Part shown: positions 1 through 64,000 of the stretch, piece after piece
Position numbering within the stretch: position 1 is the stretch's first letter
How the letters are laid out: each line of letters starts with the position of its first letter
IMG/VR virus record: IMGVR_UViG_3300028920_000022
Location: 394,730 to 458,729 of that record
Strand: one strand, 5' to 3'
Length of the DNA: 64,000 nucleotides
Program-made: the position numbers and the translations under genes
The notes under the pieces: model-generated
Seen by the model: only the letters and a program-made list of their open reading frames with translations
Databases searched by the model: none
What the model was told of the DNA's origin: nothing

Positions 1-22
1 AATTTTATATATTTGTTTTATA

Positions 23-415
23 TTGTTTGCGTTATGGACAGATAATGAAAAATTTATATTTGGTACGTTAGTTATTAGTACGATATTAATAATGATAGCG
101 TGGATATTTCACGGGGGTGGCACGGGATATGATAATGTCGCCAGATTGTTAGCGGGAGTAGTGATTTGGGTAACTGGGCTATTGTCAATTCAAAGAAAGC
201 AGGTGGAAAACCGACTAAAGATGTTAAACGAAACATTAGAGCTTAGAGTAATGGCTAGAACCGCGGCATCAGAAGAAAAGTCTCGCCGATTAGAATTGCA
301 GATTAAAGCCCTACAAGGTATTCGACATGCTGGGACAAAGAATTCATTATCTCAATTAGATGAAATTATCCACAATTTGCAGGAAATTAGCAAACTTGAG
401 GCTTTTGATGAGTAA
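23..415 (+). CDS. Membrane protein, probably 5'-partial; 2 TM helices plus sensor-kinase-like coiled coil
   Basis: Frame is open to the window edge; hydrophobic segments followed by LNETLELRVMART coil; no kinase domain. Confidence 0.6.
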   Translation: MFALWTDNEKFIFGTLVISTILIMIAWIFHGGGTGYDNVARLLAGVVIWVTGLLSIQRKQVENRLKMLNETLELRVMARTAASEEKSRRLELQIKALQGIRHAGTKNSLSQLDEIIHNLQEISKLEAFDE

Positions 416-815
416 TAGTAGTACACCACCATATAGTAATGGAATTACTTTGAGATTTCTTGCTGATCAATTTGCGCGCGGTTTTCAAGAATTACGTGAT
501 GCTGTAAATAATATACAAACCCAGGTTCAAGCTGGTGCTATAGATATGGCAGGAGTAAAAGCTGAGATATCTAACATGCAAGACAAAGTTGATGAATTAC
601 AGGTTTTAGTGCGTGGTTCTAATGATAGCTCGCTTACTTCAAAACTTCATACAATTGAAAAAGAATTGAAACTTATTAATGAATGGGTAATCAATCAGAA
701 AGCAATAAAATCTGAAAGTAGTAAAAATAAATTAGCTATCAAGGTTGCGGTAATAACTGGTAGTTTTGCTTTGTTGGCACAAATAGTAATGCAAATTATT
801 CATTGGTTTAATTGA
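408..815 (+). CDS. Coiled-coil protein with C-terminal TM helix
   Basis: ATG at 408 overlaps the end of the previous ORF; heptad-rich middle; hydrophobic C-terminus. Confidence 0.6.
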   Translation: MSNSSTPPYSNGITLRFLADQFARGFQELRDAVNNIQTQVQAGAIDMAGVKAEISNMQDKVDELQVLVRGSNDSSLTSKLHTIEKELKLINEWVINQKAIKSESSKNKLAIKVAVITGSFALLAQIVMQIIHWFN

Positions 816-874
816 TTGGTGTTGTCGAGTGGCGTAAAAATGATTAACCATTAATAGTGGATGGGCGTTTTTCC

Positions 875-903
875 TTGACATGGGAGCTTCGTTCGGCTAG
901 CGT
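875..903 (+). promoter_or_regulatory. Sigma70-like promoter upstream of ncRNA copy 1
   Basis: TTGACA(875-880)-17 nt-TAGCGT(898-903). Confidence 0.5.
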
Positions 904-910
904 AGGTGGT

Positions 911-967
911 GTAACGCGAGGTTGATCTTTCATCTGCATTTTGTGGGTCTTCCGATTATTTCGTTAC
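911..967 (+). ncRNA. Structured ncRNA motif, copy 1 (unknown family)
   Basis: GTAACG/CGTTAC outer stem, GGTTGATC/GGTCTTCC inner stem, conserved GATCTTTCATC. Confidence 0.6.
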
Positions 968-977
968 ATTTTCTTTT

Positions 978-1055
978 TGTGCATGGTGAGACTTGAACTT
1001 ACAAATCCTCGGAAGATAGCGGTTTTTTAGACCGCCGTGTTTTCGCCATGTACAC
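978..1055 (-). pseudogene. Degenerate tRNA-Leu(TAA)
   Basis: GCGGT-CTAAAAA-ACCGC anticodon arm, long variable arm, GTTCAAGT T-loop; D-loop largely deleted, acceptor and T stems mismatched. Confidence 0.6.
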
Positions 1056-1067
1056 ATTTCCAAACAC

Positions 1068-1241
1068 ATGATTTCTCAACACATGATTTCTCAACTAAAA
1101 CACTGGGGTTATTTTTCACTAGGAACAACGTTATTTTTGATACCATTTATTTTAATGCTAAGACCACCGTGGTATCTTAATGCGATGATGATGGTTGGTT
1201 TGGTAATGGTAATCCAAAGTACTAAGGTTGGAGAGAAGTAA
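1068..1241 (+). CDS. Small membrane protein (57 aa; not in ORF track)
   Basis: MISQHMISQLKHWGYFSLGTTLFLIPFILML...; two hydrophobic stretches; 15-bp tandem duplication at the start. Confidence 0.5.
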   Translation: MISQHMISQLKHWGYFSLGTTLFLIPFILMLRPPWYLNAMMMVGLVMVIQSTKVGEK

Positions 1242-1270
1242 TTTCTACGCATATTTAGGATTCAGATTTG

Positions 1271-1331
1271 GGACGCGAGATTAGATCTTTCATCATTCAT
1301 AGATATTTCGGGTCTAGTCGTTTTTTCGTCC
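1271..1331 (+). ncRNA. Structured ncRNA motif, copy 2
   Basis: GGACG/CGTCC and GATTAGATC/GGTCTAGTC stems, compensatory relative to copies 1 and 3. Confidence 0.6.
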
Positions 1332-1425
1332 ATTTTGCGTTGTTCGTCTAAGTTAAGACATCCTTGTTAGAGCTTCTAAGCTATTACACAGGAAGATAGA
1401 GTATCGAATCTCTGCGACGCGCTAG

Positions 1426-1489
1426 GTAACGCGAAGTTAGATCTTTCATCATTTTCCAAGGTAAACGGGTCTAACTGTTTTTTCGTTAC
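1426..1489 (+). ncRNA. Structured ncRNA motif, copy 3
   Basis: GTAACG/CGTTAC and AGTTAGATC/GGTCTAACT stems, conserved TTTCATC loop. Confidence 0.6.
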
Positions 1490-1560
1490 ACTAATTTGAC
1501 CCCTTTAAGACCATAAAAGGTTTGTTTTCGAAATACATTTAGACACAACATATCTTTTTA

Positions 1561-1592
1561 AAAGGCATGCCCTTTAAGGGTGTGCTTTTTTT
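1561..1592 (+). terminator. Rho-independent terminator
   Basis: AAGGCATGCCCT-TTA-AGGGTGTGCTTT hairpin followed by a T-run. Confidence 0.7.
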
Positions 1593-1596
1593 GTAT

Positions 1597-1682
1597 TGCG
1601 GGAATGTAGCAAAGGCGGCTAGCCAGTCTCATAAGCTGGCGTCCATTGATCGCGAAGGGTTCGATTCCCTCTCCCGCAACCA
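1597..1682 (+). tRNA. tRNA-Met(CAT) with enlarged variable region and encoded CCA
   Basis: TGCGGGA/TCCCGCA acceptor, CCAGT-CTCATAA-GCTGG anticodon arm, GGTTCGATTCC T-arm, ACCA end. Confidence 0.85.
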
Positions 1683-1684
1683 GC

Positions 1685-1713
1685 TTGACATCGGGCATTA
1701 TTTTTAGTATCAT
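1685..1713 (+). promoter_or_regulatory. Near-consensus sigma70 promoter for the PARP operon
   Basis: TTGACA(1685-1690)-17 nt-TATCAT(1708-1713); ATG at 1740. Confidence 0.75.
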
Positions 1714-1739
1714 GGACCATCTTCTAAGGTGGTTATTTT

Positions 1740-3146
1740 ATGGGAAAATTGAAGGTGTGGAAAGTTGGCGCAGCTGGAGAACCCAGTTTTCCTGCCAATT
1801 TTGAGGTGGCTAAAAAAGCCGTTCTCCAAGTTACAGATATTAAAACAAATCGTAATAAGTATTATGCCATAGAACTACACTCTGCTGGCAATAAATATAG
1901 AGTGTTTACTCATTATGGTCGAACAGATGATCTGGACACGAATCCTAATGCTGGGGTGCGCGAGGTTCGTTACGGCAACTTGTCTGAATGTGAAGCAACC
2001 TATCATCAGATATATAGTCAAAAAACTAGCGCAAGAAAAGGATATAAGGAACTTAGCTTAGCATCTTCGCGTATTGGTTCGTCTCAATCGGTTGGTAAAT
2101 CTAGCGGACATGTTGATGACAAAACGCTTGAAAAACTAAACAACGGTAACAAGAAAGTGATAAAAAACAAAGTTTCTACACTTTCTCCCGTTGTACAAGA
2201 TTTTGTTTCTTATATTTATGCTGAAGCCACTAATGCCCTAACTAGCACAATTAATGCCAGCATTACCGCTAATGGTATCGAAACGCCTCTTGGTGTTTTG
2301 ACACTGGGTCAGATTGATAAGGGGCAAAAGATTTTGGATGAGCTTTATGATTTATTCAATTCAAAAAAGAGCCAATCAATACGTGACCATATGGTAGAAC
2401 TGAGTGGTGAGTTTTATACAGTAATTCCTCACAGAATAGGCAGAACTAGGGCTGCTGTAGAAGCTGCTGTTATTGATAGTTTAGTAGATTTTAATGCTAA
2501 GCAAGACACATTACAACTTATGCGAGACATGTTAAGTGTTTCGGGTAAAGACTCCCAGGTACTTATTAACCCTGAAATTGATAAGAAATATAATGCTTTG
2601 GGTTGCGAAATTAAAACTGTAGATAATAAAAAGTATCAAGAATTGAAGGATTATGTAGAGAAATCACAAATAAAAACCAGAAATATTAAAGTAAAGAATA
2701 TATATTCATTATGCAGACCAGAAGAACAAAAGGTTTTTGCTGATAATATTTCAAATAAACGATTACTTTTTCACGGTTCTAGGGCAAAAAACTGGGTAGG
2801 TATTCTTTCCCGTGGTTTGTTGCTTCCTAAGATTGTGGTTAGCTTGGGTGTAAACCGAACTGACGCAGGTTGGCTTGGAAATGGTATTTATTTCGGAGAT
2901 GCTGTTTGCACTACATTATACTACACGTCTCCTGGAAGGCAGAGAAACACCCGGATGATGGCGATAGCGAATGTAGCATTAGGAAAGATGAAGGATTTTA
3001 ATAGAATTACGTATGGATTAAAAGGACCACCCGCTGGATATCATAGTTGTCATGGTGTACGTGGAACCTCATTTGCAGATGATGAATATGTAATTTATGA
3101 CCAGAAACAGCAGAAACTTGAGTATTTAGTGGAGTATGTGTCATGA
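1740..3146 (+). CDS. Poly(ADP-ribose) polymerase-family protein (WGR + regulatory + catalytic domains)
   Basis: WGR-like NKYY.IELH...HYGR; helical regulatory domain (FYTVIPH); catalytic LLFHGS, GNGIYF, DEYVIYD (H-Y-E). Confidence 0.9.
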   Translation: MGKLKVWKVGAAGEPSFPANFEVAKKAVLQVTDIKTNRNKYYAIELHSAGNKYRVFTHYGRTDDLDTNPNAGVREVRYGNLSECEATYHQIYSQKTSARKGYKELSLASSRIGSSQSVGKSSGHVDDKTLEKLNNGNKKVIKNKVSTLSPVVQDFVSYIYAEATNALTSTINASITANGIETPLGVLTLGQIDKGQKILDELYDLFNSKKSQSIRDHMVELSGEFYTVIPHRIGRTRAAVEAAVIDSLVDFNAKQDTLQLMRDMLSVSGKDSQVLINPEIDKKYNALGCEIKTVDNKKYQELKDYVEKSQIKTRNIKVKNIYSLCRPEEQKVFADNISNKRLLFHGSRAKNWVGILSRGLLLPKIVVSLGVNRTDAGWLGNGIYFGDAVCTTLYYTSPGRQRNTRMMAIANVALGKMKDFNRITYGLKGPPAGYHSCHGVRGTSFADDEYVIYDQKQQKLEYLVEYVS

Positions 3147-3373
3147 GAACATCAGAACGTTTTAAAAATGCCCTTGTTGATTTTCCGGATATAGACGGTA
3201 TTCCCATCACATTTACACGTGACGAGCTGCGCATAATGCTGATGTTATGCCAGTCTGTAGAACAATTGTGTAACGAGGCGGAATCGTACATAGACATTGG
3301 GTTTGATACGGACAATGAATCGGTTCGTTTACGGGAAGCTGTGCGTATTGTTCGAGAAACATTGTATGAATAA
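3143..3373 (+). CDS. Hypothetical protein
   Basis: ATGA overlap with the PARP stop. Confidence 0.6.
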   Translation: MRTSERFKNALVDFPDIDGIPITFTRDELRIMLMLCQSVEQLCNEAESYIDIGFDTDNESVRLREAVRIVRETLYE

Positions 3374-3397
3374 TTGATTCAAAGGGGAAGAGCTGCT

Positions 3398-3670
3398 ATG
3401 ATTAAGTTCACACAATATTTGCGACCGAACGGAATTAAACAAGCGGTAGAAATCAAAAGACCCAAAGCTGTTGAAGAAATGGCGGATAAGATTATAGAAG
3501 CCGGAGGAGAGTTTGAGGTAGAGGTTTTAAGCACCGGTACAATTTCGTTGGAGGTGGTGCGGGAAAAAGATGGAGATATGGAAACGTTGTCTGCAGAAAT
3601 TTGTGACAATGGTCCTGCTGTTTTGATTGCCGTAGACAAACTGGTAAAAGCGGCTTTTGATGCTTGTTAA
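3398..3670 (+). CDS. Hypothetical phage protein
   Basis: GGGG SD-like site before ATG 3398; operon context. Confidence 0.6.
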   Translation: MIKFTQYLRPNGIKQAVEIKRPKAVEEMADKIIEAGGEFEVEVLSTGTISLEVVREKDGDMETLSAEICDNGPAVLIAVDKLVKAAFDAC

Positions 3671-3682
3671 GTTAGACGGGTT

Positions 3683-4309
3683 GTGGAGGAGTACATCATG
3701 AGTGCTGATTTTTCAAAATGCTGGTTCAATACTTGGGAAATAGAAGGATACATTAAATCACGCCCATGGCGTGATTGTTGGGGAAACCACCAACCAAACT
3801 TCAATTGTTTCTTTAGAAATAGTTGTGGCAAATTATTTCCAATGAACGATGCTGTTAAAGATGTCATGTCGTCCCACGCTCGTGAAATATTGAGCAGGCA
3901 TCCACAGGTTCAGTTGTCAGAGTTTTTGGCAAGATTAGAAGATTCAAACAATTACATCTCTTTGCGGGATGGAATACTAGAATGGAAACGTCAATGTTTT
4001 GAGGAATATAAAAAATCTTTGGAACAAGAAGAATGTTACATCAAACATGCCCTGAAATATGGATATGATAAAGTTTTAGAATTGCCCATAGAAGATCAGG
4101 AATCGATAGATTTTACAGAAGGATCTGTGTTGTTGGAAGATGGCAAATTCTCTACCACCTTTCGCGATCATAATGGTGATATTTTTATCATAAGTGGCGA
4201 CACTGAGTTACCTCTTTCGATTAAAGAAGAATTTTTGAGCACCTATAATGGGCTAGGATCTGCCCAATATTCAGAAAACAGCGAGAAGCCCGAAGATGAT
4301 CAAAGATGA
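3683..4309 (+). CDS. Hypothetical protein
   Basis: Long ORF; GGAGGAG SD before ATG 3698. Confidence 0.65.
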   Translation: MEEYIMSADFSKCWFNTWEIEGYIKSRPWRDCWGNHQPNFNCFFRNSCGKLFPMNDAVKDVMSSHAREILSRHPQVQLSEFLARLEDSNNYISLRDGILEWKRQCFEEYKKSLEQEECYIKHALKYGYDKVLELPIEDQESIDFTEGSVLLEDGKFSTTFRDHNGDIFIISGDTELPLSIKEEFLSTYNGLGSAQYSENSEKPEDDQR

Positions 4310-4331
4310 TCAAAGCAGCTTTTGATGCGAT

Positions 4332-4574
4332 ATGAGAAATCACAGTTTCATTCGGGTGGAAACACCACAAAGTTACTCCGCTCACAAAACAGCACAGTAT
4401 TATAGATGTCAAAGATGTAATTTATTAATGTATGACACTGGCATTTCTCGTTACGTTTCTTGTCTGCATGATACTGGCATTATGCCAACGCCGCTTATGT
4501 CGCCAGACACAATAGACTGTGAAATGCAAGAAATAATATGGAAAGAAGAAATTATTAAGGACATAATAGAATGA
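4332..4574 (+). CDS. Small Cys protein, IKDIIE C-terminal tag family
   Basis: YYRCQRC motif; ends IIKDIIE; paralog of the next ORF. Confidence 0.65.
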   Translation: MRNHSFIRVETPQSYSAHKTAQYYRCQRCNLLMYDTGISRYVSCLHDTGIMPTPLMSPDTIDCEMQEIIWKEEIIKDIIE

Positions 4575-4819
4575 AACTTGGCACCCACGATTTTGTTGAA
4601 ATATGCGAACCTATAAATAGTCCAATTTTTAACGCAGAATGTCAATATTATCGATGTATACGATGTAATCTTTTGATTTATAAAAGTAAGCTTTATCATC
4701 CGGGAGAGTGTGTTACATCATTGGTAGAGAGTAGTAGAACAGTCTCACCAGATAGTATCAACTGTGCCGAACAAGAGAAAAAGTTTCGGTTACAATCGAT
4801 TAAGGACATAATAGAATGA
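4571..4819 (+). CDS. Small Cys protein, IKDIIE family
   Basis: YYRCIRC motif; ends SIKDIIE; ATGA coupling. Confidence 0.65.
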   Translation: MKLGTHDFVEICEPINSPIFNAECQYYRCIRCNLLIYKSKLYHPGECVTSLVESSRTVSPDSINCAEQEKKFRLQSIKDIIE

Positions 4820-5013
4820 ATCGAATGCACACCTGTGCTGAATGTGGAAATCTGTTATTAATTAGCAAAGGCCCAGACAGAACAAGAACAAACCGAGGAA
4901 AAACCATAATTTTACCTAACGATTTTGAATACGAATATTGCCCCAACTGCAAGGCTGAATGGATGACAGCAACACAAATTAACGATCTAAGCGATTTGTT
5001 TGATGGTAAATAA
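4816..5013 (+). CDS. YgiT/MqsA-type zinc-finger protein (orphan)
   Basis: CAEC...IILPNDFEYEYCPNCKAEWMT pattern; no HTH. Confidence 0.55.
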   Translation: MNRMHTCAECGNLLLISKGPDRTRTNRGKTIILPNDFEYEYCPNCKAEWMTATQINDLSDLFDGK

Positions 5014-5470
5014 TAATACAACCCGCGAGTTCGGAACCATTGTTGGGACTTTGTTTGGTAAGGAACCAGAACGTGGGTTTCTGGTGTGTTCAATAGATAT
5101 TGAATTCGACAGCGGAGGAAGACAAACATTTTGTTTTGGCGTGCCAGATCTGAAATTTATTCCTATTCTGCGTAGAGAAATATGTGGTATGTTTGGGGTT
5201 ACGAAAGAGAAAGCGCTGCTAAATCAAAAATGTTATGCTTTGAGATGTTTCCCTGGTAGAACTGAAATAATAGAAGGTATCGCCACAGAATCTGGCGCAA
5301 AGTTTACACGTGTAGGTTGGGCTAAGAGAATGGGGCTGGAACAGGAAACAGTAATACAAGAAAAGTATACTGAGTACCAAAAATTAAAACAGTACCATCG
5401 TAAATGCCTAGATGAAATTGAAGACAAGATGACCAAAATAATGTTTGAATACGTAGATTGGGAAAAATAA
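5000..5470 (+). CDS. Hypothetical protein
   Basis: ORF in operon. Confidence 0.6.
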   Translation: MMVNNNTTREFGTIVGTLFGKEPERGFLVCSIDIEFDSGGRQTFCFGVPDLKFIPILRREICGMFGVTKEKALLNQKCYALRCFPGRTEIIEGIATESGAKFTRVGWAKRMGLEQETVIQEKYTEYQKLKQYHRKCLDEIEDKMTKIMFEYVDWEK

Positions 5471-6132
5471 TGGGCGGAGAACTGTTTTTAGGAATCAAAC
5501 GCGCAGACGGCAGAGAACAATGTTCTTTGCGTTGGACGAATATTATTCCTTATTTTTTTGCACATCCCGAAATGTATGAGGAAGGAGCTATGTTTGAGGA
5601 GTTGTGGGATAGACCTAGCCCCAATAATAGTTGGCCACAATCTGTTTTAGTTACAAAAATAGTGCCGTCTGAATATGGTGCAATTTTCTATGATGGTGTC
5701 AACAAAAAGATTTTATCACTACAAGATTATTGCTCGATTGGATTATATTCGGTATCATTGCTGACGGAAGATAGTTACGATTTGTTTGGTGTTCTACTAA
5801 AAGAAGGTAGAATTAATGGCTCAAAAGTTTTGGGAAACCATAGTTTCGAAGATGTTGACAAGAATACCACCATTTCTGAGGTTCAACGGTGGATTAAGGA
5901 ACGTCTTGATTATCCTGTTCAGTATTGCCAATTGGAAATTGACACCAGACCGTTTGATGTGGTACATAGGGGAGTATCTGCAGCACACAAATGGGGATAT
6001 GTTCTAAACTGGCTGAAAGAAAATAATTGGAAAAGTTCGGCTTTGTCTCTAGACGAAGTGTGGGATCAGAAAGATATGCTTGAACATTATGACGACAAAC
6101 AGTCATATACAAAACAATCTATGGAGTTGTAA
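5470..6132 (+). CDS. Hypothetical protein
   Basis: TAATG coupling with the previous ORF. Confidence 0.6.
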   Translation: MGGELFLGIKRADGREQCSLRWTNIIPYFFAHPEMYEEGAMFEELWDRPSPNNSWPQSVLVTKIVPSEYGAIFYDGVNKKILSLQDYCSIGLYSVSLLTEDSYDLFGVLLKEGRINGSKVLGNHSFEDVDKNTTISEVQRWIKERLDYPVQYCQLEIDTRPFDVVHRGVSAAHKWGYVLNWLKENNWKSSALSLDEVWDQKDMLEHYDDKQSYTKQSMEL

Positions 6133-6134
6133 AA

Positions 6135-7277
6135 ATGATTAAATCTATGTTTGATGATGATCTTTACAAGTTCACAATGCAACAGATTATTTTGCATTTC
6201 TATGGAGACAAGAAAGCCGAATATAGATTTAAAAATCGTGGGAACACCAAGTTTAATGACAAGTTTGCTGATAGACTTCAGGATGAGATAGAGAACCTTT
6301 CTCTGTTGGTTCCCGACAAATATGAACTAGAAGAGTTTGCGAAGATTCCGTTTATTAGAGGAGATTATGTAGAGTACTTATCAAGGTATCGTTATGATCC
6401 ACGGCAGGTACAGTTTTCTTTGCGAGATGGAGATTTAGATCTTCGTATAAAGGGTCCATGGCATTCCGCTATATTGTGGGAAGTCAAACTGATGGCGCTA
6501 ATTAGTGAGATTTATTTTGCCCAACATAAAGCTACCTGGACAATGGATGGTCAAAAAGAAAAGCTTGATCGAAAAGCTCTTCTTTTAGAGGCGGTAGATG
6601 CTAAGTATGCCGATTTTGGTACTCGTCGCAGGCGTAGTTTTGAGGTTCAAGATTTGGTGGTAAGAAACCTTGTCAACAAACATGGGTTCCTGGGTACATC
6701 AAATGTACATTTAGCCATTAAACATGGTGTTTCCGCCGTGGGCACTATGGCTCACGAATGGGTTCAGGGTGTATCGGTAGCTGAGGATTTATTGCATGCT
6801 AATGGTATTATGATGGACAGATGGAATTCTTTTTATCAGGGACAGTTGGGTGTTGCTTTAACTGATACATTTACCACTCCGCACTTTTTATACAACAGTT
6901 TTGATGCCAAGCGCGCTGCTGCATTTTCTGGAGTTAGACAAGATTCGGGCGATCCGTTTTGGTTTGCGAATCAGGTGATAAATCGATACCTACAACTAGG
7001 AATTAACCCCAAAACCAAAACCATTATTTTTAGCGATAGTTTAGATGCCAAAACTGCCGCCAAACTACAGATCCATTGTGATGGAAAGATTAACTGTGCT
7101 TTTGGCATTGGCACCAATCTAACTAATGATTTTGACAATTTGAAACCAATTAATATGGTGATCAAGTTGTGGTCAATTGACGGAATTCCGGTAGTAAAGT
7201 TGTCAGATAATGCTGGCAAAAACAATGGCGATCTATGGATGCTTGGGGTTGCGAAGAGGGTGTTTGGGGTATCATGA
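6135..7277 (+). CDS. pncB: Nicotinate phosphoribosyltransferase
   Basis: DDDLYKFTMQQ, ADFGTRRR, GTSNV, GTMAHEW, ALTDTF, GVRQDSGDP, IIFSDSL, FGIGTNLT, VKLSD..GK motifs. Confidence 0.95.
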   Translation: MIKSMFDDDLYKFTMQQIILHFYGDKKAEYRFKNRGNTKFNDKFADRLQDEIENLSLLVPDKYELEEFAKIPFIRGDYVEYLSRYRYDPRQVQFSLRDGDLDLRIKGPWHSAILWEVKLMALISEIYFAQHKATWTMDGQKEKLDRKALLLEAVDAKYADFGTRRRRSFEVQDLVVRNLVNKHGFLGTSNVHLAIKHGVSAVGTMAHEWVQGVSVAEDLLHANGIMMDRWNSFYQGQLGVALTDTFTTPHFLYNSFDAKRAAAFSGVRQDSGDPFWFANQVINRYLQLGINPKTKTIIFSDSLDAKTAAKLQIHCDGKINCAFGIGTNLTNDFDNLKPINMVIKLWSIDGIPVVKLSDNAGKNNGDLWMLGVAKRVFGVS

Positions 7278-7525
7278 GTACAGAAAAAAAGATACGTAAG
7301 GTGCTCCGAAAAATCAAAACTGCTGATAATGTTTTGCAATCTGAAACCGATTGGGAGTTCAAATATAACATAATTTTTGGAATGGGCATCGTTGATGATT
7401 TGAACAATATAGGAATTCAACTTAATTATTACGATCCTGACACAACCTACGAGGAAGATGTGAGAGCATTTGTAGAAGCGTTGAATTGCATTAGTGGCGA
7501 TCTTGAAAAAGCGTTAATGTTATGA
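7274..7525 (+). CDS. Hypothetical protein
   Basis: ATGA overlap with the pncB stop. Confidence 0.6.
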   Translation: MSTEKKIRKVLRKIKTADNVLQSETDWEFKYNIIFGMGIVDDLNNIGIQLNYYDPDTTYEEDVRAFVEALNCISGDLEKALML

Positions 7526-7779
7526 TTACCATATTTGAAGCAATCATGTTATTAATAATGTTCCTGATTATTATAGGGGTGTATTTCGAAAAAAATATTC
7601 CTCGTTTAACGCAAGGTTCTACAATATTGATTGCGTTTAGTGTTTATGGCATTCTATGTGTTTTGGATTGGGTCGTATATGGTAGGAGTTCTTTAGTTTC
7701 ATATGTTGCTGTTTGTATTGGAATAATAATTTCCATAAAGCGAATGAGGTTTGAAAAGAAATGGCAAAAAACGAAATAG
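7522..7779 (+). CDS. Small membrane protein
   Basis: Three hydrophobic segments. Confidence 0.6.
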   Translation: MITIFEAIMLLIMFLIIIGVYFEKNIPRLTQGSTILIAFSVYGILCVLDWVVYGRSSLVSYVAVCIGIIISIKRMRFEKKWQKTK

Positions 7780-8291
7780 ACAATATGACCTCCGCCCAGC
7801 TATATGAGTTGGCAGAAAAAAAGAAAAAGGAAGAAGAATCCAGTTTTCTAATTGAACTGATGCGTAGTGAATCAAAATTCAAGAAAAGCATAGAAGACAA
7901 GGTTCCAGCAAACACCTTATCATCGTTAGTCAAAACGTATAATACTGTTGTGGAAGGAGTTTCGTGGGATCAAGACGTTGTACTTAGAGTTACCGTTTCT
8001 ACTAGTTTCTGGGCGGCTGTTAATGTTTCGTTAGAAAATAATTTATATTTTGAGTGGGAATGGTACAACTTAGAAGAAGTTGTCAATAAACAGTTAAATG
8101 AATGCGGAAAAAATAACAAAAAATTTCGTGATCTTACTAAGCGCATAGATGGTTTGAAAACAAAAATAAAAGAATGTGCCAAAAAGTACAAAGTGAAAGA
8201 AAAAGATTTGAAAAAATATTTAGAAAACTGTCGCAAAAAACCGCCTCCAACTTTCGAGTTAAATCAGCTTCCTCCAGGTACAACACTTTAG
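7761..8291 (+). CDS. Hypothetical Lys-rich coiled-coil protein
   Basis: ORF in operon. Confidence 0.6.
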   Translation: MAKNEIDNMTSAQLYELAEKKKKEEESSFLIELMRSESKFKKSIEDKVPANTLSSLVKTYNTVVEGVSWDQDVVLRVTVSTSFWAAVNVSLENNLYFEWEWYNLEEVVNKQLNECGKNNKKFRDLTKRIDGLKTKIKECAKKYKVKEKDLKKYLENCRKKPPPTFELNQLPPGTTL

Positions 8292-8304
8292 GAAAAAAAA
8301 TACT

Positions 8305-9321
8305 ATGTCAAAGCGAAATCTGGTTAAGTCTCGTGTTCGTGGAGCTATTTTGGGAACCGCAATTGGAGACGCCCTAGGTGCTCCATTTGAAATGATGGAA
8401 AAAGAACAAATACATAACCTATTGCCGGTTCCGTGGACATGGGGACAACAGCAGAAGGGTATAGTGTTTTCCGAAAACTTTGCTCATCCAAATCTAGGAA
8501 TCGGTCAATGGACCGATGATACTCAATTAATGCGCACTATTTTGTGGTCGATTATTGACGATCATGCCATTGATCCATATGGTATTGCTAAATATACCAG
8601 TGAGGTTTTTGAGAAAGAACAGCTTCGAGGATGGAGCAAATCCGTAATTTCTGCAGCAAAACGACTTTCTCGTGGGGTTCCGTGGTACGATTCTGCCAAC
8701 GAATCCATCGGTATTGGCAACGGTATCGCCATGAAAGCTGCTCCTTTGGGTATTTACCTGGCTAAATACCTGAAAAACGATTACAACTATTCTACCCATG
8801 AGTTTGGCGCCAACCTTAGACATGCCATTGTGTCTATTGTTGGTGTAGGACAAATTACCCACCATGAGCTGGGAATCATGGGTGGCGTAATGCAAAGTGT
8901 CTTAGTTGGTCTTTCGTTCAATAATGTCAAGAACAAGAAGTTGATTCTTAAGGTTCTGGGCAATATTGAAAAGGAATTTTCTGGTGCCACACGGTTTACA
9001 GATAAGCTAAGAATTGCGCTAAAATACAATAGTATTGCGGATGTGGCTGATAATATTGGAACAGACAGCAAGGCAGACAAATCCTGGGTAACTGCAGCTG
9101 CTGTTTTTCTCAACACCAAGAGGCGCAGTGATGCTGCAAAACGCATGATGGAGCTAATCTGCCAGGGCGGCGATTGTGATACTACCGGAGCAATGTTCGG
9201 AGCCTTAGCTGGAGCCCGTTGGGGAATTTCTGCTTTTCCCACGAATCTCAGGAAAGAAGTCGAGGCAAGCAAGGAACTGTTAAAGTTAGCAGATGGTTTG
9301 TATGGAGTGGTTTCTACTTGA
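8305..9321 (+). CDS. ADP-ribosylglycohydrolase (DraG/ARH family)
   Basis: GAILGTAIGDALG, GQWTDDT, GNGIAM, GGDCDTTGAMFGALAGA motifs. Confidence 0.93.
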   Translation: MSKRNLVKSRVRGAILGTAIGDALGAPFEMMEKEQIHNLLPVPWTWGQQQKGIVFSENFAHPNLGIGQWTDDTQLMRTILWSIIDDHAIDPYGIAKYTSEVFEKEQLRGWSKSVISAAKRLSRGVPWYDSANESIGIGNGIAMKAAPLGIYLAKYLKNDYNYSTHEFGANLRHAIVSIVGVGQITHHELGIMGGVMQSVLVGLSFNNVKNKKLILKVLGNIEKEFSGATRFTDKLRIALKYNSIADVADNIGTDSKADKSWVTAAAVFLNTKRRSDAAKRMMELICQGGDCDTTGAMFGALAGARWGISAFPTNLRKEVEASKELLKLADGLYGVVST

Positions 9322-9497
9322 AAACCGGTGATTTTGTTGTTGTGGGGAAGGGGAATGAGGTCGAATTGCTGCGAATTTCGGGTGGAAAAATATACGTTTT
9401 AGGCAAACTGGTTAATACCCAAAAACAACAAACTGAGGCATTGGCATTTATGTTGGCGTCGCCTATGTTTCAACCCAACGAATATGAACCAAGTTGA
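9318..9497 (+). CDS. Hypothetical protein
   Basis: TTG start overlapping the ARH stop. Confidence 0.5.
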   Translation: MKTGDFVVVGKGNEVELLRISGGKIYVLGKLVNTQKQQTEALAFMLASPMFQPNEYEPS

Positions 9498-10191
9498 GAC
9501 CCTTAAAAGAATTCACCAAAGCAGGGGAGCCAATGGGTTTCTGGTAGATCTATATGGCGATTCTACGCCGGTTCCGTATGGGTGTGAAGCAAAACACCCA
9601 TTAAATGCCACTTTGGCAGTTCACATGTTGGCACAAACAAGAATACCCGTATATGTGGTTTCTTATGAAGGACAATTGCCCCACAAGAAAAAGAATTTTC
9701 TTGTACGATACGGGTCTTCGAGGATTAACGGATCTTTATCGCCAGAATCCTGGGAATCATTAATAACGTGCGCTAATTCGTATAATCTAGTTGTTGCAGG
9801 AGTATTGGACAAATGTGAGCTTGAACTTTTAAGGAACTGGGATCATTTTACCTTGATTGCCGATGCGTTTCTATTTCAGGACTATATGAAGTCAGAAATA
9901 GAGGCTATGTATCAGGAAAACATGGACCTTACCCAATCTTATGAAAAAGAGGTATGGGAAGGTCGTCCTAAACAGGATGACACAATAAAAGACTTAGATA
10001 TTACTTACAAAGAATTGGAGTGGGCATATACCAACAACCAGCGCACGCATATTTTAGACGGTGGTGATCCTGCAAAAAATGACAAGTGGTTTAAGTACAC
10101 TGGAAGGCAGAAAAAGGTGCTGTCTAAGGTGTACAATATAGAAAGATCTACACGTTATAAAAAGCCATATTTGTATGACCAAAAAGTATGA
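9484..10191 (+). CDS. Hypothetical protein
   Basis: Long ORF in operon. Confidence 0.6.
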   Translation: MNQVETLKRIHQSRGANGFLVDLYGDSTPVPYGCEAKHPLNATLAVHMLAQTRIPVYVVSYEGQLPHKKKNFLVRYGSSRINGSLSPESWESLITCANSYNLVVAGVLDKCELELLRNWDHFTLIADAFLFQDYMKSEIEAMYQENMDLTQSYEKEVWEGRPKQDDTIKDLDITYKELEWAYTNNQRTHILDGGDPAKNDKWFKYTGRQKKVLSKVYNIERSTRYKKPYLYDQKV

Positions 10192-12169
10192 AAAACGCCG
10201 TTATCAAGAGAGAACGGTTGAAGCGTTTAAACAGTGGTTTCCCAGTGATGAGAAGCTGGCTACTATTATATTACCCACAGGCGCAGGAAAAAGTTTTGTT
10301 ACAGCGTTGTGTTTGTCCAACGTCCCAGATAAAAAAATTCTTTGGGTAGCACACAGAGAAGAATTAATCAGTCAAGCACAGGACACGTTAGAAGAGGTTA
10401 TTGAAAATCGTATTATAGACCGGGAAATGGCGGAGTATAAAGCTTCGTATCAAGCGGATATTATTGTAGGTTCTGTACAAACGCTTGCCAGAAAGCGTAA
10501 ACATTTGGATAAATTTATTCCAGACATTATCGTTGTAGATGAATACCATCATCGTTCGGAAAAAAACGTTACATACCAGGGTTTATTAGAAAGATTCCCG
10601 GAAGCTAAAGTTGTAGGACTTACAGCCACCCCATGGAGATTTTCTGGGGACCCACTTCCTTTAGGTGAAGTCCTATTTGATATGGACATTGGTACCGCCG
10701 TTGCTCATGGCTATTTAGTACCACCAAAACCAGAAGTTCTTAAATCAAACACTAGCCTAGCAAACGTTAAAACTAGAATGGGCGATTTTGCTATTAAGGA
10801 TTTATCTAACGCTGTAAATAATGAGAAAAGAAACCTTTTAATTGCTAAAAAAGTTTTAGAATACATTAAAGATGATAAAAGGCAAGGTATATTGTTTGGC
10901 GTTGATGTTGCCCACGCCCATACGATGTATGAGCTTTTAAAGAATGATTGTAGGGCAATTGAAATATACGGAGACACTGATAAAGATGAACGTCGTTACA
11001 ACATGGAAAAGTTACGTAATGGTGATGTTGACATCCTGATCAATAATCTTTGCGGGACCGAGGGGTTTGATGTTCCTCATCTTTCCTTTGCTGCAATTGC
11101 AAGACCAACCAGATCTCTAGGTTTATATATTCAAATGGCTGGTCGTGTATTAAGAACCTCTCCAAACAAAACTGATGCTATAATACTAGACATCTTTGAT
11201 AAAATTAAGGTAAAACAGTCGCGAGCAACGTTTGTTGATATGGCAGCAGAGGGAGATTTATATGGGGAAAGAAAACGTGCCACTAGCTTGCTAGATGCAG
11301 AACTGGATGTTAAAAAGGTATCAAAAGGTTCTAGACCCGGCAAAGATGATGGCAAATATGCTAAAACGCTTGAACACTTTCCCGTGTTTATGCTTAAAAA
11401 TGAAAACGATCGTTGGACGGCAGATGATGATTTTTTGCCCGTGACTTCTTGGGCTATTGCTACAGATCAGAGAATTGTTACTTGGACCGAAGAAGAGTTT
11501 GACCAAGATCTCCTAACCAAAGAAAAATATTCAGCATTCCTACGAAAACCCACACCATCCCAATGTAGGGAAAGAACGATAATAGTAAAACATGATAGGT
11601 TCGGAAAAGGTACAATTATAGACGACGGTATTGGAATTGAAGTAAGAGTTGAATTTCCTGCCACCGGTTGGAGACCAGAAAGACGCCTTTACATTCCTAT
11701 TCATGACCTAAAACAACACGGTATAGTAAAGGAAATCAATCCTAATCCTAAAAAACGAAAAGTAGATAAGCTGTTCTATTTCTGTTTTCCTTCCGGAGCA
11801 GCACAGGGAAGAGTTATCGAAATGACCCGGGATAAATGGGAACTTATTGTTGACTCGGATCAAAAAATGACCCTGGATGAAGCAAAATTCTTTATTGTCA
11901 AAAAAGCCAAAGACGCCGGAGTATTACCGCTGGTACGTTCTGATGCTTATTGGAAAAAAGCTACCGCCAGCGATAAACAAAAGGATTTATTAAAGAATTG
12001 GATAAAAGGCGGCAAGGTTGGTTTTGACCTTGATACCTCTGATGTAAGTAAAGGTGAGGCATCTGCAGTAATTGATCAGTTAAAGTGGCAAACATTGATT
12101 AATAGAAAGTTTGGAACCAAATCTAAAGAGAAACTGTTAGGTTACGACAGATCTGCTGAAGATGTATAG
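10175..12169 (+). CDS. Superfamily 2 DEXH helicase (ResIII/Irc3-like) with C-terminal extension
   Basis: LPTGAGKS, VDEYHH, GLTATP, GFDVP, RPTRS.GLYIQMAGR. Confidence 0.92.
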   Translation: MTKKYEKRRYQERTVEAFKQWFPSDEKLATIILPTGAGKSFVTALCLSNVPDKKILWVAHREELISQAQDTLEEVIENRIIDREMAEYKASYQADIIVGSVQTLARKRKHLDKFIPDIIVVDEYHHRSEKNVTYQGLLERFPEAKVVGLTATPWRFSGDPLPLGEVLFDMDIGTAVAHGYLVPPKPEVLKSNTSLANVKTRMGDFAIKDLSNAVNNEKRNLLIAKKVLEYIKDDKRQGILFGVDVAHAHTMYELLKNDCRAIEIYGDTDKDERRYNMEKLRNGDVDILINNLCGTEGFDVPHLSFAAIARPTRSLGLYIQMAGRVLRTSPNKTDAIILDIFDKIKVKQSRATFVDMAAEGDLYGERKRATSLLDAELDVKKVSKGSRPGKDDGKYAKTLEHFPVFMLKNENDRWTADDDFLPVTSWAIATDQRIVTWTEEEFDQDLLTKEKYSAFLRKPTPSQCRERTIIVKHDRFGKGTIIDDGIGIEVRVEFPATGWRPERRLYIPIHDLKQHGIVKEINPNPKKRKVDKLFYFCFPSGAAQGRVIEMTRDKWELIVDSDQKMTLDEAKFFIVKKAKDAGVLPLVRSDAYWKKATASDKQKDLLKNWIKGGKVGFDLDTSDVSKGEASAVIDQLKWQTLINRKFGTKSKEKLLGYDRSAEDV

Positions 12170-12189
12170 TATTATCTTCCCATATTAAT

Positions 12190-12771
12190 ATGGGACTAAA
12201 AAATCTGTTTTTGTTAGCAGGTTTGCTTGTATGTTGTTCCTCAAAACCATCTTTACCGGTAAAAGATACTACATCGCCGGTAGTTGTAGAAAAAACTTCT
12301 TTTGCCAAAACTGATACTCTTGAGGAATCGGTTACTGGTGCAGTTTCTTCTATAAACTCAGCACAGTCGGTAATAGATTCATTATCTGCACAGTCAGCGG
12401 GGATAAACTGGAATGCGTTCGATTTAAACGAAGTAATGGATGTTATACATTCTGGCGGAATGGTGTTTGCATATTTCTATATGAAAGACTGTCAGGCATG
12501 TAATAAAACAGAGAAAGAGATTTTTTCCGATGAAGAAATAATTTCTCTGATAAACGATCATACTTATCCAGTAAAAGCCGATGTTATTGAACGAACGGAT
12601 TTGATACCGATTTATTCTGAAAAAGGAAGAGTTGTAACTCCAACTTTTATTATCATTCTTCCTAACGGAGTAGCAGTTAAAATAATGGGTTATGTCGAGC
12701 CAGAAAAGTTCAAATACCTTCTTCAGAAAATCATCAGCGTGAAAGAAGGATGGATCGTAGTAAAGCGCTAA
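12190..12771 (+). CDS. Exported thioredoxin-fold protein
   Basis: Signal/lipobox-like N-terminus; YMKDCQAC CxxC; TPTFIII. Confidence 0.75.
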   Translation: MGLKNLFLLAGLLVCCSSKPSLPVKDTTSPVVVEKTSFAKTDTLEESVTGAVSSINSAQSVIDSLSAQSAGINWNAFDLNEVMDVIHSGGMVFAYFYMKDCQACNKTEKEIFSDEEIISLINDHTYPVKADVIERTDLIPIYSEKGRVVTPTFIIILPNGVAVKIMGYVEPEKFKYLLQKIISVKEGWIVVKR

Positions 12772-13370
12772 CCAACGTTCAAGCATATCTGCCTAATGAC
12801 TCCGAAATCAATGACATAATAGAATTGTGTGATTTGGAGCCGGTTGGAGATTCTTGGCGTTTGTGGACCGATAATGGCGGCTATACGCTTATTATTAAAA
12901 ACGACAAAAATGTTATTGCTAAAAAAGATAACCCTACAGATAGACAGAATATTAAAATAAAAGATATTCACTTCAAGTCTACCGCAAAACAAATTTCAAA
13001 TAATAGCAAATGGGCAATGCTGTCTGTTGCTAAAAATACAGAAGATCCCAATGTAAATATGTGTTATATTTGGTTTTTGGGAAAAGATAACAAGTTGAGA
13101 TTATTATGTTTTTTAAGAAATGAATGGGTCGAGAATCAAATGCCACTCAGTTCAGGTATTGGTTCTTTGAGAACTGTGGTACAAAATATCGAAATTGACG
13201 ATTATAAAGTAATTTCAGGATCTCGATATATAAAAGGTACGTACTCAGGAAATGTGCTAAAATCCTGGGCAACTAGGTGGCCACCCTCAAACCGTGTGAC
13301 GTTAGATATGCTGTTGACAAATAGGACGCTTTTGCATAGAATCCTGACTGACTGTGGGGTACTCTCCTAA
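12750..13370 (+). CDS. Hypothetical protein
   Basis: ORF in operon. Confidence 0.6.
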   Translation: MDRSKALTNVQAYLPNDSEINDIIELCDLEPVGDSWRLWTDNGGYTLIIKNDKNVIAKKDNPTDRQNIKIKDIHFKSTAKQISNNSKWAMLSVAKNTEDPNVNMCYIWFLGKDNKLRLLCFLRNEWVENQMPLSSGIGSLRTVVQNIEIDDYKVISGSRYIKGTYSGNVLKSWATRWPPSNRVTLDMLLTNRTLLHRILTDCGVLS

Positions 13371-13597
13371 TGGCTGGCGACAAGATGGAATTCGTAGGGG
13401 TGGTAGAAAAAGCCCTGGGAAATGGCAACTTTCGGGTCAATGCCGAAGGTGTGTCCGTACCATTAAAATGTACGCTATCTGGTAAAATTCGTAAAAATAC
13501 AATTCGAATTATCGAAGGTGATAGCGTTAGAATAGAAGTTTCTCCATATGATATTTCTCGTGGAGTAATAGTTTACCGACTGAAATCGAAAGGTTGA
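13370..13597 (+). CDS. infA: Translation initiation factor IF-1
   Basis: GVVEKALGNGNFRV...SGKIRKNTIRIIEGDSVRIEVSPYDISRGVIVYR. Confidence 0.95.
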   Translation: MAGDKMEFVGVVEKALGNGNFRVNAEGVSVPLKCTLSGKIRKNTIRIIEGDSVRIEVSPYDISRGVIVYRLKSKG

Positions 13598-14079
13598 TCA
13601 TGGAATATAATAATCCATTCATGTTAGGCAAAATTAAAGAGGTAAAAGGTTGTGCATCTTTACCTCACACTTCAGATAGCCGCACTATTATAACAATAAA
13701 CAATATGTCCGGCGAATATGAAAGTGTCGCTGGAAACGTTCCTATAGCAAAAGTATATCCCAGAGCCAAGGATGAATATCGTAAATGGTGGAGAAACCAA
13801 CAGGGATTTAAGTTGGGAGAAATTTTAACCACCCAGGTTCAAAGTGATACAGAAATTGCAAACGTCTTAATTTGTGTCACAGATGAAGACGGTGACGATA
13901 GCTTAGAAGAAACAGCAGTAAAAGCTGCATTAAATAAATTAGGACAACATTGTTCTTATAATAAGCTAAACGCACATATCAACAAGTTGCCAAACGATGA
14001 TGCATGGAAAATTGTTGAAGACGGACTCAAAGAATACTTGGTAAAACGTGGAGTAAATGTAACCGTATATTCGGAGTGA
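13594..14079 (+). CDS. Degenerate macrodomain (Poa1p/TARG1-like), probably catalytically dead
   Basis: IKEVKG..., YRKWW...FKLG...QV..D..IAN, VNVTVY match the fold; G-x-G and IGxGLAGG loops absent. Confidence 0.6.
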   Translation: MIMEYNNPFMLGKIKEVKGCASLPHTSDSRTIITINNMSGEYESVAGNVPIAKVYPRAKDEYRKWWRNQQGFKLGEILTTQVQSDTEIANVLICVTDEDGDDSLEETAVKAALNKLGQHCSYNKLNAHINKLPNDDAWKIVEDGLKEYLVKRGVNVTVYSE

Positions 14080-14084
14080 TTTAG

Positions 14085-14453
14085 ATGCTATCTGAAATTC
14101 GTACCATGACCGGTGTTTATTCCGGTTCAATTAAGCCGCAATCTGGAATGGCGGTTTCTGTTGGTGTTGTTAGCCACAAGATGCACTTTATACCGAAAGA
14201 CAAAGCGCATCCTTTGGTGGGATACGTTGACAGAACGTGGTCAAATGGTAAGGAAATTTGGATAGTGGTGGTGTTAGCTTATCATACGTTTGTAACCACC
14301 GCTTATGATAAAAAAGCAAAATACCCACTAAACGCTAATTTGTTTATCAACGATGAGTGTTTGTTGACAACCGCTCGTCCAAGTGAAGATTCTGAGCCAT
14401 ATGGTGTGGTTATTAATTACGACAGTGGCGATCTAACATTTGTGCAAACATGA
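14085..14453 (+). CDS. Hypothetical beta-rich protein
   Basis: ORF in operon. Confidence 0.6.
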   Translation: MLSEIRTMTGVYSGSIKPQSGMAVSVGVVSHKMHFIPKDKAHPLVGYVDRTWSNGKEIWIVVVLAYHTFVTTAYDKKAKYPLNANLFINDECLLTTARPSEDSEPYGVVINYDSGDLTFVQT

Positions 14454-14481
14454 CTCAATTAAGAAGTTTTAGTGAGGATCC

Positions 14482-14991
14482 GTGATCTATTGCATTCTCA
14501 CTACTGGCGGATATGTTGAGTCTGCCCAGATAGCCACAATTATGTGGTGTACGGATCCTAGTTTGGTTATTCCGGCTCAGGCTGAAACAGCCGAAGATGC
14601 CTTAAAAAGCCTTGCAAACGATCTTCTAATGGAATATTTGGAAGAATGGATGAGAGATCATTTTGAGCCGGAAGAGTTTAGTGCCTGGGTTTATGACTTG
14701 GTTAAGATGGATTCTTGTAACGATGGTTTTCGTAGGTATGGAAAAGCAGCTGCTCCGGGACCGGACCATTGGTGGCCATATGTAAATTTGTCGACTTTTA
14801 GATCTTTTGATGTTGACCAAATATTGAATATACCTGAGAATTTTGAGATACTAGCAACGATGGCAATAGACCCATTACTTATCAAGGACAAAGAGGGAAG
14901 AAAACATCTTATTCAATATCAAAAAGAATATGACGTAACCTATAAACAGGACGAGGACGGATATTGGGTGGCGGAGTTGGAGTATAAATAA
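14482..14991 (+). CDS. Hypothetical protein
   Basis: GAGGA SD before GTG. Confidence 0.6.
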   Translation: MIYCILTTGGYVESAQIATIMWCTDPSLVIPAQAETAEDALKSLANDLLMEYLEEWMRDHFEPEEFSAWVYDLVKMDSCNDGFRRYGKAAAPGPDHWWPYVNLSTFRSFDVDQILNIPENFEILATMAIDPLLIKDKEGRKHLIQYQKEYDVTYKQDEDGYWVAELEYK

Positions 14992-15305
14992 TGTCAGGCA
15001 ACAAATTTGTACGCAAAATTTATGTGGATATTTGCAGAAATGATCCGGTAGATATCAGGTGTGGTGGTGCTCCGGTTTTGGGTTTTGACTATACTGTAGA
15101 CGCAGCATTACACAAAGAAGCGCTGAAAACCATTAAAGAAGAATTAGAACGCCAAGGTGTTAAGCCTATGGGAATACACTCTACTGGTAGGTATAAAGTT
15201 TTGGCTAGCAAAAAAACTTGGACTTTGTTGGGAATTAAACGCAATATAAGAAAAGAGTTCAAAGATTGGCTTTTAAGCGAATATAAAAGAGGCTCTTATG
15301 TTTGA
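14991..15305 (+). CDS. Hypothetical protein
   Basis: TAATG coupling. Confidence 0.6.
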   Translation: MSGNKFVRKIYVDICRNDPVDIRCGGAPVLGFDYTVDAALHKEALKTIKEELERQGVKPMGIHSTGRYKVLASKKTWTLLGIKRNIRKEFKDWLLSEYKRGSYV

Positions 15306-15543
15306 TTGGCTAAAACGTTTGCGCCATAAACACAAATGGGTAGCCACTCATCCAGGAATTCGGTGTGAGTTTTGTGATTTAGATTTATCTAAATCTTTGT
15401 TTCCCACTGGTCCGCATGGAATGGATACGCAAATTACCAATTATCATATTGAAAAAGGTTTATTTACACACAGGGTACGGTTTGGGATTTTTATTGTAAA
15501 TTACATGTTTCCCAAATGTCCCGGAAAAAAAGAAAAACTATGA
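15298..15543 (+). CDS. Hypothetical protein with CxxC
   Basis: GAGG SD; overlap coupling. Confidence 0.55.
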   Translation: MFDWLKRLRHKHKWVATHPGIRCEFCDLDLSKSLFPTGPHGMDTQITNYHIEKGLFTHRVRFGIFIVNYMFPKCPGKKEKL

Positions 15544-15836
15544 GCACCCAGGGTATTGACGCATATACTATAGGTTGTGCTGAAAGTTATAGCCAAGGTT
15601 TGTGTCAAGAAAAAACTTTACGCAAATTGGGTAGAACTGATAATTATGATGGTGGCGCAGTTTTTAGGAGCAAAGAAAGTGCCCAGAAATTCATTGACGA
15701 CAACAACTACAAATGGTATGCTGTTTTTGGACTAACGCTTCCAAATGGTTGGGAAACAGATGTAGACGAATCTAAAGAAAAAGAAGAGGGTTTTTGTCGT
15801 CTGCTGAATAATGCTAAAATTGTGAGTTTAAAATGA
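15540..15836 (+). CDS. Hypothetical phage protein
   Basis: ATGA overlap at 15540. Confidence 0.6.
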   Translation: MSTQGIDAYTIGCAESYSQGLCQEKTLRKLGRTDNYDGGAVFRSKESAQKFIDDNNYKWYAVFGLTLPNGWETDVDESKEKEEGFCRLLNNAKIVSLK

Positions 15837-16282
15837 TAGTCAAACTAGGAATGGGACCAACCTCTATATTGCTTGATCAGTATCCGGAACAGCTAGTGGT
15901 TTCCATCTGTATCCGAGCCGACTGGGAACGTGAAGAAAAGGTCGGAGATGCTACGGACTGTGGAGAAGAGGGCATCTGGTATCGAGATCCTGACTTCTCC
16001 GAGGCGGGCAGTACAATCATTAAGCTAAAGCCTTTCCTGACAGAAGACGATCAGCATTTCTACGACATACAACTTCCGTCCTTGGCTAAGCTGCATACTC
16101 TTAGCCAACACCGTTTTTTGGTCAAGTACTGGGATATGGACGTGTACCTTCCGGCGCTTAGGACTGCGAGGTTTTCAGTAGTAGAAGGTGTTGATGAAGA
16201 TAACCAATCTTTTTGGGAACTTAGAGAGATCGGTATAACACTGACGGGATTTTCTTTGCAAACGAAGAACGCTGCGGAGTAA
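15833..16282 (+). CDS. Hypothetical protein
   Basis: ATGA overlap. Confidence 0.6.
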   Translation: MIVKLGMGPTSILLDQYPEQLVVSICIRADWEREEKVGDATDCGEEGIWYRDPDFSEAGSTIIKLKPFLTEDDQHFYDIQLPSLAKLHTLSQHRFLVKYWDMDVYLPALRTARFSVVEGVDEDNQSFWELREIGITLTGFSLQTKNAAE

Positions 16283-16394
16283 AATTGACTCAAACACTTT
16301 TGATCTGTCTTTTCTGTGGGTTGCACAACTACTGTGTGGATAACCCAGGATGTACAATAGTTGGCGAAACTGACGAATTAAGCGAGGACGAATA

Positions 16395-17072
16395 ATGACT
16401 AAAATAGAACTAGCTCAAACTATAGAACATACCATATTGAAAGCTGGCGCTACAGAAAGAGAAGTGCGCAAGGTTCTCAATGAGGTAGAAGAGTTTGGTT
16501 TTTGGGGCGCCTGTGTAAACCCTATTTATGTAAAATTAGCTAGAAAAGTACTATCAGAACATTTTCATGTTATTACTGTGGTGAATTTCCCACTCGGAGC
16601 GTCTACTCTTTTTTCAGTTTGTGAGGATATGGCAAAAGCCTTTGATCATGGGGCTGACGAAATAGATATTGTAGCGCCACTTAATTTAGCTAAAGAACAT
16701 AAATGGGATGCGCTTGGTGGATTTTTTGATTTAATACGAGATAAATTTATATTATCTAATAACTTAAAAGTTATTTTAGAAACAGGATTATTCACTCACA
16801 ACGAACTATATGATTTAGTGGATGCTGTTTCTCCCATAGGTTTTTTAAAAACTTCTACAGGTTTTGGTCCAAGAGGAGCGTCGGTCACTGACATACAGTT
16901 TTTGTCAAATGTACTGAAAAGAAGAGAAAACTACACAAATACTAAAATTAAAGCATCTGGTGGTATAAAGAACACCGAACAAGCCATTTCAATGATAGAA
17001 GCCGGAGCTTCTAGAATTGGAACATCTAGCGGAGTAGAGATTATTCGAGGTTTAGATGACAAAAATACTTAA
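16395..17072 (+). CDS. deoC: Deoxyribose-phosphate aldolase
   Basis: TVVNFPLG, GADEIDIV, LKVILET, FLKTSTGF, IKASGGI, GASRIGTS. Confidence 0.95.
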   Translation: MTKIELAQTIEHTILKAGATEREVRKVLNEVEEFGFWGACVNPIYVKLARKVLSEHFHVITVVNFPLGASTLFSVCEDMAKAFDHGADEIDIVAPLNLAKEHKWDALGGFFDLIRDKFILSNNLKVILETGLFTHNELYDLVDAVSPIGFLKTSTGFGPRGASVTDIQFLSNVLKRRENYTNTKIKASGGIKNTEQAISMIEAGASRIGTSSGVEIIRGLDDKNT

Positions 17073-17286
17073 AAACATGGCGCAATGCAAACTGTGTGGT
17101 GATATAATAGAATCTACACATGTGTACGATTTTAAGTTTTGCAAATGTGGCGCTATTTTTGTAGATGGTGGTAAAGAATATTTGCGTCGAGGTGGTAAAG
17201 ATTTGAACTTAATTATAGAATTGAGCGTTAAAGAAGGTGAAAACAATATCATAACCGTAGGAGAACACAAATGTCTGATTCAGTAG
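17056..17286 (+). CDS. Small phage zinc-binding protein
   Basis: CKLCGDIIES.HVYDFKFCKCGAIFVDGG.EYLRR. Confidence 0.65.
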   Translation: MTKILKNMAQCKLCGDIIESTHVYDFKFCKCGAIFVDGGKEYLRRGGKDLNLIIELSVKEGENNIITVGEHKCLIQ

Positions 17287-17943
17287 TAATAGAAATTAGA
17301 GCTGCCGAAGGTGGCAAAGATGCACAACTTCTAGTAGAAGATCAGCTTAGGGCTTATACCAAAGCTGCGGAGCGGGAGTGTCTTTGACGCTACTCTGTTA
17401 GAACATAGACAGGCATTTGTTTCTGTATTATTTGAGGGAAAAGGGGCAAATAATTTATTCAAAAATGAGGCGGGAGGACATCGGTTTCAACGAGTCTCTC
17501 CCACCGAAAAACGAGGGCGTGTCCATACCTCTACCATTACCGTAGCAGTATTGGACGCCGATACCAAGCCTCAGTTCGAGCTTGACGAACGTGATGTAGA
17601 AATCATTACATCACGTGGCAGCGGACCGGGCGGTCAACACAGAAATATGACAGATAGCTGTGTTGTAGCTAAACACATACCAACTGGTATATCTGCTAAG
17701 ATCGATTATAGATCTCAGTCACAAAGTAAACAGCTGGCGCTCAAAATTCTTGCCTCTCGTGTGGAGAATATACAGCAAGAACAATGGGCAAATGACCGAG
17801 ATAAAAAGAGGAAACGACAGGTGGGTCGTGGACAACGTGGAGATAAGCGGAGAACGTATCGGGAACGGGACGATCAAATTGTTGATCATGTAACCGGCAA
17901 GAAATGGAAGTTTAGTCGTTGGATGCGAGGGATTTGGTCCTAA
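17271..17943 (+). CDS. Short class-I peptide chain release factor (223 aa, lacks domain 1) made by +1 programmed frameshift
   Basis: AGGAG SD + ATG 17271; frame 0 IEIRAAEGG..A (38 codons) to CTT TGA C; +1 frame gives EAGGHRFQRVSPTEKRGRVHTS, GPGGQHRN, RTY motifs. Confidence 0.9.
17374..17388 (+). promoter_or_regulatory. RF2-type +1 frameshift cassette
   Basis: GGGAG-TGT-CTT-TGA-C matches the prfB pattern (internal SD, 3 nt, CUU UGA C). Confidence 0.88.
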
Positions 17944-18638
17944 ACCCCAGGTTGTCTAAGAAAGTTTAGCTTTCCTTCGTGGGAAACAATTTTTGCCAAA
18001 TCTTTGTCCTGCAATATGTTGGATAAATCAACCATTTCCCATGTGCCACTATCATGAAGCCTTAAAGTACATTTGGGATTGACTAACCTTAATACCTGAC
18101 TGGCGTCCCGGTGTACATCGTTATGTGCAAAACCGGGAGATTGCCAACATTTTAACCCACGGGTAACGGCATTGTATCTGGCTGTGGGATGAACCCAGCC
18201 ATAGTTACAAGCTGTGTGGATGCCGTATTTTCCTTGCCCCAAACGGTTGCTGAGAACCCAGCTTTTTCCAATAGTAGAAATTAGTTTTCCGGCACTATCT
18301 TTATCTAATTTTTTATCAATAGCAGCGCTGTAATCTTCAGAAGACGCTAATGCGGTTATTTTTCCGTTTATTTGGGTTATTGGAGAAATACTAACCTCAG
18401 CATCAATAGAAATTAGATCCTCTATTTTTGGAGTGGTCATCATTAAACCAAGAGCATCAGCTAATTCTTGGGTTTCAATTGCTGTAACCATAAATCTGAT
18501 CCCATCGATTTTGGCGGCATCAGAAAATACCTCAAAACATAACTCATCTCCATCTTCACCTACAGCCGTGATTGACGAAAATGTGTATTTTATCTTGCCG
18601 TTATCCAGAGCGTTTTTGATATAGTCTCTCATTTTCAA
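17940..18638 (-). CDS. Hypothetical protein in the cell-wall enzyme cluster
   Basis: Long ORF convergent with the RF gene. Confidence 0.65.
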   Translation of the reverse strand: MKMRDYIKNALDNGKIKYTFSSITAVGEDGDELCFEVFSDAAKIDGIRFMVTAIETQELADALGLMMTTPKIEDLISIDAEVSISPITQINGKITALASSEDYSAAIDKKLDKDSAGKLISTIGKSWVLSNRLGQGKYGIHTACNYGWVHPTARYNAVTRGLKCWQSPGFAHNDVHRDASQVLRLVNPKCTLRLHDSGTWEMVDLSNILQDKDLAKIVSHEGKLNFLRQPGV

Positions 18639-19363
18639 TACCCCAATCTGTGCATGGAATCTACGATTTCTTCGATTTCTTTCATATCGATTCCAGCTGT
18701 ATCTATTTTACCACGCTTTAAGTGGTAATGGTTAACCAATCCTGTGTATTTTTCTGGTTCACTTAACACTGTAGTTATATAATTACCGTTTTTATCTCTA
18801 GGAAATTTTGAAGGTATTTTGGGGAACAGTTCTGTATATCCCCAAATCAAAGCCTTCAGCGAATTCATTTGAGCTTTTGTAGGCAAAAATACCTTCAGTT
18901 TGGTGCCATGTATTGGGGCTGTTACTGTATCATGGTCTGGTACATCATATTTTTTGCGATTAGTTTTCGAGTATAAATTTGGGTGTGACCATTTCTGTGG
19001 CATGTAGGAAATTTCTACACCAGCACCTAAAGCATTAAATTTTCCACCTTGACTCCACCCACCGTGTTGTATGGGCAAACACTGGTAAATTGTAGCATAT
19101 CCGCTTTCATCTTTATCGTCATCGATCATGAAGTTGCAGGACAACCCTCGGGCAATTAGTCCGCTTTCCATATGTTTGGCACGATACGTTACAGACCAAT
19201 GGACAGTAAACTGGGTCAATATATTAGATAGTTGATCAAAGCTTATGTCTCTTTTTGTATAACGATTATGTGGAAGGAAATTTATTCCTTCTTTTTCATC
19301 CCACAGGATTACACGGCAGCCAATATTGAAAGTTTTGTCGCAGGCAACTATACTAGTGTTCAT
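18635..19363 (-). CDS. N-acetylmuramoyl-L-alanine amidase (Amidase_2-like endolysin)
   Basis: FTVHWS, LSCNFMID, N..GAGVEI, T.AQM.SL..LI, LVNHYH...KID. Confidence 0.8.
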   Translation of the reverse strand: MNTSIVACDKTFNIGCRVILWDEKEGINFLPHNRYTKRDISFDQLSNILTQFTVHWSVTYRAKHMESGLIARGLSCNFMIDDDKDESGYATIYQCLPIQHGGWSQGGKFNALGAGVEISYMPQKWSHPNLYSKTNRKKYDVPDHDTVTAPIHGTKLKVFLPTKAQMNSLKALIWGYTELFPKIPSKFPRDKNGNYITTVLSEPEKYTGLVNHYHLKRGKIDTAGIDMKEIEEIVDSMHRLGY

Positions 19364-19695
19364 TGCGCTTTCCTCATCACTATGGACTTAAATTCTGGCG
19401 GACCACCAATCACAACAACATCTTCAGCATTATACTGGCATGGAACTTTTTCAAACCATAAGTTATCAAAAACTGTATCTGTACTTGGGCTTCCTATAAT
19501 ATATGAGTTGAATACACGTATCGTTATTGGGTTAATTTGTGAGTAAGGAAACGCAAAGTTAGCCTTAAAGACATGTTTAAGTCTGCATATATCAAAACGA
19601 ATAATATCGCTAAAGAACAGATTATTGTCTCTCCACAGATTTCTGGCGGTACCGACAATCACCCCTTCACATTCAATTAGAATGTTTGTTGACAT
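19360..19695 (-). CDS. Hypothetical protein, possible shortened tail-tube-like paralog
   Basis: STNILI..EG..VG, IRFD, SQINPITI, TVFDNLWF pattern recalled from myovirus tube proteins. Confidence 0.45.
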   Translation of the reverse strand: MSTNILIECEGVIVGTARNLWRDNNLFFSDIIRFDICRLKHVFKANFAFPYSQINPITIRVFNSYIIGSPSTDTVFDNLWFEKVPCQYNAEDVVVIGGPPEFKSIVMRKAQ

Positions 19696-19961
19696 TATTG
19701 TATTATGTTTTTTATAACGTATTCGTCACAAGAATACAAATCACCAACACAAGAATATAAATCACCAACATATATAATGTTATTTTCTGTTTTTAAACTG
19801 CACGCGAAAAACCCACACTTTTTACATTGATATTGTATAGCAACCTCAAACACATTATTATCTATAACCTCAAAATCATGTGTGCTTAATTTTTCATTAT
19901 TTATGGGATAATGATTCCACCGTCTTTTTATGATTTCGGAAATATTAATTTTGTGCATCAC
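19695..19961 (-). CDS. Small Cys protein, IKDIIE family
   Basis: YQCKKC; duplicated GDLYSC; ends VIKNIIQ. Confidence 0.6.
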   Translation of the reverse strand: MMHKINISEIIKRRWNHYPINNEKLSTHDFEVIDNNVFEVAIQYQCKKCGFFACSLKTENNIIYVGDLYSCVGDLYSCDEYVIKNIIQ

Positions 19962-20782
19962 CAGCAGCCTTCAAATAGCGTAGATAACCAAGCCAAAATT
20001 CCACCAAAGAGTAGAATAACTGCTGCTGTGGATCCTTTATGTGATTTTGGGTCATCGTAGTAGTCTGATTCTTCGTCATTTTCCACCGTGCGGTCTGCGT
20101 TTACAAAGTATTCGTATATTGAATTTAACTGTAGTTCGGCTGCTTGTACTCTAACTTCCTTCAACTCTTCTTCAGTAAAGGTTTCTTCTGATTCTATTTC
20201 TACTGGCTTTGTTGGCTTCCAGGATAATAGTTTTTTGGCTTTTTTGTTAAATTCATTAGTTAGTCTTACTACACCCTTTGTGTATAGAGACACCGAAGCA
20301 GTGTAATATCCGGCCAGGCTTAGCTCTTTTGAATATGCTTCTGGATTCCCCTTTATTACTTCTTGCCACGCTTTAGCGTAACGGCTTTTTTTAGATACAA
20401 AACGTATGTAATCTTCTGCTCCGTCAGTTGAGGTTTTGTACGCCCTAAAATGGGTTTGAATGTGGGGCGGATCAAACATTACCTGCTTTTTATTTATAAT
20501 TTCTCCACACCTGAACATTGTAAATAATTGTCCGTCATCAGTAATTTTATATTTAGGATTTGCATGACGCTTTTTTATATTACCAAAATTATAATTTCTA
20601 ATTATTGACCATCTTCCTGTTTCCAATGCACTCTGAGCCCACAACAAAGCAAGGGATTTATTACTAGGATAAGACTTATATATACGTTTCCAGGCATTTC
20701 TGAGAGCAACAGCTGCCTCTCCTTCGCTGAGTTCTGTAATCTGTAACGGAATGTATTGTTTATCTTTGTAATAATTAACCAT
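19958..20782 (-). CDS. GH73/FlgJ-like glucosaminidase with C-terminal TM helix
   Basis: AQSALETG, NYNFGNIK, FRAY, GYYTAS..Y; hydrophobic C-terminus. Confidence 0.75.
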   Translation of the reverse strand: MVNYYKDKQYIPLQITELSEGEAAVALRNAWKRIYKSYPSNKSLALLWAQSALETGRWSIIRNYNFGNIKKRHANPKYKITDDGQLFTMFRCGEIINKKQVMFDPPHIQTHFRAYKTSTDGAEDYIRFVSKKSRYAKAWQEVIKGNPEAYSKELSLAGYYTASVSLYTKGVVRLTNEFNKKAKKLLSWKPTKPVEIESEETFTEEELKEVRVQAAELQLNSIYEYFVNADRTVENDEESDYYDDPKSHKGSTAAVILLFGGILAWLSTLFEGCW

Positions 20783-20819
20783 TGTATTCTCCTTACTTTA
20801 GAAGAATACTGTACTATTG

Positions 20820-21275
20820 CTACACAATTATATCCTCAATAACCACATCATCGTCGGTGTACGAACAAGGAATTGTCCACCACTCTAGTGCTTCATTTAG
20901 AACTGCATTTCCGCTGGGATGATAACAAGAACCACCAGCAATACTTTTCAAATATGGAACTACTATTTGCTCACCTTGGATGGCGCTAGCATGCAAATGT
21001 TTACCGGGGTTAGTTGAAGCCAATATTCTACATTTTTTGCATATACAACTATATTCTCCAAAATTCCATATTGTTGTTGCACTAACCGACCTGCCTTTTA
21101 CAATAATCTGTGCCAAATCGTGTTTTTCGTCAAACTCACCGTAACGCAAACTTGTTACACATCCTTTTGAATCACGTGCATACCAACGAACCCCACACTT
21201 CACACAGAAATCATAAGTCATTCCGTTATAACTAAATTGATGCGGTTTCATTATTTTAGGAATTCGTAATCCCAA
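20820..21275 (-). CDS. Cys-rich protein, IKDIIE-like end
   Basis: CVKC, CKKC; ends VIEDIIV. Confidence 0.55.
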   Translation of the reverse strand: MGLRIPKIMKPHQFSYNGMTYDFCVKCGVRWYARDSKGCVTSLRYGEFDEKHDLAQIIVKGRSVSATTIWNFGEYSCICKKCRILASTNPGKHLHASAIQGEQIVVPYLKSIAGGSCYHPSGNAVLNEALEWWTIPCSYTDDDVVIEDIIV

Positions 21276-21910
21276 TTTTCCGTATCATCGTATAGTTTTT
21301 CGTATAATCCACGCAATTCCATTTTTATATTTCTTTCCGCTTTGTTATAATACTTTTCTTGAAAATACATCGTATAGAAAATTGGTCCTTTCAATATGCG
21401 CTCCAACAACGCCGCTCTTCCTAAAGCAAAATCCCGTGGCGATACATTGGTTCTGGAATACTCTTTGATAATTCCTTTGCGGTACTGTTCATATTCCTCT
21501 TCCCCCGCCCCTAAAATTGACATATCTACATCGGCAACAATCTTTGCTTCTGCCCTTTCTGGCTCTAAATCGTGCTTTGTTGCAATAATGAATTCGGCAG
21601 TGTCGTTTATTAATTTCTGATCAGATTTTCCTGCCATCAAACACACTCTAGCGATTGCTGCACTTTTCTCTTCGTTTTCCGTACCAAGAGGATCCAAAAT
21701 GATATCGTGGAACCAAATAGCCATCAGTGTGTTTTTTAAATCTAGTTTTTCCGCAATACCACTTAATTCCTGTCGGCATCGTAATATATGGTTTAGGTTG
21801 TGATAAGCTCTTCCTTCGTACATCAGTTCAATCGAACGCCATATACTTAAAACACAATTAACGTCAAGTCCCAGCGTATTCCAATCTTCTTTGAAAATAT
21901 CCTCTTCCAT
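21251..21910 (-). CDS. HD-superfamily metal-dependent hydrolase
   Basis: RAYHNLNHI, AIWFHDII, ENEEKSA, IIATKH, DVDMSILG. Confidence 0.88.
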   Translation of the reverse strand: MEEDIFKEDWNTLGLDVNCVLSIWRSIELMYEGRAYHNLNHILRCRQELSGIAEKLDLKNTLMAIWFHDIILDPLGTENEEKSAAIARVCLMAGKSDQKLINDTAEFIIATKHDLEPERAEAKIVADVDMSILGAGEEEYEQYRKGIIKEYSRTNVSPRDFALGRAALLERILKGPIFYTMYFQEKYYNKAERNIKMELRGLYEKLYDDTENWDYEFLK

Positions 21911-22464
21911 TACAGCTCCAAATAACAGGTAATCAGACCCCAGTGCAATATTATGTTGTCCTCACCAAATCGTTTATTCAAATCATTAATAAGTTGGCTA
22001 TATTTTTGTTTGGCTTCGTTTATTTCTTGCTGGATATCTTCTGGTGCCCAGTTTGTTGCCATCGAATTACGATCTATAGAAAACGTCCTATACATTAGCG
22101 GCAAATAGTAAGCTACTTGTTCATCTTCTTCTTCGGGGAAATTGTCGCCGAAATGTAATGGTTCTATATGGTGTTTTTCGCATATATCATCTACTTTAAT
22201 AGGTGGTAATAGTTTTGGGTCGGATTGTTCAATGTTAGCCTTAATTTTACCACCGCAACATGAACAAAACTTCTCTACCGGTTCACCATCTATGGAAAAC
22301 CATTTAGGATAAAATTGGCGATTGCATTTGTTGCATTTATAGATAGTTATTGGCTCCGTTAATAGTTGTAATTTGCCATAAACACACTCCAAATATGGAC
22401 CAATATAAAACCCTGTAGTTGGAGCGTAATGTAAGTTTGACTTAATTGGTTGGCTTTTAAACAT
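21910..22464 (-). CDS. Hypothetical Zn-ribbon protein
   Basis: CNKC, CSCC. Confidence 0.6.
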   Translation of the reverse strand: MFKSQPIKSNLHYAPTTGFYIGPYLECVYGKLQLLTEPITIYKCNKCNRQFYPKWFSIDGEPVEKFCSCCGGKIKANIEQSDPKLLPPIKVDDICEKHHIEPLHFGDNFPEEEDEQVAYYLPLMYRTFSIDRNSMATNWAPEDIQQEINEAKQKYSQLINDLNKRFGEDNIILHWGLITCYLEL

Positions 22465-22714
22465 CTGTTTCCTTTCTAGGATCGCGAAATGGTCTCAACC
22501 ACTTATCATCTTCAGGATCGTTTGCTCCATGCCGGCACGAATGACAAAACCCCTCTTTTGCTACTATTCCACCACACCCAGGACAGTTTAAATCCCTAGC
22601 CCTTCTCCTTGGATATGGAGACCACGCTTTTTCGGCTCTTAATTGGCGTAGCTCCTTGAGCCACTCAATCAACTGCTCGTCTTTATAATGATCTATTGCT
22701 TCGTCTAATGTCAT
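22457..22714 (-). CDS. Hypothetical protein
   Basis: MTLDEAI.H...WLKEL; CPGC. Confidence 0.6.
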   Translation of the reverse strand: MTLDEAIDHYKDEQLIEWLKELRQLRAEKAWSPYPRRRARDLNCPGCGGIVAKEGFCHSCRHGANDPEDDKWLRPFRDPRKETDV

Positions 22715-23118
22715 TTGTTTTCCAAATATTCCGGAGGAAACGTTCCCTTGACCGCCATCTTATATGCTTCACTCTTATTCCTTGGAGGTTTTTTACCTCG
22801 CTTCCAGGGAATCGATACAACAAATAAATGATTTGGCCAAATCCTGCCAATGGGCTCGGCACTAACTAAATTAGGCTCTCCGACCAGTATTTGATACCCA
22901 CATCCCCAACCCCGCTCAGCAAACCCACAATCCGCACAAATCCTATACGGAGGAGTATGATTGTATCCGTATGGGTCGTGTTTGTACTCTATTTCTGTAG
23001 TGTTCTTATGCTCACAGTTAAGCTGCATTTCAATGCGAGCTTCTTCAAGTGTCGCCGAAGCTACCTGAAGTGCTTGTTTTGCGCGATTGTACTTATTCCT
23101 CAGATTTAGCTTCTTCAT
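22711..23118 (-). CDS. Hypothetical protein
   Basis: ATGA coupling; CxH/CxxC. Confidence 0.6.
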   Translation of the reverse strand: MKKLNLRNKYNRAKQALQVASATLEEARIEMQLNCEHKNTTEIEYKHDPYGYNHTPPYRICADCGFAERGWGCGYQILVGEPNLVSAEPIGRIWPNHLFVVSIPWKRGKKPPRNKSEAYKMAVKGTFPPEYLENK

Positions 23119-23144
23119 ATCAAGATTCGAAATTGTTTATGGTT

Positions 23145-23642
23145 TTAATACCAACTTTTTTCAGGAGTTTCCCAATCGAAAAATACCGTGTCGCAAATTA
23201 ATGAAAAGATTCTATCCTGTGGAGGAAGGGTGTCGACTTCATATTTTACGTCTAATCGTGCACATTTATTTTCCAATCGTTTAATATCACGATTGAAAAC
23301 GTTTAGCTTCGTTTGCGTTTTCTTTGCAACCGCCTTTAGAACTTCAGAACCGATGTGAACATCCGCATCTTCCTGATCCATATCCAACCTAGCAGTCATT
23401 CCATCATCCCAAACCAGATAAGTCGTTATATCGACACTAGTTTTAACGTTTACTTGACAAGATATTTTTTGCGGTTCAGATAAACGTAAACATTCCCGAA
23501 TAAGCGGATATAACTCGGTTTTCGTTGGCGCCTTTAAATCTTCTTTTTCTAGTTTTTCTATTACTGCATCATAAACAGCTCTAGGTCTCTGGTTTTTGTT
23601 TAGGTATTTGATTCCTTTGCCAAACGAAAAATCCATGCTCAT
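23145..23642 (-). CDS. Hypothetical protein
   Basis: ATGA coupling with the ATPase. Confidence 0.6.
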   Translation of the reverse strand: MSMDFSFGKGIKYLNKNQRPRAVYDAVIEKLEKEDLKAPTKTELYPLIRECLRLSEPQKISCQVNVKTSVDITTYLVWDDGMTARLDMDQEDADVHIGSEVLKAVAKKTQTKLNVFNRDIKRLENKCARLDVKYEVDTLPPQDRIFSLICDTVFFDWETPEKSWY

Positions 23643-24460
23643 TCCTCTCCCTCAATCTCATCACCCATGTTCTGTAACCGTACTATCGCTTCCCGATAGT
23701 CCGTATCAAAAAACGCCACAGATATGAATAACTCCTTCAAATGAGCTAAACTTAATCCCTCGGAATCTTTTGACCACACATCAATGGGAAGTTGACTAAA
23801 ATCCTCAGATTGATTTATTAAATGCTGTAAATAAGCAAATCTCACCTTTTCACTAGGATACCCAATCTCTACACACCGATCAAATCTGCTCGGTCTGTCC
23901 TTTATTCGCCCAGCTAATGCCCCAATGTTGTTCGTTGTAGCTAAAAACACTACCTTGTCATATCCACCAATTCCATCCAACATGTTGAGAATGTCAGATT
24001 CGTCATAATACTCCAGCAAATGATCTATATCTTCCATCACTACTACTATGGGAGTCTCCGGTTGAACATTCCTAAATGACCCCATGTTGGCGGTAAAAAC
24101 ATTATAATTTTTGCAAAGAACCCCTATTCCTCCAGCCGCCACTACATCATTTAATATCATCTTGATCGCACAGCTTTTGCCAGTCCCGTGCGGTCCATAA
24201 AATAAAATCCCCCGCCTAAATGTAAAATTGTTTCGCCTGAATAATTCTTCTTTTTTCCAAAATGACGATATTTCTTTTACTATTTCATCGATTATTGAAT
24301 CTTCAAATTTAACTAAATCTGTGTTTTCTTCAATTTTAGATAGATAAGCCTCTCCCATCCCGTTGGCAGACGGTAAGTATATCCCAGATGGCAGATTCTC
24401 AAATTTAGTGTGCTCTTGCCTGGGAAAAAAATCTATGTTGTTCTTGGTCTGCCAGTGCAT
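23639..24460 (-). CDS. AAA+ ATPase
   Basis: GILFYGPHGTGKS, VVMEDID, LNMLDG, ATTN, DRPSRFDR. Confidence 0.92.
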   Translation of the reverse strand: MHWQTKNNIDFFPRQEHTKFENLPSGIYLPSANGMGEAYLSKIEENTDLVKFEDSIIDEIVKEISSFWKKEELFRRNNFTFRRGILFYGPHGTGKSCAIKMILNDVVAAGGIGVLCKNYNVFTANMGSFRNVQPETPIVVVMEDIDHLLEYYDESDILNMLDGIGGYDKVVFLATTNNIGALAGRIKDRPSRFDRCVEIGYPSEKVRFAYLQHLINQSEDFSQLPIDVWSKDSEGLSLAHLKELFISVAFFDTDYREAIVRLQNMGDEIEGEE

Positions 24461-24481
24461 CCTAGTCCCAGCCGAAACGCA

Positions 24482-24511
24482 ATCCTACCACCCACTTCGC
24501 CTTAAAGTCAA
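24482..24511 (-). promoter_or_regulatory. Sigma70-like promoter for the AAA ATPase
   Basis: TTGACT-18 nt-TAGGAT on the minus strand. Confidence 0.45.
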
Positions 24512-24626
24512 GCACAAATTAATACTCTTTTTCTTAGCTTCCATTTCCATAATACATTAGATGTGTCAACCGTTTTTATATGGGATGTGTCAATCGTTCC
24601 TATTACTTTCCCATTAACTATAATGT

Positions 24627-25331
24627 CTACTTTGTCGGAGATTTCCATGTTCTGCAACTCCAATTTTCCGGAACTATAAATTCAGGATCCTGCTCCGCTA
24701 TCTTCTTTACAAAATTGTCCACATGCCGACATCGACGAATTGCTTTCTTGCCTACCCAATATTTGCCGTTCCGCCGTGGTGAACATTTTCCCCTGCCATA
24801 AGAATCTATCCATACCGCAGGAGGTCCCCCACAATCCCTCTTGTATTTCTCCAATAAAGCATAAGCAAATGCTACATTCGTTGCTGGATCCCTTAGTTTC
24901 TTTAATGTTAAGCCCGCCCAAGGTCTCCCAATCTGTGGATCCATCTCTTCCCATGTTTTAACCCAGCTAGGAGCCATTCTACTAATCTGCATCGGTCCAA
25001 TGCTCTGCCCTACACTTTTGGGTTTTAAACTTATATTACAGGGTCCTGGACGGGTACATGATAAATATCCTCCCACTACCCTCGGATCCCCGTCCCTCCC
25101 ATGCCGACGATACCTCGATTCCTCAAATGACATCGCCGCCAATATCGTCGGATCTATGTACTCGTTTACTAATTTCCCACGAGATCCAGTCTCACTGAAA
25201 TATTCCCCCAACGCTTGAACATCTTCTCGGTGTTGGATATGAATCTTTTTCTGAGAATGTTCAATTGTGGGAGCTTCTTTGTACAATAAAGAAAACATGC
25301 ATAAAATTAATAGTTTAGTGTAGGTTATCAT
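24627..25331 (-). CDS. Exported lytic transglycosylase (SLT-like)
   Basis: LAAMSFEESRY, GPMQI, LRDPATNVAFAY; signal peptide. Confidence 0.75.
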   Translation of the reverse strand: MITYTKLLILCMFSLLYKEAPTIEHSQKKIHIQHREDVQALGEYFSETGSRGKLVNEYIDPTILAAMSFEESRYRRHGRDGDPRVVGGYLSCTRPGPCNISLKPKSVGQSIGPMQISRMAPSWVKTWEEMDPQIGRPWAGLTLKKLRDPATNVAFAYALLEKYKRDCGGPPAVWIDSYGRGKCSPRRNGKYWVGKKAIRRCRHVDNFVKKIAEQDPEFIVPENWSCRTWKSPTK

Positions 25332-26104
25332 TCGTTGTCCTCCAATAGTTGTTTTTGCTCTTCAAGACATAATCTGGTTATTACTGTCCTCGATACACCT
25401 AAGTTTTTTGCCATGTCCCGCCTGGATACTTTGGCTCGTCTCCATTCCCTAATCTTCGTTAATAACTCAGGTGTACTCTCTAAATATACATTCTGCTTTC
25501 GATTCTCTATCTTGGCATGCTTTATCCCAGTAACAGAAGATCGGTTCCTGCCACTTAGAATTGCTTGAACCGTTGCCATCGAAATATCAAATATTCCCGC
25601 TAATTCGTCCTGAGTCTTGTCCGTTTCCTTGGACATTCTTACCAACTCTAATACCTCTTTGTCGTCTAATTGTTTGCGAGGTGGCGTTATTATGGCGGTC
25701 ACTGGGTCCCATCCATTTCTAATTCTTAAGTATAAAGCATTAGGGCTTAACCCCTTTACTTCCGCCCACTCTGGAATTGTTTTTGTTACGCTTCCAATAG
25801 TTATTTTAACCGTATCTTCGCGATTTAGGTTTTGCTCCTGATTTGTTGCCCAACGGCAATTACCGGGTTCATAGTTTCCATTATTATCTATACGTTCAAT
25901 AGATTGTTCTGATGAGCGTTCTCCCATATCTTCTTTAAATGCTTCAAAAGAATTCCTCCACCTTTCACAAATTTGAACCCCTCTACCCCCGTATCGGTGG
26001 TAACTTTTATGTTTGGGGTTTGTGCATCTTTGAATCATTGCCATCCAGGTGATGTAAGTTGGGGTTCTAAAACCGGGTGCTGCGTGTCCGTGATGTTTTG
26101 ACAT
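25328..26104 (-). CDS. Free-standing HNH homing endonuclease with C-terminal HTH repeats
   Basis: TW.AM.QRC.NP...Y.RYGGRG..ICERW, SIERIDNNGNYEPGNCRWAT..EQ. Confidence 0.9.
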   Translation of the reverse strand: MSKHHGHAAPGFRTPTYITWMAMIQRCTNPKHKSYHRYGGRGVQICERWRNSFEAFKEDMGERSSEQSIERIDNNGNYEPGNCRWATNQEQNLNREDTVKITIGSVTKTIPEWAEVKGLSPNALYLRIRNGWDPVTAIITPPRKQLDDKEVLELVRMSKETDKTQDELAGIFDISMATVQAILSGRNRSSVTGIKHAKIENRKQNVYLESTPELLTKIREWRRAKVSRRDMAKNLGVSRTVITRLCLEEQKQLLEDNE

Positions 26105-26178
26105 TTTTTATTCCTTATGTTAGGGGGAACGGAACTGTTCCCTACTCTAACATATATCACGGCAACGTCAAGGCTGCA

Positions 26179-26859
26179 TCATAATTTTTTTTCGTTTTTT
26201 TCGGTAAAGCAACATCTTCCCGATGTGTCATAGTAATGCCAATATGGGGAATGAGAAGTAATCAAAGCAGCGCAACTTCTCGGTTCAGCCCAAAATCTAG
26301 AAGCCAAGCACCAACCTTCTTGCCCCTGGTTACACCGCACCCACTCTTCGGCATTTCCCATCATATCCCAAGCGCCACTTTGGGAAACGCAGGATTTACG
26401 ATTACCAGCAGGTTCGCTTTGATCCAGGTATTCCATTTCTTTTTCATCGCGAATAAAGACTTTATATTCATCAGCTCCGCGATATCTTTTATCATAATTG
26501 CACAAACCGGTATTATCGCCAGGAACGAATTTAGGCAATTCATCGCCGAAGGGATATTTTTTACCTTGAGGACCTTCGCAGGCAGCGATCCATTCTTCTG
26601 CGGTACAGGGTCTTTTTCCTACGGATTTACAAAGTTCATCAATATTCATTATTTTATCGTCATCGTAAGGTTCTGGCAGGGCACTCAGACCTAGGAGAGG
26701 TTTATGACCTTTAATATTTGGCCATTCGTATTTATCTATACAGGCGGTTGGGGTAGCTGGGACCATACCTTCTGGGCAAGGATTTTTAGGAGTAAAAGTG
26801 CCACCTAAACTACTAAATAGTAAAACGGCGGTCAGAGTTGTGTAAGCAATTCGTTTCAT
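26179..26859 (-). CDS. Exported FGE-sulfatase/SUMF1-family domain protein
   Basis: CPEGMV, IDKYEW, GKRPCTAEEWIAACEG, YPFG, WDMMGNAEEWV. Confidence 0.85.
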   Translation of the reverse strand: MKRIAYTTLTAVLLFSSLGGTFTPKNPCPEGMVPATPTACIDKYEWPNIKGHKPLLGLSALPEPYDDDKIMNIDELCKSVGKRPCTAEEWIAACEGPQGKKYPFGDELPKFVPGDNTGLCNYDKRYRGADEYKVFIRDEKEMEYLDQSEPAGNRKSCVSQSGAWDMMGNAEEWVRCNQGQEGWCLASRFWAEPRSCAALITSHSPYWHYYDTSGRCCFTEKNEKKL

Positions 26860-27013
26860 GGTCTCCTTTTGAGGTGTAAAACGGACCGTACTTCTCTTTC
26901 GAAAAGGTCTCTCCTGGACAGTCGCACCGGCAGAATTCCTCGCCTAAGCGGACCTAGTGCTTTCTATGTTATTTATGATTAATAATTAGCATATTTGAGG
27001 TAGGGAAATGTAA

Positions 27014-27259
27014 TTATTTGTAGTTTTTCCAATCTGCGGTAGATTTGAAGATTGGTGGATTTTGTTTTTCTTTTTTGACTCTTTGTTCGCTTTCTTGTTT
27101 AAGGCGGGCGATTTCTTTTGCTGCGATTTGATCCAGATATCCGCACATATCGCATGCATACCCTGGAGTATATATTCCCAGATATTGTCCTTTAGTTGGG
27201 TAGCCACATTTGGGACAATCTTCGTTACTAGCGGTGTGATATTTTTTGAACCAAGACAT
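27014..27259 (-). CDS. Small zinc-ribbon protein
   Basis: CPKC...CDMC. Confidence 0.6.
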   Translation of the reverse strand: MSWFKKYHTASNEDCPKCGYPTKGQYLGIYTPGYACDMCGYLDQIAAKEIARLKQESEQRVKKEKQNPPIFKSTADWKNYK

Positions 27260-27270
27260 TTTGACCTTTG

Positions 27271-27525
27271 TTATGTAATTATGTTCTGAATTATAAAATC
27301 ATTACAATTTATTTGTTCAGGATTCAATGCCGTAGCAATACTTATCTGAGAAATATAAAAATTTATTTCATTTTGAAATATTCCTTTAAATATTATTAAT
27401 CCGCAATTCTGGCATTGCCAATATTTTGGACGAATATCGTTAATCAAATTAATACCATCATTAAGTTTTGCAACCTCTTCTGCTGTTAACTCCTTCAGTT
27501 CGTGTGTACCTATTTTGAGACTCAT
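27271..27525 (-). CDS. Small Cys protein, IKDIIE family
   Basis: YWQCQNC; PEQINC; ends IIQNIIT. Confidence 0.6.
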   Translation of the reverse strand: MSLKIGTHELKELTAEEVAKLNDGINLINDIRPKYWQCQNCGLIIFKGIFQNEINFYISQISIATALNPEQINCNDFIIQNIIT

Positions 27526-27929
27526 TCTATTATATCTTTGATTATTTTTTCATTTTCGGTTAAAAATTCTTCTCTATACACGTTATCTGCTACCCACGAT
27601 ACTCTTAAAGAATTGCTATGAGAATATCCAGTTAAGATAGCGTTACAAACATGGGTAATATATTTTTTATGATTTTCTTTCCAACCGAACATAAAATGAA
27701 ATTTATTATCCACACTGGTTCCACGAAAACGTTCTTTTACAAAATGTTCGATATCAAAGTTTTCGTCAAATAAAATCAAACCTTCTAATTCACCATGAAC
27801 ATCTTCATATCTTCCGCAATATTCGACGGTCATGGTGAGGCTATAAGCCCAACCGATAATTTCTTCGTTGTACAGTACTTGAACACTATTCGATAATGTA
27901 GCGAATGTCGATATTAGTTCTACAGGCAT
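27522..27929 (-). CDS. Hypothetical protein (possible tail-tube-like), IKDIIE family
   Basis: Ends KIIKDIIE; ATGA coupling. Confidence 0.6.
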   Translation of the reverse strand: MPVELISTFATLSNSVQVLYNEEIIGWAYSLTMTVEYCGRYEDVHGELEGLILFDENFDIEHFVKERFRGTSVDNKFHFMFGWKENHKKYITHVCNAILTGYSHSNSLRVSWVADNVYREEFLTENEKIIKDIIE

Positions 27930-28272
27930 CGCACAGAGTACGATGCCAGCTTAATTCGTCTCGAAGTTTTCCTGGTTTACCACAATCTTCGCAAACGTGG
28001 TCGCTTTTATTTTCGGCTTCCATAACCAAATCTTGAACTATTTTAATTTCTTGTTCCGTTACATTTGGGTAACTTAAATATCTATAACCAAATCTCAAAC
28101 CTCCCAACTTTTCTTTAATGTAGGTAGCTTCAATTTTAATATCTGTTTTTTGAATTTCTATACATAATTCACGCAGGAGTTCGTACCAACCATCTCCGCA
28201 CCCTATGTAGACGTGGGATACAAAGATTTTGGGGAATTCTTGACGCAATTTGTCGGTTAATTCTGGGCTCAT
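27886..28272 (-). CDS. Conserved phage protein, IKDIIE-like end
   Basis: GDGWYELL, IKEKLGGLRF, CEDCGKPG, TLC..C; ends DIRYIIE. Confidence 0.7.
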   Translation of the reverse strand: MSPELTDKLRQEFPKIFVSHVYIGCGDGWYELLRELCIEIQKTDIKIEATYIKEKLGGLRFGYRYLSYPNVTEQEIKIVQDLVMEAENKSDHVCEDCGKPGKLRDELSWHRTLCDACRTNIDIRYIIE

Positions 28273-28703
28273 TCTATTATATCCTTAATGATACGTTCGT
28301 TTTCGTTTTTTTCTACGTCTTGTGGAAGGAACTTGTAAATTATAAACATGCATGGTTCGGTCAAAATATTCTTTGCATTACACTTTTCTAAAATGTCAAA
28401 AATAATAATTATAATAATAGGCAGTAAAACTATTGGATATGCCCACAAAAGTAAAAACAGAATTATCGGCGGGTATTCTTTGAAAAAACCATTAATACCA
28501 GCCTGGACATCTGTTTTGTATATTTTGTCGCCTGCGTGTAATTCTATTTTGTATATCATTTCTGTAAGTATAAATGCCAAACAAAAAGGGAATCCCATAA
28601 GATACATAGTCAGCAATCCCCACGGCATAGGGGACAATTTAGCAACTCCCATGCCGGCGAGGAAGAAAATGATGCTACCTATTAGAAAGTTTCTTATTTT
28701 CAT
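28269..28703 (-). CDS. Membrane protein, IKDIIE family
   Basis: Three TM segments; ends RIIKDIIE. Confidence 0.65.
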   Translation of the reverse strand: MKIRNFLIGSIIFFLAGMGVAKLSPMPWGLLTMYLMGFPFCLAFILTEMIYKIELHAGDKIYKTDVQAGINGFFKEYPPIILFLLLWAYPIVLLPIIIIIIFDILEKCNAKNILTEPCMFIIYKFLPQDVEKNENERIIKDIIE

Positions 28704-28887
28704 TTCTAGCTTTTTCGCTAATGCCCGTCCCCAAACAGCCTGGACATGTCTTCATTTTTCCTGTAAAAACGCATTCTATAAACTCTGAGCCAAATGTAGA
28801 GCGGTATATTACTTCGCATACCGTTTTGTTCCCCTCACAAATTCCGCAATAAATCATTCCACATAAGGCGCCGCTATTTTCAAACAT
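28675..28887 (-). CDS. Small DnaJ-like zinc-finger protein
   Basis: CGICEG...CPGCLGTG. Confidence 0.5.
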   Translation of the reverse strand: MFENSGALCGMIYCGICEGNKTVCEVIYRSTFGSEFIECVFTGKMKTCPGCLGTGISEKARNENKKLSNR

Positions 28888-29600
28888 GCCTCAACCTTTT
28901 CTAAATCAAATTGGAGATCGTTATCACTTCTGACATTGGTTTCCATATCGATCCATATAGGATGATCACCTACCAATGCCGATATTTTCTCCAATTGTTG
29001 CTGTAAGTTGTTTGGTCCAAGCCCACCAGCGTATCCGCACATTACGTTTGGAAAAGGTTTTGGCCAATCTTCTGGCAAAACACCACCCCCATGAGATAAA
29101 TCAAAGAGAGGTACAGCATCAACATTTCTTCGGAGCATCCCCCAGAATAGGGTTTCGTTTACTCCATCTGCTTGGAAGATGTATTGTTTCCCAGAGTTCT
29201 TTAGCTGAGTTGGCAGATCTTGGTAGAATTCTGGTGTTGGGGTTTGAGGAATTCCGTGGAAATTGATTTGGATCCTTTGGAACATATCAAAAATCCATGG
29301 TTCCATTTCCGACTCATCAGGCAGTTTTCCTCTCACAAAATTGCTTACAAGTTTACCACAGAAATGTCCGGAAAGTTCCAGTTTAGTGGAGAGAGGTGGC
29401 GGGATTCTAGAGGGTGGATATTTAATTATTGAGTTTAGATCGTGTAGCCAACCACCAGAGGGGAATCTTGGAAAACCTTGAGATTTTGAGGACAGCAACA
29501 GAGCCCATTCAACGAATGGGTATTTTTGTTTTAGAACGAAGAGTTCTACGGGTTGGATACTATCATCTGCACCAGTAATGGTTACTTTACGGAGTCTCAT
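28854..29600 (-). CDS. Phage PRAI-like (phosphoribosylanthranilate isomerase-like) TIM barrel
   Basis: VTITGADD, YPFVEW, LFDLSHGGG, CGYAGGLGP.N, WIDMETNVR. Confidence 0.7.
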   Translation of the reverse strand: MRLRKVTITGADDSIQPVELFVLKQKYPFVEWALLLSSKSQGFPRFPSGGWLHDLNSIIKYPPSRIPPPLSTKLELSGHFCGKLVSNFVRGKLPDESEMEPWIFDMFQRIQINFHGIPQTPTPEFYQDLPTQLKNSGKQYIFQADGVNETLFWGMLRRNVDAVPLFDLSHGGGVLPEDWPKPFPNVMCGYAGGLGPNNLQQQLEKISALVGDHPIWIDMETNVRSDNDLQFDLEKVEACLKIAAPYVE

Positions 29601-29988
29601 TTATACCTTTTAGTTTCTTTTCTGCCGTTACAACAATGGGCTTAGATTCTAGTGACTCAACACATTTGCCGCATTCTGCGCATTCAATAATTTCTTTTTC
29701 ATTCAAACTATCAAGCGTTTTAGTTGTGCCAGAAATGGTAACATCCTTTTTTGATTTGTCACATACATCTCGCACAAATCGGAGTGCCATAGCGGCTACT
29801 TGAATAGCTTCCTCTCGCATGCGTTTATTGCGGTTTTCACATTCTTGCATGCGAACAGCTTCCCACAGCTCATCAACTTCTTCTAGAAGAACAGCATATC
29901 CTTCATGCCCATTATGAAAAGAGCCGAATTTCTTTTCAGCTCTTTGTAATTCTGCGGCAATTTCTTTTAGTTGAGGTATTTTTCTCAT
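29587..29988 (-). CDS. MazG-like nucleotide pyrophosphohydrolase
   Basis: HEGYAVLLEEVDELWEAV...EEAIQVAAMA. Confidence 0.75.
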   Translation of the reverse strand: MRKIPQLKEIAAELQRAEKKFGSFHNGHEGYAVLLEEVDELWEAVRMQECENRNKRMREEAIQVAAMALRFVRDVCDKSKKDVTISGTTKTLDSLNEKEIIECAECGKCVESLESKPIVVTAEKKLKGINETP

Positions 29989-30341
29989 TTGATATTTCCT
30001 CTGCGGCGCGATCGTTCTACAACGAGTCTGTCTCTATATTTGCGCCATTCGTCTTCTTTTACTCTTTGCAAAGCAGGACGCCAAGGCTCGATTTCTTCTC
30101 CTCCAATATAATCTCTTACCTCAACTGGTATTTGGAATTTTTCAAATAACCAGTCTAGGCAAAATTCGCATAAAGAAAACCTATATTCAACGGTATCATC
30201 TAAGGCGCCATATCCGTTTCCGGCGGTAGAATCATAACCGCCACACACATATGCGTCTATGAGACCCATATCATTGTTGAGAGAGGATTCTTCCGGCGGA
30301 GAACAAGGAAAACCGCACAAATTACAGATATGCTTACCCAT
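29985..30341 (-). CDS. Hypothetical protein
   Basis: CNLC, CEFC. Confidence 0.6.
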   Translation of the reverse strand: MGKHICNLCGFPCSPPEESSLNNDMGLIDAYVCGGYDSTAGNGYGALDDTVEYRFSLCEFCLDWLFEKFQIPVEVRDYIGGEEIEPWRPALQRVKEDEWRKYRDRLVVERSRRRGNIK

Positions 30342-30345
30342 CAGG

Positions 30346-30420
30346 TCCCCCAGATAGGATTCGAACCTATATTATTCACAGATTAGAAATCTGGTGCCAT
30401 GTCCATTAGGCGACTGGGGG
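30346..30420 (-). tRNA. tRNA-Arg(TCT)
   Basis: CCCCCAG/CTGGGGG acceptor, CAGA-TTTCTAA-TCTG anticodon arm, ATAGG-TTCGAAT-CCTAT T-arm. Confidence 0.92.
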
Positions 30421-30927
30421 CTACGTTATATACTGTCGGAAACTCTTATAGTCCCCAAACTCTTGCCTAATTTCTTTCAAAACTTTTTCTTGGTTGCCGC
30501 CAACATATTTCTTTAACAAATAGGCAACCAAATCATCCTGAGCAATTTCTTTTAGTTGACACAGTGGACACCGTTCGCTGGGAAGATCATATCCACTACT
30601 TTCTGGCTCATACAGATCATTAATAGCATCTTCGTGATCTTTATATAGCTCTTCGATTACATCGTCTCCTGCTGATTCGAGCATTTTTAATTTGACGTCA
30701 TCGTGGCGAAATATTTGATTTAGATCTGCACGTTTTCCCTCAAGTGACAGATCTCTTTCTATTTCCTCGCCGGGGAGCAAATATTCTGCCAAAAACTCAT
30801 GTCCGCAAACACATTCGGCAGTAGGTTCCTCATATTCTCCATCCCAGCCCGCAAGTGTAATTCCGCTTACTTGGCATGTGAAGCTGCTAGAACTGCTGTT
30901 AGAAACGAATCCTGTTCTTATTTTCAC
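30421..30927 (-). CDS. FVSNSSSSSF-leader family protein (copy 4 of tandem array)
   Basis: KIRTGFVSNSSSSSF; C..CGHEF and CPLC. Confidence 0.75.
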   Translation of the reverse strand: MKIRTGFVSNSSSSSFTCQVSGITLAGWDGEYEEPTAECVCGHEFLAEYLLPGEEIERDLSLEGKRADLNQIFRHDDVKLKMLESAGDDVIEELYKDHEDAINDLYEPESSGYDLPSERCPLCQLKEIAQDDLVAYLLKKYVGGNQEKVLKEIRQEFGDYKSFRQYIT

Positions 30928-30928
30928 G

Positions 30929-31297
30929 CTAATATCCTCCTTCGTGTTCCATTATGAAATCTTCGGTACGTATGTTCAAATCGGTATTACACAGTAACGA
31001 TTCTACTTCTTCTCCACCATTACCACAATCATCAAAACTTCCGATATAAACGAATTTGCCCTTTTTCTTTAATTCTTCTTGGTATTCTGGCTCGTAATAA
31101 TTCCAGTCTTCAGAATCTTGACACAATTTTGCTTTAGTAAAAATGGTATCAATTATTTCTGAAATCACCTCACGTAGTGGGTGTCGTTTAGTGACACCGA
31201 AAGATTTGATTAGCATCTGTTTTGTAAGTTTTCGTTTTGTAACAATAACGAAAGATGAGGAAGATGAATTAGAAACGAATCCTGTACGTATTTTCAC
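30929..31297 (-). CDS. FVSNSSSSSF-leader family protein (copy 3)
   Basis: KIRTGFVSNSSSSSFVI. Confidence 0.75.
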   Translation of the reverse strand: MKIRTGFVSNSSSSSFVIVTKRKLTKQMLIKSFGVTKRHPLREVISEIIDTIFTKAKLCQDSEDWNYYEPEYQEELKKKGKFVYIGSFDDCGNGGEEVESLLCNTDLNIRTEDFIMEHEGGY

Positions 31298-31818
31298 AGC
31301 TCTACCTTTTCCACATATTTTGCAAACTCTTTATACGAAGAAAAACGGGAGAATATTTCCTTATCAACAGCTTCTAAAGTGCCCTTGTCTCCCAGTAATT
31401 CTTTTACTAGAAAGCGTATTCTGTCATTTATAGCGATTTTTTCAAAATGACAAATGGGACAACAAGTAGACGGCAGCTCATAAAATCTATATTCTCCCCA
31501 GGAATCACTTAATGCGTCGTTTAGCGAACCGATAGAATTATCGAAAATTCTATTTATAGCAGCATCATCAAGTTCGTCGCCATAATCGCAAAAATACCGA
31601 CTCAACTCTTCAGAGGTTAGAAATTCTTTCTTTTCATCGGTGGTTAGATTTTTATCCAGCTTTCTCACAAAGTTGGGAGCAAAGGCGTGACCACAAAGAC
31701 ATTCCATTGGATAAAAGTCTTCATATTCGCCGTCACGTCCGGAAGTAACATCCCCACTTATCTGACATACGAAACTACTGGAACTACTATTTGAAACAAA
31801 ACTGGTACGTATTTTCAT
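31294..31818 (-). CDS. FVSNSSSSSF-leader family protein (copy 2)
   Basis: MKIRTSFVSNSSSSSF; CLCGH, CPIC. Confidence 0.75.
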   Translation of the reverse strand: MKIRTSFVSNSSSSSFVCQISGDVTSGRDGEYEDFYPMECLCGHAFAPNFVRKLDKNLTTDEKKEFLTSEELSRYFCDYGDELDDAAINRIFDNSIGSLNDALSDSWGEYRFYELPSTCCPICHFEKIAINDRIRFLVKELLGDKGTLEAVDKEIFSRFSSYKEFAKYVEKVEL

Positions 31819-32384
31819 TTTTTATTGTCCATTGCTTTTTTGAAGGCACTATACGTGCCGAATTTATTTCGTAGTTCTTTTATGACAGTTTTTCTGGCAC
31901 GTCTTCCCAACAGGTATTTCAGCAACTCATCATCTGGCACATCATCAAAAGCACAAACTGGGCACATGAACCCAGGAAGTTCGCCAATGTATGAATCGTA
32001 CTTATCTTTTTGAGCATTTATGTGGCTCAAGAAAGATTTTGTATTTAGGTGCGTAAATGCCTCATCTATTTTAGCATCGGCTCGTTTTTTGTTATATCCC
32101 CACATTTTGTTTACGAGGTTATGTCCGTCTTCTGACAGTATTTCGGTATCGAAATCGCCGTCAACTTCAAAAGCCAAGGAAATCATCTGCCACTTATCTT
32201 CCGAGGACATATTACGTGGTATTTCACACTTAATATATTCGTAAAGAAAGTTGTGTCCATTACAGCAACTTGCCATCGGTGGACCATCCCAACATCCATG
32301 GGAATTCACGCTAGTGGTACCGCTAATATCGCAAGTGTAACTTGAGGAGCTAGAATTTGAAACAAAACCCAATCTAATCTTCAT
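31815..32384 (-). CDS. FVSNSSSSS-leader family protein (copy 1)
   Basis: MKIRLGFVSNSSSSSY; CCNGH, CPVC. Confidence 0.75.
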   Translation of the reverse strand: MKIRLGFVSNSSSSSYTCDISGTTSVNSHGCWDGPPMASCCNGHNFLYEYIKCEIPRNMSSEDKWQMISLAFEVDGDFDTEILSEDGHNLVNKMWGYNKKRADAKIDEAFTHLNTKSFLSHINAQKDKYDSYIGELPGFMCPVCAFDDVPDDELLKYLLGRRARKTVIKELRNKFGTYSAFKKAMDNKK

Positions 32385-32550
32385 TCTTTTGATCTCCGCA
32401 CTTTTTGATCATTTTCCAAAACGATTTTTTGCTGAGAATTAAAACAGCATCGGCAAGATAGGGAGCTTCTAGATCCTCAATGTGAACTGAGTCAGAATAT
32501 TGAGTAATTTTAATGTGTTTGTCTTCAAATAGTGTTTTAAATTTTGGCAT
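32374..32550 (-). CDS. Small hypothetical protein (58 aa; not in ORF track)
   Basis: MPKFKTLFEDKHIKITQY...; fills the operon gap. Confidence 0.5.
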   Translation of the reverse strand: MPKFKTLFEDKHIKITQYSDSVHIEDLEAPYLADAVLILSKKSFWKMIKKCGDQKNED

Positions 32551-32574
32551 ACTTATTGCCCTTCAAAAGATTTT

Positions 32575-32847
32575 CTACCGTTTCACGTCAATTACATGAA
32601 AGGCGTATGCATTATTTAATACAAGTTCAGCTACGCTTTCAATTTTACGACATTTGGCAATATCGTCCCAAACTCCATTTTCAGACATGTTGCGGCAGCA
32701 TGCGTATACACCATCAGGCAACTTTGGAACGGCAACTTCCGCAATTGACTCATATCCGCCAGAAGCATCCATTTCCACAAGACGTTTTCTGTTTTTAAAC
32801 AACCATTTGGTTATTTGCTTTACCCAAGGCTGTACCACAAATCTCAT
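32575..32847 (-). CDS. Hypothetical protein
   Basis: ATG adjacent to the reconstructed upstream stop in the IS empty site. Confidence 0.6.
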   Translation of the reverse strand: MRFVVQPWVKQITKWLFKNRKRLVEMDASGGYESIAEVAVPKLPDGVYACCRNMSENGVWDDIAKCRKIESVAELVLNNAYAFHVIDVKR

Positions 32848-32857
32848 TTAACCTAAT

Positions 32858-34081
32858 CAAAAAAGAAGTCCTCTACTTTTAAGTGGAGGATGAATTTTTT
32901 CTTCCGTATCTACGCATAATTATTCATATTTTTGAAGATATGTTGGTTTACAAATACAGACTCTATCCCAGTAAAAAGCAGCAAGAAAAACTGTGGATAC
33001 ATGCGAATAAATTGAATTGGATCTATAACCAGTTTCTAGATCAGAAAATTAACACATATAAGAATACAAAAAAGAATCTCTCCAGATACGATCTACAAGC
33101 GCAATTACCGAAACTTAAACAACGAGATCCAGTAATTAAAGAAATACATTCGCAAGTTTTGCAACAGGTGCCCAAGCGTTTAAACCAAGCATTTAAAGAT
33201 TTTTACAAAAGAGGAAACAAAGGATTTCCAAACTTCAGATCTAGTTTGAACTTCTTCGGTATTTGTTATCCTCAGAGCGGATACTCTATATCAGGAAATG
33301 TCTTTAGAACGAAAATATACGGTAAAATGTCGTTTCTCAAATATCGCCCTATTCGTGGGAATATTCGACAAGTGTATATTACTAGTGAGAAAAATGGCTG
33401 GTTCATTTGTATAACAACTGACTATGAAAAAGATATTCCGAAAGCAACGGATAAGATCGGTATTGATGTAGGATTAAAGGATTTGGTTGTAACATCCGAA
33501 GGAAAACATATTAAAAACTGTAGTCATGCGAAATATTTTGACAAACAGATAGCGAAGATATCGTCAAGAATAGATAAGAAAAAGAATAAGAAATCCAGAT
33601 CTCGAAAGTTTCTGTGTAAAGTTCGGCGCAGATTGTATGATGTGAAAAAACGTAAGATTAACGATTTTCAACATAAAGTCTCGAAGAGACTTAGTTCCGA
33701 ATGCGATACAATATTTGCTGAGAATTTGAGTGTAAAGAAGATGAGTGAAGGAGAATTGCGGAACTTAAACAAGAGCATTCGAAATGCCAAATTAGCTAAT
33801 TTCATTTCGTATCTATCATACAAGACCAACACATTGGTGTTGGTCAATCCGAAGAACACAAGCAAGACATGTAATCATTGTGGGAATATTCGAGAGAATT
33901 TGAAGTTATCCGAGAGGACGATTACATGTGACAAATGTGGTGAAGTATATGATAGGGACGAAAATGCCGCTAAGAACGTTTATTGCCTGGGACAGGCTAT
34001 TCAGGATCTACAGTTAGAACCTGAGTATGCTGAATTATTTACGATTCAGGAAGCTCTTGCCTTAAGGCAAGAGTAGTTCAC
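32858..34081 (+). mobile_element. IS200/IS605-family (IS1341-like, tnpB-only) element, 1224 bp
   Basis: LE CAAAAAAG + hairpin TCCTCTAC-TTTTAA-GTGGAGGA; RE hairpin CTCTTGCCT-TA-AGGCAAGAG then TAGTTCAC; removing it restores the flanking reading frame. Confidence 0.85.
32940..34076 (+). CDS. tnpB: TnpB RNA-guided endonuclease
   Basis: YKYRLYP HTH; RuvC IGIDVG / AENL / DRDENAAKN (D-E-D intact); CxxC..CxxC ribbon. Confidence 0.95.
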   Translation: MLVYKYRLYPSKKQQEKLWIHANKLNWIYNQFLDQKINTYKNTKKNLSRYDLQAQLPKLKQRDPVIKEIHSQVLQQVPKRLNQAFKDFYKRGNKGFPNFRSSLNFFGICYPQSGYSISGNVFRTKIYGKMSFLKYRPIRGNIRQVYITSEKNGWFICITTDYEKDIPKATDKIGIDVGLKDLVVTSEGKHIKNCSHAKYFDKQIAKISSRIDKKKNKKSRSRKFLCKVRRRLYDVKKRKINDFQHKVSKRLSSECDTIFAENLSVKKMSEGELRNLNKSIRNAKLANFISYLSYKTNTLVLVNPKNTSKTCNHCGNIRENLKLSERTITCDKCGEVYDRDENAAKNVYCLGQAIQDLQLEPEYAELFTIQEALALRQE

Positions 34082-34431
34082 TCCTCCGCCAGGGTTTGGA
34101 TTACTTTAGGTTCAGTTACTACGCCATTTTTTATGCGTAAACCGCTAGCAGATCCGTCTTCCCAGGTTAAGATTACTTCTAAATGCCCCTGAATTTTTGG
34201 CGCAATGTTCTTAACAAAATTATCCCAAAAGTGTCCAGAACATGTACCACCCCACATAAAGTCTTTTAGAACAAACTTGCCTTCTTGTGCTATTTTGAAC
34301 GGCTTTGCTTCGTACAAGAAGTGTGTTTCTGGCAAAAGGTCTTCTTCGTTATCTAAAATCCACTCCACGTCCGTGGCTGAAATCCAGGCATCACACTTTA
34401 GTGTGTGGCAATGATTTATGTTACAACTCAT
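34078..34431 (-). CDS. Hypothetical protein; stop codon now supplied by the IS right end
   Basis: TGA lies within the TCAC end of the element. Confidence 0.65.
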   Translation of the reverse strand: MSCNINHCHTLKCDAWISATDVEWILDNEEDLLPETHFLYEAKPFKIAQEGKFVLKDFMWGGTCSGHFWDNFVKNIAPKIQGHLEVILTWEDGSASGLRIKNGVVTEPKVIQTLAEE

Positions 34432-34433
34432 TT

Positions 34434-35483
34434 TTATACCTCAAACAACGGACATGTTCTACAAGAAAACGAATTGCTTTCCCTGGTTTTTAATAAACTA
34501 TTACGGAATGCAACCATTCTTTCGTGGTTCCACACATCTTCAATAAATGAATTGCAGGAGACTACGTCCATTCCCCGCGCCCACTCTACACAACCCTCGG
34601 CAAAAGAGCAAGGAAAAGCTTCACCCTTCCAGTTGATAAATATGGAAAACAATGAACTCTCGCAAGGCTCCACATACTCAGCTATCTTGTCAAAATCTTT
34701 ATGGTTTTTAATTGTGTTCAAGAATTTGAAAGCGGAACAACTATCGAAACCAAGCCCAACATTATTTGAAGTAGCTTGGTAAACCAAGTAAGCAAACTTG
34801 TTTTGTGACAGTTTGTGATAATGTTTCCCTCGCCCCTTTTGCTTTAAAGATAGCATAACAATAGCTTTTACAGGATCCAAACGAGAATCTTTTACCTTGT
34901 CTCTAATGGTTTCCCGAGTAAGATTAAATGTTTCCTCACTGATCATACAATGAATGTTAATTTGTTGCAACCCATGTTTGTGCAATTTTTGAATAGAATC
35001 GTAGCAAATATTTTTATTTTCGTAACGGCTGACAGCAACAGCCCCACAAACTTCTGCTAGTTTTGCTGCAGTTTCGTCTGAAATATCGGCAACGGTGATG
35101 TTTGGTATAACCCCATTGTTTCGACAATACCACATCATATCGAAAAGTTCGGGGTTTGATGTGGCATTACTATCCGCACCAAAAGCAATTTGCGTTAGTA
35201 TTCGGTTTTCTGTAATTTTGTCGAAAACTTTTTTAAAGGTATCCAGGGACATGTTGTTGCCAACCGGAGTATTAGATTTGTAGCAATGTTTACAAACCTT
35301 TCCACCTACACCTTTACATATGGTGGTTACTTCGATGTCAGCAATCTCGGGAGACGGCGACATCTCCGGGTCTTCTTTTTTAGAGCTGCCCCAACGAATA
35401 AAATATCCAGAACCTTTATGGAACCGGTAATTATAATTAGGAGAGCGAACTGTTTTATGGTGTTTGCTTTCAGTAATTTTCAT
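34434..35483 (-). CDS. Radical SAM enzyme with SPASM/twitch-like C-terminus
   Basis: CKGVGGKVCKHCY (CX7CX2C), PCESSLFS.FINWKGEAFPCSF, CRTC. Confidence 0.85.
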   Translation of the reverse strand: MKITESKHHKTVRSPNYNYRFHKGSGYFIRWGSSKKEDPEMSPSPEIADIEVTTICKGVGGKVCKHCYKSNTPVGNNMSLDTFKKVFDKITENRILTQIAFGADSNATSNPELFDMMWYCRNNGVIPNITVADISDETAAKLAEVCGAVAVSRYENKNICYDSIQKLHKHGLQQINIHCMISEETFNLTRETIRDKVKDSRLDPVKAIVMLSLKQKGRGKHYHKLSQNKFAYLVYQATSNNVGLGFDSCSAFKFLNTIKNHKDFDKIAEYVEPCESSLFSIFINWKGEAFPCSFAEGCVEWARGMDVVSCNSFIEDVWNHERMVAFRNSLLKTRESNSFSCRTCPLFEV

Positions 35484-38400
35484 CCATTGCGTACCCTTCG
35501 GAGATATTGCGCCAAGTTTTCATTAGGTTTCGGCGCGTAATCTCCAAGGTACTCTAGCTTTTCTTCCATGTCAACACCAATAATTTTTCCAAAATTTTCC
35601 AGCTCTTTCTTTGCGTTTCCCCACAAAGCATTCTTATTTTTGAGGAACCAAACCAGCGCTATTTCTTCAATATTTTTACCATTAAATCTGGCATCCGGAT
35701 TCAGAATATAGGTAGAAAAGAATATTTCCATAGCCTCAGCAAATTCGTTTTCTCGTTCTTGGTAAGCTATATTGCGTGCCATTCCTTTTGGAATATTGGC
35801 AACCATTTCTTTATATTCTTCTGGCAATTGGTATACATTTTTTGCAATCAGTCGTAAAGCGGTTCCTATAGGCATCCATTTTGTTTTATCTTGTTCGAAA
35901 AGTCCGCTCATTTCTGCTGGGTTAATTTGTCCTATTTCTTTTCCTTGCAGCTGAATTCCCTTAATATTTTTGATATTAATTGGTCTGTGAACAACGCCCT
36001 GATTTTCTCCCAAATCGTTCATTTCGCCTTTTTCGTTATGTCTGGTGTCGTCTGGGTCAATCTCTATCCAATTGAGCGGAATTGCCATTTCCAGTACCAC
36101 TGGATCTCCGCCATCTTCTTTCGCGGTGTGATTAGCATAGAGCCAGGCGCCTGTAAAGCCTTCCAGCTGACGGGTGACGTAGATACCTGGGCTTACTGAT
36201 TCCCAATTAACGTAATTTTCGGCAATAGAGGGGTCCAGGGAGCCATGTTGAACAATAAGTGCCAATTTCTTAGACGAGGTACCGTGGTAAACAATTACCT
36301 TGTGTTTTCCAGCAGCCTCTCTAAATTCGGGATCGTGTAAACTTCGGACTCTACCCAGCTCTAGTGGCAAAGCCCTCTTAGAAAAAGCCAGGGACTGTTT
36401 CAATAAATTATGTCGTATAAATGCCTTTATTGTTGTATCAGTTTCTTTTTTCAACATTTCTTTAAGGTTATTATTATCAAGCTTTGTGGCAATTTTAATT
36501 CTTTCTTTTTTGTCTTTTTTAGATATTAATTTAACCAAAGGGTCTTTGGTGTCATTGGTATCTTCCTCGTCTTCATCTTCTCCGCAGCCACATTCTTCAC
36601 AATGTTCAGTTTCGCATGGGCAATCTTCACAATGACATCCACAGTTTAGACAATCATCGAAGCCACATCCACAATTTGGACATTCTTCAGTTTCGCAAGT
36701 GCAGTCTTCACAATGGCAGCCACAATTTTCACAGTTATCATAGCCACATCCACAATCTGGACACTGTTCTGTTTCGCAAGTACAATCTGGACAATGACAT
36801 CCACAGTTAGGACATGGGTCTAATCCACAACCACACTCTTCACATTGCTCTTCATCGCAATTACAATCCTCACAATGACATCCACAATTTTCACAGTTAT
36901 CAAACCCACATCCACAATTTGGACATTCTTCAGTCTCGCAAGTGCAGTCTTCACAGTCACACTCGCAATGTGGACAAATGGCTTCAGGTTTTATTCTCAT
37001 ACGAACGGCTCTAAACTTAGCATAAAGCTTGGCATATTCATTGCCTACCATCTTGTCTTTTATGATATTTAATACTGAATATTGAGCTTTATGGTTTAGA
37101 ATTTCATTACCCAGCATTTTACGTAGATATTGGTAATCAATTCTTTTTGCAACAGCTCCGCGAACATCTACTGAAGGATCATCCATGAGTAATGTTAAAT
37201 ATTTTTTATCTACTCTTTGGGCCACAGCATAACGCACCAGTTGGGTATCCCATATGGGGCTATCAATGAGAAGGTGTAAACTTTTCTCTGGCAAGCGTTG
37301 AGCCAGCTTTCCTAAAGCATCCAAGTTTTTAATATTTTTTGTCAAGATTTGTGGGAGATATTTTTCCAGCAGCTCGGGTTTTGTTTTCATAAACAACTGC
37401 CCCATTGCCATATATTCAATTGGTCCCAAGTCTTGCCTATTCAATAATTCTTCAAATACATTAGAAGTATCTTTCATTTTATGTAATGCAGCAGACACTG
37501 TGTCTAAATTATCACTTTTGACCATTGCTTCCAAATCTGATTCGTCAGCAACCTGTTGAACAAAAAGCTGTTGCACTCTAAAATTATTGTCATGCATCAT
37601 AAAAGACTTAAGTACTTTATGATATTTTTTAGCTATATTTTTGTCGTAAACCAGTTTACTATATGCTGATAAACGTACATTTTCATCTTCCGATCTCACA
37701 AAATGGAAAGCTTCAAGTATTGGTAGGCGATTAATGGCTGCTTGTTGTGCGTTTGGTGTTGTGTTTTTTAATAAATCTATATGATCTTGCAGATCCTGGT
37801 AGTTCATTGACGTAGCTGCATAATATTGATTTGACGGATCGTCAGAAGACAGATGTTCAACTCGCCTCATACGCTCTCGTAACACCTCTAATACTCGTGG
37901 GTTTTTTTCCGTCTTCATCATTAAAGATATTTGGTTGTAAGGTATTCGTTGTGCTACGGAATCTCGTACAGTTTCGGACTGGTCTTTCACCATTAATATC
38001 AAACGATCTCTGGGTATTTTTTGTGCTACTATGTTGCGAACACCAACGCTGGGATCTTTCATCATTTCAGGTAGATATTTTTCATCTATAGTGTTAGCTA
38101 TTTGAACTCGTATAGGCTCAAATTCATCATGAATAAATTTAGGCAAATATTTTTTATCCACTTGTTTGATGGCAGCGTATCTTGCGTTATCATTAGTGCT
38201 TTCAAGTAGTCTTACCCAAGGAATTTTACTATATATAACCTGTGTTACAGCAAGATCTATATCTCCATTTTTGCGATCAAGAATTTTGTTTAAATACTCT
38301 TCAGAATATTCCTCATAACGATGGTTATCTATATAAGCAACAACCACATCATCATCCGGGTCGTTTTTTAATGTTGTTAGTTTTTCTTTCAACTCTTGTG

Positions 38401-40663
38401 TTTGAGCAGGAACGTTTTGTGCTATCCACATGCGGATTTTAGTGATTGGACTTGTGGATAGCTTTACTAATATATCTACGGTTTCTTCATTGTATCCATA
38501 TACATTCGTAAGAGTTTTTAGGGCGTATATCCTGGTATCAACATTCATGTTTTCATCAGTGGATATTTGGTGTAGCTCTTCTTCTGAAGCATGAGAGAGA
38601 GCCTCTCCTTTAATATACAGATAACCTTCTGACAAACTATCATCGTGTAGTATTAATTTTAGAATTTCTGAATCTATATCGCTACGCAACGCAATTGCTG
38701 CTTTTATTTTATCGGTACCATTTAGATACATTTCTTTAAGGTACTTTGCGTCTATTCTTTTTGCTACAATTCTTCGAACATCTTCATCTGGATGATCTTT
38801 GAAAGGAACCACCTTATCTTCTGGAACATATACCAAAGCCGTTAAAACCACAGAAACGCTTGGGTCATTAAGCAGTTTTACACATATTTCTGGAGGAGCC
38901 ACACTTGCCAACTCTGCCCTTACACTTGGGTTTGGATCATTCAACATTCCTGCTAGAACTGCCACATCCCCGTTAGCAGCCAAAACTTTTACAGCTTCCT
39001 TGCGCACACGAGTGCTTTTCATAAATTTAGCTAATTGGTGAGGATATTTTCTTACAACATCACTTAAAAACACTTCAGATGAATAATTTTCTTCGTTAAT
39101 ATTTGTTTTATTATAAAGAGCCTCCATGTACGCTAGTATAGTGTTTTCATTGGCGTTTGCGTTCAAAAACTCTCTGAAGGGTATCAGGTTATAGGTGCGT
39201 GCAGCCGTCCACACTTCTTCCGGTACTGATTGTGATATTATTTTTTTACTTTGTTCTAATAGCGTATTTCTATATGATTCATTTATATGTGGATTTTGGG
39301 CGGCAGCGATAACTACTGGATAATCTCTAATGTGTCGTTTTAAAACCCTATAAAACAAATCCCCATCATATCGCTTGATAAGTTCGGCAAGAACAGATAT
39401 ACTGGAATCATTATACATGGTTTCGATAATGTCCATATCAGCTCGCTGTGCCACCTCTAGGCGTACTTTTTCCGATGGATCATCTACCAACAACCCCAGA
39501 TCTCTGGATAAAAGACGTTTTGCTATAAATAACCGTTCAGCTGGAGTGGCTTCTTCTGTAATTAAATGAATTAAATGTTCTTTTTTAGTTTTTTTATATT
39601 TACCTAAGTCTATAGGTCCAGTGGATTCTGTTAATAATTCTTTTAATTCATTTTCAACTTTATATACGGGTTTTTTTGTTTTAGGATTAATTCCTTCCCA
39701 TTTTGGTTTTTCTCTATAAGGGTTTTTGATAATATCGATCACATCTATGGCATTTGTTCCAAAGTAGGCGCCCTGATAAGGTTCGTTGGTATGTATTGTT
39801 CCGGTTCCTGGATCATGTACCCCAGAATAGCCCAAACTGGTAAGAATACGTCTAAACAAAAACTTATTCTCAATATTCAATCCCAGCTTTCCAACCGAAT
39901 TATGAACAAACCTTACAATATAAAATAATTGTGACGCAACCGTGGCTACATTTCTAGAACCTTCGCTTTTATTATACAACTTGTCAACAATTTTATTTAT
40001 TTGGTTGGGGACCTTAGAGGTATCATCTCCCAGATATTTTTGTTTTAATTGATGTAATTCGTTTTGAAGTTTGTATTCTGATTGATTAGCTTTTACTAAC
40101 TCCAAAGACGCTTGGGACATACCTTCTTTATCGTCTTTTTCTTCAAAACTTCTGTAACGTTCAGCAAAACCAGCCTTCTCTTCTTGTATTTTTTGTAATC
40201 TAATTTCTGCTTCTTCTATTTCTTTCTTTCGTTTTTGTTGAGTGCCTAAAACATAAGGCACAAGTATGTTTTTTATTTTTTCTACATCTCTTTCTAGATC
40301 GCCCTCGTTATACTTGCCAACGTCTAAAACAGTTTCGGGATTTCTGGCTTTAAATATAATAACACCAGGGCTATCAGCTTTAAAACGAATAATTTTTCTA
40401 GTACCATTAATAAAGTCTTCAACGGTTTTTTCTATAATAGGAAAACCATAAATTCCTACAGGAGTATCATAATGAGATTGTAGATATAATCCCCAAATGA
40501 GTTTTTTATCTTGATTTCGGTTTGCCCAAGGATTTACGGTTTCAGAAAAATGCAAATAATGATAGGGTTTAACATAATTCTTGATAATTCCCACCGCAGG
40601 AGGAATGTGGATATCCTCTTTTATATGCCTACGTTTCGCTTGTTTATAACTCATTTGTCCCAT
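35480..40663 (-). CDS. 1727-aa mosaic protein: ART-like N domain, HEAT/LRV repeats, Cys-rich repeats, ART-like C domain
   Basis: YLHF..PVGIYG..GYSG..D.G.G.IH..EP.Q; many D....VR..VA.R repeats; CxCxxC array; VYHGTS...GIYVT...VVLE. Confidence 0.8.
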   Translation of the reverse strand: MGQMSYKQAKRRHIKEDIHIPPAVGIIKNYVKPYHYLHFSETVNPWANRNQDKKLIWGLYLQSHYDTPVGIYGFPIIEKTVEDFINGTRKIIRFKADSPGVIIFKARNPETVLDVGKYNEGDLERDVEKIKNILVPYVLGTQQKRKKEIEEAEIRLQKIQEEKAGFAERYRSFEEKDDKEGMSQASLELVKANQSEYKLQNELHQLKQKYLGDDTSKVPNQINKIVDKLYNKSEGSRNVATVASQLFYIVRFVHNSVGKLGLNIENKFLFRRILTSLGYSGVHDPGTGTIHTNEPYQGAYFGTNAIDVIDIIKNPYREKPKWEGINPKTKKPVYKVENELKELLTESTGPIDLGKYKKTKKEHLIHLITEEATPAERLFIAKRLLSRDLGLLVDDPSEKVRLEVAQRADMDIIETMYNDSSISVLAELIKRYDGDLFYRVLKRHIRDYPVVIAAAQNPHINESYRNTLLEQSKKIISQSVPEEVWTAARTYNLIPFREFLNANANENTILAYMEALYNKTNINEENYSSEVFLSDVVRKYPHQLAKFMKSTRVRKEAVKVLAANGDVAVLAGMLNDPNPSVRAELASVAPPEICVKLLNDPSVSVVLTALVYVPEDKVVPFKDHPDEDVRRIVAKRIDAKYLKEMYLNGTDKIKAAIALRSDIDSEILKLILHDDSLSEGYLYIKGEALSHASEEELHQISTDENMNVDTRIYALKTLTNVYGYNEETVDILVKLSTSPITKIRMWIAQNVPAQTQELKEKLTTLKNDPDDDVVVAYIDNHRYEEYSEEYLNKILDRKNGDIDLAVTQVIYSKIPWVRLLESTNDNARYAAIKQVDKKYLPKFIHDEFEPIRVQIANTIDEKYLPEMMKDPSVGVRNIVAQKIPRDRLILMVKDQSETVRDSVAQRIPYNQISLMMKTEKNPRVLEVLRERMRRVEHLSSDDPSNQYYAATSMNYQDLQDHIDLLKNTTPNAQQAAINRLPILEAFHFVRSEDENVRLSAYSKLVYDKNIAKKYHKVLKSFMMHDNNFRVQQLFVQQVADESDLEAMVKSDNLDTVSAALHKMKDTSNVFEELLNRQDLGPIEYMAMGQLFMKTKPELLEKYLPQILTKNIKNLDALGKLAQRLPEKSLHLLIDSPIWDTQLVRYAVAQRVDKKYLTLLMDDPSVDVRGAVAKRIDYQYLRKMLGNEILNHKAQYSVLNIIKDKMVGNEYAKLYAKFRAVRMRIKPEAICPHCECDCEDCTCETEECPNCGCGFDNCENCGCHCEDCNCDEEQCEECGCGLDPCPNCGCHCPDCTCETEQCPDCGCGYDNCENCGCHCEDCTCETEECPNCGCGFDDCLNCGCHCEDCPCETEHCEECGCGEDEDEEDTNDTKDPLVKLISKKDKKERIKIATKLDNNNLKEMLKKETDTTIKAFIRHNLLKQSLAFSKRALPLELGRVRSLHDPEFREAAGKHKVIVYHGTSSKKLALIVQHGSLDPSIAENYVNWESVSPGIYVTRQLEGFTGAWLYANHTAKEDGGDPVVLEMAIPLNWIEIDPDDTRHNEKGEMNDLGENQGVVHRPINIKNIKGIQLQGKEIGQINPAEMSGLFEQDKTKWMPIGTALRLIAKNVYQLPEEYKEMVANIPKGMARNIAYQERENEFAEAMEIFFSTYILNPDARFNGKNIEEIALVWFLKNKNALWGNAKKELENFGKIIGVDMEEKLEYLGDYAPKPNENLAQYLRRVRNG
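36585..36980 (-). repeat. About five ~81-bp Cys-rich units inside the giant ORF
   Basis: CHCEDCTCETEECPNCGCGFDNCENCG-type unit repeated with variation. Confidence 0.8.
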
Positions 40664-41496
40664 AAATCTGGATTGAATTCTGTAACCGTGATTTCTCCAC
40701 CATATCTTCCACGCAACATTTTACCCACATATTTAGCATTCTGAGACGCTTCTTCGATTGTTGGATAGCCCGTTACACCTGCTAAAACCGGAACACTACC
40801 AATCAGTATCTTCTTAGCCGTAGCTCCGGCACGATGCACCTTTTTCTCATATATAACCCCATTATCGGTTATATGGATCCTTCGCCGTGGTAATACTCTA
40901 GCTGCTACCCAGGCAGGGTAAATATACATCGAGACGCCGTCAGGATGGTTTTTTTTATATAGTGCATACATCTTCTGCGCCTTTTCAAAAAGATCCAGAG
41001 AAAACTCCATATAGTTTTTGCCTGAAAATAATCTTTCTATTTGTTGGTCTACCGCTTGTTTTGCAGCTTTAACCTGAGATAGCTTCATACCCTCCATAGG
41101 CTTTAGAGCAAACATCTGTACCCGGTTGTTGTTGTGTCCTTGTTTAATCCCAGAAATAGCCAAAACTGTATCCGTATCTCGGTCAATCGTAATTACTACT
41201 TGGCTAATCTTACCCAACAGTTTGTGAAATAATTCGTCCGGAATAAACTTAAGAGCACCTAAAAATGGGATGATTTGCATCCCCAATTCTTGTCCATAAC
41301 GCTTTTGTATAATTTTGAAGATTTGGTCTTTATACTTCATTAACAGCGGGTCATGTGCATCAACGGTAATGGTTTCCACATTAGATGCTAGTTTTTTAAT
41401 GAACGAATTCGCAAGTTTGGCTACATTTTGGTGCACATTGTCTCCAGAGCGTATTAGAGCGTACAGTTTTATGCAAAACCATGCATACTTCGCCAT
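40651..41496 (-). CDS. Hypothetical protein
   Basis: Long ORF coupled to the giant gene; KLA motifs near the N-terminus. Confidence 0.65.
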   Translation of the reverse strand: MAKYAWFCIKLYALIRSGDNVHQNVAKLANSFIKKLASNVETITVDAHDPLLMKYKDQIFKIIQKRYGQELGMQIIPFLGALKFIPDELFHKLLGKISQVVITIDRDTDTVLAISGIKQGHNNNRVQMFALKPMEGMKLSQVKAAKQAVDQQIERLFSGKNYMEFSLDLFEKAQKMYALYKKNHPDGVSMYIYPAWVAARVLPRRRIHITDNGVIYEKKVHRAGATAKKILIGSVPVLAGVTGYPTIEEASQNAKYVGKMLRGRYGGEITVTEFNPDLWDK

Positions 41497-41502
41497 TTTC
41501 GC

Positions 41503-41835
41503 ATGAAAAGCTATATTATGTTGATTTCGTTGGTACTGTTAGCATGTGGAGGAATAAGTGTATTTTCTTCAGATACGAACGATGCCCCAGATCCGGAAGT
41601 GCTAAAACATTACCTGGAACTATGCCAGGCTGGTTGCCAGCAATTAGAAAAATTAACCGAAGAGGTGGATGGAAAATCACCATGCCTTCAGGCACGTGAC
41701 CACGAAGGTATGGATTGTGTAGAATACTGTGTTCACAAAATGCAGGTCGATTCAAACACCGATCCTGAGTGCTGGAAAGAACTAAAAGCCTGTGATGACT
41801 TTGAGGAACAGTGTCACTTTGGCGAACTGTACTAG
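41503..41835 (+). CDS. Cys-rich lipoprotein
   Basis: Lipobox LLAC; CxxxC pairs. Confidence 0.65.
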   Translation: MKSYIMLISLVLLACGGISVFSSDTNDAPDPEVLKHYLELCQAGCQQLEKLTEEVDGKSPCLQARDHEGMDCVEYCVHKMQVDSNTDPECWKELKACDDFEEQCHFGELY

Positions 41836-42167
41836 CCCCGCCAAGATTTTGAAAACGGCAGTTTTTCTTCCGCTCTTTTGTTGTGTTTCACATCTTCTGT
41901 GGTGGAGTGATAATAACGATAACAATTGTTGCACTTTGTTACACCTTTGTATAGTCGATAATCACAACTAACAAGATCTTCAACTGTATCAAATAGTTTT
42001 CTTGGGATTACTGTGCGTATAAATCCTAGACGTGTTCTTGTTAAACCGGCGCGGTATGCATAATAATGCAGCTTTTCACTAAGTATTTTGTGTCGTCGAA
42101 ACTTAAACACATATTCAGTTTTTACAGTTTCACTAACATCTTTGGAGCCACAATATTTGCAGAACAT
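41832..42167 (-). CDS. Zinc-ribbon hypothetical protein
   Basis: MFCKYC...CNNC; ATG overlaps the upstream stop. Confidence 0.55.
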   Translation of the reverse strand: MFCKYCGSKDVSETVKTEYVFKFRRHKILSEKLHYYAYRAGLTRTRLGFIRTVIPRKLFDTVEDLVSCDYRLYKGVTKCNNCYRYYHSTTEDVKHNKRAEEKLPFSKSWRG

Positions 42168-42478
42168 CAGTCTTCTTCGTTTGCGATCCAGGCTAGCACA
42201 TGACCGTGGCATAATTTAGGACTACAAAAACAACCGAGAACTTTGCCTTTTAGTTCGCGTTTGATATTCGCAACCATTTCCGGCTGACTACGAACCCACT
42301 CCTCATATTTTGCTACCGCCTCTTCTCTAGTATTCGTTTTGAATTTAGCTAAAGTGCCTTCTTTGTGTGAGTACATGTTTCCCCATTTCGAAGGTCTTCC
42401 TATATAGACATCATACGGTTTTTTGCTTTTATTAACGACCAAATGCCATATCTTAATGAATTCTATATCGGAAATCAT
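42167..42478 (-). CDS. DUF4326-family phage protein
   Basis: DVYIGRPSKWGN, LKGKVLGCFCSP..CHGHVL. Confidence 0.85.
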   Translation of the reverse strand: MISDIEFIKIWHLVVNKSKKPYDVYIGRPSKWGNMYSHKEGTLAKFKTNTREEAVAKYEEWVRSQPEMVANIKRELKGKVLGCFCSPKLCHGHVLAWIANEED

Positions 42479-43137
42479 TCACAACTCCGATTATATACAT
42501 CCACAATACTCGCGATGAATTCTTCATACTTCACGGCATCATTTTCGTATTCAAATTCCACCAACTTCTCTCCACAAGAAGAATAAGCTTGCATTTCGTC
42601 TTCTACTACAAGCGAAGGGTATCCTTTTTTATGTAGGGCGTCTTTTACCCTGGTAAATACGTTATATGGTAATTTTCCAATAAGATTTTTGGTATTCATT
42701 TGATAGGTGGAATTAGTATAAAACAATCCGTGTGCTATTTCGTGCCTGAGGTACCGATCATAATCTTGTCCTTCAAAAGTGCCAATTAGATAAGCATCTT
42801 CGGCACCATCGTCTTTAATCATACCCAACAATCCGCGCATTAGATAGTCGTAATGATTTGGGTCAGAAATACCTTTATCCCACACTTCTTGTATTATTTT
42901 TGCAGGAAAATTAAACCCACCCCAATCTTCAGGATAAGAAAAATATCCCTTATTTCTATCTTTAGAATACCAGGACATGTATTCGGTTAGTGTAAACGAA
43001 TTATTGCGAAACCTTGGGTTGGGTGATTCGTAATATTCTTGATATCTGAGAAACAACATTGTGGTGTCGTAGTGGCTACCACAAGTAACTAGATATATTC
43101 GATCTTTAATATTCTGCAATTGAAATAGGCTCATCAA
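42475..43137 (-). CDS. Conserved phage protein with HExxH motif
   Basis: RYQEYYESP, YPEDWGGFN, HEIAHG. Confidence 0.65.
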   Translation of the reverse strand: MMSLFQLQNIKDRIYLVTCGSHYDTTMLFLRYQEYYESPNPRFRNNSFTLTEYMSWYSKDRNKGYFSYPEDWGGFNFPAKIIQEVWDKGISDPNHYDYLMRGLLGMIKDDGAEDAYLIGTFEGQDYDRYLRHEIAHGLFYTNSTYQMNTKNLIGKLPYNVFTRVKDALHKKGYPSLVVEDEMQAYSSCGEKLVEFEYENDAVKYEEFIASIVDVYNRSCE

Positions 43138-43474
43138 GATATCGTCTTTCTTTTATCGAAGCATGAGTATCTACAAATTTATAACCACAATTATAACAAT
43201 TATATCCGGGCTCCAACAACACACTTAATTTCTTTTCATGTGTCCGAACACACATTTTTCTGCGAATCTTTTTTCTATTTTTAGTTTTCATATAAATAGA
43301 AAAAATAGATTGGCATGGTATAACCATATCTGGTGGTTTGATTTCTGTAGGATCTGCAATTATTGTCATACATTCGTTTGATACAGGGCTGCCACACATT
43401 TTACACCTTCTGGCGTGTGGAAAATTAATGTTATCAAATATACGATCAAAACTAATGTGTTTATGTTTTACCAT
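43106..43474 (-). CDS. Hypothetical Cys protein
   Basis: ATG 43474 just after tRNA-Gly; CKMC, CYNC. Confidence 0.55.
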   Translation of the reverse strand: MVKHKHISFDRIFDNINFPHARRCKMCGSPVSNECMTIIADPTEIKPPDMVIPCQSIFSIYMKTKNRKKIRRKMCVRTHEKKLSVLLEPGYNCYNCGYKFVDTHASIKERRYLDEPISIAEY

Positions 43475-43476
43475 TG

Positions 43477-43549
43477 AGCACCTGGAGGGAATCGAACCCT
43501 CAGCTGGACCTTGGAAGGGTCCCATGTTAGTCCATTACACCACAGATGC
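43477..43549 (-). tRNA. tRNA-Gly(TCC)
   Basis: GCATCTG/CAGGTGC acceptor, GGACC-CTTCCAA-GGTCC, GAGGG-TTCGATT-CCCTC. Confidence 0.95.
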
Positions 43550-43612
43550 AACTACCAGAAGCGGCGCCATGGCGCTTGATCATTGCACCCAAGTAGCTTG
43601 TGTTGTATATAT

Positions 43613-43696
43613 TTATGCACATATCAGAGTTCTTTTGAGGATAATAGAAACCTGTAATGTTTGTTGATAATAATCATAGTAAGGGAATGGGGGCAT
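43613..43696 (-). CDS. Mini-protein, ICA C-terminal family (27 aa; not in track)
   Basis: MPPFPYYDYYQQTLQVSIILKRTLICA*. Confidence 0.45.
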   Translation of the reverse strand: MPPFPYYDYYQQTLQVSIILKRTLICA

Positions 43697-43755
43697 AAAT
43701 ACGTACACAACCAATAATAATTGGTGGGTTTAGGTTTCTCGACAAAACCGTACTA

Positions 43756-43944
43756 TTATACCTGTAGATCTTCCGTTTTTTCTTCTTGAGCAGAGGCTAT
43801 TTTGATTATGCTTTTAGATTTTGCTAAATTGATTATTTTTTCATGGCTACGCTTTAGAACGTCAGTTACGTTATCACAATGAGAATAATCATTAATCAAA
43901 TTATTAACTTTTTCTGCTGCTTCAAAATATTCTTCGGAACTCAT
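43756..43944 (-). CDS. Small hypothetical protein
   Basis: IKIAS motif. Confidence 0.55.
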   Translation of the reverse strand: MSSEEYFEAAEKVNNLINDYSHCDNVTDVLKRSHEKIINLAKSKSIIKIASAQEEKTEDLQV

Positions 43945-43954
43945 AATATGCCCT

Positions 43955-44146
43955 TTATTTCTTTTCTTCCAATTCCCTAGCTTTTACATGTAGTTGTGCC
44001 GCAAGCTCTTTTAGAACTTCTTCAAGGTCTTTTAATCCGCCTTTGGCTTCATATTCTTTAGCTAAATCCCAAACGCGGTCTGCTGCCTCGCGGAAACATT
44101 CGTGTTCGTTTTTATGTCGCATATCATAATGATTTTTTATGCACAA
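43955..44146 (-). CDS. Small hypothetical protein
   Basis: Helical acidic ORF. Confidence 0.55.
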   Translation of the reverse strand: MCIKNHYDMRHKNEHECFREAADRVWDLAKEYEAKGGLKDLEEVLKELAAQLHVKARELEEKK

Positions 44147-44183
44147 ATTATGGTCGTTCTATATAATTTTAGAATTAATTGGG

Positions 44184-44342
44184 TCATGCGCAAATCAAAA
44201 CACGTCGGGGTGGAGTGGCGTTTTTTATAAGACGAAAAATATTAGCGTCTTCCTCTTGCTCTATTTCCCATTTGCAACGCTGAACTAATGTGTCCAATAA
44301 GTTCTTAGGCGCAGATGTGTATGGTACGAGAGAATCTGACAT
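44184..44342 (-). CDS. Mini-protein (52 aa), capsid-helix-like, ICA family (not in track)
   Basis: MSDSLVP...QRCKWEIEQEEDANIFRLIKNATPPRRVLICA*. Confidence 0.6.
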   Translation of the reverse strand: MSDSLVPYTSAPKNLLDTLVQRCKWEIEQEEDANIFRLIKNATPPRRVLICA

Positions 44343-44366
44343 ATTTAATTAGAATCGGTAACGAGG

Positions 44367-44513
44367 TTAAGCACATATATTTGTTGTTCTTTTGTTTCGG
44401 TCGATAATATTGAATCTTCTTCTTTTGACATCTGATATACGAATTGTGGGATTTTGAATTATTTCAAACGATGGAATTTGAACCCGCTTGCCATAAATTT
44501 TGTTTTTACTCAT
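44367..44513 (-). CDS. Mini-protein (48 aa), capsid-fragment-like, ICA family (not in track)
   Basis: MSKNKIYGKRVQIPSFEIIQNPTIRISDVKRRRFNIIDRNKRTTNICA*. Confidence 0.65.
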   Translation of the reverse strand: MSKNKIYGKRVQIPSFEIIQNPTIRISDVKRRRFNIIDRNKRTTNICA

Positions 44514-44533
44514 CCATAATTAGCGGACTGTAA

Positions 44534-44947
44534 CTATTTTTTGCTCGACTTCTTTTTCTTGAGTTTGCTGCTGTTTCTCCAAGTCTTTTTGCCCTCGAAT
44601 TTATCGCGAACTGAGGCGCAGAAAGCTTCTGGGCTATCCATATGCTTTTTCATTTTTTCTACGCACTCGGTAAAAGGATGTTCTTCACCCTTCATCATAG
44701 TACGCGAGTACTGTTTGACGGACTTTTCTTTCCATCCTGGAGGTTTCTTGCTCCAGGGTTTTCTTTTGGCTATTTTAAGGAAATAATCGGCTAAGGCTAA
44801 TATTGCCTTACTCTTTTTTGATGGAAAATGCTTTGTACAATAAAATCCACCAAATTCGTCACATAATGGATCCCCGGATTCACAGGGGTCATACCAATAA
44901 TTAGTTTCTGCTCCACAAATTGTACATTTACCCACAGTTGCCGCCAT
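44534..44947 (-). CDS. Basic hypothetical protein
   Basis: CTIC; YFLKIA motif; HPFTECVEKM...FCA. Confidence 0.6.
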   Translation of the reverse strand: MAATVGKCTICGAETNYWYDPCESGDPLCDEFGGFYCTKHFPSKKSKAILALADYFLKIAKRKPWSKKPPGWKEKSVKQYSRTMMKGEEHPFTECVEKMKKHMDSPEAFCASVRDKFEGKKTWRNSSKLKKKKSSKK

Positions 44948-44977
44948 AAAGAATTAAGAATACACTGAAATGCGGCG

Positions 44978-45247
44978 TTATGCACAAATGGTAGTTTTTC
45001 TCTTCGATCCACAAAAGAAACCGGTAGGAAAATATACCGGTTCCACAACTATAGGCATGTAGTCTCGAAAAATATTCGTTTTTTGTTCTACAAATTCTCC
45101 AAACGGAGTTTTTGTAAGAGTTTCGTTAGAAATTAATATTGGAGCTTTTTCGTAATAATACAACTTCCCATAGTGTTTTTCTTTAGGTTTTAGAAGCAAA
45201 CTAGTTGGCGAAACTACTAGGAGTTGTTGCGGAGGAGTTATAATCAC
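44978..45247 (-). CDS. Hypothetical protein, ICA family
   Basis: Ends KRKTTICA*. Confidence 0.6.
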   Translation of the reverse strand: MIITPPQQLLVVSPTSLLLKPKEKHYGKLYYYEKAPILISNETLTKTPFGEFVEQKTNIFRDYMPIVVEPVYFPTGFFCGSKRKTTICA

Positions 45248-45828
45248 TTTTTGAATAATTCCATGGCATGTTCATTACAGGCTTCCCAAAACTCCTTAGA
45301 CACACAACAACTTTTTTCAATACCATTGATACAAAGTTTGATTTCAAGTTCTCCGGTAGAATCTAACTCTTTTCCTATACCAAAACCTATTTCGCTAGCA
45401 TCGTCACAAAACTGATCCGCCAATCTGTTTGCCCAAGATTCTATACTTTCGTCGTTTTGTTCAGCACATTTTCGTATAACTTCTCCGGCAAGCTTTTCCA
45501 TTTCTGTGGAAACCGGAGCTGTTATATCAAAGTTTTTAATATACTCTTCTAACTCGGTTAGTTTTTGCTCGATTTGAAGTTGTTCCCAATATTCAGCTGG
45601 CGCCGGTTTTCTGTCATAAAAGTCTAAACCCTTTTTTTCGTCATCGTCCATACACATTTGTATAGCTTCACCAAGGGCTTTTACTGATTGCTGAATCCCT
45701 TTTCCTTGGGAAACTATGTCAGTAGTTAGGCAGTGTCCTACCCAAGTGTCAGGAATATCTTCGCTGGGTGTGAAAACACAAACCAAAGACGGTTTGCTGC
45801 GTACGATCGGGCGCTTTTTCATTGTCAA
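45244..45828 (-). CDS. HicB-like N-terminal domain protein
   Basis: WVGHCLTTDIVSQG..I..S...L.EAI..C pattern. Confidence 0.55.
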   Translation of the reverse strand: MTMKKRPIVRSKPSLVCVFTPSEDIPDTWVGHCLTTDIVSQGKGIQQSVKALGEAIQMCMDDDEKKGLDFYDRKPAPAEYWEQLQIEQKLTELEEYIKNFDITAPVSTEMEKLAGEVIRKCAEQNDESIESWANRLADQFCDDASEIGFGIGKELDSTGELEIKLCINGIEKSCCVSKEFWEACNEHAMELFKK

Positions 45829-46421
45829 ATTTTTGTTTGTTCTTTGTAGTTTATGCTACATTTTTCTTGTGTTAAAATCTGATTAAATTCGCTGTTAAGA
45901 GCATTTTCCACAAGATCCAAGTCTTTTCTAGGAAAATACACAGAGATATTTAGCTCATATTGTATTGGCCAAGTTATGTTGCCAGAACCATCTAAGATAA
46001 TGTCTGGATAACCGCTAAAATGCCAAGCGCCAAATGGATTGTTTAAGCTGGCGTATTTTTGTACTATGGTTAGGAACTTGTCTATCGAGGTTTTGTCAAA
46101 TTCAACCCATACCATGTTTACTGGCACCATATTATGGTGTTGGCAACTATTCAAAGTTTTGATTCCCAATTTCCAACACAGCAAAATTATATTTGCAATT
46201 TCTTTATCTATTTCGGCTGACATTTTGTCGTATTGAACGAGAACTGTTTTGTGTGGTTTAAGTTTTTGAGCCCTAATTTTCGTTTGTTCTACCCGCTCCA
46301 TCCACACTTTTCCACGTAAATCTGGAGGATCGCGTTTGATAATGATTTTGGTACCATCGCTCAAATAAATACATGTTGGCGATTGACGAGTAATGTATGC
46401 CTTAGGATTTTGTTTGCTCAT
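45825..46421 (-). CDS. Hypothetical protein
   Basis: IDKEIA.II...WKLGI.T..SCQ phage motif. Confidence 0.6.
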   Translation of the reverse strand: MSKQNPKAYITRQSPTCIYLSDGTKIIIKRDPPDLRGKVWMERVEQTKIRAQKLKPHKTVLVQYDKMSAEIDKEIANIILLCWKLGIKTLNSCQHHNMVPVNMVWVEFDKTSIDKFLTIVQKYASLNNPFGAWHFSGYPDIILDGSGNITWPIQYELNISVYFPRKDLDLVENALNSEFNQILTQEKCSINYKEQTKI

Positions 46422-46433
46422 TTTTTTTGTTTG

Positions 46434-46510
46434 TCGGGACGGCTGGAGTTGAACCAGCGTGCAACCAACTACTCTTTCAACCGCTTATCAGGCGGAGGAG
46501 ATACGTCCCG
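46434..46510 (-). tRNA. Atypical tRNA-Ile(GAT) lacking a D-arm
   Basis: CGGGACG/CGTCCCG acceptor, CCGC-CTGATAA-GCGG, GCTGG-TTCAACT-CCAGC; 8 nt replace the D-arm; 22-nt variable region. Confidence 0.75.
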
Positions 46511-46512
46511 CT

Positions 46513-46734
46513 TTATTTCACTTTTTTCAAACTCAATTCAAACTCAGCAGTTGTAGGCTGCCAAGCATCACGGGTAGTCTTGTCCCATACCAATATCCGA
46601 ATAACACCAGGAATAGTAGGATCAAGCCTGTGACTTTCTAAACCTATTGAATACCCTTGCCAATTGATACCATCTCCTAAATAATCTATTGCGGCTCGCA
46701 CAAAAGATTCTACTGAATCGTCTATTTTAGACAT
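46513..46734 (-). CDS. Small hypothetical protein
   Basis: ORF between coaC and the tRNA. Confidence 0.5.
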   Translation of the reverse strand: MSKIDDSVESFVRAAIDYLGDGINWQGYSIGLESHRLDPTIPGVIRILVWDKTTRDAWQPTTAEFELSLKKVK

Positions 46735-47378
46735 GCCTTAACCATTTCTGCTATATCTTTTACACCAGCCATAGCACCCATACCAACTGTTCCGCAAGCT
46801 AGTTTCTTAGATACAGGATATACTATGGTAAAATTATGTCTACGTACTTCGTTGTAGTTATATGCTTTATCGTAGTGTCGGTAGAAATGCCTTTCCCAAA
46901 GCACATTTAACTGTTCGGTTGTAATCGGATGCTCCCACATGTCTGTGTTCATAGCGGGAGCTACAATAATAGGTTTCGTAATAGGATAAGCTCTATAAAT
47001 ACAAGTTAATAGGTTGTCACATATTCCGTTTGCCATTTTTGCCAGCGTATTTGCTGTTAATGGCGCAATAACAAATACATTCGCCCAATCTTTTAACTCA
47101 ATGTGTAAAACTGGATCCCCTATATCCATCCATAACCATTCTTGTTCGTCAGTTAGAATATCAATACCGCCTCCCCAAAAAGTAAGCTTCTTACCTTGTG
47201 ATATCGGCAGGTTATCGATCAGCTGGCAACGAGTATCTTGGTCTCTGATTTGTTCAACAATATTAAGAGCAGACTTGGTAGCAACAACTTTAACGTCACC
47301 AAGCTTACTGAGTTCCGAATGCAGCTCTATTGTTTTTATTGCAGCAACTGATCCGGTTATTCCAAGTAGAATGTTCAT
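46722..47378 (-). CDS. coaC: Phosphopantothenoylcysteine decarboxylase (HFCD flavoprotein)
   Basis: ILLGITGSVAA, PVLHIEL..WA..FVIAPLTANTLAKMANGICDNLLT, APAMNTDMWEHP, K.LACG..GMGAMA. Confidence 0.88.
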   Translation of the reverse strand: MNILLGITGSVAAIKTIELHSELSKLGDVKVVATKSALNIVEQIRDQDTRCQLIDNLPISQGKKLTFWGGGIDILTDEQEWLWMDIGDPVLHIELKDWANVFVIAPLTANTLAKMANGICDNLLTCIYRAYPITKPIIVAPAMNTDMWEHPITTEQLNVLWERHFYRHYDKAYNYNEVRRHNFTIVYPVSKKLACGTVGMGAMAGVKDIAEMVKACLK

Positions 47379-47647
47379 TCTCGCTCCGAGAATGAAAGGG
47401 CTTTTTCTGGTATTCCCGCTTGTATGAATTTTTCCCGAAGATCCATGTTGTCCATAGAGGTATAGAATTCGAATTCATCTTTATTTTCAGAAAGTTCCCA
47501 GCCACGATCATAATCCTCCTTCAATATTGCTGAAAAGATTTTATCATAACCACGAACAATGGTTTTTTGAATGTCAGTAAGCCACTTCTTTTTTACAACA
47601 AAAGAAGAGCTAGAAGAGTTTGATACGAATCCGGTTCTAATTTTCAC
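47375..47647 (-). CDS. FVSNSSSSSF-leader family protein (copy 5)
   Basis: GTG start; KIRTGFVSNSSSSSFVV. Confidence 0.7.
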   Translation of the reverse strand: MKIRTGFVSNSSSSSFVVKKKWLTDIQKTIVRGYDKIFSAILKEDYDRGWELSENKDEFEFYTSMDNMDLREKFIQAGIPEKALSFSERE

Positions 47648-47877
47648 GTTATCACCTCTTTGATAGCACATTCACTACAAGACATTATTTCATTAACTTT
47701 TTTGATTTCTATGTTATTATACACTCCATAATTTGTTTTGTAGGTTATCGTTTGAGATGCATGGGTCGGCTCATTTTTGTCCAACAAATTAAACGCCTCT
47801 GTGCCACAGCATTCGCATATCCATTTGTAGACATGGGCATATAAACGTTCTTTTCTAATCCACACGTGGTCTTGCAT
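47644..47877 (-). CDS. Small Cys protein, IKDIIE-like end
   Basis: WICECC; ends SCSECAIKEVIT. Confidence 0.6.
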   Translation of the reverse strand: MQDHVWIRKERLYAHVYKWICECCGTEAFNLLDKNEPTHASQTITYKTNYGVYNNIEIKKVNEIMSCSECAIKEVIT

Positions 47878-48551
47878 TAGTATGTCTCCAACAGATCAAT
47901 TAGTCGTTTATACAGGTTTTTTCTGTCCACCTCGTAACAATAATTGCCGGTTATTACATAGGCTCTTTCCCGTGACCATTCTAAACAGTTGGCAATCATA
48001 ATGTTAGCATTCGAGGCTTCTCGGCTCTTTTTAGCTATCTCTATTAATTCCTCATCTTTCATTCCAACTTGTAACTTAAATTTTACCAATATTCCCTTGA
48101 AACCCCAAGGGTCACGAATCTTATCTATTATTTTTTCTGTTGGTTTTAGTTTTAAAAACAAATCTGAATGGTTGGATTTAATTTTGGCGCTATTATCCAC
48201 AGATTTCATTGAAAAAGTACGATCTCCATATCTATAAGTCTCTTCTCCAACCAACACTTCGGATACTTGATAATCGCTTATTGCCGCAGAATGAATTATT
48301 ACATCATATTTCTTTTTAGTAATTTCTTTTTCCATAGCAGAATATAATTCGTCGTATGTTTTGAATGCTATAAATTTTACGTCAGGATCTGTTTCAGATT
48401 GCATTGGGGAGTTGTTTAACAGAGTTACTTTATGTTTTTTGATCGCTTCGTTTGCTATATTAACAGCTGTTCTGCCGCGAAATATGTTGGTTATCCCACG
48501 AACCTTATCTATAGGCACAAGGGTGCTTCCGCCGGTAATTAAAATTTTCAT
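47877..48551 (-). CDS. coaB: Phosphopantothenate-cysteine ligase
   Basis: ILITGG.T..PIDKVR.ITN...G, IHSAAISDY, L.LKPTEKII, LVKFKL, .N..IAN. Confidence 0.85.
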   Translation of the reverse strand: MKILITGGSTLVPIDKVRGITNIFRGRTAVNIANEAIKKHKVTLLNNSPMQSETDPDVKFIAFKTYDELYSAMEKEITKKKYDVIIHSAAISDYQVSEVLVGEETYRYGDRTFSMKSVDNSAKIKSNHSDLFLKLKPTEKIIDKIRDPWGFKGILVKFKLQVGMKDEELIEIAKKSREASNANIMIANCLEWSRERAYVITGNYCYEVDRKNLYKRLIDLLETY

Positions 48552-48653
48552 GTGGCTCTCAGTTCTAATTTGTTCCAAGTTTCAGTTTGACAAGGAGCCT
48601 TGGTGGTGTGTAAAATAGAAAATCTATATCCCCAATCTATTTTAATAATACAA

Positions 48654-48782
48654 CTAGAAACTGTCCCAAAATCTTGTAAGTGTACGCATAGCGAAGTCTT
48701 CTGAATATCTATTATATTTTTCGTCTCTATTAGCTCCGACAATTAATCCGTCGTAACTCCAGGAGGTAATTAACGTACACAT
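48654..48782 (-). pseudogene. Truncated NRDE/TANGO2-family N-terminus (42 aa; not in track)
   Basis: MCTLITSWSYDGLIVGANRDEKYNR matches the MC...ANRDE signature; TAG after 42 codons. Confidence 0.55.
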
Positions 48783-48810
48783 ATTTGGCAAACTATTCTG
48801 GTTGGAAACT

Positions 48811-50898
48811 CTATACTAGTTGTGCCAATTTGTAGTAGGAATACGCGCCTTTGTCAAGAGATTTCGCTACCCTGCGTAATTGATACGTTTTTTTCGTCAA
48901 ATCTTCAGGCTTTACTTCTGCTGACTCTGTAGGAAACTGCATTATTTCTGGAATCCTGTCGTATACGTCTTTATTTCTGTCGGGTATGGAATGCCATTTC
49001 TTCTGTTGCATCTCAAAACTGGTTAGATATACTTTTCTTTCTATTTCTTTTCCAAACTTGTTCATGGCATCTAACAATAATGGAACCCAGAACTTCTTTA
49101 TTGCTGATACCCACCACTTTAAGGCATTTAATTCTTTTTTGTTGTTTTGTATCTCTAAATTATGGAATGAGCTTTTAAATGTTTGCGCATCAATGTCTGT
49201 TTGTAAGTTGTCAATAATTATGTTGCCATCACTCATGGAAAAGCGAGCATACGCCAAAGATCCCGGATGATGCCCCTTTAGTTTTATATACTCTCCGTAG
49301 ACTTCTCGGGCTCCCGGTTGTGTTAGTTCAGCGTAATCTAAAAATTCTTTGCTTGGGTATATAGCAAAAACCTTGCCAGCATGATGCCACGCAGAATTCT
49401 CAATTCTAATGTCAACCGGCAAAGGTTTGAAACCCTTGAGTTTTGGGTATTTTTCTTGGAAATTGTTTAATTGCTTTTTGTGATCTTCGAAATAATTATA
49501 TAGGTCATGTAGGGAATCCAGACTTCTACTTTTAACCAGTACAGCGTTTTGTGCTTCCTTTTTCTGTATTCTCTTGATAACGAATTCAATCTGTTTATCA
49601 AATGGCATAGTGGGATTGGCGTTTACCTTTTTTATTCCAGCTTTTATTGCCGGAATAATAGACCCATCTATCATCTTTTCGTCTATGGGAAACATTTTGG
49701 GAAGACTATCTATTATCTCTGCTGCCTCTTCCAAATCTCTGTCTTCTATGTCAGATTCAACCCCTTCTTCCCGATCTTCTTCGTAACAGTTAGCACAAAC
49801 TAAATCTCCACGCTCTTCGTCATAATACATATCTTCTGCGTAGTGATATTCGTTACACCCCTCACAATAACGGTAAACCTCATTAAAACATTCTTGGTGG
49901 TAATAGTCGCCCTCATATTCTATTGTTTCATCATCGTCTTTTAAGACACCTTTATTACACGCTTCACATAAAGCAGCATGCTCCTCGCAATAGGTTTCTG
50001 TGACTTTTAGGTTCCAATGATAATTGTGCTGTGCATCGGGCTCTTTGCGTATGACACGCTCCACCTCAATTATGTCATCGTCATCAGTAGTATAAAAGTC
50101 ACAATCTTCGTGTTGACAATAATATCTATGATCCTCGGCACATGTTTCGCATAATGGGAGTAAAACTTTACTCTTAACCACCTCTATTGCTGCAAGCCCT
50201 TCCAGCGGTTTTAGAGTGTTTATTATTTTTTGACACTCTATGAAAAACGGTTTGTATAATTGTATTATTTTTTCTTCTAGTTGTGGTTTGGCATTATTAG
50301 GGTTTATAGCAGGATTAAGTTCCCTAGCCATTCTGTCGTTATATGTGTGGGGCAAACGGGGAATTTCTATTTTAATGTTATTGACAAACAAAGCAGCATA
50401 CAACTGACTTAGCACACCTTCTATTAGCTGAGCAAGATTGGACATTTTATTACGCATACATTGCAAAACAGTAAAATCAAAAATATAATCATCAGCCCTG
50501 GCTTTGCCCAAACAATCCTCTATGGCTGCTGGAAAATCAGCAATTGTTTTGTTTAGCGTGTTTTGCATCAAACCCAACATAGCATTATCCAACACCGGTC
50601 CCGTTCTTTTTTCTTCATTAATGTAATCTTCGTCAAACTCTTCTATATTTCTGGCGTCCCAGATGGGGTTTCCGGCTTTGTCTAAAATTGGGTTTCGACA
50701 ATCGTGACATAACCAATATGGTGTCCCATTCATCCTGCCATGATAGGGAGCAACCTCATCAGTTAATGTGGCACCTTCTCGGCGCTCACGGTTCCAAGAG
50801 CCGCTACTAATGTCTTTGAATGGAAACGTTAGTTGGTGTTCCCATTTAGCGCGCAAAATTAGCTTGTAGCCATTTGAAGCCGAATATACAAAACGCAT
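48811..50898 (-). CDS. 695-aa multidomain protein with tandem CxxC zinc fingers
   Basis: Six or more CxxC pairs; C-terminal GHH..LAYARF...IIDNLQTD domain; ends YKLAQLV. Confidence 0.7.
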   Translation of the reverse strand: MRFVYSASNGYKLILRAKWEHQLTFPFKDISSGSWNRERREGATLTDEVAPYHGRMNGTPYWLCHDCRNPILDKAGNPIWDARNIEEFDEDYINEEKRTGPVLDNAMLGLMQNTLNKTIADFPAAIEDCLGKARADDYIFDFTVLQCMRNKMSNLAQLIEGVLSQLYAALFVNNIKIEIPRLPHTYNDRMARELNPAINPNNAKPQLEEKIIQLYKPFFIECQKIINTLKPLEGLAAIEVVKSKVLLPLCETCAEDHRYYCQHEDCDFYTTDDDDIIEVERVIRKEPDAQHNYHWNLKVTETYCEEHAALCEACNKGVLKDDDETIEYEGDYYHQECFNEVYRYCEGCNEYHYAEDMYYDEERGDLVCANCYEEDREEGVESDIEDRDLEEAAEIIDSLPKMFPIDEKMIDGSIIPAIKAGIKKVNANPTMPFDKQIEFVIKRIQKKEAQNAVLVKSRSLDSLHDLYNYFEDHKKQLNNFQEKYPKLKGFKPLPVDIRIENSAWHHAGKVFAIYPSKEFLDYAELTQPGAREVYGEYIKLKGHHPGSLAYARFSMSDGNIIIDNLQTDIDAQTFKSSFHNLEIQNNKKELNALKWWVSAIKKFWVPLLLDAMNKFGKEIERKVYLTSFEMQQKKWHSIPDRNKDVYDRIPEIMQFPTESAEVKPEDLTKKTYQLRRVAKSLDKGAYSYYKLAQLV

Positions 50899-50912
50899 AT
50901 ACGAATGCGGAA

Positions 50913-51215
50913 TTATTCAGTTTCCTGCGTTATAACCCTTTTTAGGTCTTCTACGCTTACTATACAGGGCTCTTCGTCTGTATTTTGCTCATCATTATCA
51001 TCCACATATTTCTGCGCAAACATGGATATTTTGGTTTCTTGTTCTTGTGGCAACCTACCGCCCCAATTGTTAGCTACGTTAACCCTGTAACAATCTTGAT
51101 TATAGATTACGCACACCCACAGATGGGAAAATTCTCGAACCAATTCGTGTCTTAGGCTGTTGGCTAACTCACGATTAGTAGTTGTGGCTACAAAAAAATC
51201 TTTGCTATTTTCCAT
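50913..51215 (-). CDS. Hypothetical protein
   Basis: ORF in operon. Confidence 0.6.
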   Translation of the reverse strand: MENSKDFFVATTTNRELANSLRHELVREFSHLWVCVIYNQDCYRVNVANNWGGRLPQEQETKISMFAQKYVDDNDEQNTDEEPCIVSVEDLKRVITQETE

Positions 51216-51304
51216 TAAATCACCACTAGTATTACCAATATAGTAAAAAACGCTCCTACCAAAAAATCAAACCTATTCCCATATAACCAACCTGTTTTTT
51301 TCAT
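51215..51304 (-). CDS. Small membrane peptide (29 aa; not in track)
   Basis: MKKTGWLYGNRFDFLVGAFFTILVILVVI*; ATGA and TAATG coupling at both ends. Confidence 0.5.
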   Translation of the reverse strand: MKKTGWLYGNRFDFLVGAFFTILVILVVI

Positions 51305-51672
51305 GATTTTAATACTCCAACTAAATTCAGTAATGCCATTCCTGGCCAAAACAAAAATGTAACCAAAAAATTCAAAATAAGAGTTAATACAAATACAATA
51401 ACGAAAGCCGCTGATTTATTAATAGTTTCCGTTTCTACGCCAACAAAATAGGTTTCAAATGTTTCTCGCAGAATTAAACGATCTTCTTTAAATAATAATA
51501 ACCTGGCGGGAAACCATGTTAACCCTAAAAATAAACCTATCAAAAGATAGATTTTCGTTGAAATGAAAAGCGCTACTAAAATAGACGTTAACAGCAACAA
51601 TACGTAATTACTTACTTTAACCATATCTACAAAGGATACTAATTTATGCTGTAGTTCTCGACGGTTAACCAA
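51301..51672 (-). CDS. Membrane protein
   Basis: Multiple TM segments. Confidence 0.6.
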   Translation of the reverse strand: MVNRRELQHKLVSFVDMVKVSNYVLLLLTSILVALFISTKIYLLIGLFLGLTWFPARLLLFKEDRLILRETFETYFVGVETETINKSAAFVIVFVLTLILNFLVTFLFWPGMALLNLVGVLKS

Positions 51673-51862
51673 CGTTTAAAATTTCTGTTACTTCATTGTT
51701 GGTTACTTTTACATTGATTCTGGTAGGAGAATTTTCGTTTTGTGTCACAAATTTCAAACCATCTTTCTCTACAATACGAAAAGAAAAACCAAGTTCTCGA
51801 ACCAGTTTTGATGCCTCTGTAGGTGTAAGACCGATAATATCTTCTAGAATTTCGTGTTCCAT
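51665..51862 (-). CDS. Small phage protein
   Basis: IIGLT..EA...V...G..FRIV..DG....T......RINV.V pattern. Confidence 0.6.
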   Translation of the reverse strand: MEHEILEDIIGLTPTEASKLVRELGFSFRIVEKDGLKFVTQNENSPTRINVKVTNNEVTEILNVG

Positions 51863-51944
51863 TTTATCTTTCCTATGTGTTGAAATGTGGTTGTGACGCG
51901 CTAGTAATGTTCTACTAAAACGTGGTATAAATGCTCATATTAAT

Positions 51945-53336
51945 ATGCGCATATTTTTCTATCTAACGTTAATTTTTGTAATTTTGTTTTCTGTCAATTG
52001 TGGCAGCAGTTCAGAAAGTTCTCCAAATAAGGAAAACCATGCAACAGGTGGTAGCCAAATAAACGCTGCTGGTAGTGGTGGAGAAGGGGCAATAATGTCT
52101 GGAGCCAGCGGTATATACTCAAATATTAGTAATGGCGGGCAAAGCGGAAGTCAAATTATAGCTTCTGGTGGGGCTGCAGGAATTATTGAAATTACTGGCG
52201 GAAGTTCTACTAGTGATGGTCCCGGTTTAGGAGGGGGAACAACTAGTGATCCTGGTCCTAGCGTTGGTGGGGGCAGCACTCAGGATCCTGGTGGGGTAGG
52301 TGGCGGAACTACCGAAGATCCTGGTTCAGGCGGAGGAAACACTGATGATCCTGGCTCAGGTGGAGGATCTACGGTTGATCCTGGAGTTGGCGGAGGAAAT
52401 ACTGATGACCCAGGAACAGGTGGGGCTACCGCAGATCCCGGCTCAGGTGGAACAACAAGCCCAGGTTTGGGCGGAGCTACAGAAGACCCAGGTACTGGCG
52501 GAACCAATGACCCAGGTACCGGCGGAGCTACAGCAGATGGTGGTACTGGCGGGTACTCTCCTCCTGATGAAGATTGTCCATGGGTGTGTGTTCCTGCGGC
52601 AATTGAAGGTACAAATCTTATTGTTCTCAACGATGCGGCTCCAAGTGGTGCTGACGTAGAAGGTAGAATGTATGTCGGTAATAATGCTGTTTTACCTAGT
52701 GGCTATGCGGTAAATGCAGTAGAAACTATTGTGGGAGCTAATGAATATGCTTTAGTGGTTGGCAATGACCTTACTGTCAATGGCGGTACAGTTCATGGTG
52801 CTATCGCTTTTGGTGGCGAAATGAGCGGATCTATAACCGCAACAGGTGGAATTGTAAATGCTAGCCCAGTAGATTTTGAACAGCTTAGCAATGATATGTT
52901 GTACTGGAGCGATACTCTTGCCGAAACACCAGATAACGGAACGGTAAGCGGATCTTTGGTTTTGACTGGTACCGATTTAGAGGTCAATGTATTTACTGTA
53001 GATGCGTCAGCGTTGGCGGCAGCTAGTGGCTTATCAATTACAGTTCCAGATGATTCTACAGTACTCATTAACGTAACAGGTGCAGAGGTGTCTATCACCA
53101 ACATGGGCTTTAATTATATTGGCACAGATAGCCAACATGTTATGTTTAATATGCCTCAGGCTGAGACTGTCTTTATGAGCGGAATTAGTTTGCAGGGGAC
53201 TTTATTAGCGCCTCGTGCAGATTTGACCTTCGAAAACGGTAACGCTGAGGGACAAGTGATAGTGTATAATCTTGTTACCGGAGGCGGCGAATATCACCCA
53301 TACTACTTCACTGGTTGTCCCTGGGAATGTATATAG
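51945..53336 (+). CDS. Choice-of-anchor A family lipoprotein with Gly-rich repeat stalk
   Basis: Lipobox SVNC; DPGxGGG repeats; NLIVLND...DVEGRMYVG, NVF, TVLINVTG, VMFN, GTLLAPRA, GGEYH. Confidence 0.8.
   Translation: MRIFFYLTLIFVILFSVNCGSSSESSPNKENHATGGSQINAAGSGGEGAIMSGASGIYSNISNGGQSGSQIIASGGAAGIIEITGGSSTSDGPGLGGGTTSDPGPSVGGGSTQDPGGVGGGTTEDPGSGGGNTDDPGSGGGSTVDPGVGGGNTDDPGTGGATADPGSGGTTSPGLGGATEDPGTGGTNDPGTGGATADGGTGGYSPPDEDCPWVCVPAAIEGTNLIVLNDAAPSGADVEGRMYVGNNAVLPSGYAVNAVETIVGANEYALVVGNDLTVNGGTVHGAIAFGGEMSGSITATGGIVNASPVDFEQLSNDMLYWSDTLAETPDNGTVSGSLVLTGTDLEVNVFTVDASALAAASGLSITVPDDSTVLINVTGAEVSITNMGFNYIGTDSQHVMFNMPQAETVFMSGISLQGTLLAPRADLTFENGNAEGQVIVYNLVTGGGEYHPYYFTGCPWECI
52213..52545 (+). 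repeat. About ten Gly-rich D(P)GxGGxT repeat units
   Basis: GATCCTGGT/GACCCAGG-type units spaced ~27-36 bp. Confidence 0.75.
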
Positions 53337-54159
53337 CCGATACCAACTCTTTAACAGCCTTTTGCCATTTAAGTAAATTATACTGTTTTAGTTTTCTAAA
53401 GAACTTGCTAGCAATGAAATCTTCGCTAGGAGCACCTAAACCGACAAACACTTTTATTGCCTTATTTTTATCATAATCAGGATCGAATAGTGATTTGAAT
53501 AGTAGGAACCTATTTAGTTTTTTAGTTTCCTGTAACAGTAACGGATAAAATTCTATGTCTCTTAATGAGTGTGATTGCTGCTCAAAATTAAGGCGCTGTC
53601 CAGTATTGGGGCTTCGTTTATATCCGTATGGGTCCCGAGTTGAGCGCATTTCTCTAGCGGGTAAACCGAAGTTTTTATTTGATAAAAACGTTTGAGTCAT
53701 ATGTACCAACTCATGCTCAACGACCAAACGAATAGTTTGTAACACATTAGGTATAAAGGCAGAATTATTTAAATCTTTTTCGGTTGGTGCTGGAGTTTTT
53801 ATCACCATAGTGTTAGCGATCCCAGACCAAGCACCTCCCCCGGCAGAAGGGGCAATTATAACATTTATGTCTGGAATGTATTCTTTGTTCTCAAACAACG
53901 GGGCATAGCGCCAACCTTCTAGTTTTAGTGGAAAACTGGCATCAGGCATTTCTTCAATTAAATCAATTGGTGTATCTGCTACAACATGGCTTGTTTTTAA
54001 TTGGGATATGTCTTTCCCAGATTGTTGCATCAACCATAAAACATGAGATAGGTACATTTTCTGTACCCATTCGGTAATCTCTTTTTGTGTGGTAGGAGGC
54101 GCTTCTATCATACCTGCGGTAGAGTATAGACGGGCAGTTTTATAAAGAACCTCATACAT
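53308..54159 (-). CDS. Zincin-like metallopeptidase-motif protein
   Basis: VVEHELVHMTQ (HExxH), downstream DIEFY. Confidence 0.6.
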   Translation of the reverse strand: MYEVLYKTARLYSTAGMIEAPPTTQKEITEWVQKMYLSHVLWLMQQSGKDISQLKTSHVVADTPIDLIEEMPDASFPLKLEGWRYAPLFENKEYIPDINVIIAPSAGGGAWSGIANTMVIKTPAPTEKDLNNSAFIPNVLQTIRLVVEHELVHMTQTFLSNKNFGLPAREMRSTRDPYGYKRSPNTGQRLNFEQQSHSLRDIEFYPLLLQETKKLNRFLLFKSLFDPDYDKNKAIKVFVGLGAPSEDFIASKFFRKLKQYNLLKWQKAVKELVSAIYIPRDNQ

Positions 54160-54163
54160 CTCT

Positions 54164-54658
54164 CTAAATTGCGGAATTATTGCTATTTAAGTCTGGTTGA
54201 GGAGAAATGCGGTAGATCATCTTGTTTTGTTGATGAGCATATCTCATGCAATTTGCCGTTCCTCCGGGGCTACCATTCCAAACCCCAATAACCGCATCTG
54301 CGTTATCTACCATCCATTCGTTTCTTTTCTGCATTTTCCATGGTTCATACCCGCCCTCCGAAACAATTACTATTTCTGCAGCCAAGGATAATAATTGATA
54401 ATATTTGGACTGAGATTCCTGTGGCCAAATATACTCTTGCCCTTTAAAAGGAATGGCGGCAACCCATGGTATATTCAATTCATTACATATCTCTGCACTC
54501 CAGGTATCGATACCAAGAGCCATGCCCGAAATAGCTTTTTGAGGCTTTACTTCTTTTAAAACCCTTTTAATTTCCTTACAAATATGATCGTAAGTAGGAT
54601 TCGGAATAGTAAAACCACCCACCGATTGAGGACGATGTCCAGTAAAACAGACTATCAT
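54164..54658 (-). CDS. SLOG-family (YspA/DUF1273-like) protein
   Basis: FTGHRP, ISGMALGID, AAIPFKGQ, MQKRNEWMVD, GGTANC. Confidence 0.85.
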   Translation of the reverse strand: MIVCFTGHRPQSVGGFTIPNPTYDHICKEIKRVLKEVKPQKAISGMALGIDTWSAEICNELNIPWVAAIPFKGQEYIWPQESQSKYYQLLSLAAEIVIVSEGGYEPWKMQKRNEWMVDNADAVIGVWNGSPGGTANCMRYAHQQNKMIYRISPQPDLNSNNSAI

Positions 54659-54666
54659 TGTTATCC

Positions 54667-56148
54667 TTAACTAAGAAGATATCGAATTATTCGCTCGATA
54701 ATTCCTTCTTCCTCGACAGGTTTTTCTTCGACAGGTTTTTTGAATTCGTTTGTAGGAGCTTGGGCTACCGGTATCGGTTTTCCTCGCTTGGCTGCATTAT
54801 ACCTGCCCTGTATTGTAGCGGCAATATCGCCCACAGTATAGTAGCCTTTTTTGTTTCTGTCAAATGTCTTATTCCAACCGTACGCTATTGAACCCTCGCG
54901 AGCAGCAACATAATTTGATGGGCGACCCATCAAATTCGGCATAAATACCGCCAAATAAGCATCTTTTACATTATGTATCTTGCCCTTATGAGGCATATAC
55001 CAGCGTTTTACCATATCTAACTGTTTTAATGCACTTTGTGACTTCATCCATTCCGAAGCCATCTTTTTTCCTTGCAAATCTAGTTTGGTTCCCCGTGGTG
55101 GTACTCCATAGTATTTTTGTATATTAGACGGCATCCATTGAATTAAACCGGTAGCATAAGAATATTTATTTACTGCCTTTGGATTAAACCCAGATTCAAG
55201 ACTAATTACTGTAGCTAACATATTAGGATCTATATCTACGTCATTTGCTACTTGAATTAACTTTTGTTTAAACTCAGGAGTGGTTCTCTCTAACCCTCTT
55301 ACAGGAATTAATCCATCAGATCTGTAATTATTGGTTTGGCGTTCTTCTCCGGTAGGATAATGTAAATCTACACCTTTATGCCATTTAGGATTTCTACTGG
55401 TTGGAGGGTGCCAGCTAATTTTTGCTATATATTTTTCACCGCCCAATGTAAAAGCAATCAAAGTTCCTAATGGGCGATCACCAAACCTTTTTAGTATTGC
55501 TACTGCCGCTTTAGAGAGAGCTGGAGTTACCTCGCTGTCCTTCATAGCCCTCATGTTAACATTTGGCGCAGAAGGGCTCTGTTTACCAGTGGTAGCCCAG
55601 CTCCAAATTTCATCTGCCCATTGAGAATATCCCTTGCCGGTTGGGTGAATTTTGTCTACTTTGCTGTGAGGTAAATTAACTTCTCTGCTATCAAAAAAGT
55701 GTTTGGTATTACTCTGTATTGTCCCTAAAATATTTCTTTTGATAGGTACCCCGGCAGATTTATCTGGCAGTGTTGGTGCCCCTATCCATAGAGGAGTGGC
55801 TCCGGATGATTTGATGGTATTTGTTAATTCTTGGGTTAATGAGGCTATTTGTTTGGTGGACATGCCTCCGTAAGCATCATTAGTACCTAGACAAATAAAT
55901 ACGTGGGTTGGTTGAAAGGTTTTTAACTGATGGTTTAACCATTGTCTGCCTTCGCCTTTGGTCCAATACCATACAGTTTTGCTACCTACGCCTTTCCCTT
56001 TATATGGAATGCCTGCGTTTTCTATGCGCTGTTTTAATGGGGCATTTAAGCCCACAGCCAAGGAGTCACCGATCAGTAGGACTTTTTGCTGGGCGGCGAT
56101 TTTGTGGAAGTTGGAACAGGCTTTTTCCAGGGAAGAATAGCGTAACAT
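54667..56148 (-). CDS. SGNH/GDSL hydrolase fused to a lysozyme-like transglycosylase
   Basis: IGDSLA, LGTND, D.IHPTGKGY; VISLESGFNP.AVN, TGLIQWM, Y.AVFMP. Confidence 0.8.
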   Translation of the reverse strand: MLRYSSLEKACSNFHKIAAQQKVLLIGDSLAVGLNAPLKQRIENAGIPYKGKGVGSKTVWYWTKGEGRQWLNHQLKTFQPTHVFICLGTNDAYGGMSTKQIASLTQELTNTIKSSGATPLWIGAPTLPDKSAGVPIKRNILGTIQSNTKHFFDSREVNLPHSKVDKIHPTGKGYSQWADEIWSWATTGKQSPSAPNVNMRAMKDSEVTPALSKAAVAILKRFGDRPLGTLIAFTLGGEKYIAKISWHPPTSRNPKWHKGVDLHYPTGEERQTNNYRSDGLIPVRGLERTTPEFKQKLIQVANDVDIDPNMLATVISLESGFNPKAVNKYSYATGLIQWMPSNIQKYYGVPPRGTKLDLQGKKMASEWMKSQSALKQLDMVKRWYMPHKGKIHNVKDAYLAVFMPNLMGRPSNYVAAREGSIAYGWNKTFDRNKKGYYTVGDIAATIQGRYNAAKRGKPIPVAQAPTNEFKKPVEEKPVEEEGIIERIIRYLLS

Positions 56149-56160
56149 CTCAGAATAATG

Positions 56161-56574
56161 CTATTTTATTACGTCCTCGATGATGAAGTTATTTTTCCAC
56201 CCATTGAACCACTTTTCGGCTTTTCTCATGCATAAAATCATGTCAAGTTCGACATTGGAAATGGCTTGGAGTCGGTTGAACCAGTCTAAAAACAATTCAC
56301 GAAAATCTTCGTTTATCTCTTCTGATTTTGTAACAGTGTAAGTTAATTTTCCAGGAATAATTTCATCACTTTTGCAAAACAAAGCAACCTCTAATTTATG
56401 TGCGTAGTGTTCAGGATTAGGATCATCGTAGTATCTTGTCCCTGATACCACTTCTGGAATTAATCTGTACAGGTGCATGTTTAAAACATAACCCGGGCAA
56501 TATATGGAAAACTCTGACCGATCAGCTTTTTGACCGCCTCTGTTTATGTTGATGGTAGTTATATATGGTTTCAC
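56161..56574 (-). CDS. Hypothetical protein, IKDIIE-like end
   Basis: Ends FIIEDVIK. Confidence 0.55.
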   Translation of the reverse strand: MKPYITTININRGGQKADRSEFSIYCPGYVLNMHLYRLIPEVVSGTRYYDDPNPEHYAHKLEVALFCKSDEIIPGKLTYTVTKSEEINEDFRELFLDWFNRLQAISNVELDMILCMRKAEKWFNGWKNNFIIEDVIK

Positions 56575-56833
56575 TTTTCCTCGGAAAATGTTTGTACCAA
56601 GCGATTACAGCTACAATGGAAAAATTCATCACATAATTAACCATCAGCACAAAGTCAGAAGAATAATTAGCTAGAGTATAGCAAATATAGCAGAACTCTC
56701 CAATCAGCCAAAGCCAAATTGTGAGGGTCGCCATCCCATTAGCATGTCCTTCTTTTATGGCTTTCAGCATCTGCGGAAGCCCAGAGAAGGAAAAGCATAC
56801 CATACCGATAAGCCCAACTACCACTAAATTCAT
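56522..56833 (-). CDS. PQ-loop/SemiSWEET-like membrane protein
   Basis: GLIG..CF....LPQM.K..K.G.A.G; three TM helices. Confidence 0.75.
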   Translation of the reverse strand: MNLVVVGLIGMVCFSFSGLPQMLKAIKEGHANGMATLTIWLWLIGEFCYICYTLANYSSDFVLMVNYVMNFSIVAVIAWYKHFPRKSETIYNYHQHKQRRSKS

Positions 56834-56860
56834 AACGATAAATGGACAAAAATTAGTAGG

Positions 56861-56933
56861 CGGGTCCTGCGAGATTTGAACTCGCGTCTAAAAGCTTTAA
56901 AGGCTTTCGCTCTCGCCGCTGAGCTAAGGACCC
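56861..56933 (-). tRNA. Ochre suppressor tRNA (anticodon TTA), Lys-like body
   Basis: GGGTCCT/AGGACCC acceptor, GCTC/GAGC D-stem, AAAGC-CTTTAAA-GCTTT anticodon arm, GCGAG-TTCAAAT-CTCGC T-arm, G73. Confidence 0.92.
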
Positions 56934-57253
56934 AGAGCCAAATTAAGTTTGCTACATAGCTTCTTAGATTTCCTACCGGGCTCTAAAGCAATTGCTGTAA
57001 TCTCATCATCGAAATCTGGTTCTCTAAATATAGAAAACTTGATTTCCTTTTCTTTCGCCAATCCCATCAATTCCTTTAAACTATTCTCGTTTTCTGTTTC
57101 TAATATAACTAAGTAGTTTGAGGAATTGAACCACAACAAATCTTCCTGCGGATGATCGTTTACGAAAGCTCTCAGTGCATGACAGGATTGTGCTGCCCTA
57201 GCTCCTGGGGAAAGGTCTGTTCTAGTGACAATATACAGTTTGTTTTAAGCCAT
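56924..57253 (-). CDS. Peptidyl-tRNA hydrolase II-like protein with in-frame TAA at codon 3
   Basis: GAGGA SD; ATG GCT TAA AAC AAA CTG TAT ATT...; KLYIVTRTDL.PG..AAQSCHA, YLVIL, FREPD, TAIAL motifs. Confidence 0.82.
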
Positions 57254-57254
57254 G

Positions 57255-57788
57255 TCAATCCTCGTCATCGTAGTCTGATTCTTCCGCAATTTCTTTCCGT
57301 TCTTGAGCACACGCCCTGAAATAACTGGATATCCTTTCTACTATAGTTTCTGGAATGTCTTGTTTACGAAACTTTTCTTTCCACCCTTCGTATGGTGTGT
57401 CGCCAGAAATCCAATGTCTTTCTCCAACAGTAAAACAGGGAGGGTCGCTATATATCCGACCTAAATCTGTTTCAATATATGGCCAAATCTCAAGTGGTGA
57501 GTCATTACAGCAGCCGCAGTTGTGTCTAATTTCGCAATCATTGACTCGGTTATTGAGTGAAGCAGAACAAAACCTTTCAGTTTTCCACCTATTTATATGA
57601 CGGCGCAAATCCGGGTATTTTTCGCTTCTTTTTATAAGCAAGTCTAGTTCTTGTTGTTTTTTCTGGACCTCTTTTTCTAATTCGTCTATTATACCCGGAA
57701 TACTGTCTTTCCAATTTTGGTATTCCCGTTGTTCTTCGGGGGTCATTTTAAAGTAGTCTTTGTCGGTATATTTGCTGTAGTCTTTCAT
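57255..57788 (-). CDS. Hypothetical protein
   Basis: RHNCGCC.DSPLE..PY motif; ATGA-coupled to the upstream gene. Confidence 0.7.
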   Translation of the reverse strand: MKDYSKYTDKDYFKMTPEEQREYQNWKDSIPGIIDELEKEVQKKQQELDLLIKRSEKYPDLRRHINRWKTERFCSASLNNRVNDCEIRHNCGCCNDSPLEIWPYIETDLGRIYSDPPCFTVGERHWISGDTPYEGWKEKFRKQDIPETIVERISSYFRACAQERKEIAEESDYDDED

Positions 57789-58108
57789 GCTGCCTCCTGA
57801 GATATTCTGTTAATTCGTACAAAGAGCCAATCACGAACTTCCTTCCACTCAGGTCCTGAAACAGAAAACTCAATATCAGAGGCTCTGCAAATATATTTTG
57901 CAATATCTAGAGCCAATCCGGTATAAAACGTAGTCCTTCCAGTTGAGCAATGTTTGTCTTCGTTCGTGGTTCGTTCCATAACCTCATAAGGCAAACCACG
58001 CAAAAAACCATATGCCAACAATCTACAGCGTTGTTTCCAACCGCCAGCTTTAGCACCTTCAATCACCCAAAGTCTAAGTTGAGCAATAGCATTTTTTCTT
58101 GTATTCAT
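57785..58108 (-). CDS. Hypothetical phage protein (first gene of the pth operon)
   Basis: AGGAG SD; RCRLLAYGFLRG.PYE..E motif. Confidence 0.7.
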   Translation of the reverse strand: MNTRKNAIAQLRLWVIEGAKAGGWKQRCRLLAYGFLRGLPYEVMERTTNEDKHCSTGRTTFYTGLALDIAKYICRASDIEFSVSGPEWKEVRDWLFVRINRISQEAA

Positions 58109-58124
58109 GTCAATCTCCTAAAAA

Positions 58125-58202
58125 TCAAAAAGTTACAAACAGTTTTTCTGGAAACTTTTGTTTAGGAGGTCCACGAATTTGATTAATTTACGAGTCGTGC
58201 AT
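58125..58202 (-). promoter_or_regulatory. Leader uORF MHDS*INQIRGPPKQKFPEKLFVTF* (ochre + RGPP arrest-like motif) with attenuator-like hairpin
   Basis: Translation of 58202-58125; TAA at 58190-58188; CAAAAGTT...AACTTTTTG pairing followed by a T-rich run and the SD. Confidence 0.65.
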
Positions 58203-58242
58203 GTTGTATTTATTCTTGTTTATTAGTTGACAGCTCGACAAA

Positions 58243-58731
58243 TCATCTATGGACCCTATTAATTGCCACATCTGGCTTATCTGGCTTATCTGGCTTATCT
58301 GGCTTATCAGGTTTATCAGGTTTGTCTGGCAAAACAGGTGCAGGTTTATCTACGGAAGCCGTTCCAATAGCTTTAATTTTCTTATCTTTATTATTTTGAA
58401 ATGTTGTCAAACGAGTATCTATTTTTTCTTGAAACAAATTTATAATATCAAGAACATCTTGTTGTCTAGGTCTTTCTGGTAGTGGAATTTGCCGCATTTC
58501 TAGGTAACTATTGTTTAGCTCCTGTTTAATATTATTACAACAGCCAGACTGTATTTGGTTGTATAAAAGCATTAAATCTACTAATGCAGCTTTTGCGTCT
58601 TTATCTAAATTATCTTGTTTTACACCGTATATTCTTCTTCCAATGATTTTGCGCAAACTTTTGTATCCGGCAAGTAGCCTATTTCCGCTTCTTATCGTAT
58701 TTAGAATAATTATTTTATTTTTGGTGTTCAT
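58243..58731 (-). CDS. Hypothetical protein with PDK repeats
   Basis: ATGA-coupled. Confidence 0.6.
   Translation of the reverse strand: MNTKNKIIILNTIRSGNRLLAGYKSLRKIIGRRIYGVKQDNLDKDAKAALVDLMLLYNQIQSGCCNNIKQELNNSYLEMRQIPLPERPRQQDVLDIINLFQEKIDTRLTTFQNNKDKKIKAIGTASVDKPAPVLPDKPDKPDKPDKPDKPDKPDVAINRVHR
58271..58330. repeat. 9-bp tandem repeat (TCTGGCTTA)n encoding PDK
   Basis: About 6.7 units. Confidence 0.9.
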
Positions 58732-58916
58732 TCTATTATGTTTTTGATATCGAAATCCCTATCAGAAATGGTACAAGGTCTTAGCCTTTTGTGCGGAATA
58801 TAGAAATTTCCTTTATAGACAGTAGTTCGTAGTTGTCTTTTTGTTTTTCCACATTTTAAGCAACGTTTTTGATTCCAGCCATTGTCGGTTTTCCATTTGT
58901 GCTTATAGTTCGCCAT
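58728..58916 (-). CDS. Small Cys protein, IKDIIE family
   Basis: CLKC; ends DIKNIIE. Confidence 0.6.
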   Translation of the reverse strand: MANYKHKWKTDNGWNQKRCLKCGKTKRQLRTTVYKGNFYIPHKRLRPCTISDRDFDIKNIIE

Positions 58917-59526
58917 TTTTAGTTGCCTGCATGTAGTGGTTTGCAACCCAAGGAAGATATTTCCTCCACTCTTGGCTCTGTTCATAACGCTTTTTATCAA
59001 AAATAGGATTACGCAACTTATCCAACACGATAAGTTTTGTTGGGTCTAAAACACAAACTTCGTCACGATCACCTGAAGTAATAAACCCCTTTAATGCAGA
59101 ATACCCTTGGGATCGCAAAATTATATTTGTAGCCAAATGTTTGTTTTGAATTTCGCTTTTATCAATTTTATCGATTAATGGTCGTTTTTCGAAAAAACCC
59201 CAGCCTCTAACATCTAAAGCTTTTCCAATAAAATCAAAAATAAACATGTTTTGGTATAAACTTACCGATTGCATATTGCTTTCAAATGAACCTATGTCAT
59301 TATTTCTTAATCTTTCTATGACCCTGTCACTAATTTCATAACCGTAGATACCAACGGGATTAAGTCCAGGATATCTTGGACGTGTATTTATGCCCAATTT
59401 ATCGGCAGAAGTGAAGTGTAAATATTTTCCAACATACTTTTCCAGTGTATAAAATACATCTTCCAGCTCCACACCCTCACGTTCATATCGGGTTTTTCCC
59501 ATTTTCTCCATACCTTTATGTGTCAA
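58903..59526 (-). CDS. Stand-alone paralog of the giant protein's N-terminal ART-like domain
   Basis: YLHFT..KLGIN...PVGIYGY...GYSAL...DEVCVLD. Confidence 0.6.
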   Translation of the reverse strand: MTHKGMEKMGKTRYEREGVELEDVFYTLEKYVGKYLHFTSADKLGINTRPRYPGLNPVGIYGYEISDRVIERLRNNDIGSFESNMQSVSLYQNMFIFDFIGKALDVRGWGFFEKRPLIDKIDKSEIQNKHLATNIILRSQGYSALKGFITSGDRDEVCVLDPTKLIVLDKLRNPIFDKKRYEQSQEWRKYLPWVANHYMQATKNGEL

Positions 59527-59756
59527 TATTGGATGGAAGGTTGTGTATCTATATCGTCCAGATTTTCTCTTATAAAATATAGATATCGCTCAAATTTCTT
59601 GGGGTTTTCTAGAAGTATTGTATATTCGGCGGGAGAAATTCCTAAGTATTCGTGTAGTGTCAAATTAGATTTGGACAAATTCCAATCTGTGATTTCGTCG
59701 TGGATATCCTCAAACTCAACCTCCCCTCTTAGGTAGCGTGTAAGAAAGTTTTCCAA
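59523..59756 (-). CDS. Small phage protein
   Basis: DIHDEI..W......LHEYLGIS..EY. Confidence 0.65.
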   Translation of the reverse strand: MENFLTRYLRGEVEFEDIHDEITDWNLSKSNLTLHEYLGISPAEYTILLENPKKFERYLYFIRENLDDIDTQPSIQY

Positions 59757-59766
59757 ACAGTCCTTT

Positions 59767-60279
59767 TTAGAGTATCGTTTTAATTTCCGGCAAATTGCGG
59801 CAGGTTTGTTTATAATCTAAACCATAACCAATCACAAATTTATCTTCAATCGTAAAACCAAGATAATCTATTTTTACTTCTTTCACTGTTTTTGCCGGTT
59901 TATGCAGTAATGAACATAACTTTACGGACTTTGGTTTTCTAGCTGATAGCATATCCAAAAGATATCTGGATGTCAAGCCTGTATCTACTACATCTTCCAC
60001 AATTAACACATGTTCATTTTCTATGGAGAAATTTAGATCGTGTGTAATTTGTACGAGACCACTAGATTTATTATCATCACCATAGCTTTGAACACCCATA
60101 AATCCTATTTTCATCGGTGTTTTTATTTGTCGTGATAAATCAGCCGTAAATATAAAACTACCCTTCAAAATACAAATCAATACTATTGATTTCCCGTCGT
60201 AATCCTTGGTAATCTGTTTGCCTAACTGTTTGATTTTATTACGTATTTTACGTTCTGAAATTAAAGTTTTCATGCGCAA
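59767..60279 (-). CDS. hpt: Hypoxanthine phosphoribosyltransferase
   Basis: ICILKGS.IF.ADL, VLIVEDVVDTGLT, LLHKP, FVIGYGLDY...RNLP. Confidence 0.95.
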   Translation of the reverse strand: MRMKTLISERKIRNKIKQLGKQITKDYDGKSIVLICILKGSFIFTADLSRQIKTPMKIGFMGVQSYGDDNKSSGLVQITHDLNFSIENEHVLIVEDVVDTGLTSRYLLDMLSARKPKSVKLCSLLHKPAKTVKEVKIDYLGFTIEDKFVIGYGLDYKQTCRNLPEIKTIL

Positions 60280-60360
60280 ATTGTAATCCTTCGTGGTCTG
60301 TTCGTTTGTAGCTCATTCAGATAGGCGTATTTGAAAAACATTTCGAAGATATTTTTTGAG

Positions 60361-60489
60361 TCAAGCACAGATTATGGTCCTTCGTGGGTGGTAATATCTA
60401 ATTGTTTGCCAATCATATTGACTCATCCAAATTTTGGAAGATATTAGGGACCAACTATTGATTTCTTTAAATACTTCTTTCTTGTCCAT
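60361..60489 (-). CDS. Mini-protein, ICA family
   Basis: Ends HPRRTIICA*; start uncertain (track start overlaps the MTase). Confidence 0.5.
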   Translation of the reverse strand: MDKKEVFKEINSWSLISSKIWMSQYDWQTIRYYHPRRTIICA

Positions 60490-60532
60490 AACGAATCTTT
60501 TGTGTGAACTTAATGTGACGGTTTTATTTTTG

Positions 60533-61630
60533 TTAGCATAAAACCTTTTTAAAATAGTAAAAGAAACGAGGAAAATCAGATCCGGGTTGTTGTAATGACT
60601 TTTTAATTTTAATGATTTCCAGTTTACCTGCGGTTTTTTCTTCAATCCAGCGTTTGTTAGGATAAGCTAATTTTCTATTACCACTTCCTTTTTGGGGATG
60701 ATCGTTGTTATTATACGTTTCTATCTCAATAATAACAATACCATCAATTTTAACAAGATTACTAACTAATGTAAAAAACTTTTCTTGACTATCTCCAAAA
60801 TAGTGAAACGTGGATGCGCAAAAAACAACATCAAAATTTTCGGAGCTATCAAAATTTAAAGCGTTGCAACATATAAATTTAACATTTTGTTTTCTAAATA
60901 CTCGATTATTTAATCTATTAGCAATACACAAAACATCTGGATTCACATCTATACCTACAATACTGCCCGAAGTCTGCTTGGCAATTTCAAAACAAAAAAA
61001 GCCATTATTACAGCCCACGTCTAAAAATGACTGTCCATCAGTTATTTCTATTTCTGCCAACTGTAATTTCGTTGGTGACATTGAATCACCGCGGTGATTA
61101 AAATCTGTAAATGATTGGTAGTTAATGCCCTTTTTTAATTTAGAAAAATCTATTCGTTTTAAGTCATCATGAGATTTAATACAAGCTTCTGGTATTGTTT
61201 TTTCGTCGTCAGTATGAAAATTAATTAGATTACGTTTATAAACAAGGGTATGTTGTTTTTGGAACTGTAATCTGCATATTTCATTGCACCCTAGTTCTTT
61301 AAGAATTTCAATCAATTCTTTTTCTATAGAAGATATAACGTATCCCTCTATCAAAACATCTACTATGCCTTCGGCTTTCTCGATTCCCTTTTGCAAGATT
61401 TTTTTCGTCACATGCAGATATCTAGTTTTATTCCATCTAAGGCTAGAACAGTGTAGCTGAATGTTTCTAACGAAACCCACCACTTTTTCATATTGAGGAT
61501 CTCTAAAAAAAGTATCCAAACAATATCGTTGTACGTTAGGGTTGTGTTCTTTGTAATAATGAGTCCAAGTTGTTTTCCCAGAATTGGGCATTCCTGCACA
61601 TAAAAACACCCGTAAATATTGAGCTGTCAC
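60533..61630 (-). CDS. P-loop kinase-like domain fused to class I SAM methyltransferase
   Basis: AGMPNSGKTT; FLDVGCNNGFF, GIDVN, FDVVFC.STFHY. Confidence 0.8.
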   Translation of the reverse strand: MTAQYLRVFLCAGMPNSGKTTWTHYYKEHNPNVQRYCLDTFFRDPQYEKVVGFVRNIQLHCSSLRWNKTRYLHVTKKILQKGIEKAEGIVDVLIEGYVISSIEKELIEILKELGCNEICRLQFQKQHTLVYKRNLINFHTDDEKTIPEACIKSHDDLKRIDFSKLKKGINYQSFTDFNHRGDSMSPTKLQLAEIEITDGQSFLDVGCNNGFFCFEIAKQTSGSIVGIDVNPDVLCIANRLNNRVFRKQNVKFICCNALNFDSSENFDVVFCASTFHYFGDSQEKFFTLVSNLVKIDGIVIIEIETYNNNDHPQKGSGNRKLAYPNKRWIEEKTAGKLEIIKIKKSLQQPGSDFPRFFYYFKKVLC

Positions 61631-61761
61631 TGGTATGCCCTATCGCCATATTTCCTAAACAATCTAATCGATAACATTAGTGCTAATGCCTCTGTTTGTT
61701 TACTGGGCTCTAATACTCTTAAAATAATTTAGAATGCAGCAGACGAGAGTAAATTCGTTTT

Positions 61762-61920
61762 TTAGGCACAGATTGTTGTGGTCCTTCTCTTGCCCCAATG
61801 TACATTAGAAAAAGCGGAACCCAGCATTAACATGGCTTTTTGCATCTTAATCAAGTTCTGTATATGGACATTGAGAATCTTTTCTGTGAATTTGTGGTGA
61901 CAAGTTGTTTTTGTTAGCAT
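61762..61920 (-). CDS. Mini-protein, ICA family
   Basis: Ends GKRRTTTICA*; start uncertain. Confidence 0.5.
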   Translation of the reverse strand: MLTKTTCHHKFTEKILNVHIQNLIKMQKAMLMLGSAFSNVHWGKRRTTTICA

Positions 61921-61936
61921 AATGTACAATTTGTGT

Positions 61937-62188
61937 ATGAGAATTTTTGTTACATTTCCTGAGGAAGATTTTGGTAGTGCTACGCTAGAAATACATGCAT
62001 CAACATCTTCTAATGTATTAGAACGATTACCTATAGCTTTGCGGAATATTGGTGTCAAATCTTTCTACGATTATATTTTTCAAAACGGAGATAAACTAAT
62101 TATTCAAGCTAAAATCGTAGACTATGACAAAAATAAACTTTCCTCTACAAAAGCTATAAACATACTAAAATCATTAAGCACAGATTAG
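61937..62188 (+). CDS. Hypothetical protein (opposite strand)
   Basis: Protein-like composition; no clear SD. Confidence 0.4.
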   Translation: MRIFVTFPEEDFGSATLEIHASTSSNVLERLPIALRNIGVKSFYDYIFQNGDKLIIQAKIVDYDKNKLSSTKAINILKSLSTD

Positions 62189-62296
62189 AACTCTATTTGG
62201 AGCGATTTCTATTAGCCCATAATCAACAAGACAATCTAAGAGATTACTAAGAACATCTGTGCAATTCTTTTGGACTATTACATTTCTTACGCACAT
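62174..62296 (-). CDS. Mini-protein (40 aa), ICA family (not in track)
   Basis: MCVRNVIVQKNCTDVLSNLLDCLVDYGLIEIAPNRVLICA*. Confidence 0.55.
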   Translation of the reverse strand: MCVRNVIVQKNCTDVLSNLLDCLVDYGLIEIAPNRVLICA

Positions 62297-62373
62297 ATTA
62301 AAACCCTTTTGGCGGGAACAATGCTAATTTCTATTATTTGAAAATCGTTGGGTATATAATTCCATCCATTCAT
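62287..62373 (-). CDS. Mini-protein (28 aa), ICA family (not in track)
   Basis: MNGWNYIPNDFQIIEISIVPAKRVLICA*; ATGA-coupled to the upstream gene with AAGGA SD. Confidence 0.6.
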   Translation of the reverse strand: MNGWNYIPNDFQIIEISIVPAKRVLICA

Positions 62374-62840
62374 TCTATTATATCCTTAATTAACAATTCA
62401 TTATATTTCTGAACGTTTATAAGAAAAACTTTCCAACTATTTCTTGCCCAAATAAATTTACCGCTTAATCTACCACCTTTTTCTAAACCTTCCCTAAAGG
62501 AACTAAAAACAAATTCATCAAATCTAAAATCAAATACAAAACCATCATCGGTTAGTATCTTAAATACAATCCGATCTCTACGATCCTCTAGATCAATAAC
62601 TGTTAGTCCCGAAAATTCGTTGTTTTTAATAATCTTTTTGCCGACTTTATGTTCGGTTTTAGTACCCCAACCGGTTCGCCATGTTTTTGCCCAATTTATT
62701 GCCGTATCATATGACTTCTTGCCTTTTTGAGCAATATCTAAAGGAAAAGCCGGAGTTCCTTCATAAGAATATCCGTAAAGATCTCCCGTTTGTTTCACGC
62801 CTTTAGGAAAAATATAGATAACTTCTTTTGGAATAATCAC
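62370..62840 (-). CDS. Hypothetical protein, IKDIIE family
   Basis: Ends LLIKDIIE. Confidence 0.65.
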   Translation of the reverse strand: MIIPKEVIYIFPKGVKQTGDLYGYSYEGTPAFPLDIAQKGKKSYDTAINWAKTWRTGWGTKTEHKVGKKIIKNNEFSGLTVIDLEDRRDRIVFKILTDDGFVFDFRFDEFVFSSFREGLEKGGRLSGKFIWARNSWKVFLINVQKYNELLIKDIIE

Positions 62841-63334
62841 GAATCCTCAGGTCTTTTGACAATGAAAACCTGAGTTTTGTACTTCGCCTCGACATGATCT
62901 GAAAATTTTTCGATAATTCTCTTATATACAGACCAATCTCCACCAGCTAAACCGCATCCTATTTTGTAAGGAAAAGCAATAGATTTAAGATTTTCTATGC
63001 CAGCAACCTTCAATAAACATTTATAGAAAAACTGTTTCCTGTCTTTAACAGAATCTTGCCAATGCAAAAACCGATTATTACTTGGTCTTCCGGGAAATAT
63101 TTGCGCAGTGGCATTAATTACATACCTATTATCTGCGTCACCTCTGATATAAATTTCTTCTGGTAAGTGCACATATTTGCCGTCTTTTCTTTCAGCATAA
63201 ATGTTGGCATAAGGGTATTTTTGAAACAAATACTGCGCCAACCCAGAGTATGTTTTAGAAACACAATTACACTGGTGTATTATATATTGGGCGTCAGATT
63301 CTAACAGGTCTCCGGATATTGTTTCAACCGGCAT
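62837..63334 (-). CDS. Macrodomain ADP-ribose hydrolase (Poa1p/TARG1-like)
   Basis: GDLL, IIHQCNC, GLA..LF.KYP, SIAFPYKIGCGLAGGDW. Confidence 0.9.
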   Translation of the reverse strand: MPVETISGDLLESDAQYIIHQCNCVSKTYSGLAQYLFQKYPYANIYAERKDGKYVHLPEEIYIRGDADNRYVINATAQIFPGRPSNNRFLHWQDSVKDRKQFFYKCLLKVAGIENLKSIAFPYKIGCGLAGGDWSVYKRIIEKFSDHVEAKYKTQVFIVKRPEDS

Positions 63335-63947
63335 TTTGTTGTTCCAGGAAAAGAGACATACCATCTAACATTTTTTTATTCGAATCAGAAGACTGTTCCC
63401 ATAACCAGCCATGGTCTATTTTCTCAATAAAGTATTTATCTATTTTGGAGTTGTTGGATAAGATACTTTTTACATAATCGGGATCTAATGTATACAAAAA
63501 CTCATTTGCCGCTAATACCGAAGGATATTCTCGCCAAACTTCTGTTGGTACTCTTTCTAATATTACTTTTGCGGTTTCTGGCGAATCTGTTTCAGAAGTA
63601 ATGTTTTCTAGAATACTTCTTACAGATTCTGATCCATATTTTCCGTAGTGTTCTTGATATACGGGGTTCTCAATAATTTTCTTTAGATATTCTGTTCTTG
63701 GAGTTCCGTCTAAATCTCTTTGCCGTAACCAAAACACAACAGCATCCTTGTAAGCGCCCAGACCATATTTACCACCATGCATTATTTCGTTCATGTAATC
63801 GTCATTTGTTTGTAGATAGGCGTTGGCGAATTCGTGTTTTAATGGATATATTTGTCTCTTTAATTCTTCTAATAGAGGAACGATATCACTGAACGCAGTA
63901 TGATTTAATCTTTCAATATCATGTGTGGCATTCTGCAAATCCGACAC
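63324..63947 (-). CDS. Hypothetical protein
   Basis: Long ORF. Confidence 0.6.
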   Translation of the reverse strand: MSDLQNATHDIERLNHTAFSDIVPLLEELKRQIYPLKHEFANAYLQTNDDYMNEIMHGGKYGLGAYKDAVVFWLRQRDLDGTPRTEYLKKIIENPVYQEHYGKYGSESVRSILENITSETDSPETAKVILERVPTEVWREYPSVLAANEFLYTLDPDYVKSILSNNSKIDKYFIEKIDHGWLWEQSSDSNKKMLDGMSLFLEQQNAG

Positions 63948-64000
63948 CCAACTATTTAAATCATGTTTTCCCCACCAGACGGAATTTCCCGCATGTGCTG

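What the first reader, a model, noticed from the sequence alone, without database searches (positions are those of the whole stretch)
13370..58202. Dispersed translation-takeover toolkit with two stop-codon sensors
IF-1, a UGA-sensing RF, a UAA-sensing Pth2/suppressor operon and five tRNAs co-occur. Inference: the phage monitors both UGA and UAA termination and supplies its own rescue factors, e.g. against host defences that attack translation factors or tRNAs.
Basis: inference. Interest (0 to 1): 0.6.

Follow-up and report, generated by a model that had tools for sequence, protein, structure and literature searches.

The report
Two stop-codon-gated translation genes in a jumbo phage
A 459-kb marine-sediment phage carries a release-factor gene readable only through a +1 frameshift at UGA, and a Pth2-like gene readable only if the suppressor tRNA encoded right behind it decodes a UAA at codon 3; both gates recur in many other huge phages and I found no published description of either.

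Summary
The core observation holds. IF-1 is at 13370-13597. A release-factor gene (17271-17943) is interrupted by CTT TGA C. A Pth2-like gene (57253-56924, minus strand) reads ATG GCT TAA at its start. A tRNA with anticodon UUA (56933-56859) overlaps its 3' end. The tRNA count is wrong: three lie in the stated range, not five.

Both interruptions are conserved recoding devices, not errors.
- **Release factor.** It is RF1-like and lacks domain 1. Seventeen related viral loci keep CTT-stop with a Shine-Dalgarno-like GGAGG 3-4 nt upstream. About 50 more carry an in-frame TGA at the same position instead.
- **Pth2-like gene.** Of 105 distinct loci, 90 begin with ATG, a few codons, then a stop. The suppressor tRNA downstream on the same strand matches that stop: TAG with CUA in 89 loci, TAA with UUA here. 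One ungated locus pairs an internal TGA with UCA tRNAs.

These phages use the standard code.

The two gates are separate modules, not one operon. Co-occurrence with IF-1 is partial and confined to one clade of large genomes. The Pth2-like protein has the PTH2 fold but lacks the canonical catalytic lysine, so a rescue role is unproven. Nothing here tests the anti-defence idea.

The parts
13370..13597 (+). IF-1 (infA) homologue, 75 aa, uninterrupted
   Evidence: Pfam PF01176 63.9 bits; TIGR00008 73.1 bits against a 61.15 cut-off. A promoter-like site matching 11 of 12 positions lies at 13314-13342; this is a consensus match only.
17271..17387 (+). RF gene, frame-0 part: 38 codons ending CTT (17382-17384), then the in-frame TGA (17385-17387)
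   Evidence: The Pfam PCRF and NCBIfam RF1 alignments run straight across the junction.
17374..17388 (+). Frameshift cassette: SD-like GGGAG (17374-17378), TGT spacer, CTT TGA C
   Evidence: Read from the sequence. The layout matches E. coli prfB, AGGGGG UAU CUU UGA C (my own knowledge). All 17 related viral frameshift loci keep CTT-stop, and 13 of them (14 of 18 with the window) have GGAG/GAGG 3-4 nt upstream. The GenBank record LR745208.1 carries GGAGGGGT CTT TGA C.
17386..17943 (+). RF gene, +1-frame part: codon-recognition loop QRV-SPT-E, the GGQ domain, stop TAA
   Evidence: The joined protein P0002 has 223 aa. It scores 186 bits on NF001859 RF1 (positions 105-319 of 347), 114 bits on prfB and 92 bits on prfH. 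Pfam gives PCRF 74 bits and RF-1 79 bits.
57245..57263 (-). Gate of the Pth2-like gene: SD GAGGA (57263-57259), ATG (57253-57251), GCT, TAA (57247-57245)
   Evidence: The next canonical start codon downstream is TTG at 57139, 35 codons into the domain. Of 105 distinct homologous loci, 90 have ATG, 0-7 further codons (usually 1-2), then a stop at this place.
56924..57244 (-). Divergent Pth2-like domain (106 aa) and its TAG stop
   Evidence: Pfam PTH2 41.9 bits against a 23-bit cut-off. phrog_1866 65 bits. AlphaFold pLDDT 96.4; the best Foldseek matches are archaeal Pth2 and human Bit1 at TM 0.76-0.81. The canonical GK lysine is absent and DAGxT is replaced by REPD.
56859..56933 (-). Ochre suppressor tRNA, anticodon UUA (56900-56898); its 5' end overlaps the last 10 nt of the Pth2-like gene
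   Evidence: ARAGORN; Rfam RF00005 71.5 bits. The discriminator base is G, and CCA is not fully encoded.
57785..58108 (-). 107-aa ORF of unknown function; members of its family lie upstream of the Pth2-like gene in 22 loci
   Evidence: BLAST clustering of neighbouring ORFs. No Pfam or PHROG match.
30344..30420 (-). tRNA-Arg(TCT)
   Evidence: 56.3 bits.
43476..43549 (-). tRNA-Gly(TCC)
   Evidence: 58.1 bits.

Best explanation
The window holds two separate translational switches, each built on a stop codon. It does not hold one integrated toolkit.

(1) Release factor. This is an RF1-like factor without domain 1. The full protein is made only when a ribosome paused at CUU-UGA-C slips +1, helped by an SD-like GGGAG 3 nt upstream. 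The need for the frameshift and its conservation are shown. The regulatory logic is inferred: because the factor's codon-reading loop is RF1-like, the yield should rise when termination at UGA, the job of host RF2, is slow. That could form an indirect feedback loop, since extra RF1-type activity at UAA would free RF2 for UGA.

(2) Pth2-like gene. Translation starts at an SD-preceded ATG and meets UAA at codon 3. It continues only if the ochre suppressor tRNA decodes that UAA. The tRNA overlaps the gene's 3' end on the same strand, so it is very probably on the same transcript. The protein is therefore made only when, and in proportion as, the phage suppressor is active. The dependence is strongly supported by covariation. 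The purpose is inferred. The protein may limit or clean up after suppression by acting on suppressor or peptidyl-tRNA, or the gate may simply delay its synthesis.

IF-1 and the ordinary tRNAs are the usual cargo of huge phages.
For: RF:
- Family alignments cross the shift site.
- The CTT-stop cassette is kept in 17 other viral loci at 41-59% protein identity: TGA in 15, TAA in 1, TAG in 1. The SD-like motif is present in 14 of 18 loci counting the window.
- About 50 further loci carry an in-frame GGY TGA at the same spot, where RF1 has a conserved aromatic residue. Their loci use the standard code.
- So bypass of UGA has been selected in two different forms.

Pth2-like gene:
- Of 105 distinct loci, 90 are gated: 89 with TAG and the window with TAA. 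The leader is ATG plus 1-2 codons in 76.
- Among loci with at least 2 kb of downstream sequence, 47 of 56 gated loci have the cognate suppressor tRNA on the same strand, against 4 of 13 ungated loci (p = 3e-4). No gated locus has only a non-cognate suppressor. Twenty-two suppressor tRNAs lie within 100 nt of the gene's stop.
- Locus L054 has an internal TGA and two tRNA(UCA) genes downstream. L022 has two TAGs and a tRNA(CUA).
- The closest relative (68% identity) reads ATG ACG TAG and has tRNA(CUA) 26 nt downstream.

Genetic code and sequence quality:
- The window's genome is standard code. Coding coverage is 0.893 and does not rise if any stop is read as sense.
- Two TAG-gated complete relatives are also standard code, with TAG ending only 4-6% of genes.
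- The sequence is confirmed by separate assemblies.
Against: - There are no expression data. No RNA run holds the region.
- TAA/UUA and TGA/UCA are each seen in a single locus, so the three-way covariation rests on n = 1 for two of its arms. The metagenome scan found no more.
- The Fisher test ignores shared ancestry.
- TAA ends 38% of this phage's genes. An efficient ochre suppressor would therefore extend many of its own proteins. I found no enrichment of back-up stops after TAA.
- In Bxz1 and Myrna a GTG start follows the TAG directly. There the gene may be made without suppression.
- The RF reads UAA/UAG by motif, so a UGA gate does not give the simple self-regulation known for prfB. Its SPT tripeptide is unique among the loci examined and its specificity is unknown.
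Confidence: 0.72

Rival explanations
1. The interruptions are pseudogene lesions or assembly errors, and neither gene is expressed.
For: Each is a single in-frame stop or a 1-nt frame break, as decay or error would produce. There are no RNA data.
Against: The same break at the same place, with the same flanking motif, recurs in dozens of independent contigs at 40-68% protein identity. Domains on both sides are conserved. A second assembly and a second study reproduce the gate.
Confidence: 0.02
2. The phage, or its relatives, use a reassigned genetic code (TAA or TAG read as sense genome-wide). The Pth2-like gene would then be just one of many recoded genes, as in the code-15 phages described in the Borges et al. 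preprint.
For: Suppressor tRNAs are the hallmark of recoded phages. Lak phages, which are TAG-recoded, also carry this Pth2-like family.
Against: - Coding coverage of the 459-kb genome is 0.893 under table 11 and 0.894 with TAA as sense. TAA ends 231 of 600 genes.
- A genome scan for other ATG-few codons-stop-long ORF cases gave no second convincing candidate.
- 200 kb sampled from each of two TAG-gated relatives shows no gain with TAG as sense. The 51 viral loci show none either.
- The stop sits at a fixed position, codons 2-5.
Confidence: 0.04
3. The ATG-X-stop is a minimal upstream ORF, like a start-stop element or the lambda bar minigenes. The Pth2-like protein would be made by re-initiation at a nearby non-canonical start, and the suppressor tRNA would be linked only because the protein acts on tRNAs.
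For: - In Bxz1 and Myrna the stop is followed directly by GTG at a proper SD distance.
- In many loci the codon after the stop encodes Ile or Val.
- Ungated family members also sit inside tRNA arrays.
- Two- and three-codon minigenes are known to provoke peptidyl-tRNA drop-off, the substrate of Pth enzymes (my own knowledge of lambda bar minigenes).
Against: - In the window and its closest relative the codon after the stop is AAC or AAT, and no near-cognate start is in a good position.
- The stop identity tracks the linked anticodon. Under this model the stop could be any of the three, yet it is TAG in 89 of 90 gated loci, with CUA tRNAs beside them.
- Internal gates (L022, L054) cannot be explained by re-initiation.
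Confidence: 0.12
4. The phage RF recognises UGA itself, perhaps all three stops through its SPT tripeptide. The frameshift would then be a true prfB-style self-regulating loop.
For: - The gate codon is TGA in nearly all of about 68 loci. For prfB, the rule is that the gate matches the factor's own specificity; TAG is never used there.
- The window's tripeptide combines the Ser of RF2's SPF with the Thr of RF1's PxT. By the tripeptide-anticodon model of Ito et al. 2000, which I recall but did not check here, that combination would relax both purine positions.
Against: All other loci with a readable motif have PPT (or PPN) within an RF1-type 'QRVPxTE' loop, yet they use TGA. HMM scores favour RF1 over RF2, 186 against 114 bits.
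Confidence: 0.25
5. One reading: IF-1, RF, Pth2 and the tRNAs form one co-selected takeover and rescue kit aimed at host defences that damage translation factors or tRNAs.
For: - The trio recurs in 6 of 16 complete genomes that carry the Pth2-like gene, all 369-481 kb.
- IF-1 and the RF stay within about 4-11 kb of each other in those genomes.
- Phage tRNAs are known to offset host anticodon nucleases (my own knowledge).
Against: - The parts lie on opposite strands about 40 kb apart.
- The type of RF differs between relatives: full-length RF2 in the two checked, against the truncated RF1-like factor here.
- Only 4 of 10 complete genomes with the truncated RF carry the Pth2-like gene.
- Co-occurrence tracks one clade and genome size.
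- No defence-related evidence was found.
Confidence: 0.1

Closest known systems
prfB (RF2) programmed +1 ribosomal frameshift
   Same: The cassette is the same: an SD-like element 3 nt upstream, CUU in the P site, UGA in the A site, C at +4, and a +1 slip into the frame that encodes the rest of a class-I release factor.
   Different: The host protein is RF1-like and lacks domain 1. The site lies in domain 2, at the position of RF1's 'RRW|RVE', not at codon 26 of domain 1. The factor probably does not read UGA. A 2025 survey of 12,753 bacterial genomes reported programmed frameshifting for prfB but found none for prfA (PMC12421855). A sister group uses in-frame UGA readthrough at the same spot.
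Stop-codon recoding in phages (code 15 / code 4; suppressor tRNA plus RF 'code-change modules', Borges et al. preprint 10.1101/2021.08.26.457843)
   Same: A phage suppressor tRNA licenses translation of genes that carry in-frame stops. An RF that does not compete with the suppressor accompanies it. The TAG-gated relatives carry full-length RF2.
   Different: These genomes use the standard code. I found only one convincingly gated gene in this genome. The stop sits at codons 2-5, the gated gene is physically linked to the tRNA, and the gated product is itself a tRNA-related protein. Neither the preprint nor the other papers searched mention Pth2 or frameshifting.
PrfH (RFH), the bacterial release-factor homologue without domain 1
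   Same: A class-I RF of about 200-225 aa without domain 1 and with GGQ.
   Different: It scores 91.9 bits against TIGR03072, below the 166.65 cut-off. Its codon-reading loop is RF1-type, not the SxY type. No RtcB partner was seen next to it. PrfH has no recoding site.
Archaeal and eukaryotic peptidyl-tRNA hydrolase 2 (Pth2 / Bit1)
   Same: Same fold, TM 0.76-0.81. The Pfam score is above threshold, and the 'Q..HA' motif is conserved.
   Different: There is a two-residue deletion, and the Lys that aligns with the catalytic K18 of the Sulfolobus enzyme is missing. DAGxT is replaced by REPD. The genome also carries a more canonical PTH2 copy at G000:19894-20280.
Mimivirus/Megavirus release-factor gene that needs recoding (PMC3521657)
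   Same: A viral release-factor gene whose expression needs recoding. This rests on the title, the abstract snippet and my memory; I did not read the paper.
   Different: That gene is a eukaryotic-type eRF1 in a giant virus of amoebae. The family, host and cassette all differ.

Membership tests
prfB-type programmed +1 frameshift | The ORF is interrupted by an in-frame stop and the rest of the protein is encoded in the +1 frame | tested here: met
   HMM alignments span the junction.
prfB-type programmed +1 frameshift | CUU UGA C slippery/stop motif with an SD-like element about 3 nt upstream | tested here: met
   GGGAG-TGT-CTT-TGA-C at 17374-17388. The motif is conserved in 17 other viral loci.
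prfB-type programmed +1 frameshift | The gene product recognises the gate stop codon, giving direct self-regulation | not testable with these tools
   The reading loop is RF1-like (QRV-SPT-E), which argues against UGA recognition, but specificity cannot be computed.
prfB-type programmed +1 frameshift | The site lies near codon 26 in domain 1 of an RF2 orthologue | tested here: not met
   The protein lacks domain 1 and scores higher as RF1. The site is at codon 38-39, equivalent to roughly residue 140 of RF1.
RF1 (prfA) equivalog | Full-length match above the NCBIfam cut-off, with domains 1-4 | tested here: not met
   186.3 bits against a cut-off of 400. Only profile positions 105-319 of 347 are covered.
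RF1 (prfA) equivalog | GGQ catalytic motif and PxT codon-recognition tripeptide | tested here: inconclusive
   GGQ is present. The tripeptide is SPT in the window and PPT in the relatives.
PrfH | Match to TIGR03072 above its cut-off | tested here: not met
   91.9 bits against 166.65.
PTH2 (PF01981) | Pfam gathering threshold and the PTH2 fold | tested here: met
   41.9 bits against 23. pLDDT 96.4; Foldseek probability 1.0 and TM 0.76-0.81 to 2zv3, 1q7s and 1xty.
PTH2 (PF01981) | Catalytic Lys of the GK motif and Asp of the DAG motif. The residue roles come from my recollection of work on Sulfolobus Pth2. | tested here: not met
   The Lys position holds A, Y, S or Q after a 2-residue deletion. 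Asp is replaced by an invariant Glu in REPD.
Nonsense-suppressor tRNA | Canonical cloverleaf with an anticodon complementary to a stop codon | tested here: met
   ARAGORN gives anticodon tta; Rfam tRNA 71.5 bits.
Nonsense-suppressor tRNA | The tRNA is charged and decodes UAA in vivo | not testable with these tools
   Only indirect support: gate and anticodon covary. The discriminator G73 would fit Gln or Glu identity, which is inference.
Stop-codon-reassigned phage (code 15 or code 4 type) | Many genes carry in-frame copies of the reassigned stop, and coding density rises under the alternative code | tested here: not met
IF-1 (infA) | TIGR00008 equivalog cut-off | tested here: met
   73.1 bits against 61.15.

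The most novel reading that the evidence does not exclude
Many huge phages may carry a self-limiting suppression circuit. A suppressor tRNA and a Pth2-fold enzyme would share one transcript. The enzyme could be made only through that tRNA's decoding of a stop at codons 2-5, and it would then deacylate or otherwise inactivate the suppressor or its peptidyl form. That would hold read-through at a set level in a standard-code genome. Alongside it, an RF1-type factor gated by a convergently evolved prfB-like cassette would read host RF2 capacity. Together these would be a phage-encoded control layer over termination, distinct from genome-wide recoding.
Probability: 0.25. Interest if true: 0.85.

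Novelty: new variant of a known kind. Interest (0 to 1): 0.72.

Why it matters
Programmed frameshifting in release-factor genes has been regarded as particular to prfB. A conserved, apparently independently evolved copy of that cassette in RF1-like phage factors shows the device is portable. A sister form uses UGA readthrough at the same residue. The two together give a natural experiment on what a UGA gate senses.

The gated Pth2-like gene is a minimal natural switch: one tRNA controls one gene. It is widespread, with 90 distinct gated loci. A related TAG arrangement occurs in cultivable Cluster C mycobacteriophages such as Bxz1 and Myrna, so the idea can be tested directly at the bench.

It also offers one reason why standard-code phages carry suppressor tRNAs, a question raised but left open in genome reports such as that of Atu_ph07. 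Such compact, tRNA-dependent switches could also be useful tools in synthetic biology.

Tried and rejected
- Megablast of 54000-60000 against GenBank phages found no match.
- The genome-contig scan with the RF C-terminal part returned only two short bacterial RF fragments and was uninformative.
- My first two scripts for classifying the RF loci used patterns that were too strict and mis-scored many loci. I replaced them.
- The search for other gated genes in the 459-kb genome produced mostly off-frame junk ORFs and no second convincing case.
- A test for back-up stops after TAA-terminated genes showed no enrichment against TGA-terminated genes, 0.32 in both.
- The suppressor tRNAs are too divergent (75% identity or less) to assign an amino-acid identity or show common descent.
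- Pfam and PHROG scans of the conserved neighbours gave nothing, apart from a sub-threshold HD-domain hit in the upstream gene of 17 loci. The window's 177-aa ORF in that position shows no similarity to it.
- No RNA-seq run holds the region, so expression and tRNA processing could not be examined.
- The metagenome scan added 60 distinct loci but no further TAA or TGA gates.
- The promoter and terminator scans were at background level.
- Paper searches found no description of either gate. The library lacks most subscription journals, so this is absence in what was searched, not proof of novelty.
- I did not use the large protein searches, because the family scans and locus scans answered the questions.

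Full report
**Origin and context.** The window is the last 64 kb (394730-458729) of a 458,729-bp IMG/VR virus record that CheckV rates 100% complete. The same contig appears in a marine-sediment metagenome. GC content is about 38%. Genes run on the + strand up to about 18 kb and on the minus strand after that. The whole genome has 16 tRNA genes. It uses the standard code. Greedy ORF coverage is 0.893 under table 11 and does not rise when TAA, TAG or TGA is read as sense. Gene ends are TGA 274, TAA 231 and TAG 95.

**Checking the observation.**
- IF-1 is real: 13370-13597, TIGR00008 73 bits.
- The RF-1 domain found by a six-frame search belongs to a gene that starts at ATG 17271. Frame 0 reads 38 codons and ends ...GAG TGT CTT TGA C. 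The +1 frame then continues DATLLE...GGQ... to 17943.
- On the minus strand, an SD (GAGGA) and ATG GCT TAA are followed in frame by a complete PTH2 domain.
- A tRNA with anticodon UUA begins 10 nt before that gene's stop codon.
- Only three tRNAs lie in the stated range. A fourth is called by ARAGORN alone, outside it. 'Five tRNAs' is therefore wrong.
- A Logan contig from the probable source run matches 55500-58299 with no differences. A 151-nt contig from a different salt-marsh study matches 57122-57272, which includes the gate.

**The release factor.**
- The joined 223-aa protein (P0002) matches RF1 best: 186 bits over profile positions 105-319 of 347. It scores 114 bits on RF2 and 92 on PrfH, all below the family cut-offs. 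It is therefore an RF1-like factor without domain 1.
- The cassette GGGAG-TGT-CTT-TGA-C has the same layout as the E. coli prfB site. It sits in domain 2, at the position of RF1's 'RRW|RVE'.
- A profile scan of IMG/VR returned 80 related loci. In 17 of them the gene needs a +1 shift at CTT-stop: TGA in 15, TAA in 1, TAG in 1. Counting the window, 14 of these 18 loci have GGAG or GAGG 3-4 nt upstream.
- About 50 other loci have no frameshift. They carry an in-frame GGY TGA at the same position. One locus is uninterrupted and has Phe there.
- Both groups of loci use TGA as an ordinary stop and show no sign of recoding.
- The published but unannotated huge-phage record LR745208.1 carries GGAGGGGT CTT TGA C.
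- Every relative with a readable motif has an RF1-type loop (QRVPPTE, occasionally PPN). Only the window has SPT.
- A 2025 survey of 12,753 bacterial genomes found programmed frameshifting in prfB and none in prfA. A conserved cassette in an RF1-like gene is therefore new relative to that literature.
- What is shown: a UGA must be bypassed, and selection has kept that requirement in two mechanistic forms. What is inferred: the gate reads host RF2 activity. The alternative, that the phage factor itself reads UGA, remains open.

**The Pth2-like gene and its tRNA.**
- After the TAA, the first canonical start is a TTG 35 codons into the domain. It would remove the first strand and two helices of a confidently predicted PTH2 fold (pLDDT 96.4; TM 0.76-0.81 to archaeal Pth2 and Bit1). 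The full domain therefore needs read-through.
- Scans of viral and metagenome contigs gave 105 distinct homologous loci. Of these, 90 begin with ATG, 0-7 further codons (1-2 in 76 loci), then a stop. The stop is TAG in 89 and TAA only in the window.
- Where at least 2 kb of downstream sequence is held, 47 of 56 gated loci have a tRNA(CUA) on the same strand, against 4 of 13 ungated loci (Fisher 3e-4, not corrected for relatedness). No gated locus has only a non-cognate suppressor. Twenty-two suppressor tRNAs lie within 100 nt of the gene's stop.
- One of the ungated loci, L054, has an internal in-frame TGA and two tRNA(UCA) genes downstream. L022 has two in-frame TAGs.
- The closest relative (68% identity) reads ATG ACG TAG and has tRNA(CUA) 26 nt downstream.
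- Stop and anticodon therefore covary as TAG/CUA, TAA/UUA and TGA/UCA. The last two pairs are seen once each.
- These are not recoded genomes. The 5-kb loci, and 200 kb sampled from each of two complete TAG-gated genomes, show standard-code density. TAG ends only 4-6% of genes there.
- An anticodon UUA reads UAG as well as UAA by wobble (classical genetics, my own knowledge). That gives a neutral path from CUA/TAG to UUA/TAA.

**What the Pth2-like protein is.**
- It belongs to phrog_1866 and passes the Pfam PTH2 threshold.
- Compared with archaeal Pth2 and with the canonical PTH2 copies in these same phages, the subfamily has a two-residue deletion, no Lys at the catalytic GK position, and REPD in place of DAGxT.
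- Its activity is therefore open.
- The family is tied to tRNA genes even when ungated. In 206 Cluster C mycobacteriophage records it is annotated 'peptidyl tRNA hydrolase' and, in the two examined, lies inside the tRNA array.
- In Bxz1 the sequence is ATG TAG GTG, with a tRNA(CUA) 306 nt downstream that the record labels 'tRNA-OTHER'. In Myrna it is GTG TAG GTG, with a tRNA(CUA) 130 nt downstream. The GTG may serve as the start there, so those may be leaky or relic gates. They offer cultivable test systems.

**Are the parts one toolkit?**
- IF-1 and the RF lie on the + strand 4 kb apart. The Pth2-like gene and its tRNA lie on the minus strand 40 kb away.
- Of 16 complete genomes that carry the Pth2-like gene, 10 have an RF-domain gene, 8 have IF-1, and 6 have all three. 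Those 6 are all 369-481 kb.
- In the two relatives checked, the RF is a full-length, uninterrupted RF2 (398 and 417 bits). In most of the six it lies 8-11 kb from IF-1. That pairing suits an amber suppressor, because RF2 does not read UAG.
- This phage instead has the truncated RF1-like gene near IF-1. That looks like a non-orthologous replacement.
- Only 4 of 10 complete genomes with the truncated RF carry the Pth2-like family.
- Co-occurrence is therefore real within one clade of very large phages but is not obligatory, and I had no background rate to compare it with.

**Open problems.**
- TAA ends 38% of this phage's genes, and I saw no extra back-up stops after them. An efficient ochre suppressor should be costly to the phage. 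That argues for weak or tightly controlled suppression and gives some weight to a feedback role for the gated protein.
- TAA-terminated genes are followed by T in 49% of cases, a strong termination context, whereas the gate TAA is followed by A.
- The stop codon of the Pth2-like gene lies inside the tRNA. RNase P processing would therefore leave that mRNA without a stop. This is peculiar to this phage.
- Neither the amino-acid identity of the tRNA nor the specificity of the SPT release factor can be computed.

**Verdict.** The framing as a single anti-defence rescue kit is not supported. I rate this a new variant of known kinds: prfB-type frameshifting, and suppressor-dependent gene expression in phages. 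I found no description of either gate in the papers I could search.

Noticed in passing
window 1740-3146 (+), 6135-7277 (+), 8305-9321 (+): A 468-aa protein with WGR, PARP regulatory and PARP catalytic domains (107 bits). This is a eukaryote-like PARP in a phage. Nearby are a NAMPT-like gene and an ADP-ribosylglycohydrolase, which together suggest an NAD/ADP-ribosylation cluster.
   Followed up: no
window 56924-56933 (-): The TAG stop of the Pth2-like gene lies inside the 5' end of the suppressor tRNA. RNase P cleavage would leave that mRNA without a stop codon. Relatives have 6-40 nt or more between the stop and the tRNA.
   Followed up: partly
window 57230-57258 (-): A sigma-70-like site matching 11 of 12 positions (TTGACA-17-TATATT) overlaps the gate. 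It would start transcripts downstream of the ATG-GCT-TAA. The -10 element is a by-product of the conserved KLYIV codons, and the -35 is absent in the closest relative. Probably chance.
   Followed up: partly
window 54667-56574 (-): The 137-aa ORF (56161-56574) and the 493-aa protein with a GDSL lipase domain and a lytic transglycosylase (SLT) domain (54667-56148) are in one frame, separated by a single TAG. An anticodon UUA could also read TAG. With the PQ-loop membrane protein at 56522-56833, this could be a lysis-type cassette just downstream of the suppressor. Same-frame adjacency is expected by chance one time in three.
   Followed up: no
L084-L148 (about 50 viral loci), e.g. L101:2486-3160: A large group of phage RF1-like genes without domain 1 carry an in-frame GGY TGA ACT where RF1 has a conserved Trp or Phe. 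The loci use the standard code. Read-through by tRNA-Trp would restore the native residue.
   Followed up: partly
L167 (Mycobacterium phage Bxz1, NC_004687.1 94750-95510); L168 (Myrna): Cluster C mycobacteriophages have NTG TAG GTG at the start of their 'peptidyl tRNA hydrolase' gene and a tRNA with anticodon CUA just downstream. The Bxz1 record labels that tRNA 'tRNA-OTHER'.
   Followed up: partly
G005, G021 (L013, L149) compared with window 17271-17943: Large relatives with TAG gates carry a full-length uninterrupted RF2 about 8-11 kb from IF-1. This phage has the truncated frameshifted RF1-like gene in the corresponding neighbourhood, an apparent non-orthologous replacement.
   Followed up: partly
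window 32883-34076 (+); 51945-53336 (+): A TnpB/IS605 OrfB gene and a 463-aa pAdhesive_15 protein (165 bits; local GC 0.446) both sit on the + strand inside the minus-strand block. They look like insertions.
   Followed up: no
G000:C1:19894-20280 (-), outside the window: The genome has a second, more canonical and ungated PTH2 gene (54 bits, with GK and DAG motifs). G005 shows the same pairing.
   Followed up: partly
whole genome G000: Stop-codon use varies along the genome. TGA dominates in 0-150 kb and TAA in 200-300 kb. TAA is followed by T in 49% of genes.
   Followed up: no
window 17056-17286 (+): A DUF7695 zinc-ribbon-like ORF (91 bits) ends 16 nt into the RF gene. I did not check whether this pairing is conserved.
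   Followed up: no
L021:1918-2490 and 16 other loci: A phrog_14850 protein with a sub-threshold HD-domain match lies directly upstream of, and often in frame with, the gated Pth2-like gene. In those loci, read-through of its TAG could in principle make a fusion protein.
   Followed up: partly

Follow-up and report, generated by a model that had tools for sequence, protein, structure and literature searches.

A shortened RF1-like release factor with a putative +1 frameshift signal in a huge phage and in related phage and bacterial loci

Introduction

The textbook case of a gene that measures its own product through recoding is prfB, which encodes release factor 2 (RF2), and this frameshift has until now been confined to RF2. 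In E. coli a short first open reading frame ends at codon 25/26 in CUU-UGA-C, preceded at a spacing of 3 bases by an internal Shine-Dalgarno-like (SD) run (AGGGGG-TAT-CTT-TGA-C), and the remainder of the gene lies in the +1 frame. With CUU in the P site and a poorly decoded stop codon in the A site, tRNA-Leu re-pairs with UUU, SD:anti-SD pairing three bases upstream favors the forward slip, and the probability of slipping rises as release at that stop slows (PMC5009743, PMC3711429, PMC10274946). The consensus of the prfB site is YTT_TRA_C, with UGA as the stop used (PMC3711429), and no downstream RNA structure is needed.

RF1 (prfA) is not known to require recoding (PMC5009743), and a reviewer comment in the paper on PrfH notes that RF2 has the frameshift mechanism whereas RF1 does not (PMC1586002). 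[quoted passage not shown] PrfH (RFH), the RtcB-linked release factor homologue that rescues damaged ribosomes, lacks domain 1, is about 200 aa, retains GGQ and is an accessory gene of patchy distribution, but carries a conserved SxY tripeptide and has no frameshift (PMC1586002). RF1 or RF2 genes thought to sustain or redirect termination during infection have been reported in huge and stop-codon-recoded phages, without mention of domain loss or a frameshift (Al-Shayeb 2020, PMC7162821; Borges 2021, 10.1101/2021.08.26.457843). In Mimivirus/Megavirus a release factor gene needs frameshifting and readthrough (PMC5009743). That factor belongs to a giant virus of amoebae, is of the eukaryotic/archaeal eRF1 type and is unrelated in sequence to the bacterial RF1/RF2 fold. 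A survey of release factor evolution mentions neither phages nor frameshifts.

Here we analyze a 64,000-nucleotide stretch (the window; positions 394,730 to 458,729 of IMG/VR record IMGVR_UViG_3300028920_000022) of a 458.7 kb contig from a huge phage, in which a prfB-type signal interrupts an RF1-like gene. Full-text literature searches found no description of a frameshifted RF1-like or phage release factor, although these did not cover subscription-only papers and thus prior description cannot be excluded.

Results

A release factor gene split by one base

The original prediction, made from sequence alone, was that the window encodes a phage release factor lacking domain 1 and carrying a relocated RF2-type frameshift cassette within the domain 2 region. 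What it described in the DNA is correct. Window positions 17370-17388 read GAG CGG GAG TGT CTT TGA C, and the features of the locus are as follows.

17260..17263 (+): GGAG, an SD-like motif 7 bases before the ATG of ORF0.
17271..17387 (+): ORF0, 38 codons plus TGA, encoding the start of RF domain 2 (VVIEIRAAEGGKDA... helix alpha-5 region); this would be the product if termination occurs at UGA.
17374..17378 (+): internal SD-like GGGAG, 3 bases upstream of the shift codon (spacer TGT, 17379-17381), the same spacing as in E. coli prfB.
17382..17388 (+): putative shift site, CTT (17382-17384), TGA (17385-17387) and C (17388); by analogy with prfB, tRNA-Leu on CUU would re-pair with UUU, T17385 would be skipped and reading would resume at GAC (Asp).
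17386..17943 (+): +1-frame ORF, 185 codons plus TAA (17941-17943), encoding the rest of domain 2, domain 3 with GGQ, and domain 4.
17497..17505 (+): codons for Ser-Pro-Thr, at the position of the RF1 PxT and RF2 SPF "tripeptide anticodon", preceded by the RF1-type Gln of QRV.
17629..17637 (+): codons for GGQ, the peptidyl-tRNA hydrolysis motif (within GPGGQHRN, 17623-17646).

The zero-frame ORF encodes MSDSVVIEIRAAEGGKDAQLLVEDQLRAYTKAAERECL (MSDSVVIEIRAAEGG...ERECL*), while the +1 frame reads DATLLEHR...QRVSPTEKRGRVHTS...GPGGQ. The two pieces are colinear on release factor profiles. Pfam PCRF matches the first piece at profile positions 100-133 (25.6 bits, E 1.2e-05) and the second at 153-194 (45.3 bits; cut-off 24), followed by the RF-1 domain (79.8 bits against a cut-off of 35, E 2e-22), placing the protein in the bacterial class-I release factor superfamily. 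The NCBIfam RF1 profile is matched at 105-137 and then at 157-319, and tblastn with an unbroken homologue (P0043) switches frame exactly at its residue 37. The two frames are therefore consecutive parts of one gene (223 aa when joined) offset by one base. The combined signal GGRG-N3-CTTTGAC (GGRGNNNCTTTGAC) occurs once in the window, at this junction, against 0.04 expected, and an independent assembly of another sequencing run (Logan, SRR8554435) is base-for-base identical across the site. No downstream stimulatory RNA structure was found (z = -0.94).

Domain 1 is absent. The ATG at 17271 is the first start after a stop, no start or open frame lies further upstream, the protein begins at the first strand of domain 2, and the upstream ORF encodes a DUF7695 zinc-ribbon-like protein rather than RF domain 1. 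The shift site maps to about position 137 of the RF1 profile and about 149 of the prfB profile, about 110-120 profile positions further in than the prfB site, and the domain that holds the prfB site is missing altogether. The position is therefore not homologous to that of prfB, as had been proposed.

Relationship to RF1, RF2 and PrfH

By sequence the protein is closest to RF1, with NCBIfam scores of 158, 98 and 83 bits for RF1, RF2 and PrfH, and solved structures give the same order (PDB sequence scores of 124, 80 and 54 bits). It nevertheless falls below the full-length cut-offs of each: 151.8 bits on TIGR00019 (cut-off 423.25) and 158 bits on NF001859 (cut-off 400), where the matches cover only profile positions 105-137 and 157-326, 98.5 bits on TIGR00020 for RF2 (cut-off 370), and 82.9 bits on TIGR03072 for PrfH (cut-off 166.65). 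An AlphaFold model of the closest unbroken homologue (P0043, 58% identical, mean pLDDT 81) superposes on ribosome-bound T. thermophilus RF1 with a TM-score of 0.89 over the whole chain, compared to 0.80 for RF2 and 0.69 for PrfH, and in this model the shift point falls between helix 15-34 and the next strand. On a maximum-likelihood tree rooted on E. coli RF2 the 134 domain 1-less sequences form one clade (SH-aLRT 98) that excludes E. coli RF1 and two full-length RF1s; the tree is a quick LG+G4 search, thus only its well supported (starred) branches were used. Given the RF1 lineage of the protein, the cassette more likely arose independently than moved from prfB, and the term "relocated" in the original prediction is not supported.

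The tripeptide SPT aligns column for column with P-V-T of Thermotoga RF1, so that Thr at position 3 is RF1-like while position 1 is Ser and the strict P-x-T pattern of RF1 is not matched. The preceding Gln and the HTS motif are of RF1 type. The original prediction read SPT as a hybrid of RF1 PxT and RF2 SPF, suggestive of broad specificity. However, SPT is a minority state in the family, in which PPT (a plain PxT) dominates, PPN accounts for about a quarter, and PPS, PPG, PET, SPL and others also occur, and tripeptide residue 3 shows no association with the stop codon of the cassette (Fisher p = 1.0). SPT alone is therefore not evidence for broad specificity. In contrast GGQ is kept in 142 of 143 family sequences and the RF1-type Gln in 139 of 141.

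A rescue role, raised in the original prediction, would make the product a PrfH-like or ArfB-like factor that frees ribosomes stalled or damaged during infection, for example by host nucleases, with the cassette switching it on when ribosomes stall at stops. In its favor, the protein resembles PrfH in lacking domain 1 and in its patchy, horizontally spread distribution, the tripeptide is variable, and PrfH is a detectable relative. However, RF1 scores almost twice as high as PrfH, the predicted fold is closer to RF1, and the stop codon-reading elements of RF1 (the GG-D/E-A helix tip, Gln of QRV, and HTS) are conserved. RtcB is not adjacent, as the neighbors encode DUF7695, a DeoC-like aldolase (both upstream) and cell-wall hydrolases; none of the 34 window ORFs scanned with Pfam or PHROGs hits RtcB, and none is present in relatives' loci with called genes. 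No conserved partner gene was seen in other phage or bacterial loci, although Myxococcota flanks gave almost no Pfam hits. We therefore reject PrfH membership and consider a rescue role unlikely.

Conservation of the putative shift site

Megablast of the region against GenBank phages found nothing, and tblastn found only relatives at 48% identity or less, mostly in unannotated huge-phage and gut-phage records. A protein search found 2347 relatives of 170-222 aa, which are of two kinds: unbroken proteins of about 220 aa beginning MxSxxVEIRGAEGG, and +1-frame calls in which a meaningless leader is followed by GGVFD or GSVFD, the +1 translation of GGNGGNGTCTTTGAC. An IMG/VR scan found 337 relatives, of which the best 80 were retrieved. 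Of these 80 loci, 66 need a +1 shift at CTT-stop, located 32 codons after the start of the xEIRAAEGG motif in 65 and 42 codons after in one (L082, of an RPGEGG subfamily; L numbers designate retrieved loci). Over the 62 non-identical viral loci, whose proteins are only 42-60% identical to that of the window, CTT and the first T of the stop are invariant, the stop is TGA in 51, TAG in 8 and TAA in 3, and C follows the stop in 42. CGGAGG occupies positions -12 to -7 in 31 and other SD-like hexamers in roughly a dozen more, whereas about 10 of the 62 lack an SD-like motif. At the same site the DNA of unbroken homologues reads AAG CTG GAG, CGA CTG ACC or AAC ATA TCC, with neither CTT nor an SD.

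These data bear on whether the gene is a pseudogene or the extra T a sequencing or assembly error, in which case the region would make only a 38-aa peptide or an internally initiated C-terminal fragment. Gene callers do split the gene into 38 aa plus a 130-aa ORF starting with TTG, and translation of the joined frames is inferred from sequence alone. However, besides the identical independent assembly, the same one-base offset with the same CTT-stop at the same codon occurs in more than 110 independent viral and bacterial loci whose proteins are otherwise under clear purifying selection in both pieces, making this explanation very unlikely. A fragment starting at 17551 would lack the whole codon-reading domain; internal initiation of the +1 ORF was rejected because the product would lack the decoding helix and because unbroken homologues are colinear. 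Transcriptional slippage was rejected because the run is only TTT.

Distribution

The description as a phage release factor requires correction. A scan of one genome per species found 310 relatives, and among the 80 loci retrieved 40 have CTT-TGA and 11 have CTT-TAG, most of them in Myxococcota MAGs; several Myxococcota cassettes lack an SD-like motif. Isolate genomes with the family include the complete chromosomes of Minicystis rosea (CTT TGA C) and Archangium gephyra (CTT TAG C), and the draft genome of Thiobacillus denitrificans DSM 12475. Viral and genomic copies are interleaved on the tree, thus the family is not phage-specific and appears to move between phages and bacteria. About 25 of the 80 viral contigs exceed 200 kb.

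Variation of the cassette stop

Across the viral and bacterial cassettes the stop is TGA in about 80%, TAG in about 17% and TAA in about 3% of loci. Starred branches of the tree force at least 10 TGA/TAG switches, including between the sister pairs L013/L022, L135/L144, L137/L145, L097/L099 and L141/L142, the last from one MAG. Some relatives carry an in-frame stop instead. Three of these (L081, Rhodovibrio sodomensis L150 and Pararhizobium BT-229 L153) are in one frame but carry GG[AC] TGA AAG at the site, the TGA aligning with the Trp of the RF1 motif GW[KR] seen in E. coli RF1 and in the full-length RF1s L156 and L158. From this alignment Trp is the predicted residue inserted on readthrough. 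L052 has an in-frame CTA TGA C, and its sister L058 an in-frame TAT TAG A, at the same codon. In the RPGEGG subfamily the site lies about 10 codons later and is either CTT TGA C (L082, L096, L102, L103) or an in-frame TGA (L044, L061, L065, L073, L119, L127). A few phage copies have two in-frame stops and may come from recoded genomes. In nearly every member, then, full-length protein requires that a stop codon early in the gene is not used for termination.

Genetic code and context of the window

The window carries a suppressor-type tRNA, tRNA(UUA), which prompted us to ask whether the gene belongs to a phage code change module (suppressor tRNA plus RF, with or without aaRS). Within these 64 kb of the 459 kb genome stop codon reassignment was rejected: the standard code gives 84% ORF coverage, all three stops end genes (TGA 39, TAA 21 and TAG 17 of 77 ORFs), same-frame ORF runs separated by TAA look like separate small genes, and the tRNA lies 39 kb from the release factor gene. 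SD-like motifs precede 29 of the 77 window ORFs against a 10% background. The window also contains a phage helicase and a baseplate-hub homologue.

Discussion

We conclude with good, though not complete, confidence that the locus is one gene for a small class-I release factor of the RF1 lineage that lacks domain 1, and that full-length protein needs a programmed +1 frameshift at CUU-UGA-C after codon 38. Our analysis establishes directly that the two frames encode colinear parts of one RF fold, that the cassette (CTT plus stop, usually with GGAGG three bases upstream) is conserved at the same codon in more than 110 diverged relatives from huge phages and bacteria, that unbroken relatives lack it, and that GGQ and the RF1-type decoding residues are kept. 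Frameshifting itself and its response to release factor levels are in contrast inferred, by extension of the prfB mechanism. In this view a ribosome with peptidyl-tRNA-Leu on CUU and UGA in the A site would either terminate, giving a 38-aa peptide, or slip +1 if release is slow, helped by the internal SD:anti-SD pairing, and so make the full factor. The cassette would couple synthesis of the factor to how badly stop codons are being decoded in the infected cell, acting as a gauge of termination capacity at UGA, the commonest stop in the window. Domain 1 is dispensable for codon-specific release in vitro but needed for RF3 interaction (PMC1586002, citing Mora et al.), thus the factor should release peptides without RF3-dependent recycling.

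The interpretation in the original prediction is therefore supported only in part. The complete cassette, the restoration of the RF core including GGQ in the +1 frame, the loss of domain 1 and the non-homologous site hold, and the proposal that the product is made when UGA termination is weak follows from the prfB mechanism and is strengthened by the relatives with an in-frame stop, which also make expression depend on failure to terminate. The phage specificity and the weight placed on SPT do not hold, and the rescue role remains conjectural.

Several features fit less well with this model. The cassette stop differs among relatives and switches often, which is not what strict RF2-type autoregulation predicts, and an RF1-like factor should by canonical rules read only UAA/UAG and not the UGA that gates it here, in which case the cassette would report host RF2 activity rather than that of the factor itself. 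Free interchange of the gating stop would be explained more simply if the factor read all stops, or if the stop acted only as a pause. The tripeptide is also unusually variable for a stop codon reader, and about 10 of the 62 viral cassettes and several Myxococcota ones lack an SD-like motif. One alternative is that the frameshift is real but constitutive, the stop serving only as a slow-to-decode A-site codon that makes CUU slippage efficient and sets a fixed ratio of short peptide to full factor, or that the offset simply persists as a tolerated indel, with no sensing of any particular release factor. The drift in stop identity, its lack of association with the tripeptide, proportions that resemble general stop codon usage in GC-rich genomes, and the preference for C after the stop, a weak termination context in E. 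coli, are consistent with this possibility. However, a fixed ratio gives no obvious benefit over an unbroken gene, and unbroken genes exist in the family, yet the invariant CTT-stop is kept across 42-60% identical proteins in phages and bacteria. Relatives that replaced it kept a stop codon at the same site, which points to selection for dependence on termination, and any stop-dependent shift is mechanistically sensitive to RF concentration. We thus consider constitutive shifting unlikely.

A more speculative possibility, which we regard as unlikely but cannot rule out, is that this is a third, previously unrecognized kind of bacterial-type class-I release factor, an RF3-independent "mini-RF" spread between huge phages and bacteria (notably Myxococcota) that reads all three stop codons, or at least the one in its own cassette. 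It would be truly autoregulated by stop codon recoding, through a +1 shift at CUU-UGA/UAG/UAA in most members and in-frame stop readthrough in others, which would explain why the gating stop can change freely. In the phage it would act as a self-limiting reserve of termination capacity, drawn on when host RF1/RF2 are saturated, inhibited or out-competed by the phage's own suppressor tRNA.

Relative to prfB, then, the same type of signal is found at another site in an RF1-like factor that has shed domain 1, and two features bear on points listed as unknown in the recoding field: the gating stop can be UGA, UAG or UAA, and some members carry the long-hypothesized but never observed in-frame stop in a release factor gene. 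The family offers a natural series for testing how stop identity, context and SD spacing set frameshift sensing, a compact RF with naturally varying tripeptides whose codon specificity is open to direct assay, and evidence that huge phages regulate, rather than merely carry, translation termination capacity. It also matters for annotation, as gene callers split these genes into a 33-38-aa ORF and a truncated "RF1".

Possible alternative gates at the recoding site

Several relatives of the release factor are in a single frame but have an in-frame stop at the codon position of the frameshift site, namely TGA in relatives L081, L150 (Rhodovibrio sodomensis), L153 (Pararhizobium sp. BT-229) and L052, and TAG in relative L058. 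In L081, L150 and L153 the TGA, in the context GG[AC] TGA AAG, aligns with the conserved Trp of the RF1 motif GW[KR], suggesting UGA readthrough by tRNA-Trp as an alternative gate. In a subfamily with the motif 'IEIRPGEGG' the recoding site lies about 10 codons further downstream, and within this one well-supported clade the site alternates between an in-frame TGA (G-TGA-L/I; loci L044, L061, L065, L073, L119 and L127) and CTT TGA C (loci L082, L096, L102 and L103).

The frameshifted domain-1-less family is frequent in Myxococcota genomes and MAGs (loci L083-L155, which include L101 of Minicystis rosea CP016211, L118 of Archangium gephyra NZ_CP102578 and L103 of Thiobacillus denitrificans), and these copies are interleaved with huge-phage copies on the tree. 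However the ORFs flanking the chromosomal copies gave almost no Pfam hits, thus we can neither assign these copies to prophages nor rule out the possibility that they sit in them. A single genome bin, the Polyangiales MAG JBGARZ01, holds two closely related copies of the domain-1-less factor on two contigs (L141 and L142), one gated by CTT-TGA with the tripeptide PPG and the other gated by CTT-TAG with the tripeptide PPS.

Other features of the phage window

The following features of the window accompany the release-factor gene:
1597-1682 (+), an 86-nt tRNA-Met called by ARAGORN
1740-3146, 6135-7277 and 8305-9321 (+), an NAD/ADP-ribose gene set
17940-20782 (-), genes convergent with the release factor
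32883-34076 (+), a TnpB / IS605 OrfB-like gene
56861-56933 (-), a tRNA with anticodon UUA

The tRNA at 56861-56933 is well formed (Rfam 71.5 bits, the best score among the tRNAs of the window) and its anticodon makes it an ochre-suppressor type, yet the window uses the standard code and TAA ends 21 of 77 ORFs. Same-frame ORF runs separated by TAA (for example 3119-4309) look like separate small genes. A functional link between this tRNA and the release factor 39 kb away is possible, but it has not been shown. The tRNA-Met called by ARAGORN at 1597-1682 does not reach the gathering score of the Rfam tRNA model. It may be an unusual or intron-containing tRNA, or a false call.

The genes convergent with the release factor include weak matches to Amidase_2 and Glucosaminidase (cell-wall hydrolases), so that the release-factor gene ends head-to-tail against a possible lysis-related block, and its stop overlaps the end of the 232-aa ORF by 4 bases. 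The NAD/ADP-ribose set comprises a eukaryote-like PARP (WGR, PARP regulatory and catalytic domains), a nicotinate phosphoribosyltransferase and an ADP-ribosylglycohydrolase. Finally, the TnpB / IS605 OrfB-like gene, which matches the OrfB_IS605 and Cas12f1-like TNB domains, lies on the opposite strand to its neighbours and sits next to a 1727-aa ORF (35480-40663) that has no informative family match.

What the first reader, a model, noticed from the sequence alone, without database searches (positions are those of the whole stretch)
43613..62373. Eight unrelated mini-proteins share a C-terminal [KR]R-x(2-3)-ICA tag
C-termini: 43613 KRTLICA, 44184 PRRVLICA, 44367 KRTTNICA, 44978 KRKTTICA, 60361 RRTIICA, 61762 RRTTTICA, 62174 NRVLICA, 62287 KRVLICA. 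Five of the eight are missing from the ORF track. Codons and stops vary synonymously (TGT/TGC, GCN, TAA/TGA), so selection is on the peptide. Possible roles: ClpX/Lon-type degron, docking motif, or modified Cys.
Basis: partly seen in the sequence, partly recalled or inferred. Interest (0 to 1): 0.75.

Follow-up and report, generated by a model that had tools for sequence, protein, structure and literature searches.

The report
Shared ICA tail on phage mini-proteins
A 459-kb phage from marine sediment, and its few known relatives, end a dozen or more otherwise unrelated tiny proteins with the same tail (basic-basic-x-V/T-L-I-C-A-stop). The tail is a real, selected peptide tag; what reads it is unknown, and it most resembles a C-terminal degradation or docking signal.

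Summary
All eight C-termini are as described. The window holds four more (24508, 44137, 44305, 60270) and the 458,729-bp phage genome three more (15 in all). The strict motif occurs 13 times, against 0.1 expected in 5th-order Markov simulations.

Selection acts on the peptide. Across 33 distinct tails from our phage and relatives' contigs from at least four other phages, Ile, Cys, Ala and the stop use every synonymous codon. Leu uses both TTR and CTN, Arg both AGR and CGN. No single-residue variant of I-C-A exists. My first idea, a promoter, is rejected.

Orthologous mini-proteins in the relatives keep both body and tail. Every small member of the roughly 110-aa family found among 1.84 billion representative proteins ends in ICA. 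The tail is clade-specific: it is absent from 1.5 Mb of other jumbo phages and at chance level in GTDB genomes.

The ORFs are 16-112 aa and tightly chained; 12 of 32 tails contain the next ORF's ATG.

Function is inferred only. Most likely this is a free-carboxyl recognition tag, possibly an ssrA-like non-polar degron (the phage encodes a cellular-type ClpP). Docking, Cys modification and nascent-chain roles remain open. An AviCys/LanD route is excluded, and a link to the radical SAM enzymes is weak.

The parts
24508..24648 (-). Tail ORF of 46 aa from its ATG, ending KRVLICA-TGA. It lies 47 nt upstream of the next gene (23639..24460).
   Evidence: codon score of the body at the 97th percentile of the non-coding null
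43613..43696 (-). Tail ORF of 27 aa from its ATG (33 aa if the TTG at 43714 is used), ending KRTLICA-TAA. It lies 63 nt upstream of tRNA-Gly(TCC).
43476..43549 (-). tRNA-Gly(TCC) directly downstream of a tail ORF. Relatives also have tRNA genes interleaved with their tail arrays.
44137..44187 (-). Tail ORF of 16 aa, ending YRTTIICA-TAA. Its ATG overlaps the TGA of the preceding tail ORF (ATGA overlap). The orthologue in L096 is 19 aa and ends PRTCLICA.
44184..44342 (-). Tail ORF ending PRRVLICA-TGA. It is 52 aa from the ATG at 44342, but orthologues start at the position of the TTG at 44297 (37 aa).
   Evidence: body score at the 99th percentile
44305..44376 (-). Tail ORF of 23 aa, ending SRTIHICA-TAA. 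Its ATG lies inside the preceding tail (ATATG). Orthologues of 26-27 aa in L096 and L104 end SSYICA and SSFICA.
44367..44513 (-). Tail ORF of 48 aa, ending KRTTNICA-TAA. Orthologues in L096, L104 and L106 are 61-67% identical over the whole length.
44978..45247 (-). Tail ORF of 89 aa (GTG start overlapping the upstream stop), ending KRKTTICA-TAA. It belongs to the 89-112 aa family, all of whose known small members end in ICA.
60270..60368 (-). Tail ORF of 32 aa from GTG (23 aa from the ATG at 60341), ending RRITICA-TGA. The TGA overlaps the ATG of the phosphoribosyltransferase gene (ATGA).
60361..60489 (-). Tail ORF of 42 aa from its ATG (94 aa only if the TTG at 60645 is used), ending RRTIICA-TGA.
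61762..61920 (-). Tail ORF of 52 aa from its ATG (98 aa only if the TTG at 62058 is used), ending RRTTTICA-TAA.
62174..62296 (-). Tail ORF of 40 aa, ending NRVLICA-TAA. Its ATG lies inside the preceding tail. Probable orthologue in L106, ending KKVHICA.
62287..62373 (-). Tail ORF of 28 aa, ending KRVLICA-TAA. Its ATG overlaps the stop of the upstream 156-aa gene. The orthologue in L104 has a longer linker and ends RRKVLICA.
   Evidence: body score at the 97th percentile

Best explanation
Shown: the window is the last 64 kb of a 458,729-bp jumbo phage from a marine-sediment metagenome. The phage encodes at least 15 small proteins (16-89 aa), 12 of them in the window. Their bodies are unrelated, but their last residues follow one pattern: usually Pro or a basic residue, then K/R-R, one or two residues, V/T, L, and an invariant I-C-A followed at once by a stop codon. 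The tail is kept by selection on the amino acids. The same tail sits on orthologous and additional mini-proteins (up to 112 aa) in contigs from at least four other related phages. The genes form tightly chained arrays among accessory, nucleotide-metabolism and tRNA genes, and the next start codon is often inside the tail.

Inferred: the tail is a short linear recognition tag that must carry the free alpha-carboxylate and is read by one common partner. The most likely reader is an AAA+ protease. On this reading VLICA-COOH acts like the non-polar ssrA/LAA-type C-terminal degron, so that a whole set of small, probably early-acting proteins is short-lived, or competes for the protease. The phage's own cellular-type ClpP would work with a host unfoldase.

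I put about 0.9 on 'translated, selected C-terminal peptide tag' and about 0.35 on 'degron'.
For: Peptide-level selection. In 33 distinct tails, Ile is ATT 16, ATA 9, ATC 8. Cys is TGT 21, TGC 12. Ala is GCA 14, GCT 7, GCC 6, GCG 6. The stop is TAA 21, TGA 8, TAG 4. Leu at -4 is TTG 7, TTA 7, CTA 4, CTG 2, CTT 1. Arg uses both AGR and CGN. No one-residue variants of ICA occur behind a basic pair.

Conservation in relatives. Orthologues with conserved bodies and tails are found in relatives. An exhaustive profile search finds only four small members of the roughly 110-aa family, and all end in ICA.

Coding signals. Codon-usage scores of the bodies are above the non-coding median in 14 of 15 cases. 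Packing is operon-like, with ATGA and TAATG overlaps. All 11 tails that use ATA for Ile open the next ORF.

Strictly C-terminal. Every copy is followed by a stop, and the linker length varies between orthologues.

Degron-like features, from established knowledge. Five consecutive non-polar C-terminal residues ending in a small residue destabilise proteins (Parsell, Silber and Sauer 1990). ClpX reads LAA-COOH and basic MuA-type tails (Flynn et al. 2001, 2003). C-terminal Ala tails are ClpXP degrons (Lytvynenko et al. 2019).

Protease present. The phage encodes a ClpP scoring 204 bits to Pfam CLP_protease and 225 bits to the NCBIfam ClpP model, far above its 88-bit match to head-maturation proteases.

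Gene context. Tagged genes sit with non-structural genes, not with the capsid module.
Against: Nothing measures protein stability here. No ClpX, Lon, PDZ or S41 reader was found in the phage, and the host is unknown.

Absolute invariance of Ile, Cys and Ala in 33 tails is stricter than expected for a degron, where L/V/I and A/S/C usually interchange. It hints at chemistry on the Cys or at a very exact pocket.

The basic residues upstream differ from the acidic ssrA context. ClpP is common in jumbo phages that lack the tail, so it is not specific evidence.

No RNA or protein data exist for this phage.
Confidence: 0.35

Rival explanations
1. Non-proteolytic docking or address label. The tail binds one hub protein of the phage or host, in the manner of PTS1/Pex5, PDZ ligands, encapsulin cargo-loading peptides or the T4 capsid-targeting sequence. 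It would bring many different mini-proteins to one place or machine.
For: One short terminal peptide is shared by unrelated proteins. A free C-terminus is strictly required. I-C-A is invariant, with an extended strand-like V/T-L-I-C-A. The tail is clade-specific, which suggests a clade-specific reader. A giant HEAT-repeat protein is syntenic with the arrays in three lineages.
Against: No candidate reader was identified, and no PDZ or S41 domain was found. The tagged genes lie among accessory, replication-type and tRNA genes rather than with capsid genes, which argues against virion cargo. The HEAT link is synteny only.
Confidence: 0.25
2. Site of enzymatic modification of the Cys, RiPP-like or a lipid or other adduct. 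The basic-x-V/T-L-I-C-A motif is the recognition sequence of a modifying enzyme, for example one of the phage's radical SAM or SPASM proteins.
For: Cys is invariant in 33 of 33 tails. One tail ORF (genome 166811..166900) lies 21 nt upstream of a 489-aa radical SAM gene. A radical SAM/SPASM-like protein lies in the window at 34434..35483. There are many precursor-like small ORFs with one conserved segment.
Against: The genome has about five radical SAM genes, so one adjacency among 15 ORFs is expected roughly 15% of the time.

In relatives the adjacency is broken. L011 has a gene inserted in between, and L010 keeps only an ORF-less remnant.

Both radical SAM families are widespread in phages without tails: 1930 homologues, 80 loci without the motif, and phrog_7293.

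No LanB/PEARL-like or YcaO gene was found (the LanB probe rang in no control genome, so it is uninformative). The neighbouring flavoprotein is a genuine phosphopantothenoylcysteine decarboxylase, and Cys is not the last residue, so the LanD/AviCys route is out. The bodies are conserved like functional proteins, not like leaders. The complex prediction gave no answer.
Confidence: 0.15
3. The tail acts as a nascent chain inside the ribosome. ICA-stop, with basic residues 5-7 positions upstream, slows termination or recycling. This would couple or regulate translation of the next cistron in the chained arrays.
For: The conserved part is the last roughly 8 residues plus the stop, the portion that sits between the peptidyl-transferase centre and the upper tunnel. 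The ORFs can be as short as 16 aa. 12 of 32 tails contain the next ORF's ATG, and most others have it within 30 nt. Invariance of the three residues nearest the transferase centre is typical of arrest motifs such as SecM, TnaC and SpeFL (established knowledge).
Against: The bodies of the mini-proteins are conserved between orthologues at 61-67% identity, unlike typical leader peptides. Three tail ORFs are followed by tRNA genes, where there is no translation to regulate. Proteins up to 112 aa carry the tail. A ribosome stalled on the stop would cover, not free, a start codon 4-10 nt upstream.
Confidence: 0.12
4. A DNA- or RNA-level element (promoter, terminator, processing or recombination site) that merely translates to the same peptide because it contains a stop triplet.
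For: This was my first reading. The motif always lies just upstream of a gene or tRNA, in the gene's orientation. Two ORF-less remnants persist in relatives: KVLICT-stop in L010 and LCA-stop in L104.
Against: Variation falls on third codon positions and on synonymous first positions (CTN/TTR, AGR/CGN). All three stop codons are used, and conservation ends exactly at the stop. Spacer differences are 6 or 9 nt, with one of 8. There is no excess of sigma-70-like promoters in either region, no clear excess of terminators (5 against 2.0 +/- 1.3 in one region, 0 in the other), and no Rfam match. Orthologous ORFs are conserved over their whole length.
Confidence: 0.03

Closest known systems
ssrA/ClpX 'LAA'-type and other non-polar C-terminal degrons (tmRNA tag; Parsell-Sauer WVAAA tails; MuA RRKKAI; RqcH Ala tails)
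   Same: Strictly C-terminal and needs a free carboxylate. The last five residues are non-polar and end in Ala. Basic residues lie upstream, as in MuA and in cyanobacterial ssrA tags. One tag can be attached to any protein. A ClpP is encoded by the phage.
   Different: The tag is genetically encoded on about 15 genes, not added by tmRNA. It ends I-C-A, not L-A-A, with an invariant Cys. It is far less degenerate than natural ClpX substrates. No unfoldase or adaptor was found, and no stability data exist.
Terminal cargo or address peptides: T4 capsid-targeting sequence of internal proteins, encapsulin C-terminal cargo-loading peptides, PTS1 (SKL-COOH)
   Same: A short terminal peptide is shared by otherwise unrelated proteins of one virus or compartment and read by one receptor. 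PTS1 is likewise a C-terminal tripeptide preceded by basic residues.
   Different: The T4 sequence is N-terminal and is cleaved off. Encapsulin peptides are Gly/Ser/Leu-rich and sit next to the shell gene. Here the genes lie among accessory genes, not capsid genes, and no receptor is known.
RiPP precursor families with one enzyme and many precursors (e.g. prochlorosins; radical SAM/SPASM-modified peptides with conserved C-terminal motifs; mycofactocin MftA)
   Same: Many small ORFs share one conserved segment that contains a Cys. Radical SAM genes are present in the genome, and one is adjacent.
   Different: The conserved part is only 7-8 residues at the extreme C-terminus. The variable parts are conserved between orthologues like independent proteins. 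There is no dedicated, co-distributed maturase, and the ORFs are scattered over 290 kb.
Ribosome arrest peptides acting at or near termination (TnaC, SpeFL, SecM, MifM)
   Same: Function would reside in the last residues plus the stop codon. The upstream sequence is variable, and the ORFs lie directly in front of other cistrons.
   Different: No sequence similarity to known arrest motifs. The bodies are conserved. Some copies precede tRNA genes. Stalling was not tested.

Membership tests
ssrA-like / ClpX C-motif-1 degron | Lies at the extreme C-terminus with a free alpha-carboxylate | tested here: met
   All 33 tails are followed at once by TAA, TGA or TAG. Linker length varies, but the tail stays terminal.
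ssrA-like / ClpX C-motif-1 degron | Last residues are non-polar and end in small residues (LAA, VAA) | tested here: inconclusive
   V/T-L-I-C-A is non-polar and ends in Ala, but position -2 is always Cys and -3 always Ile. No LAA or VAA variants occur.
ssrA-like / ClpX C-motif-1 degron | Confers ClpXP- (or ClpAP-, FtsH-) dependent instability | not testable with these tools
   Needs half-life measurements in protease mutants.
ssrA-like / ClpX C-motif-1 degron | A cognate protease is available | tested here: inconclusive
   A cellular-type ClpP is present in the phage. There is no ClpX-like unfoldase beyond a 14.9-bit AAA_2 hit, and the host is unknown.
RiPP precursor peptides | Precursor genes sit next to, and are co-distributed with, a dedicated modifying enzyme | tested here: not met
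   Only 1 of 15 is adjacent to a radical SAM gene, and that adjacency is lost in L010 and L011. The radical SAM families are common in phages without tails. No YcaO was found; the LanB probe rang in no control genome, so it is uninformative.
RiPP precursor peptides | The peptide carries a post-translational modification | not testable with these tools
   Needs mass spectrometry. The complex prediction gave no answer.
LanD / AviCys substrates (EpiA-, MrsA-type) | Cys is the last residue, and a LanD-type flavoprotein is present | tested here: not met
   Ala follows the Cys in all tails. The flavoprotein at 46722..47378 matches AtHAL3a/PPCDC (E = 5e-40), with the PAMNTDMW motif and the catalytic ACG cysteine, and is paired with a CoaB-like ligase.
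CaaX prenylation box | Cys at the fourth position from the C-terminus (C-a-a-X) | tested here: not met
   Cys is at the second position from the end in 33 of 33 tails.
Ribosome arrest / leader peptides | Only the C-terminal arrest motif is constrained, and the upstream peptide is free to vary | tested here: not met
   Orthologue bodies are 59-67% identical over their whole length.
Ribosome arrest / leader peptides | The ribosome stalls at the motif | not testable with these tools
   Needs toeprinting or ribosome profiling.
DNA regulatory repeat (promoter, terminator, PeSL-like cassette) | Conservation is at the nucleotide level, independent of reading frame | tested here: not met
   Third codon positions and synonymous first positions vary freely, while the amino acids are invariant. 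There is no promoter excess in either region, no clear terminator excess (5 against 2.0 +/- 1.3 in one region, 0 in the other), and no Rfam match.
Capsid or encapsulin cargo-targeting peptides | A short terminal peptide is shared by unrelated cargo proteins | tested here: met
   The bodies are unrelated by BLASTP except for one pair.
Capsid or encapsulin cargo-targeting peptides | Cargo genes are linked to shell or structural genes, and the proteins are found inside the particle | tested here: inconclusive
   The genes lie with tRNA, CoA, purine-salvage, methyltransferase, DNA-polymerase and radical SAM genes rather than with the protease/capsid module. Packaging itself cannot be tested.
Arbitrium / Phr-type signalling pro-peptides | An N-terminal secretion signal, with the mature peptide at the C-terminus | tested here: not met
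   By eye, no N-terminal signal-peptide-like segment is seen in the listed ORFs, and the bodies are conserved as proteins. No receptor gene was sought systematically.

The most novel reading that the evidence does not exclude
A bacteriophage clade uses its own C-terminal 'address code'. An invariant tripeptide I-C-A-COOH, preceded by a basic patch, is written onto a dozen or more unrelated mini-proteins. It is read by a still unidentified, clade-specific reader. It would not be a generic host degron.
Probability: 0.3. Interest if true: 0.85.

Novelty: new variant of a known kind. Interest (0 to 1): 0.68.

Why it matters
Small phage proteins are the least understood part of phage genomes, and most are thought to act on the host early in infection.

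Here at least 15 of them in one genome, and more than 30 distinct copies across the clade, carry one invariant, genetically encoded C-terminal tag. This gives three things. It is strong comparative evidence that ORFs as short as 16-28 aa are real genes, most of which gene callers skip. It offers one experimental handle, an 8-residue peptide, for fishing out a common reader, whether protease, receptor or modifying enzyme, and so for assigning a shared fate to a whole set of orphan proteins. It may also yield a portable tag for controlling protein fate.

Tried and rejected
1. Promoter or other DNA motif. This was my first reading, from position and orientation. It is rejected by the codon pattern, the conserved ORFs, the lack of a promoter excess or clear terminator excess, and no Rfam hit.

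2. Read-through or in-frame fusion with the downstream gene. Only some spacers are multiples of three, and in-frame stops intervene.

3. RiPP precursor of the adjacent radical SAM enzyme. The adjacency is not conserved. The enzyme family is widespread without tails. There are about five radical SAM genes in the genome. The complex prediction gave no answer.

4. AviCys/LanD route through the nearby flavoprotein. It is a true PPC decarboxylase.

5. The SPASM protein as a clade-specific maturase. It belongs to the widespread phrog_7293. The 349-aa gene inside the L104 array is unrelated to it.

6. PDZ, S41, ClpX, LanB and YcaO readers in the phage: none found (the LanB probe rang in no control genome).

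7. Searches that found nothing.
- Close relatives in IMG/VR via the methyltransferase or the radical SAM protein.
- The KRVLICA-stop DNA pattern in IMG/VR: 0 hits.
- A metagenome scan with the 29-aa ORF: only the source contig.
- A profile of all tails against 5.8 billion proteins: only own proteins, because most ORFs are too short to have been called.
- GTDB genomes: 13 scattered single hits, at chance level.
- INPHARED DNA: no match.

8. Population variation. L094 and L095 are 100% identical copies. Other runs hold only fragments that do not cover the tails, and no RNA run exists.

9. AlphaFold2 of the 89-aa member gave mean pLDDT 37, which is uninformative. The ESM Atlas look-alikes scored below a useful level.

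10. Literature searches found no description of this tail.

Full report
WHAT THE WINDOW IS

The window is bases 394,730-458,729 of a single 458,729-bp contig. The contig is an IMG/VR virus record with a CheckV completeness of 100, 39.5% G+C, and no N. It is also known as Ga0272441_10000008 and comes from a marine-sediment metagenome.

Several features mark it as a jumbo phage of a bacterium:
- a phage-type DNA polymerase;
- a prohead-protease domain protein;
- RNase HII, a cellular-type ClpP and 16 tRNAs;
- no NCLDV capsid protein.

It has no close relative among deposited phages. There is no DNA match, and the polymerase is at most 33% identical to any of them.

THE OBSERVATION

The eight C-termini are exactly as reported. 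Scanning all six frames of the genome gives 16 stop-to-stop segments that end in ICA. Fifteen of these carry a basic residue or pair 4-6 residues upstream.
- Three are on the + strand elsewhere in the genome, with stops ending at 166900, 206393 and 206526.

All 15 lie on the coding strand of their neighbourhood. Forty 5th-order Markov simulations of the genome give 4.3 +/- 2.1 ICA-stop tails and 0.10 (maximum 1) matches to the strict motif. The observed numbers are 16 and 13. Chance is excluded.

DNA MOTIF OR PEPTIDE?

The motif always lies just upstream of a gene or a tRNA and in the same orientation, so I first took it for a promoter. The codon pattern refutes that.

In the 15 copies, every variable position of the last eight codons is either a third position or a synonymous first position. 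Examples are CTA, TTA and TTG for Leu, and CGA CGT against AAA AGA for the basic pair. The spacers differ by 6 or 9 nt, with one of 8. Conservation stops exactly at a stop codon, which can be TAA, TGA or TAG.

With the relatives added there are 33 distinct tails:
- Ile: ATT 16, ATA 9, ATC 8.
- Cys: TGT 21, TGC 12.
- Ala: GCA 14, GCT 7, GCC 6, GCG 6.
- Stop: TAA 21, TGA 8, TAG 4.
- Leu at -4: TTG 7, TTA 7, CTA 4, CTG 2, CTT 1.

No copy with a single amino-acid change in I-C-A occurs behind a basic pair in any of these sequences. Sigma-70-like promoter sites are not enriched in either region. Terminator-like sites number 5 against 2.0 +/- 1.3 in one region and 0 in the other. Rfam finds only tRNAs. 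Selection is therefore on the amino acids and on the position of the stop.

ARE THE ORFS GENES?

With the tail removed, the ORF bodies score above the median of non-coding ORFs in 14 of 15 cases on a codon-usage log-odds trained on the phage's long genes. Six reach the 95th percentile or higher.

The ORFs are packed like operon genes. There are ATGA, GTGA and TAATG overlaps with the upstream gene, and gaps of 1-30 nt to the next one. In 12 of 32 tails the next ORF's ATG lies inside the tail: ATATG at -10, or GCATGA at -4. All 11 tails that use ATA for Ile open an ORF of at least 15 aa, and most of those ORFs again end in ICA.

The strongest evidence is comparative.
- The 24/29-aa ORF at genome 166811..166900 has an orthologue in the same place in contig L011. 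That copy ends RRTLLICA and differs by synonymous changes.
- Homologues of the 137-aa protein at 44534..44947 led to syntenic contigs of two further phages: L096-L099, and L100/L101/L104.
- These contigs carry 8-9 and 7-8 tail ORFs. They include orthologues of our 48-aa, 37-aa, 23-aa, 28-aa and 89-aa ORFs. Where aligned, the 48-aa and 89-aa families are 61-67% and 43-59% identical over their whole length.
- L106 (1.2 kb) has three tails and L105 has one.
- A profile of the roughly 110-aa family, run against 1.84 billion representative proteins, finds only four small members. All four end in ICA.

These comparisons also correct some starts. The 52-aa ORF probably starts at the TTG at 44297 (37 aa). 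The 94- and 98-aa versions of two ORFs depend on TTG starts and are probably no more than 42 and 52 aa.

With the tail removed, only the adjacent pair 206247/206395 is paralogous by BLASTP. 'Unrelated mini-proteins' is therefore a fair description.

DISTRIBUTION

The tail is clade-specific.
- Eighty loci (1.53 Mb) of jumbo phages that share the 489-aa radical SAM family hold 3 ICA-stop tails, none with the motif.
- Two phages that share only the C-domain of the 137-aa protein have none.
- The pattern for KRVLICA-stop has 0 hits in IMG/VR and 13 scattered single hits in 596 Gb of GTDB genomes. That is at or below the chance expectation I estimate from the pattern's degeneracy (roughly 25). This one genome has two.
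- The consensus over 33 tails is [K/R/P] at -8, R/K at -7, T/R/S/K at -6, V/T at -5, L at -4, then I-C-A.

WHAT THE TAIL DOES

Nothing here measures function, so this part is inference. Six observations constrain it:
(a) the tail must be at the very C-terminus, and linkers vary in length;
(b) I, C and A are invariant;
(c) the five last residues are non-polar and preceded by positive charge;
(d) only small proteins (16-112 aa) carry it, about 8-15 per genome;
(e) their genes sit among accessory and replication-type genes and tRNAs, not with the capsid module;

From established knowledge, a non-polar C-terminal pentapeptide ending in a small residue is the classic determinant of rapid degradation. 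Examples are the Parsell-Sauer tails, ssrA LAA read by ClpX, and RqcH Ala tails. MuA shows that ClpX also reads basic C-termini. The phage encodes a ClpP that is clearly of the cellular type: 204 bits to Pfam CLP_protease and 225 bits to the NCBIfam ClpP model, against 88 bits to head-maturation proteases.

I therefore rank a degradation tag first, at about 0.35. On this reading the tail gives a set of small proteins a short life, or makes them competing substrates for a host protease.

Three things count against it:
- the invariance is stricter than a degron normally needs;
- there is no unfoldase, PDZ or S41 reader in the phage;
- ClpP is common in jumbo phages without the tail.

RIVALS

A non-proteolytic docking or address label (0.25) explains the invariance and the clade specificity equally well, but no reader is known. 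The giant HEAT-repeat protein that is syntenic with the arrays in three lineages is only a lead.

Modification of the Cys (0.15) is suggested by the invariant Cys and by one tail ORF lying 21 nt upstream of a radical SAM gene. Several results weaken it:
- that adjacency is expected by chance about 15% of the time, given about five radical SAM genes;
- it is broken in L011 and lost in L010, where only an ORF-less KVLICT-stop remnant remains beside a 31-bp duplication;
- both radical SAM families are widespread without tails;
- no YcaO gene was found, and the LanB probe rang in no control genome, so it is uninformative;
- the neighbouring flavoprotein is a genuine AtHAL3a-like PPC decarboxylase paired with a CoaB-like ligase, so a LanD/AviCys route is excluded;
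- the complex prediction for the radical SAM protein with the 29-aa peptide returned 'no answer' and is not evidence either way.

A nascent-chain role in termination or re-initiation (0.12) fits the chained cistrons and the embedded start codons. It fits poorly with the conserved bodies, the tails that precede tRNA genes and the 112-aa members.

A DNA- or RNA-level element is left at about 0.03.

NOVELTY

I found no description of this tail in the literature searched. C-terminal degrons, cargo peptides and conserved RiPP segments are known kinds. What is new is a genetically encoded, invariant ICA-COOH tag written onto many unrelated mini-proteins of one phage clade. I class it as a new variant of a known kind.

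LIMITS

- All relatives are metagenome fragments.
- The host is unknown.
- No transcript, ribosome or protein data exist.
- The structure prediction of the 89-aa member was useless, with mean pLDDT 37.
- Population data added nothing.

Noticed in passing
window 56859-56933 (-): A tRNA with anticodon UUA, which would read the TAA stop codon. Rfam scores it 71.5 bits, the best tRNA score in the window. TAA ends 44% of the long ORFs, and long genes show no in-frame TAA, so the genome does not look recoded. The tRNA's role is unexplained. About 64% of the tail ORFs end in TAA.
   Followed up: partly
genome 160404-160946 (+), outside the window (L001:353-1009): A cellular-type ClpP (204 bits to Pfam CLP_protease). 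It is distinct from the prohead-protease domain protein at genome 239873-243280. No ClpX-like unfoldase was found next to it or elsewhere in the genome.
   Followed up: partly
window 46722-47378 (-) and 47877-48578 (-): Split CoA-pathway genes. One is a PPC decarboxylase closest to plant AtHAL3a and human PPCDC. The other is a CoaB-like ligase. Both are syntenic with the tail arrays in three phage lineages and are probably auxiliary metabolic genes.
   Followed up: partly
window 32883-34076 (+): A TnpB (IS200/IS605-type RNA-guided endonuclease) gene, inserted on the opposite strand within the - strand gene block.
   Followed up: no
window 34434-35483 (-): A radical SAM-like protein with an unusual Cx7CxxC motif and a SPASM domain. 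It belongs to the widespread phage family phrog_7293 (E = 2e-104), whose function is unknown. It sits next to the 1727-aa HEAT-repeat protein.
   Followed up: partly
window 35480-40663 (-): A giant 1727-aa protein with HEAT repeats; the homologues in relatives are 2111-2165 aa. It contains an internal 132-nt repeat at 36581-36712 and 36824-36955 (83% identical). It is syntenic with the tail arrays.
   Followed up: no
window 1740-3146 (+) and 62837-63364 (-): A PARP1/2-like protein (WGR, regulatory and catalytic domains), and a protein with a weak, sub-threshold Macro-domain match (19.6 bits, cut-off 22). Together they would be an ADP-ribosylation writer and eraser/reader pair in a phage. The Macro-like gene lies just upstream of one tail cluster.
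   Followed up: no
L096 3336-4256; L104 4339-9863 and 17131-17203: In the relatives the tail arrays are interleaved with tRNA genes. L104 carries tRNA-Ile, -Cys, -Ala, -Thr (two) and -Arg, the residues of the tail, plus two tRNA-Gly. As a post-hoc estimate, finding Ile, Cys and Ala together among six kinds of tRNA has a probability of about 0.02. Our phage has only tRNA-Gly in this region.
   Followed up: partly
L010 723-846: In the closest radical SAM relative, the site of the tail ORF holds a 31-bp tandem duplication that includes the upstream gene's stop. It is followed by an ORF-less remnant reading KVLICT-stop. This is probably a decayed copy.
   Followed up: partly
L011 1-330 and 308-2046: The first roughly 125 nt of this contig are GC-rich and unlike the rest, which may be an assembly chimera. 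A GC-rich 518-aa gene and a 60-aa ORF are inserted between the tail ORF and the radical SAM gene.
   Followed up: no
proteins P0026 and P0090: Some homologues of the 489-aa phage radical SAM protein are about 800 aa and carry a LAGLIDADG_3 domain. That suggests intein insertions in this widespread jumbo-phage enzyme, which has a conserved N-terminal FATNSSSxHS motif.
   Followed up: no
window 45017-45044 (-): A terminator-like hairpin (10 pairs followed by a T run) lies inside the 89-aa tail ORF, about 35 nt upstream of its tail.
   Followed up: no
L104 about 7920-7975: A near-consensus sigma-70 promoter (TTGACA, 17 nt, TACAAT) lies directly after the last tail ORF of the array. It suggests that host RNA polymerase transcribes this region in the relatives.
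   Followed up: no
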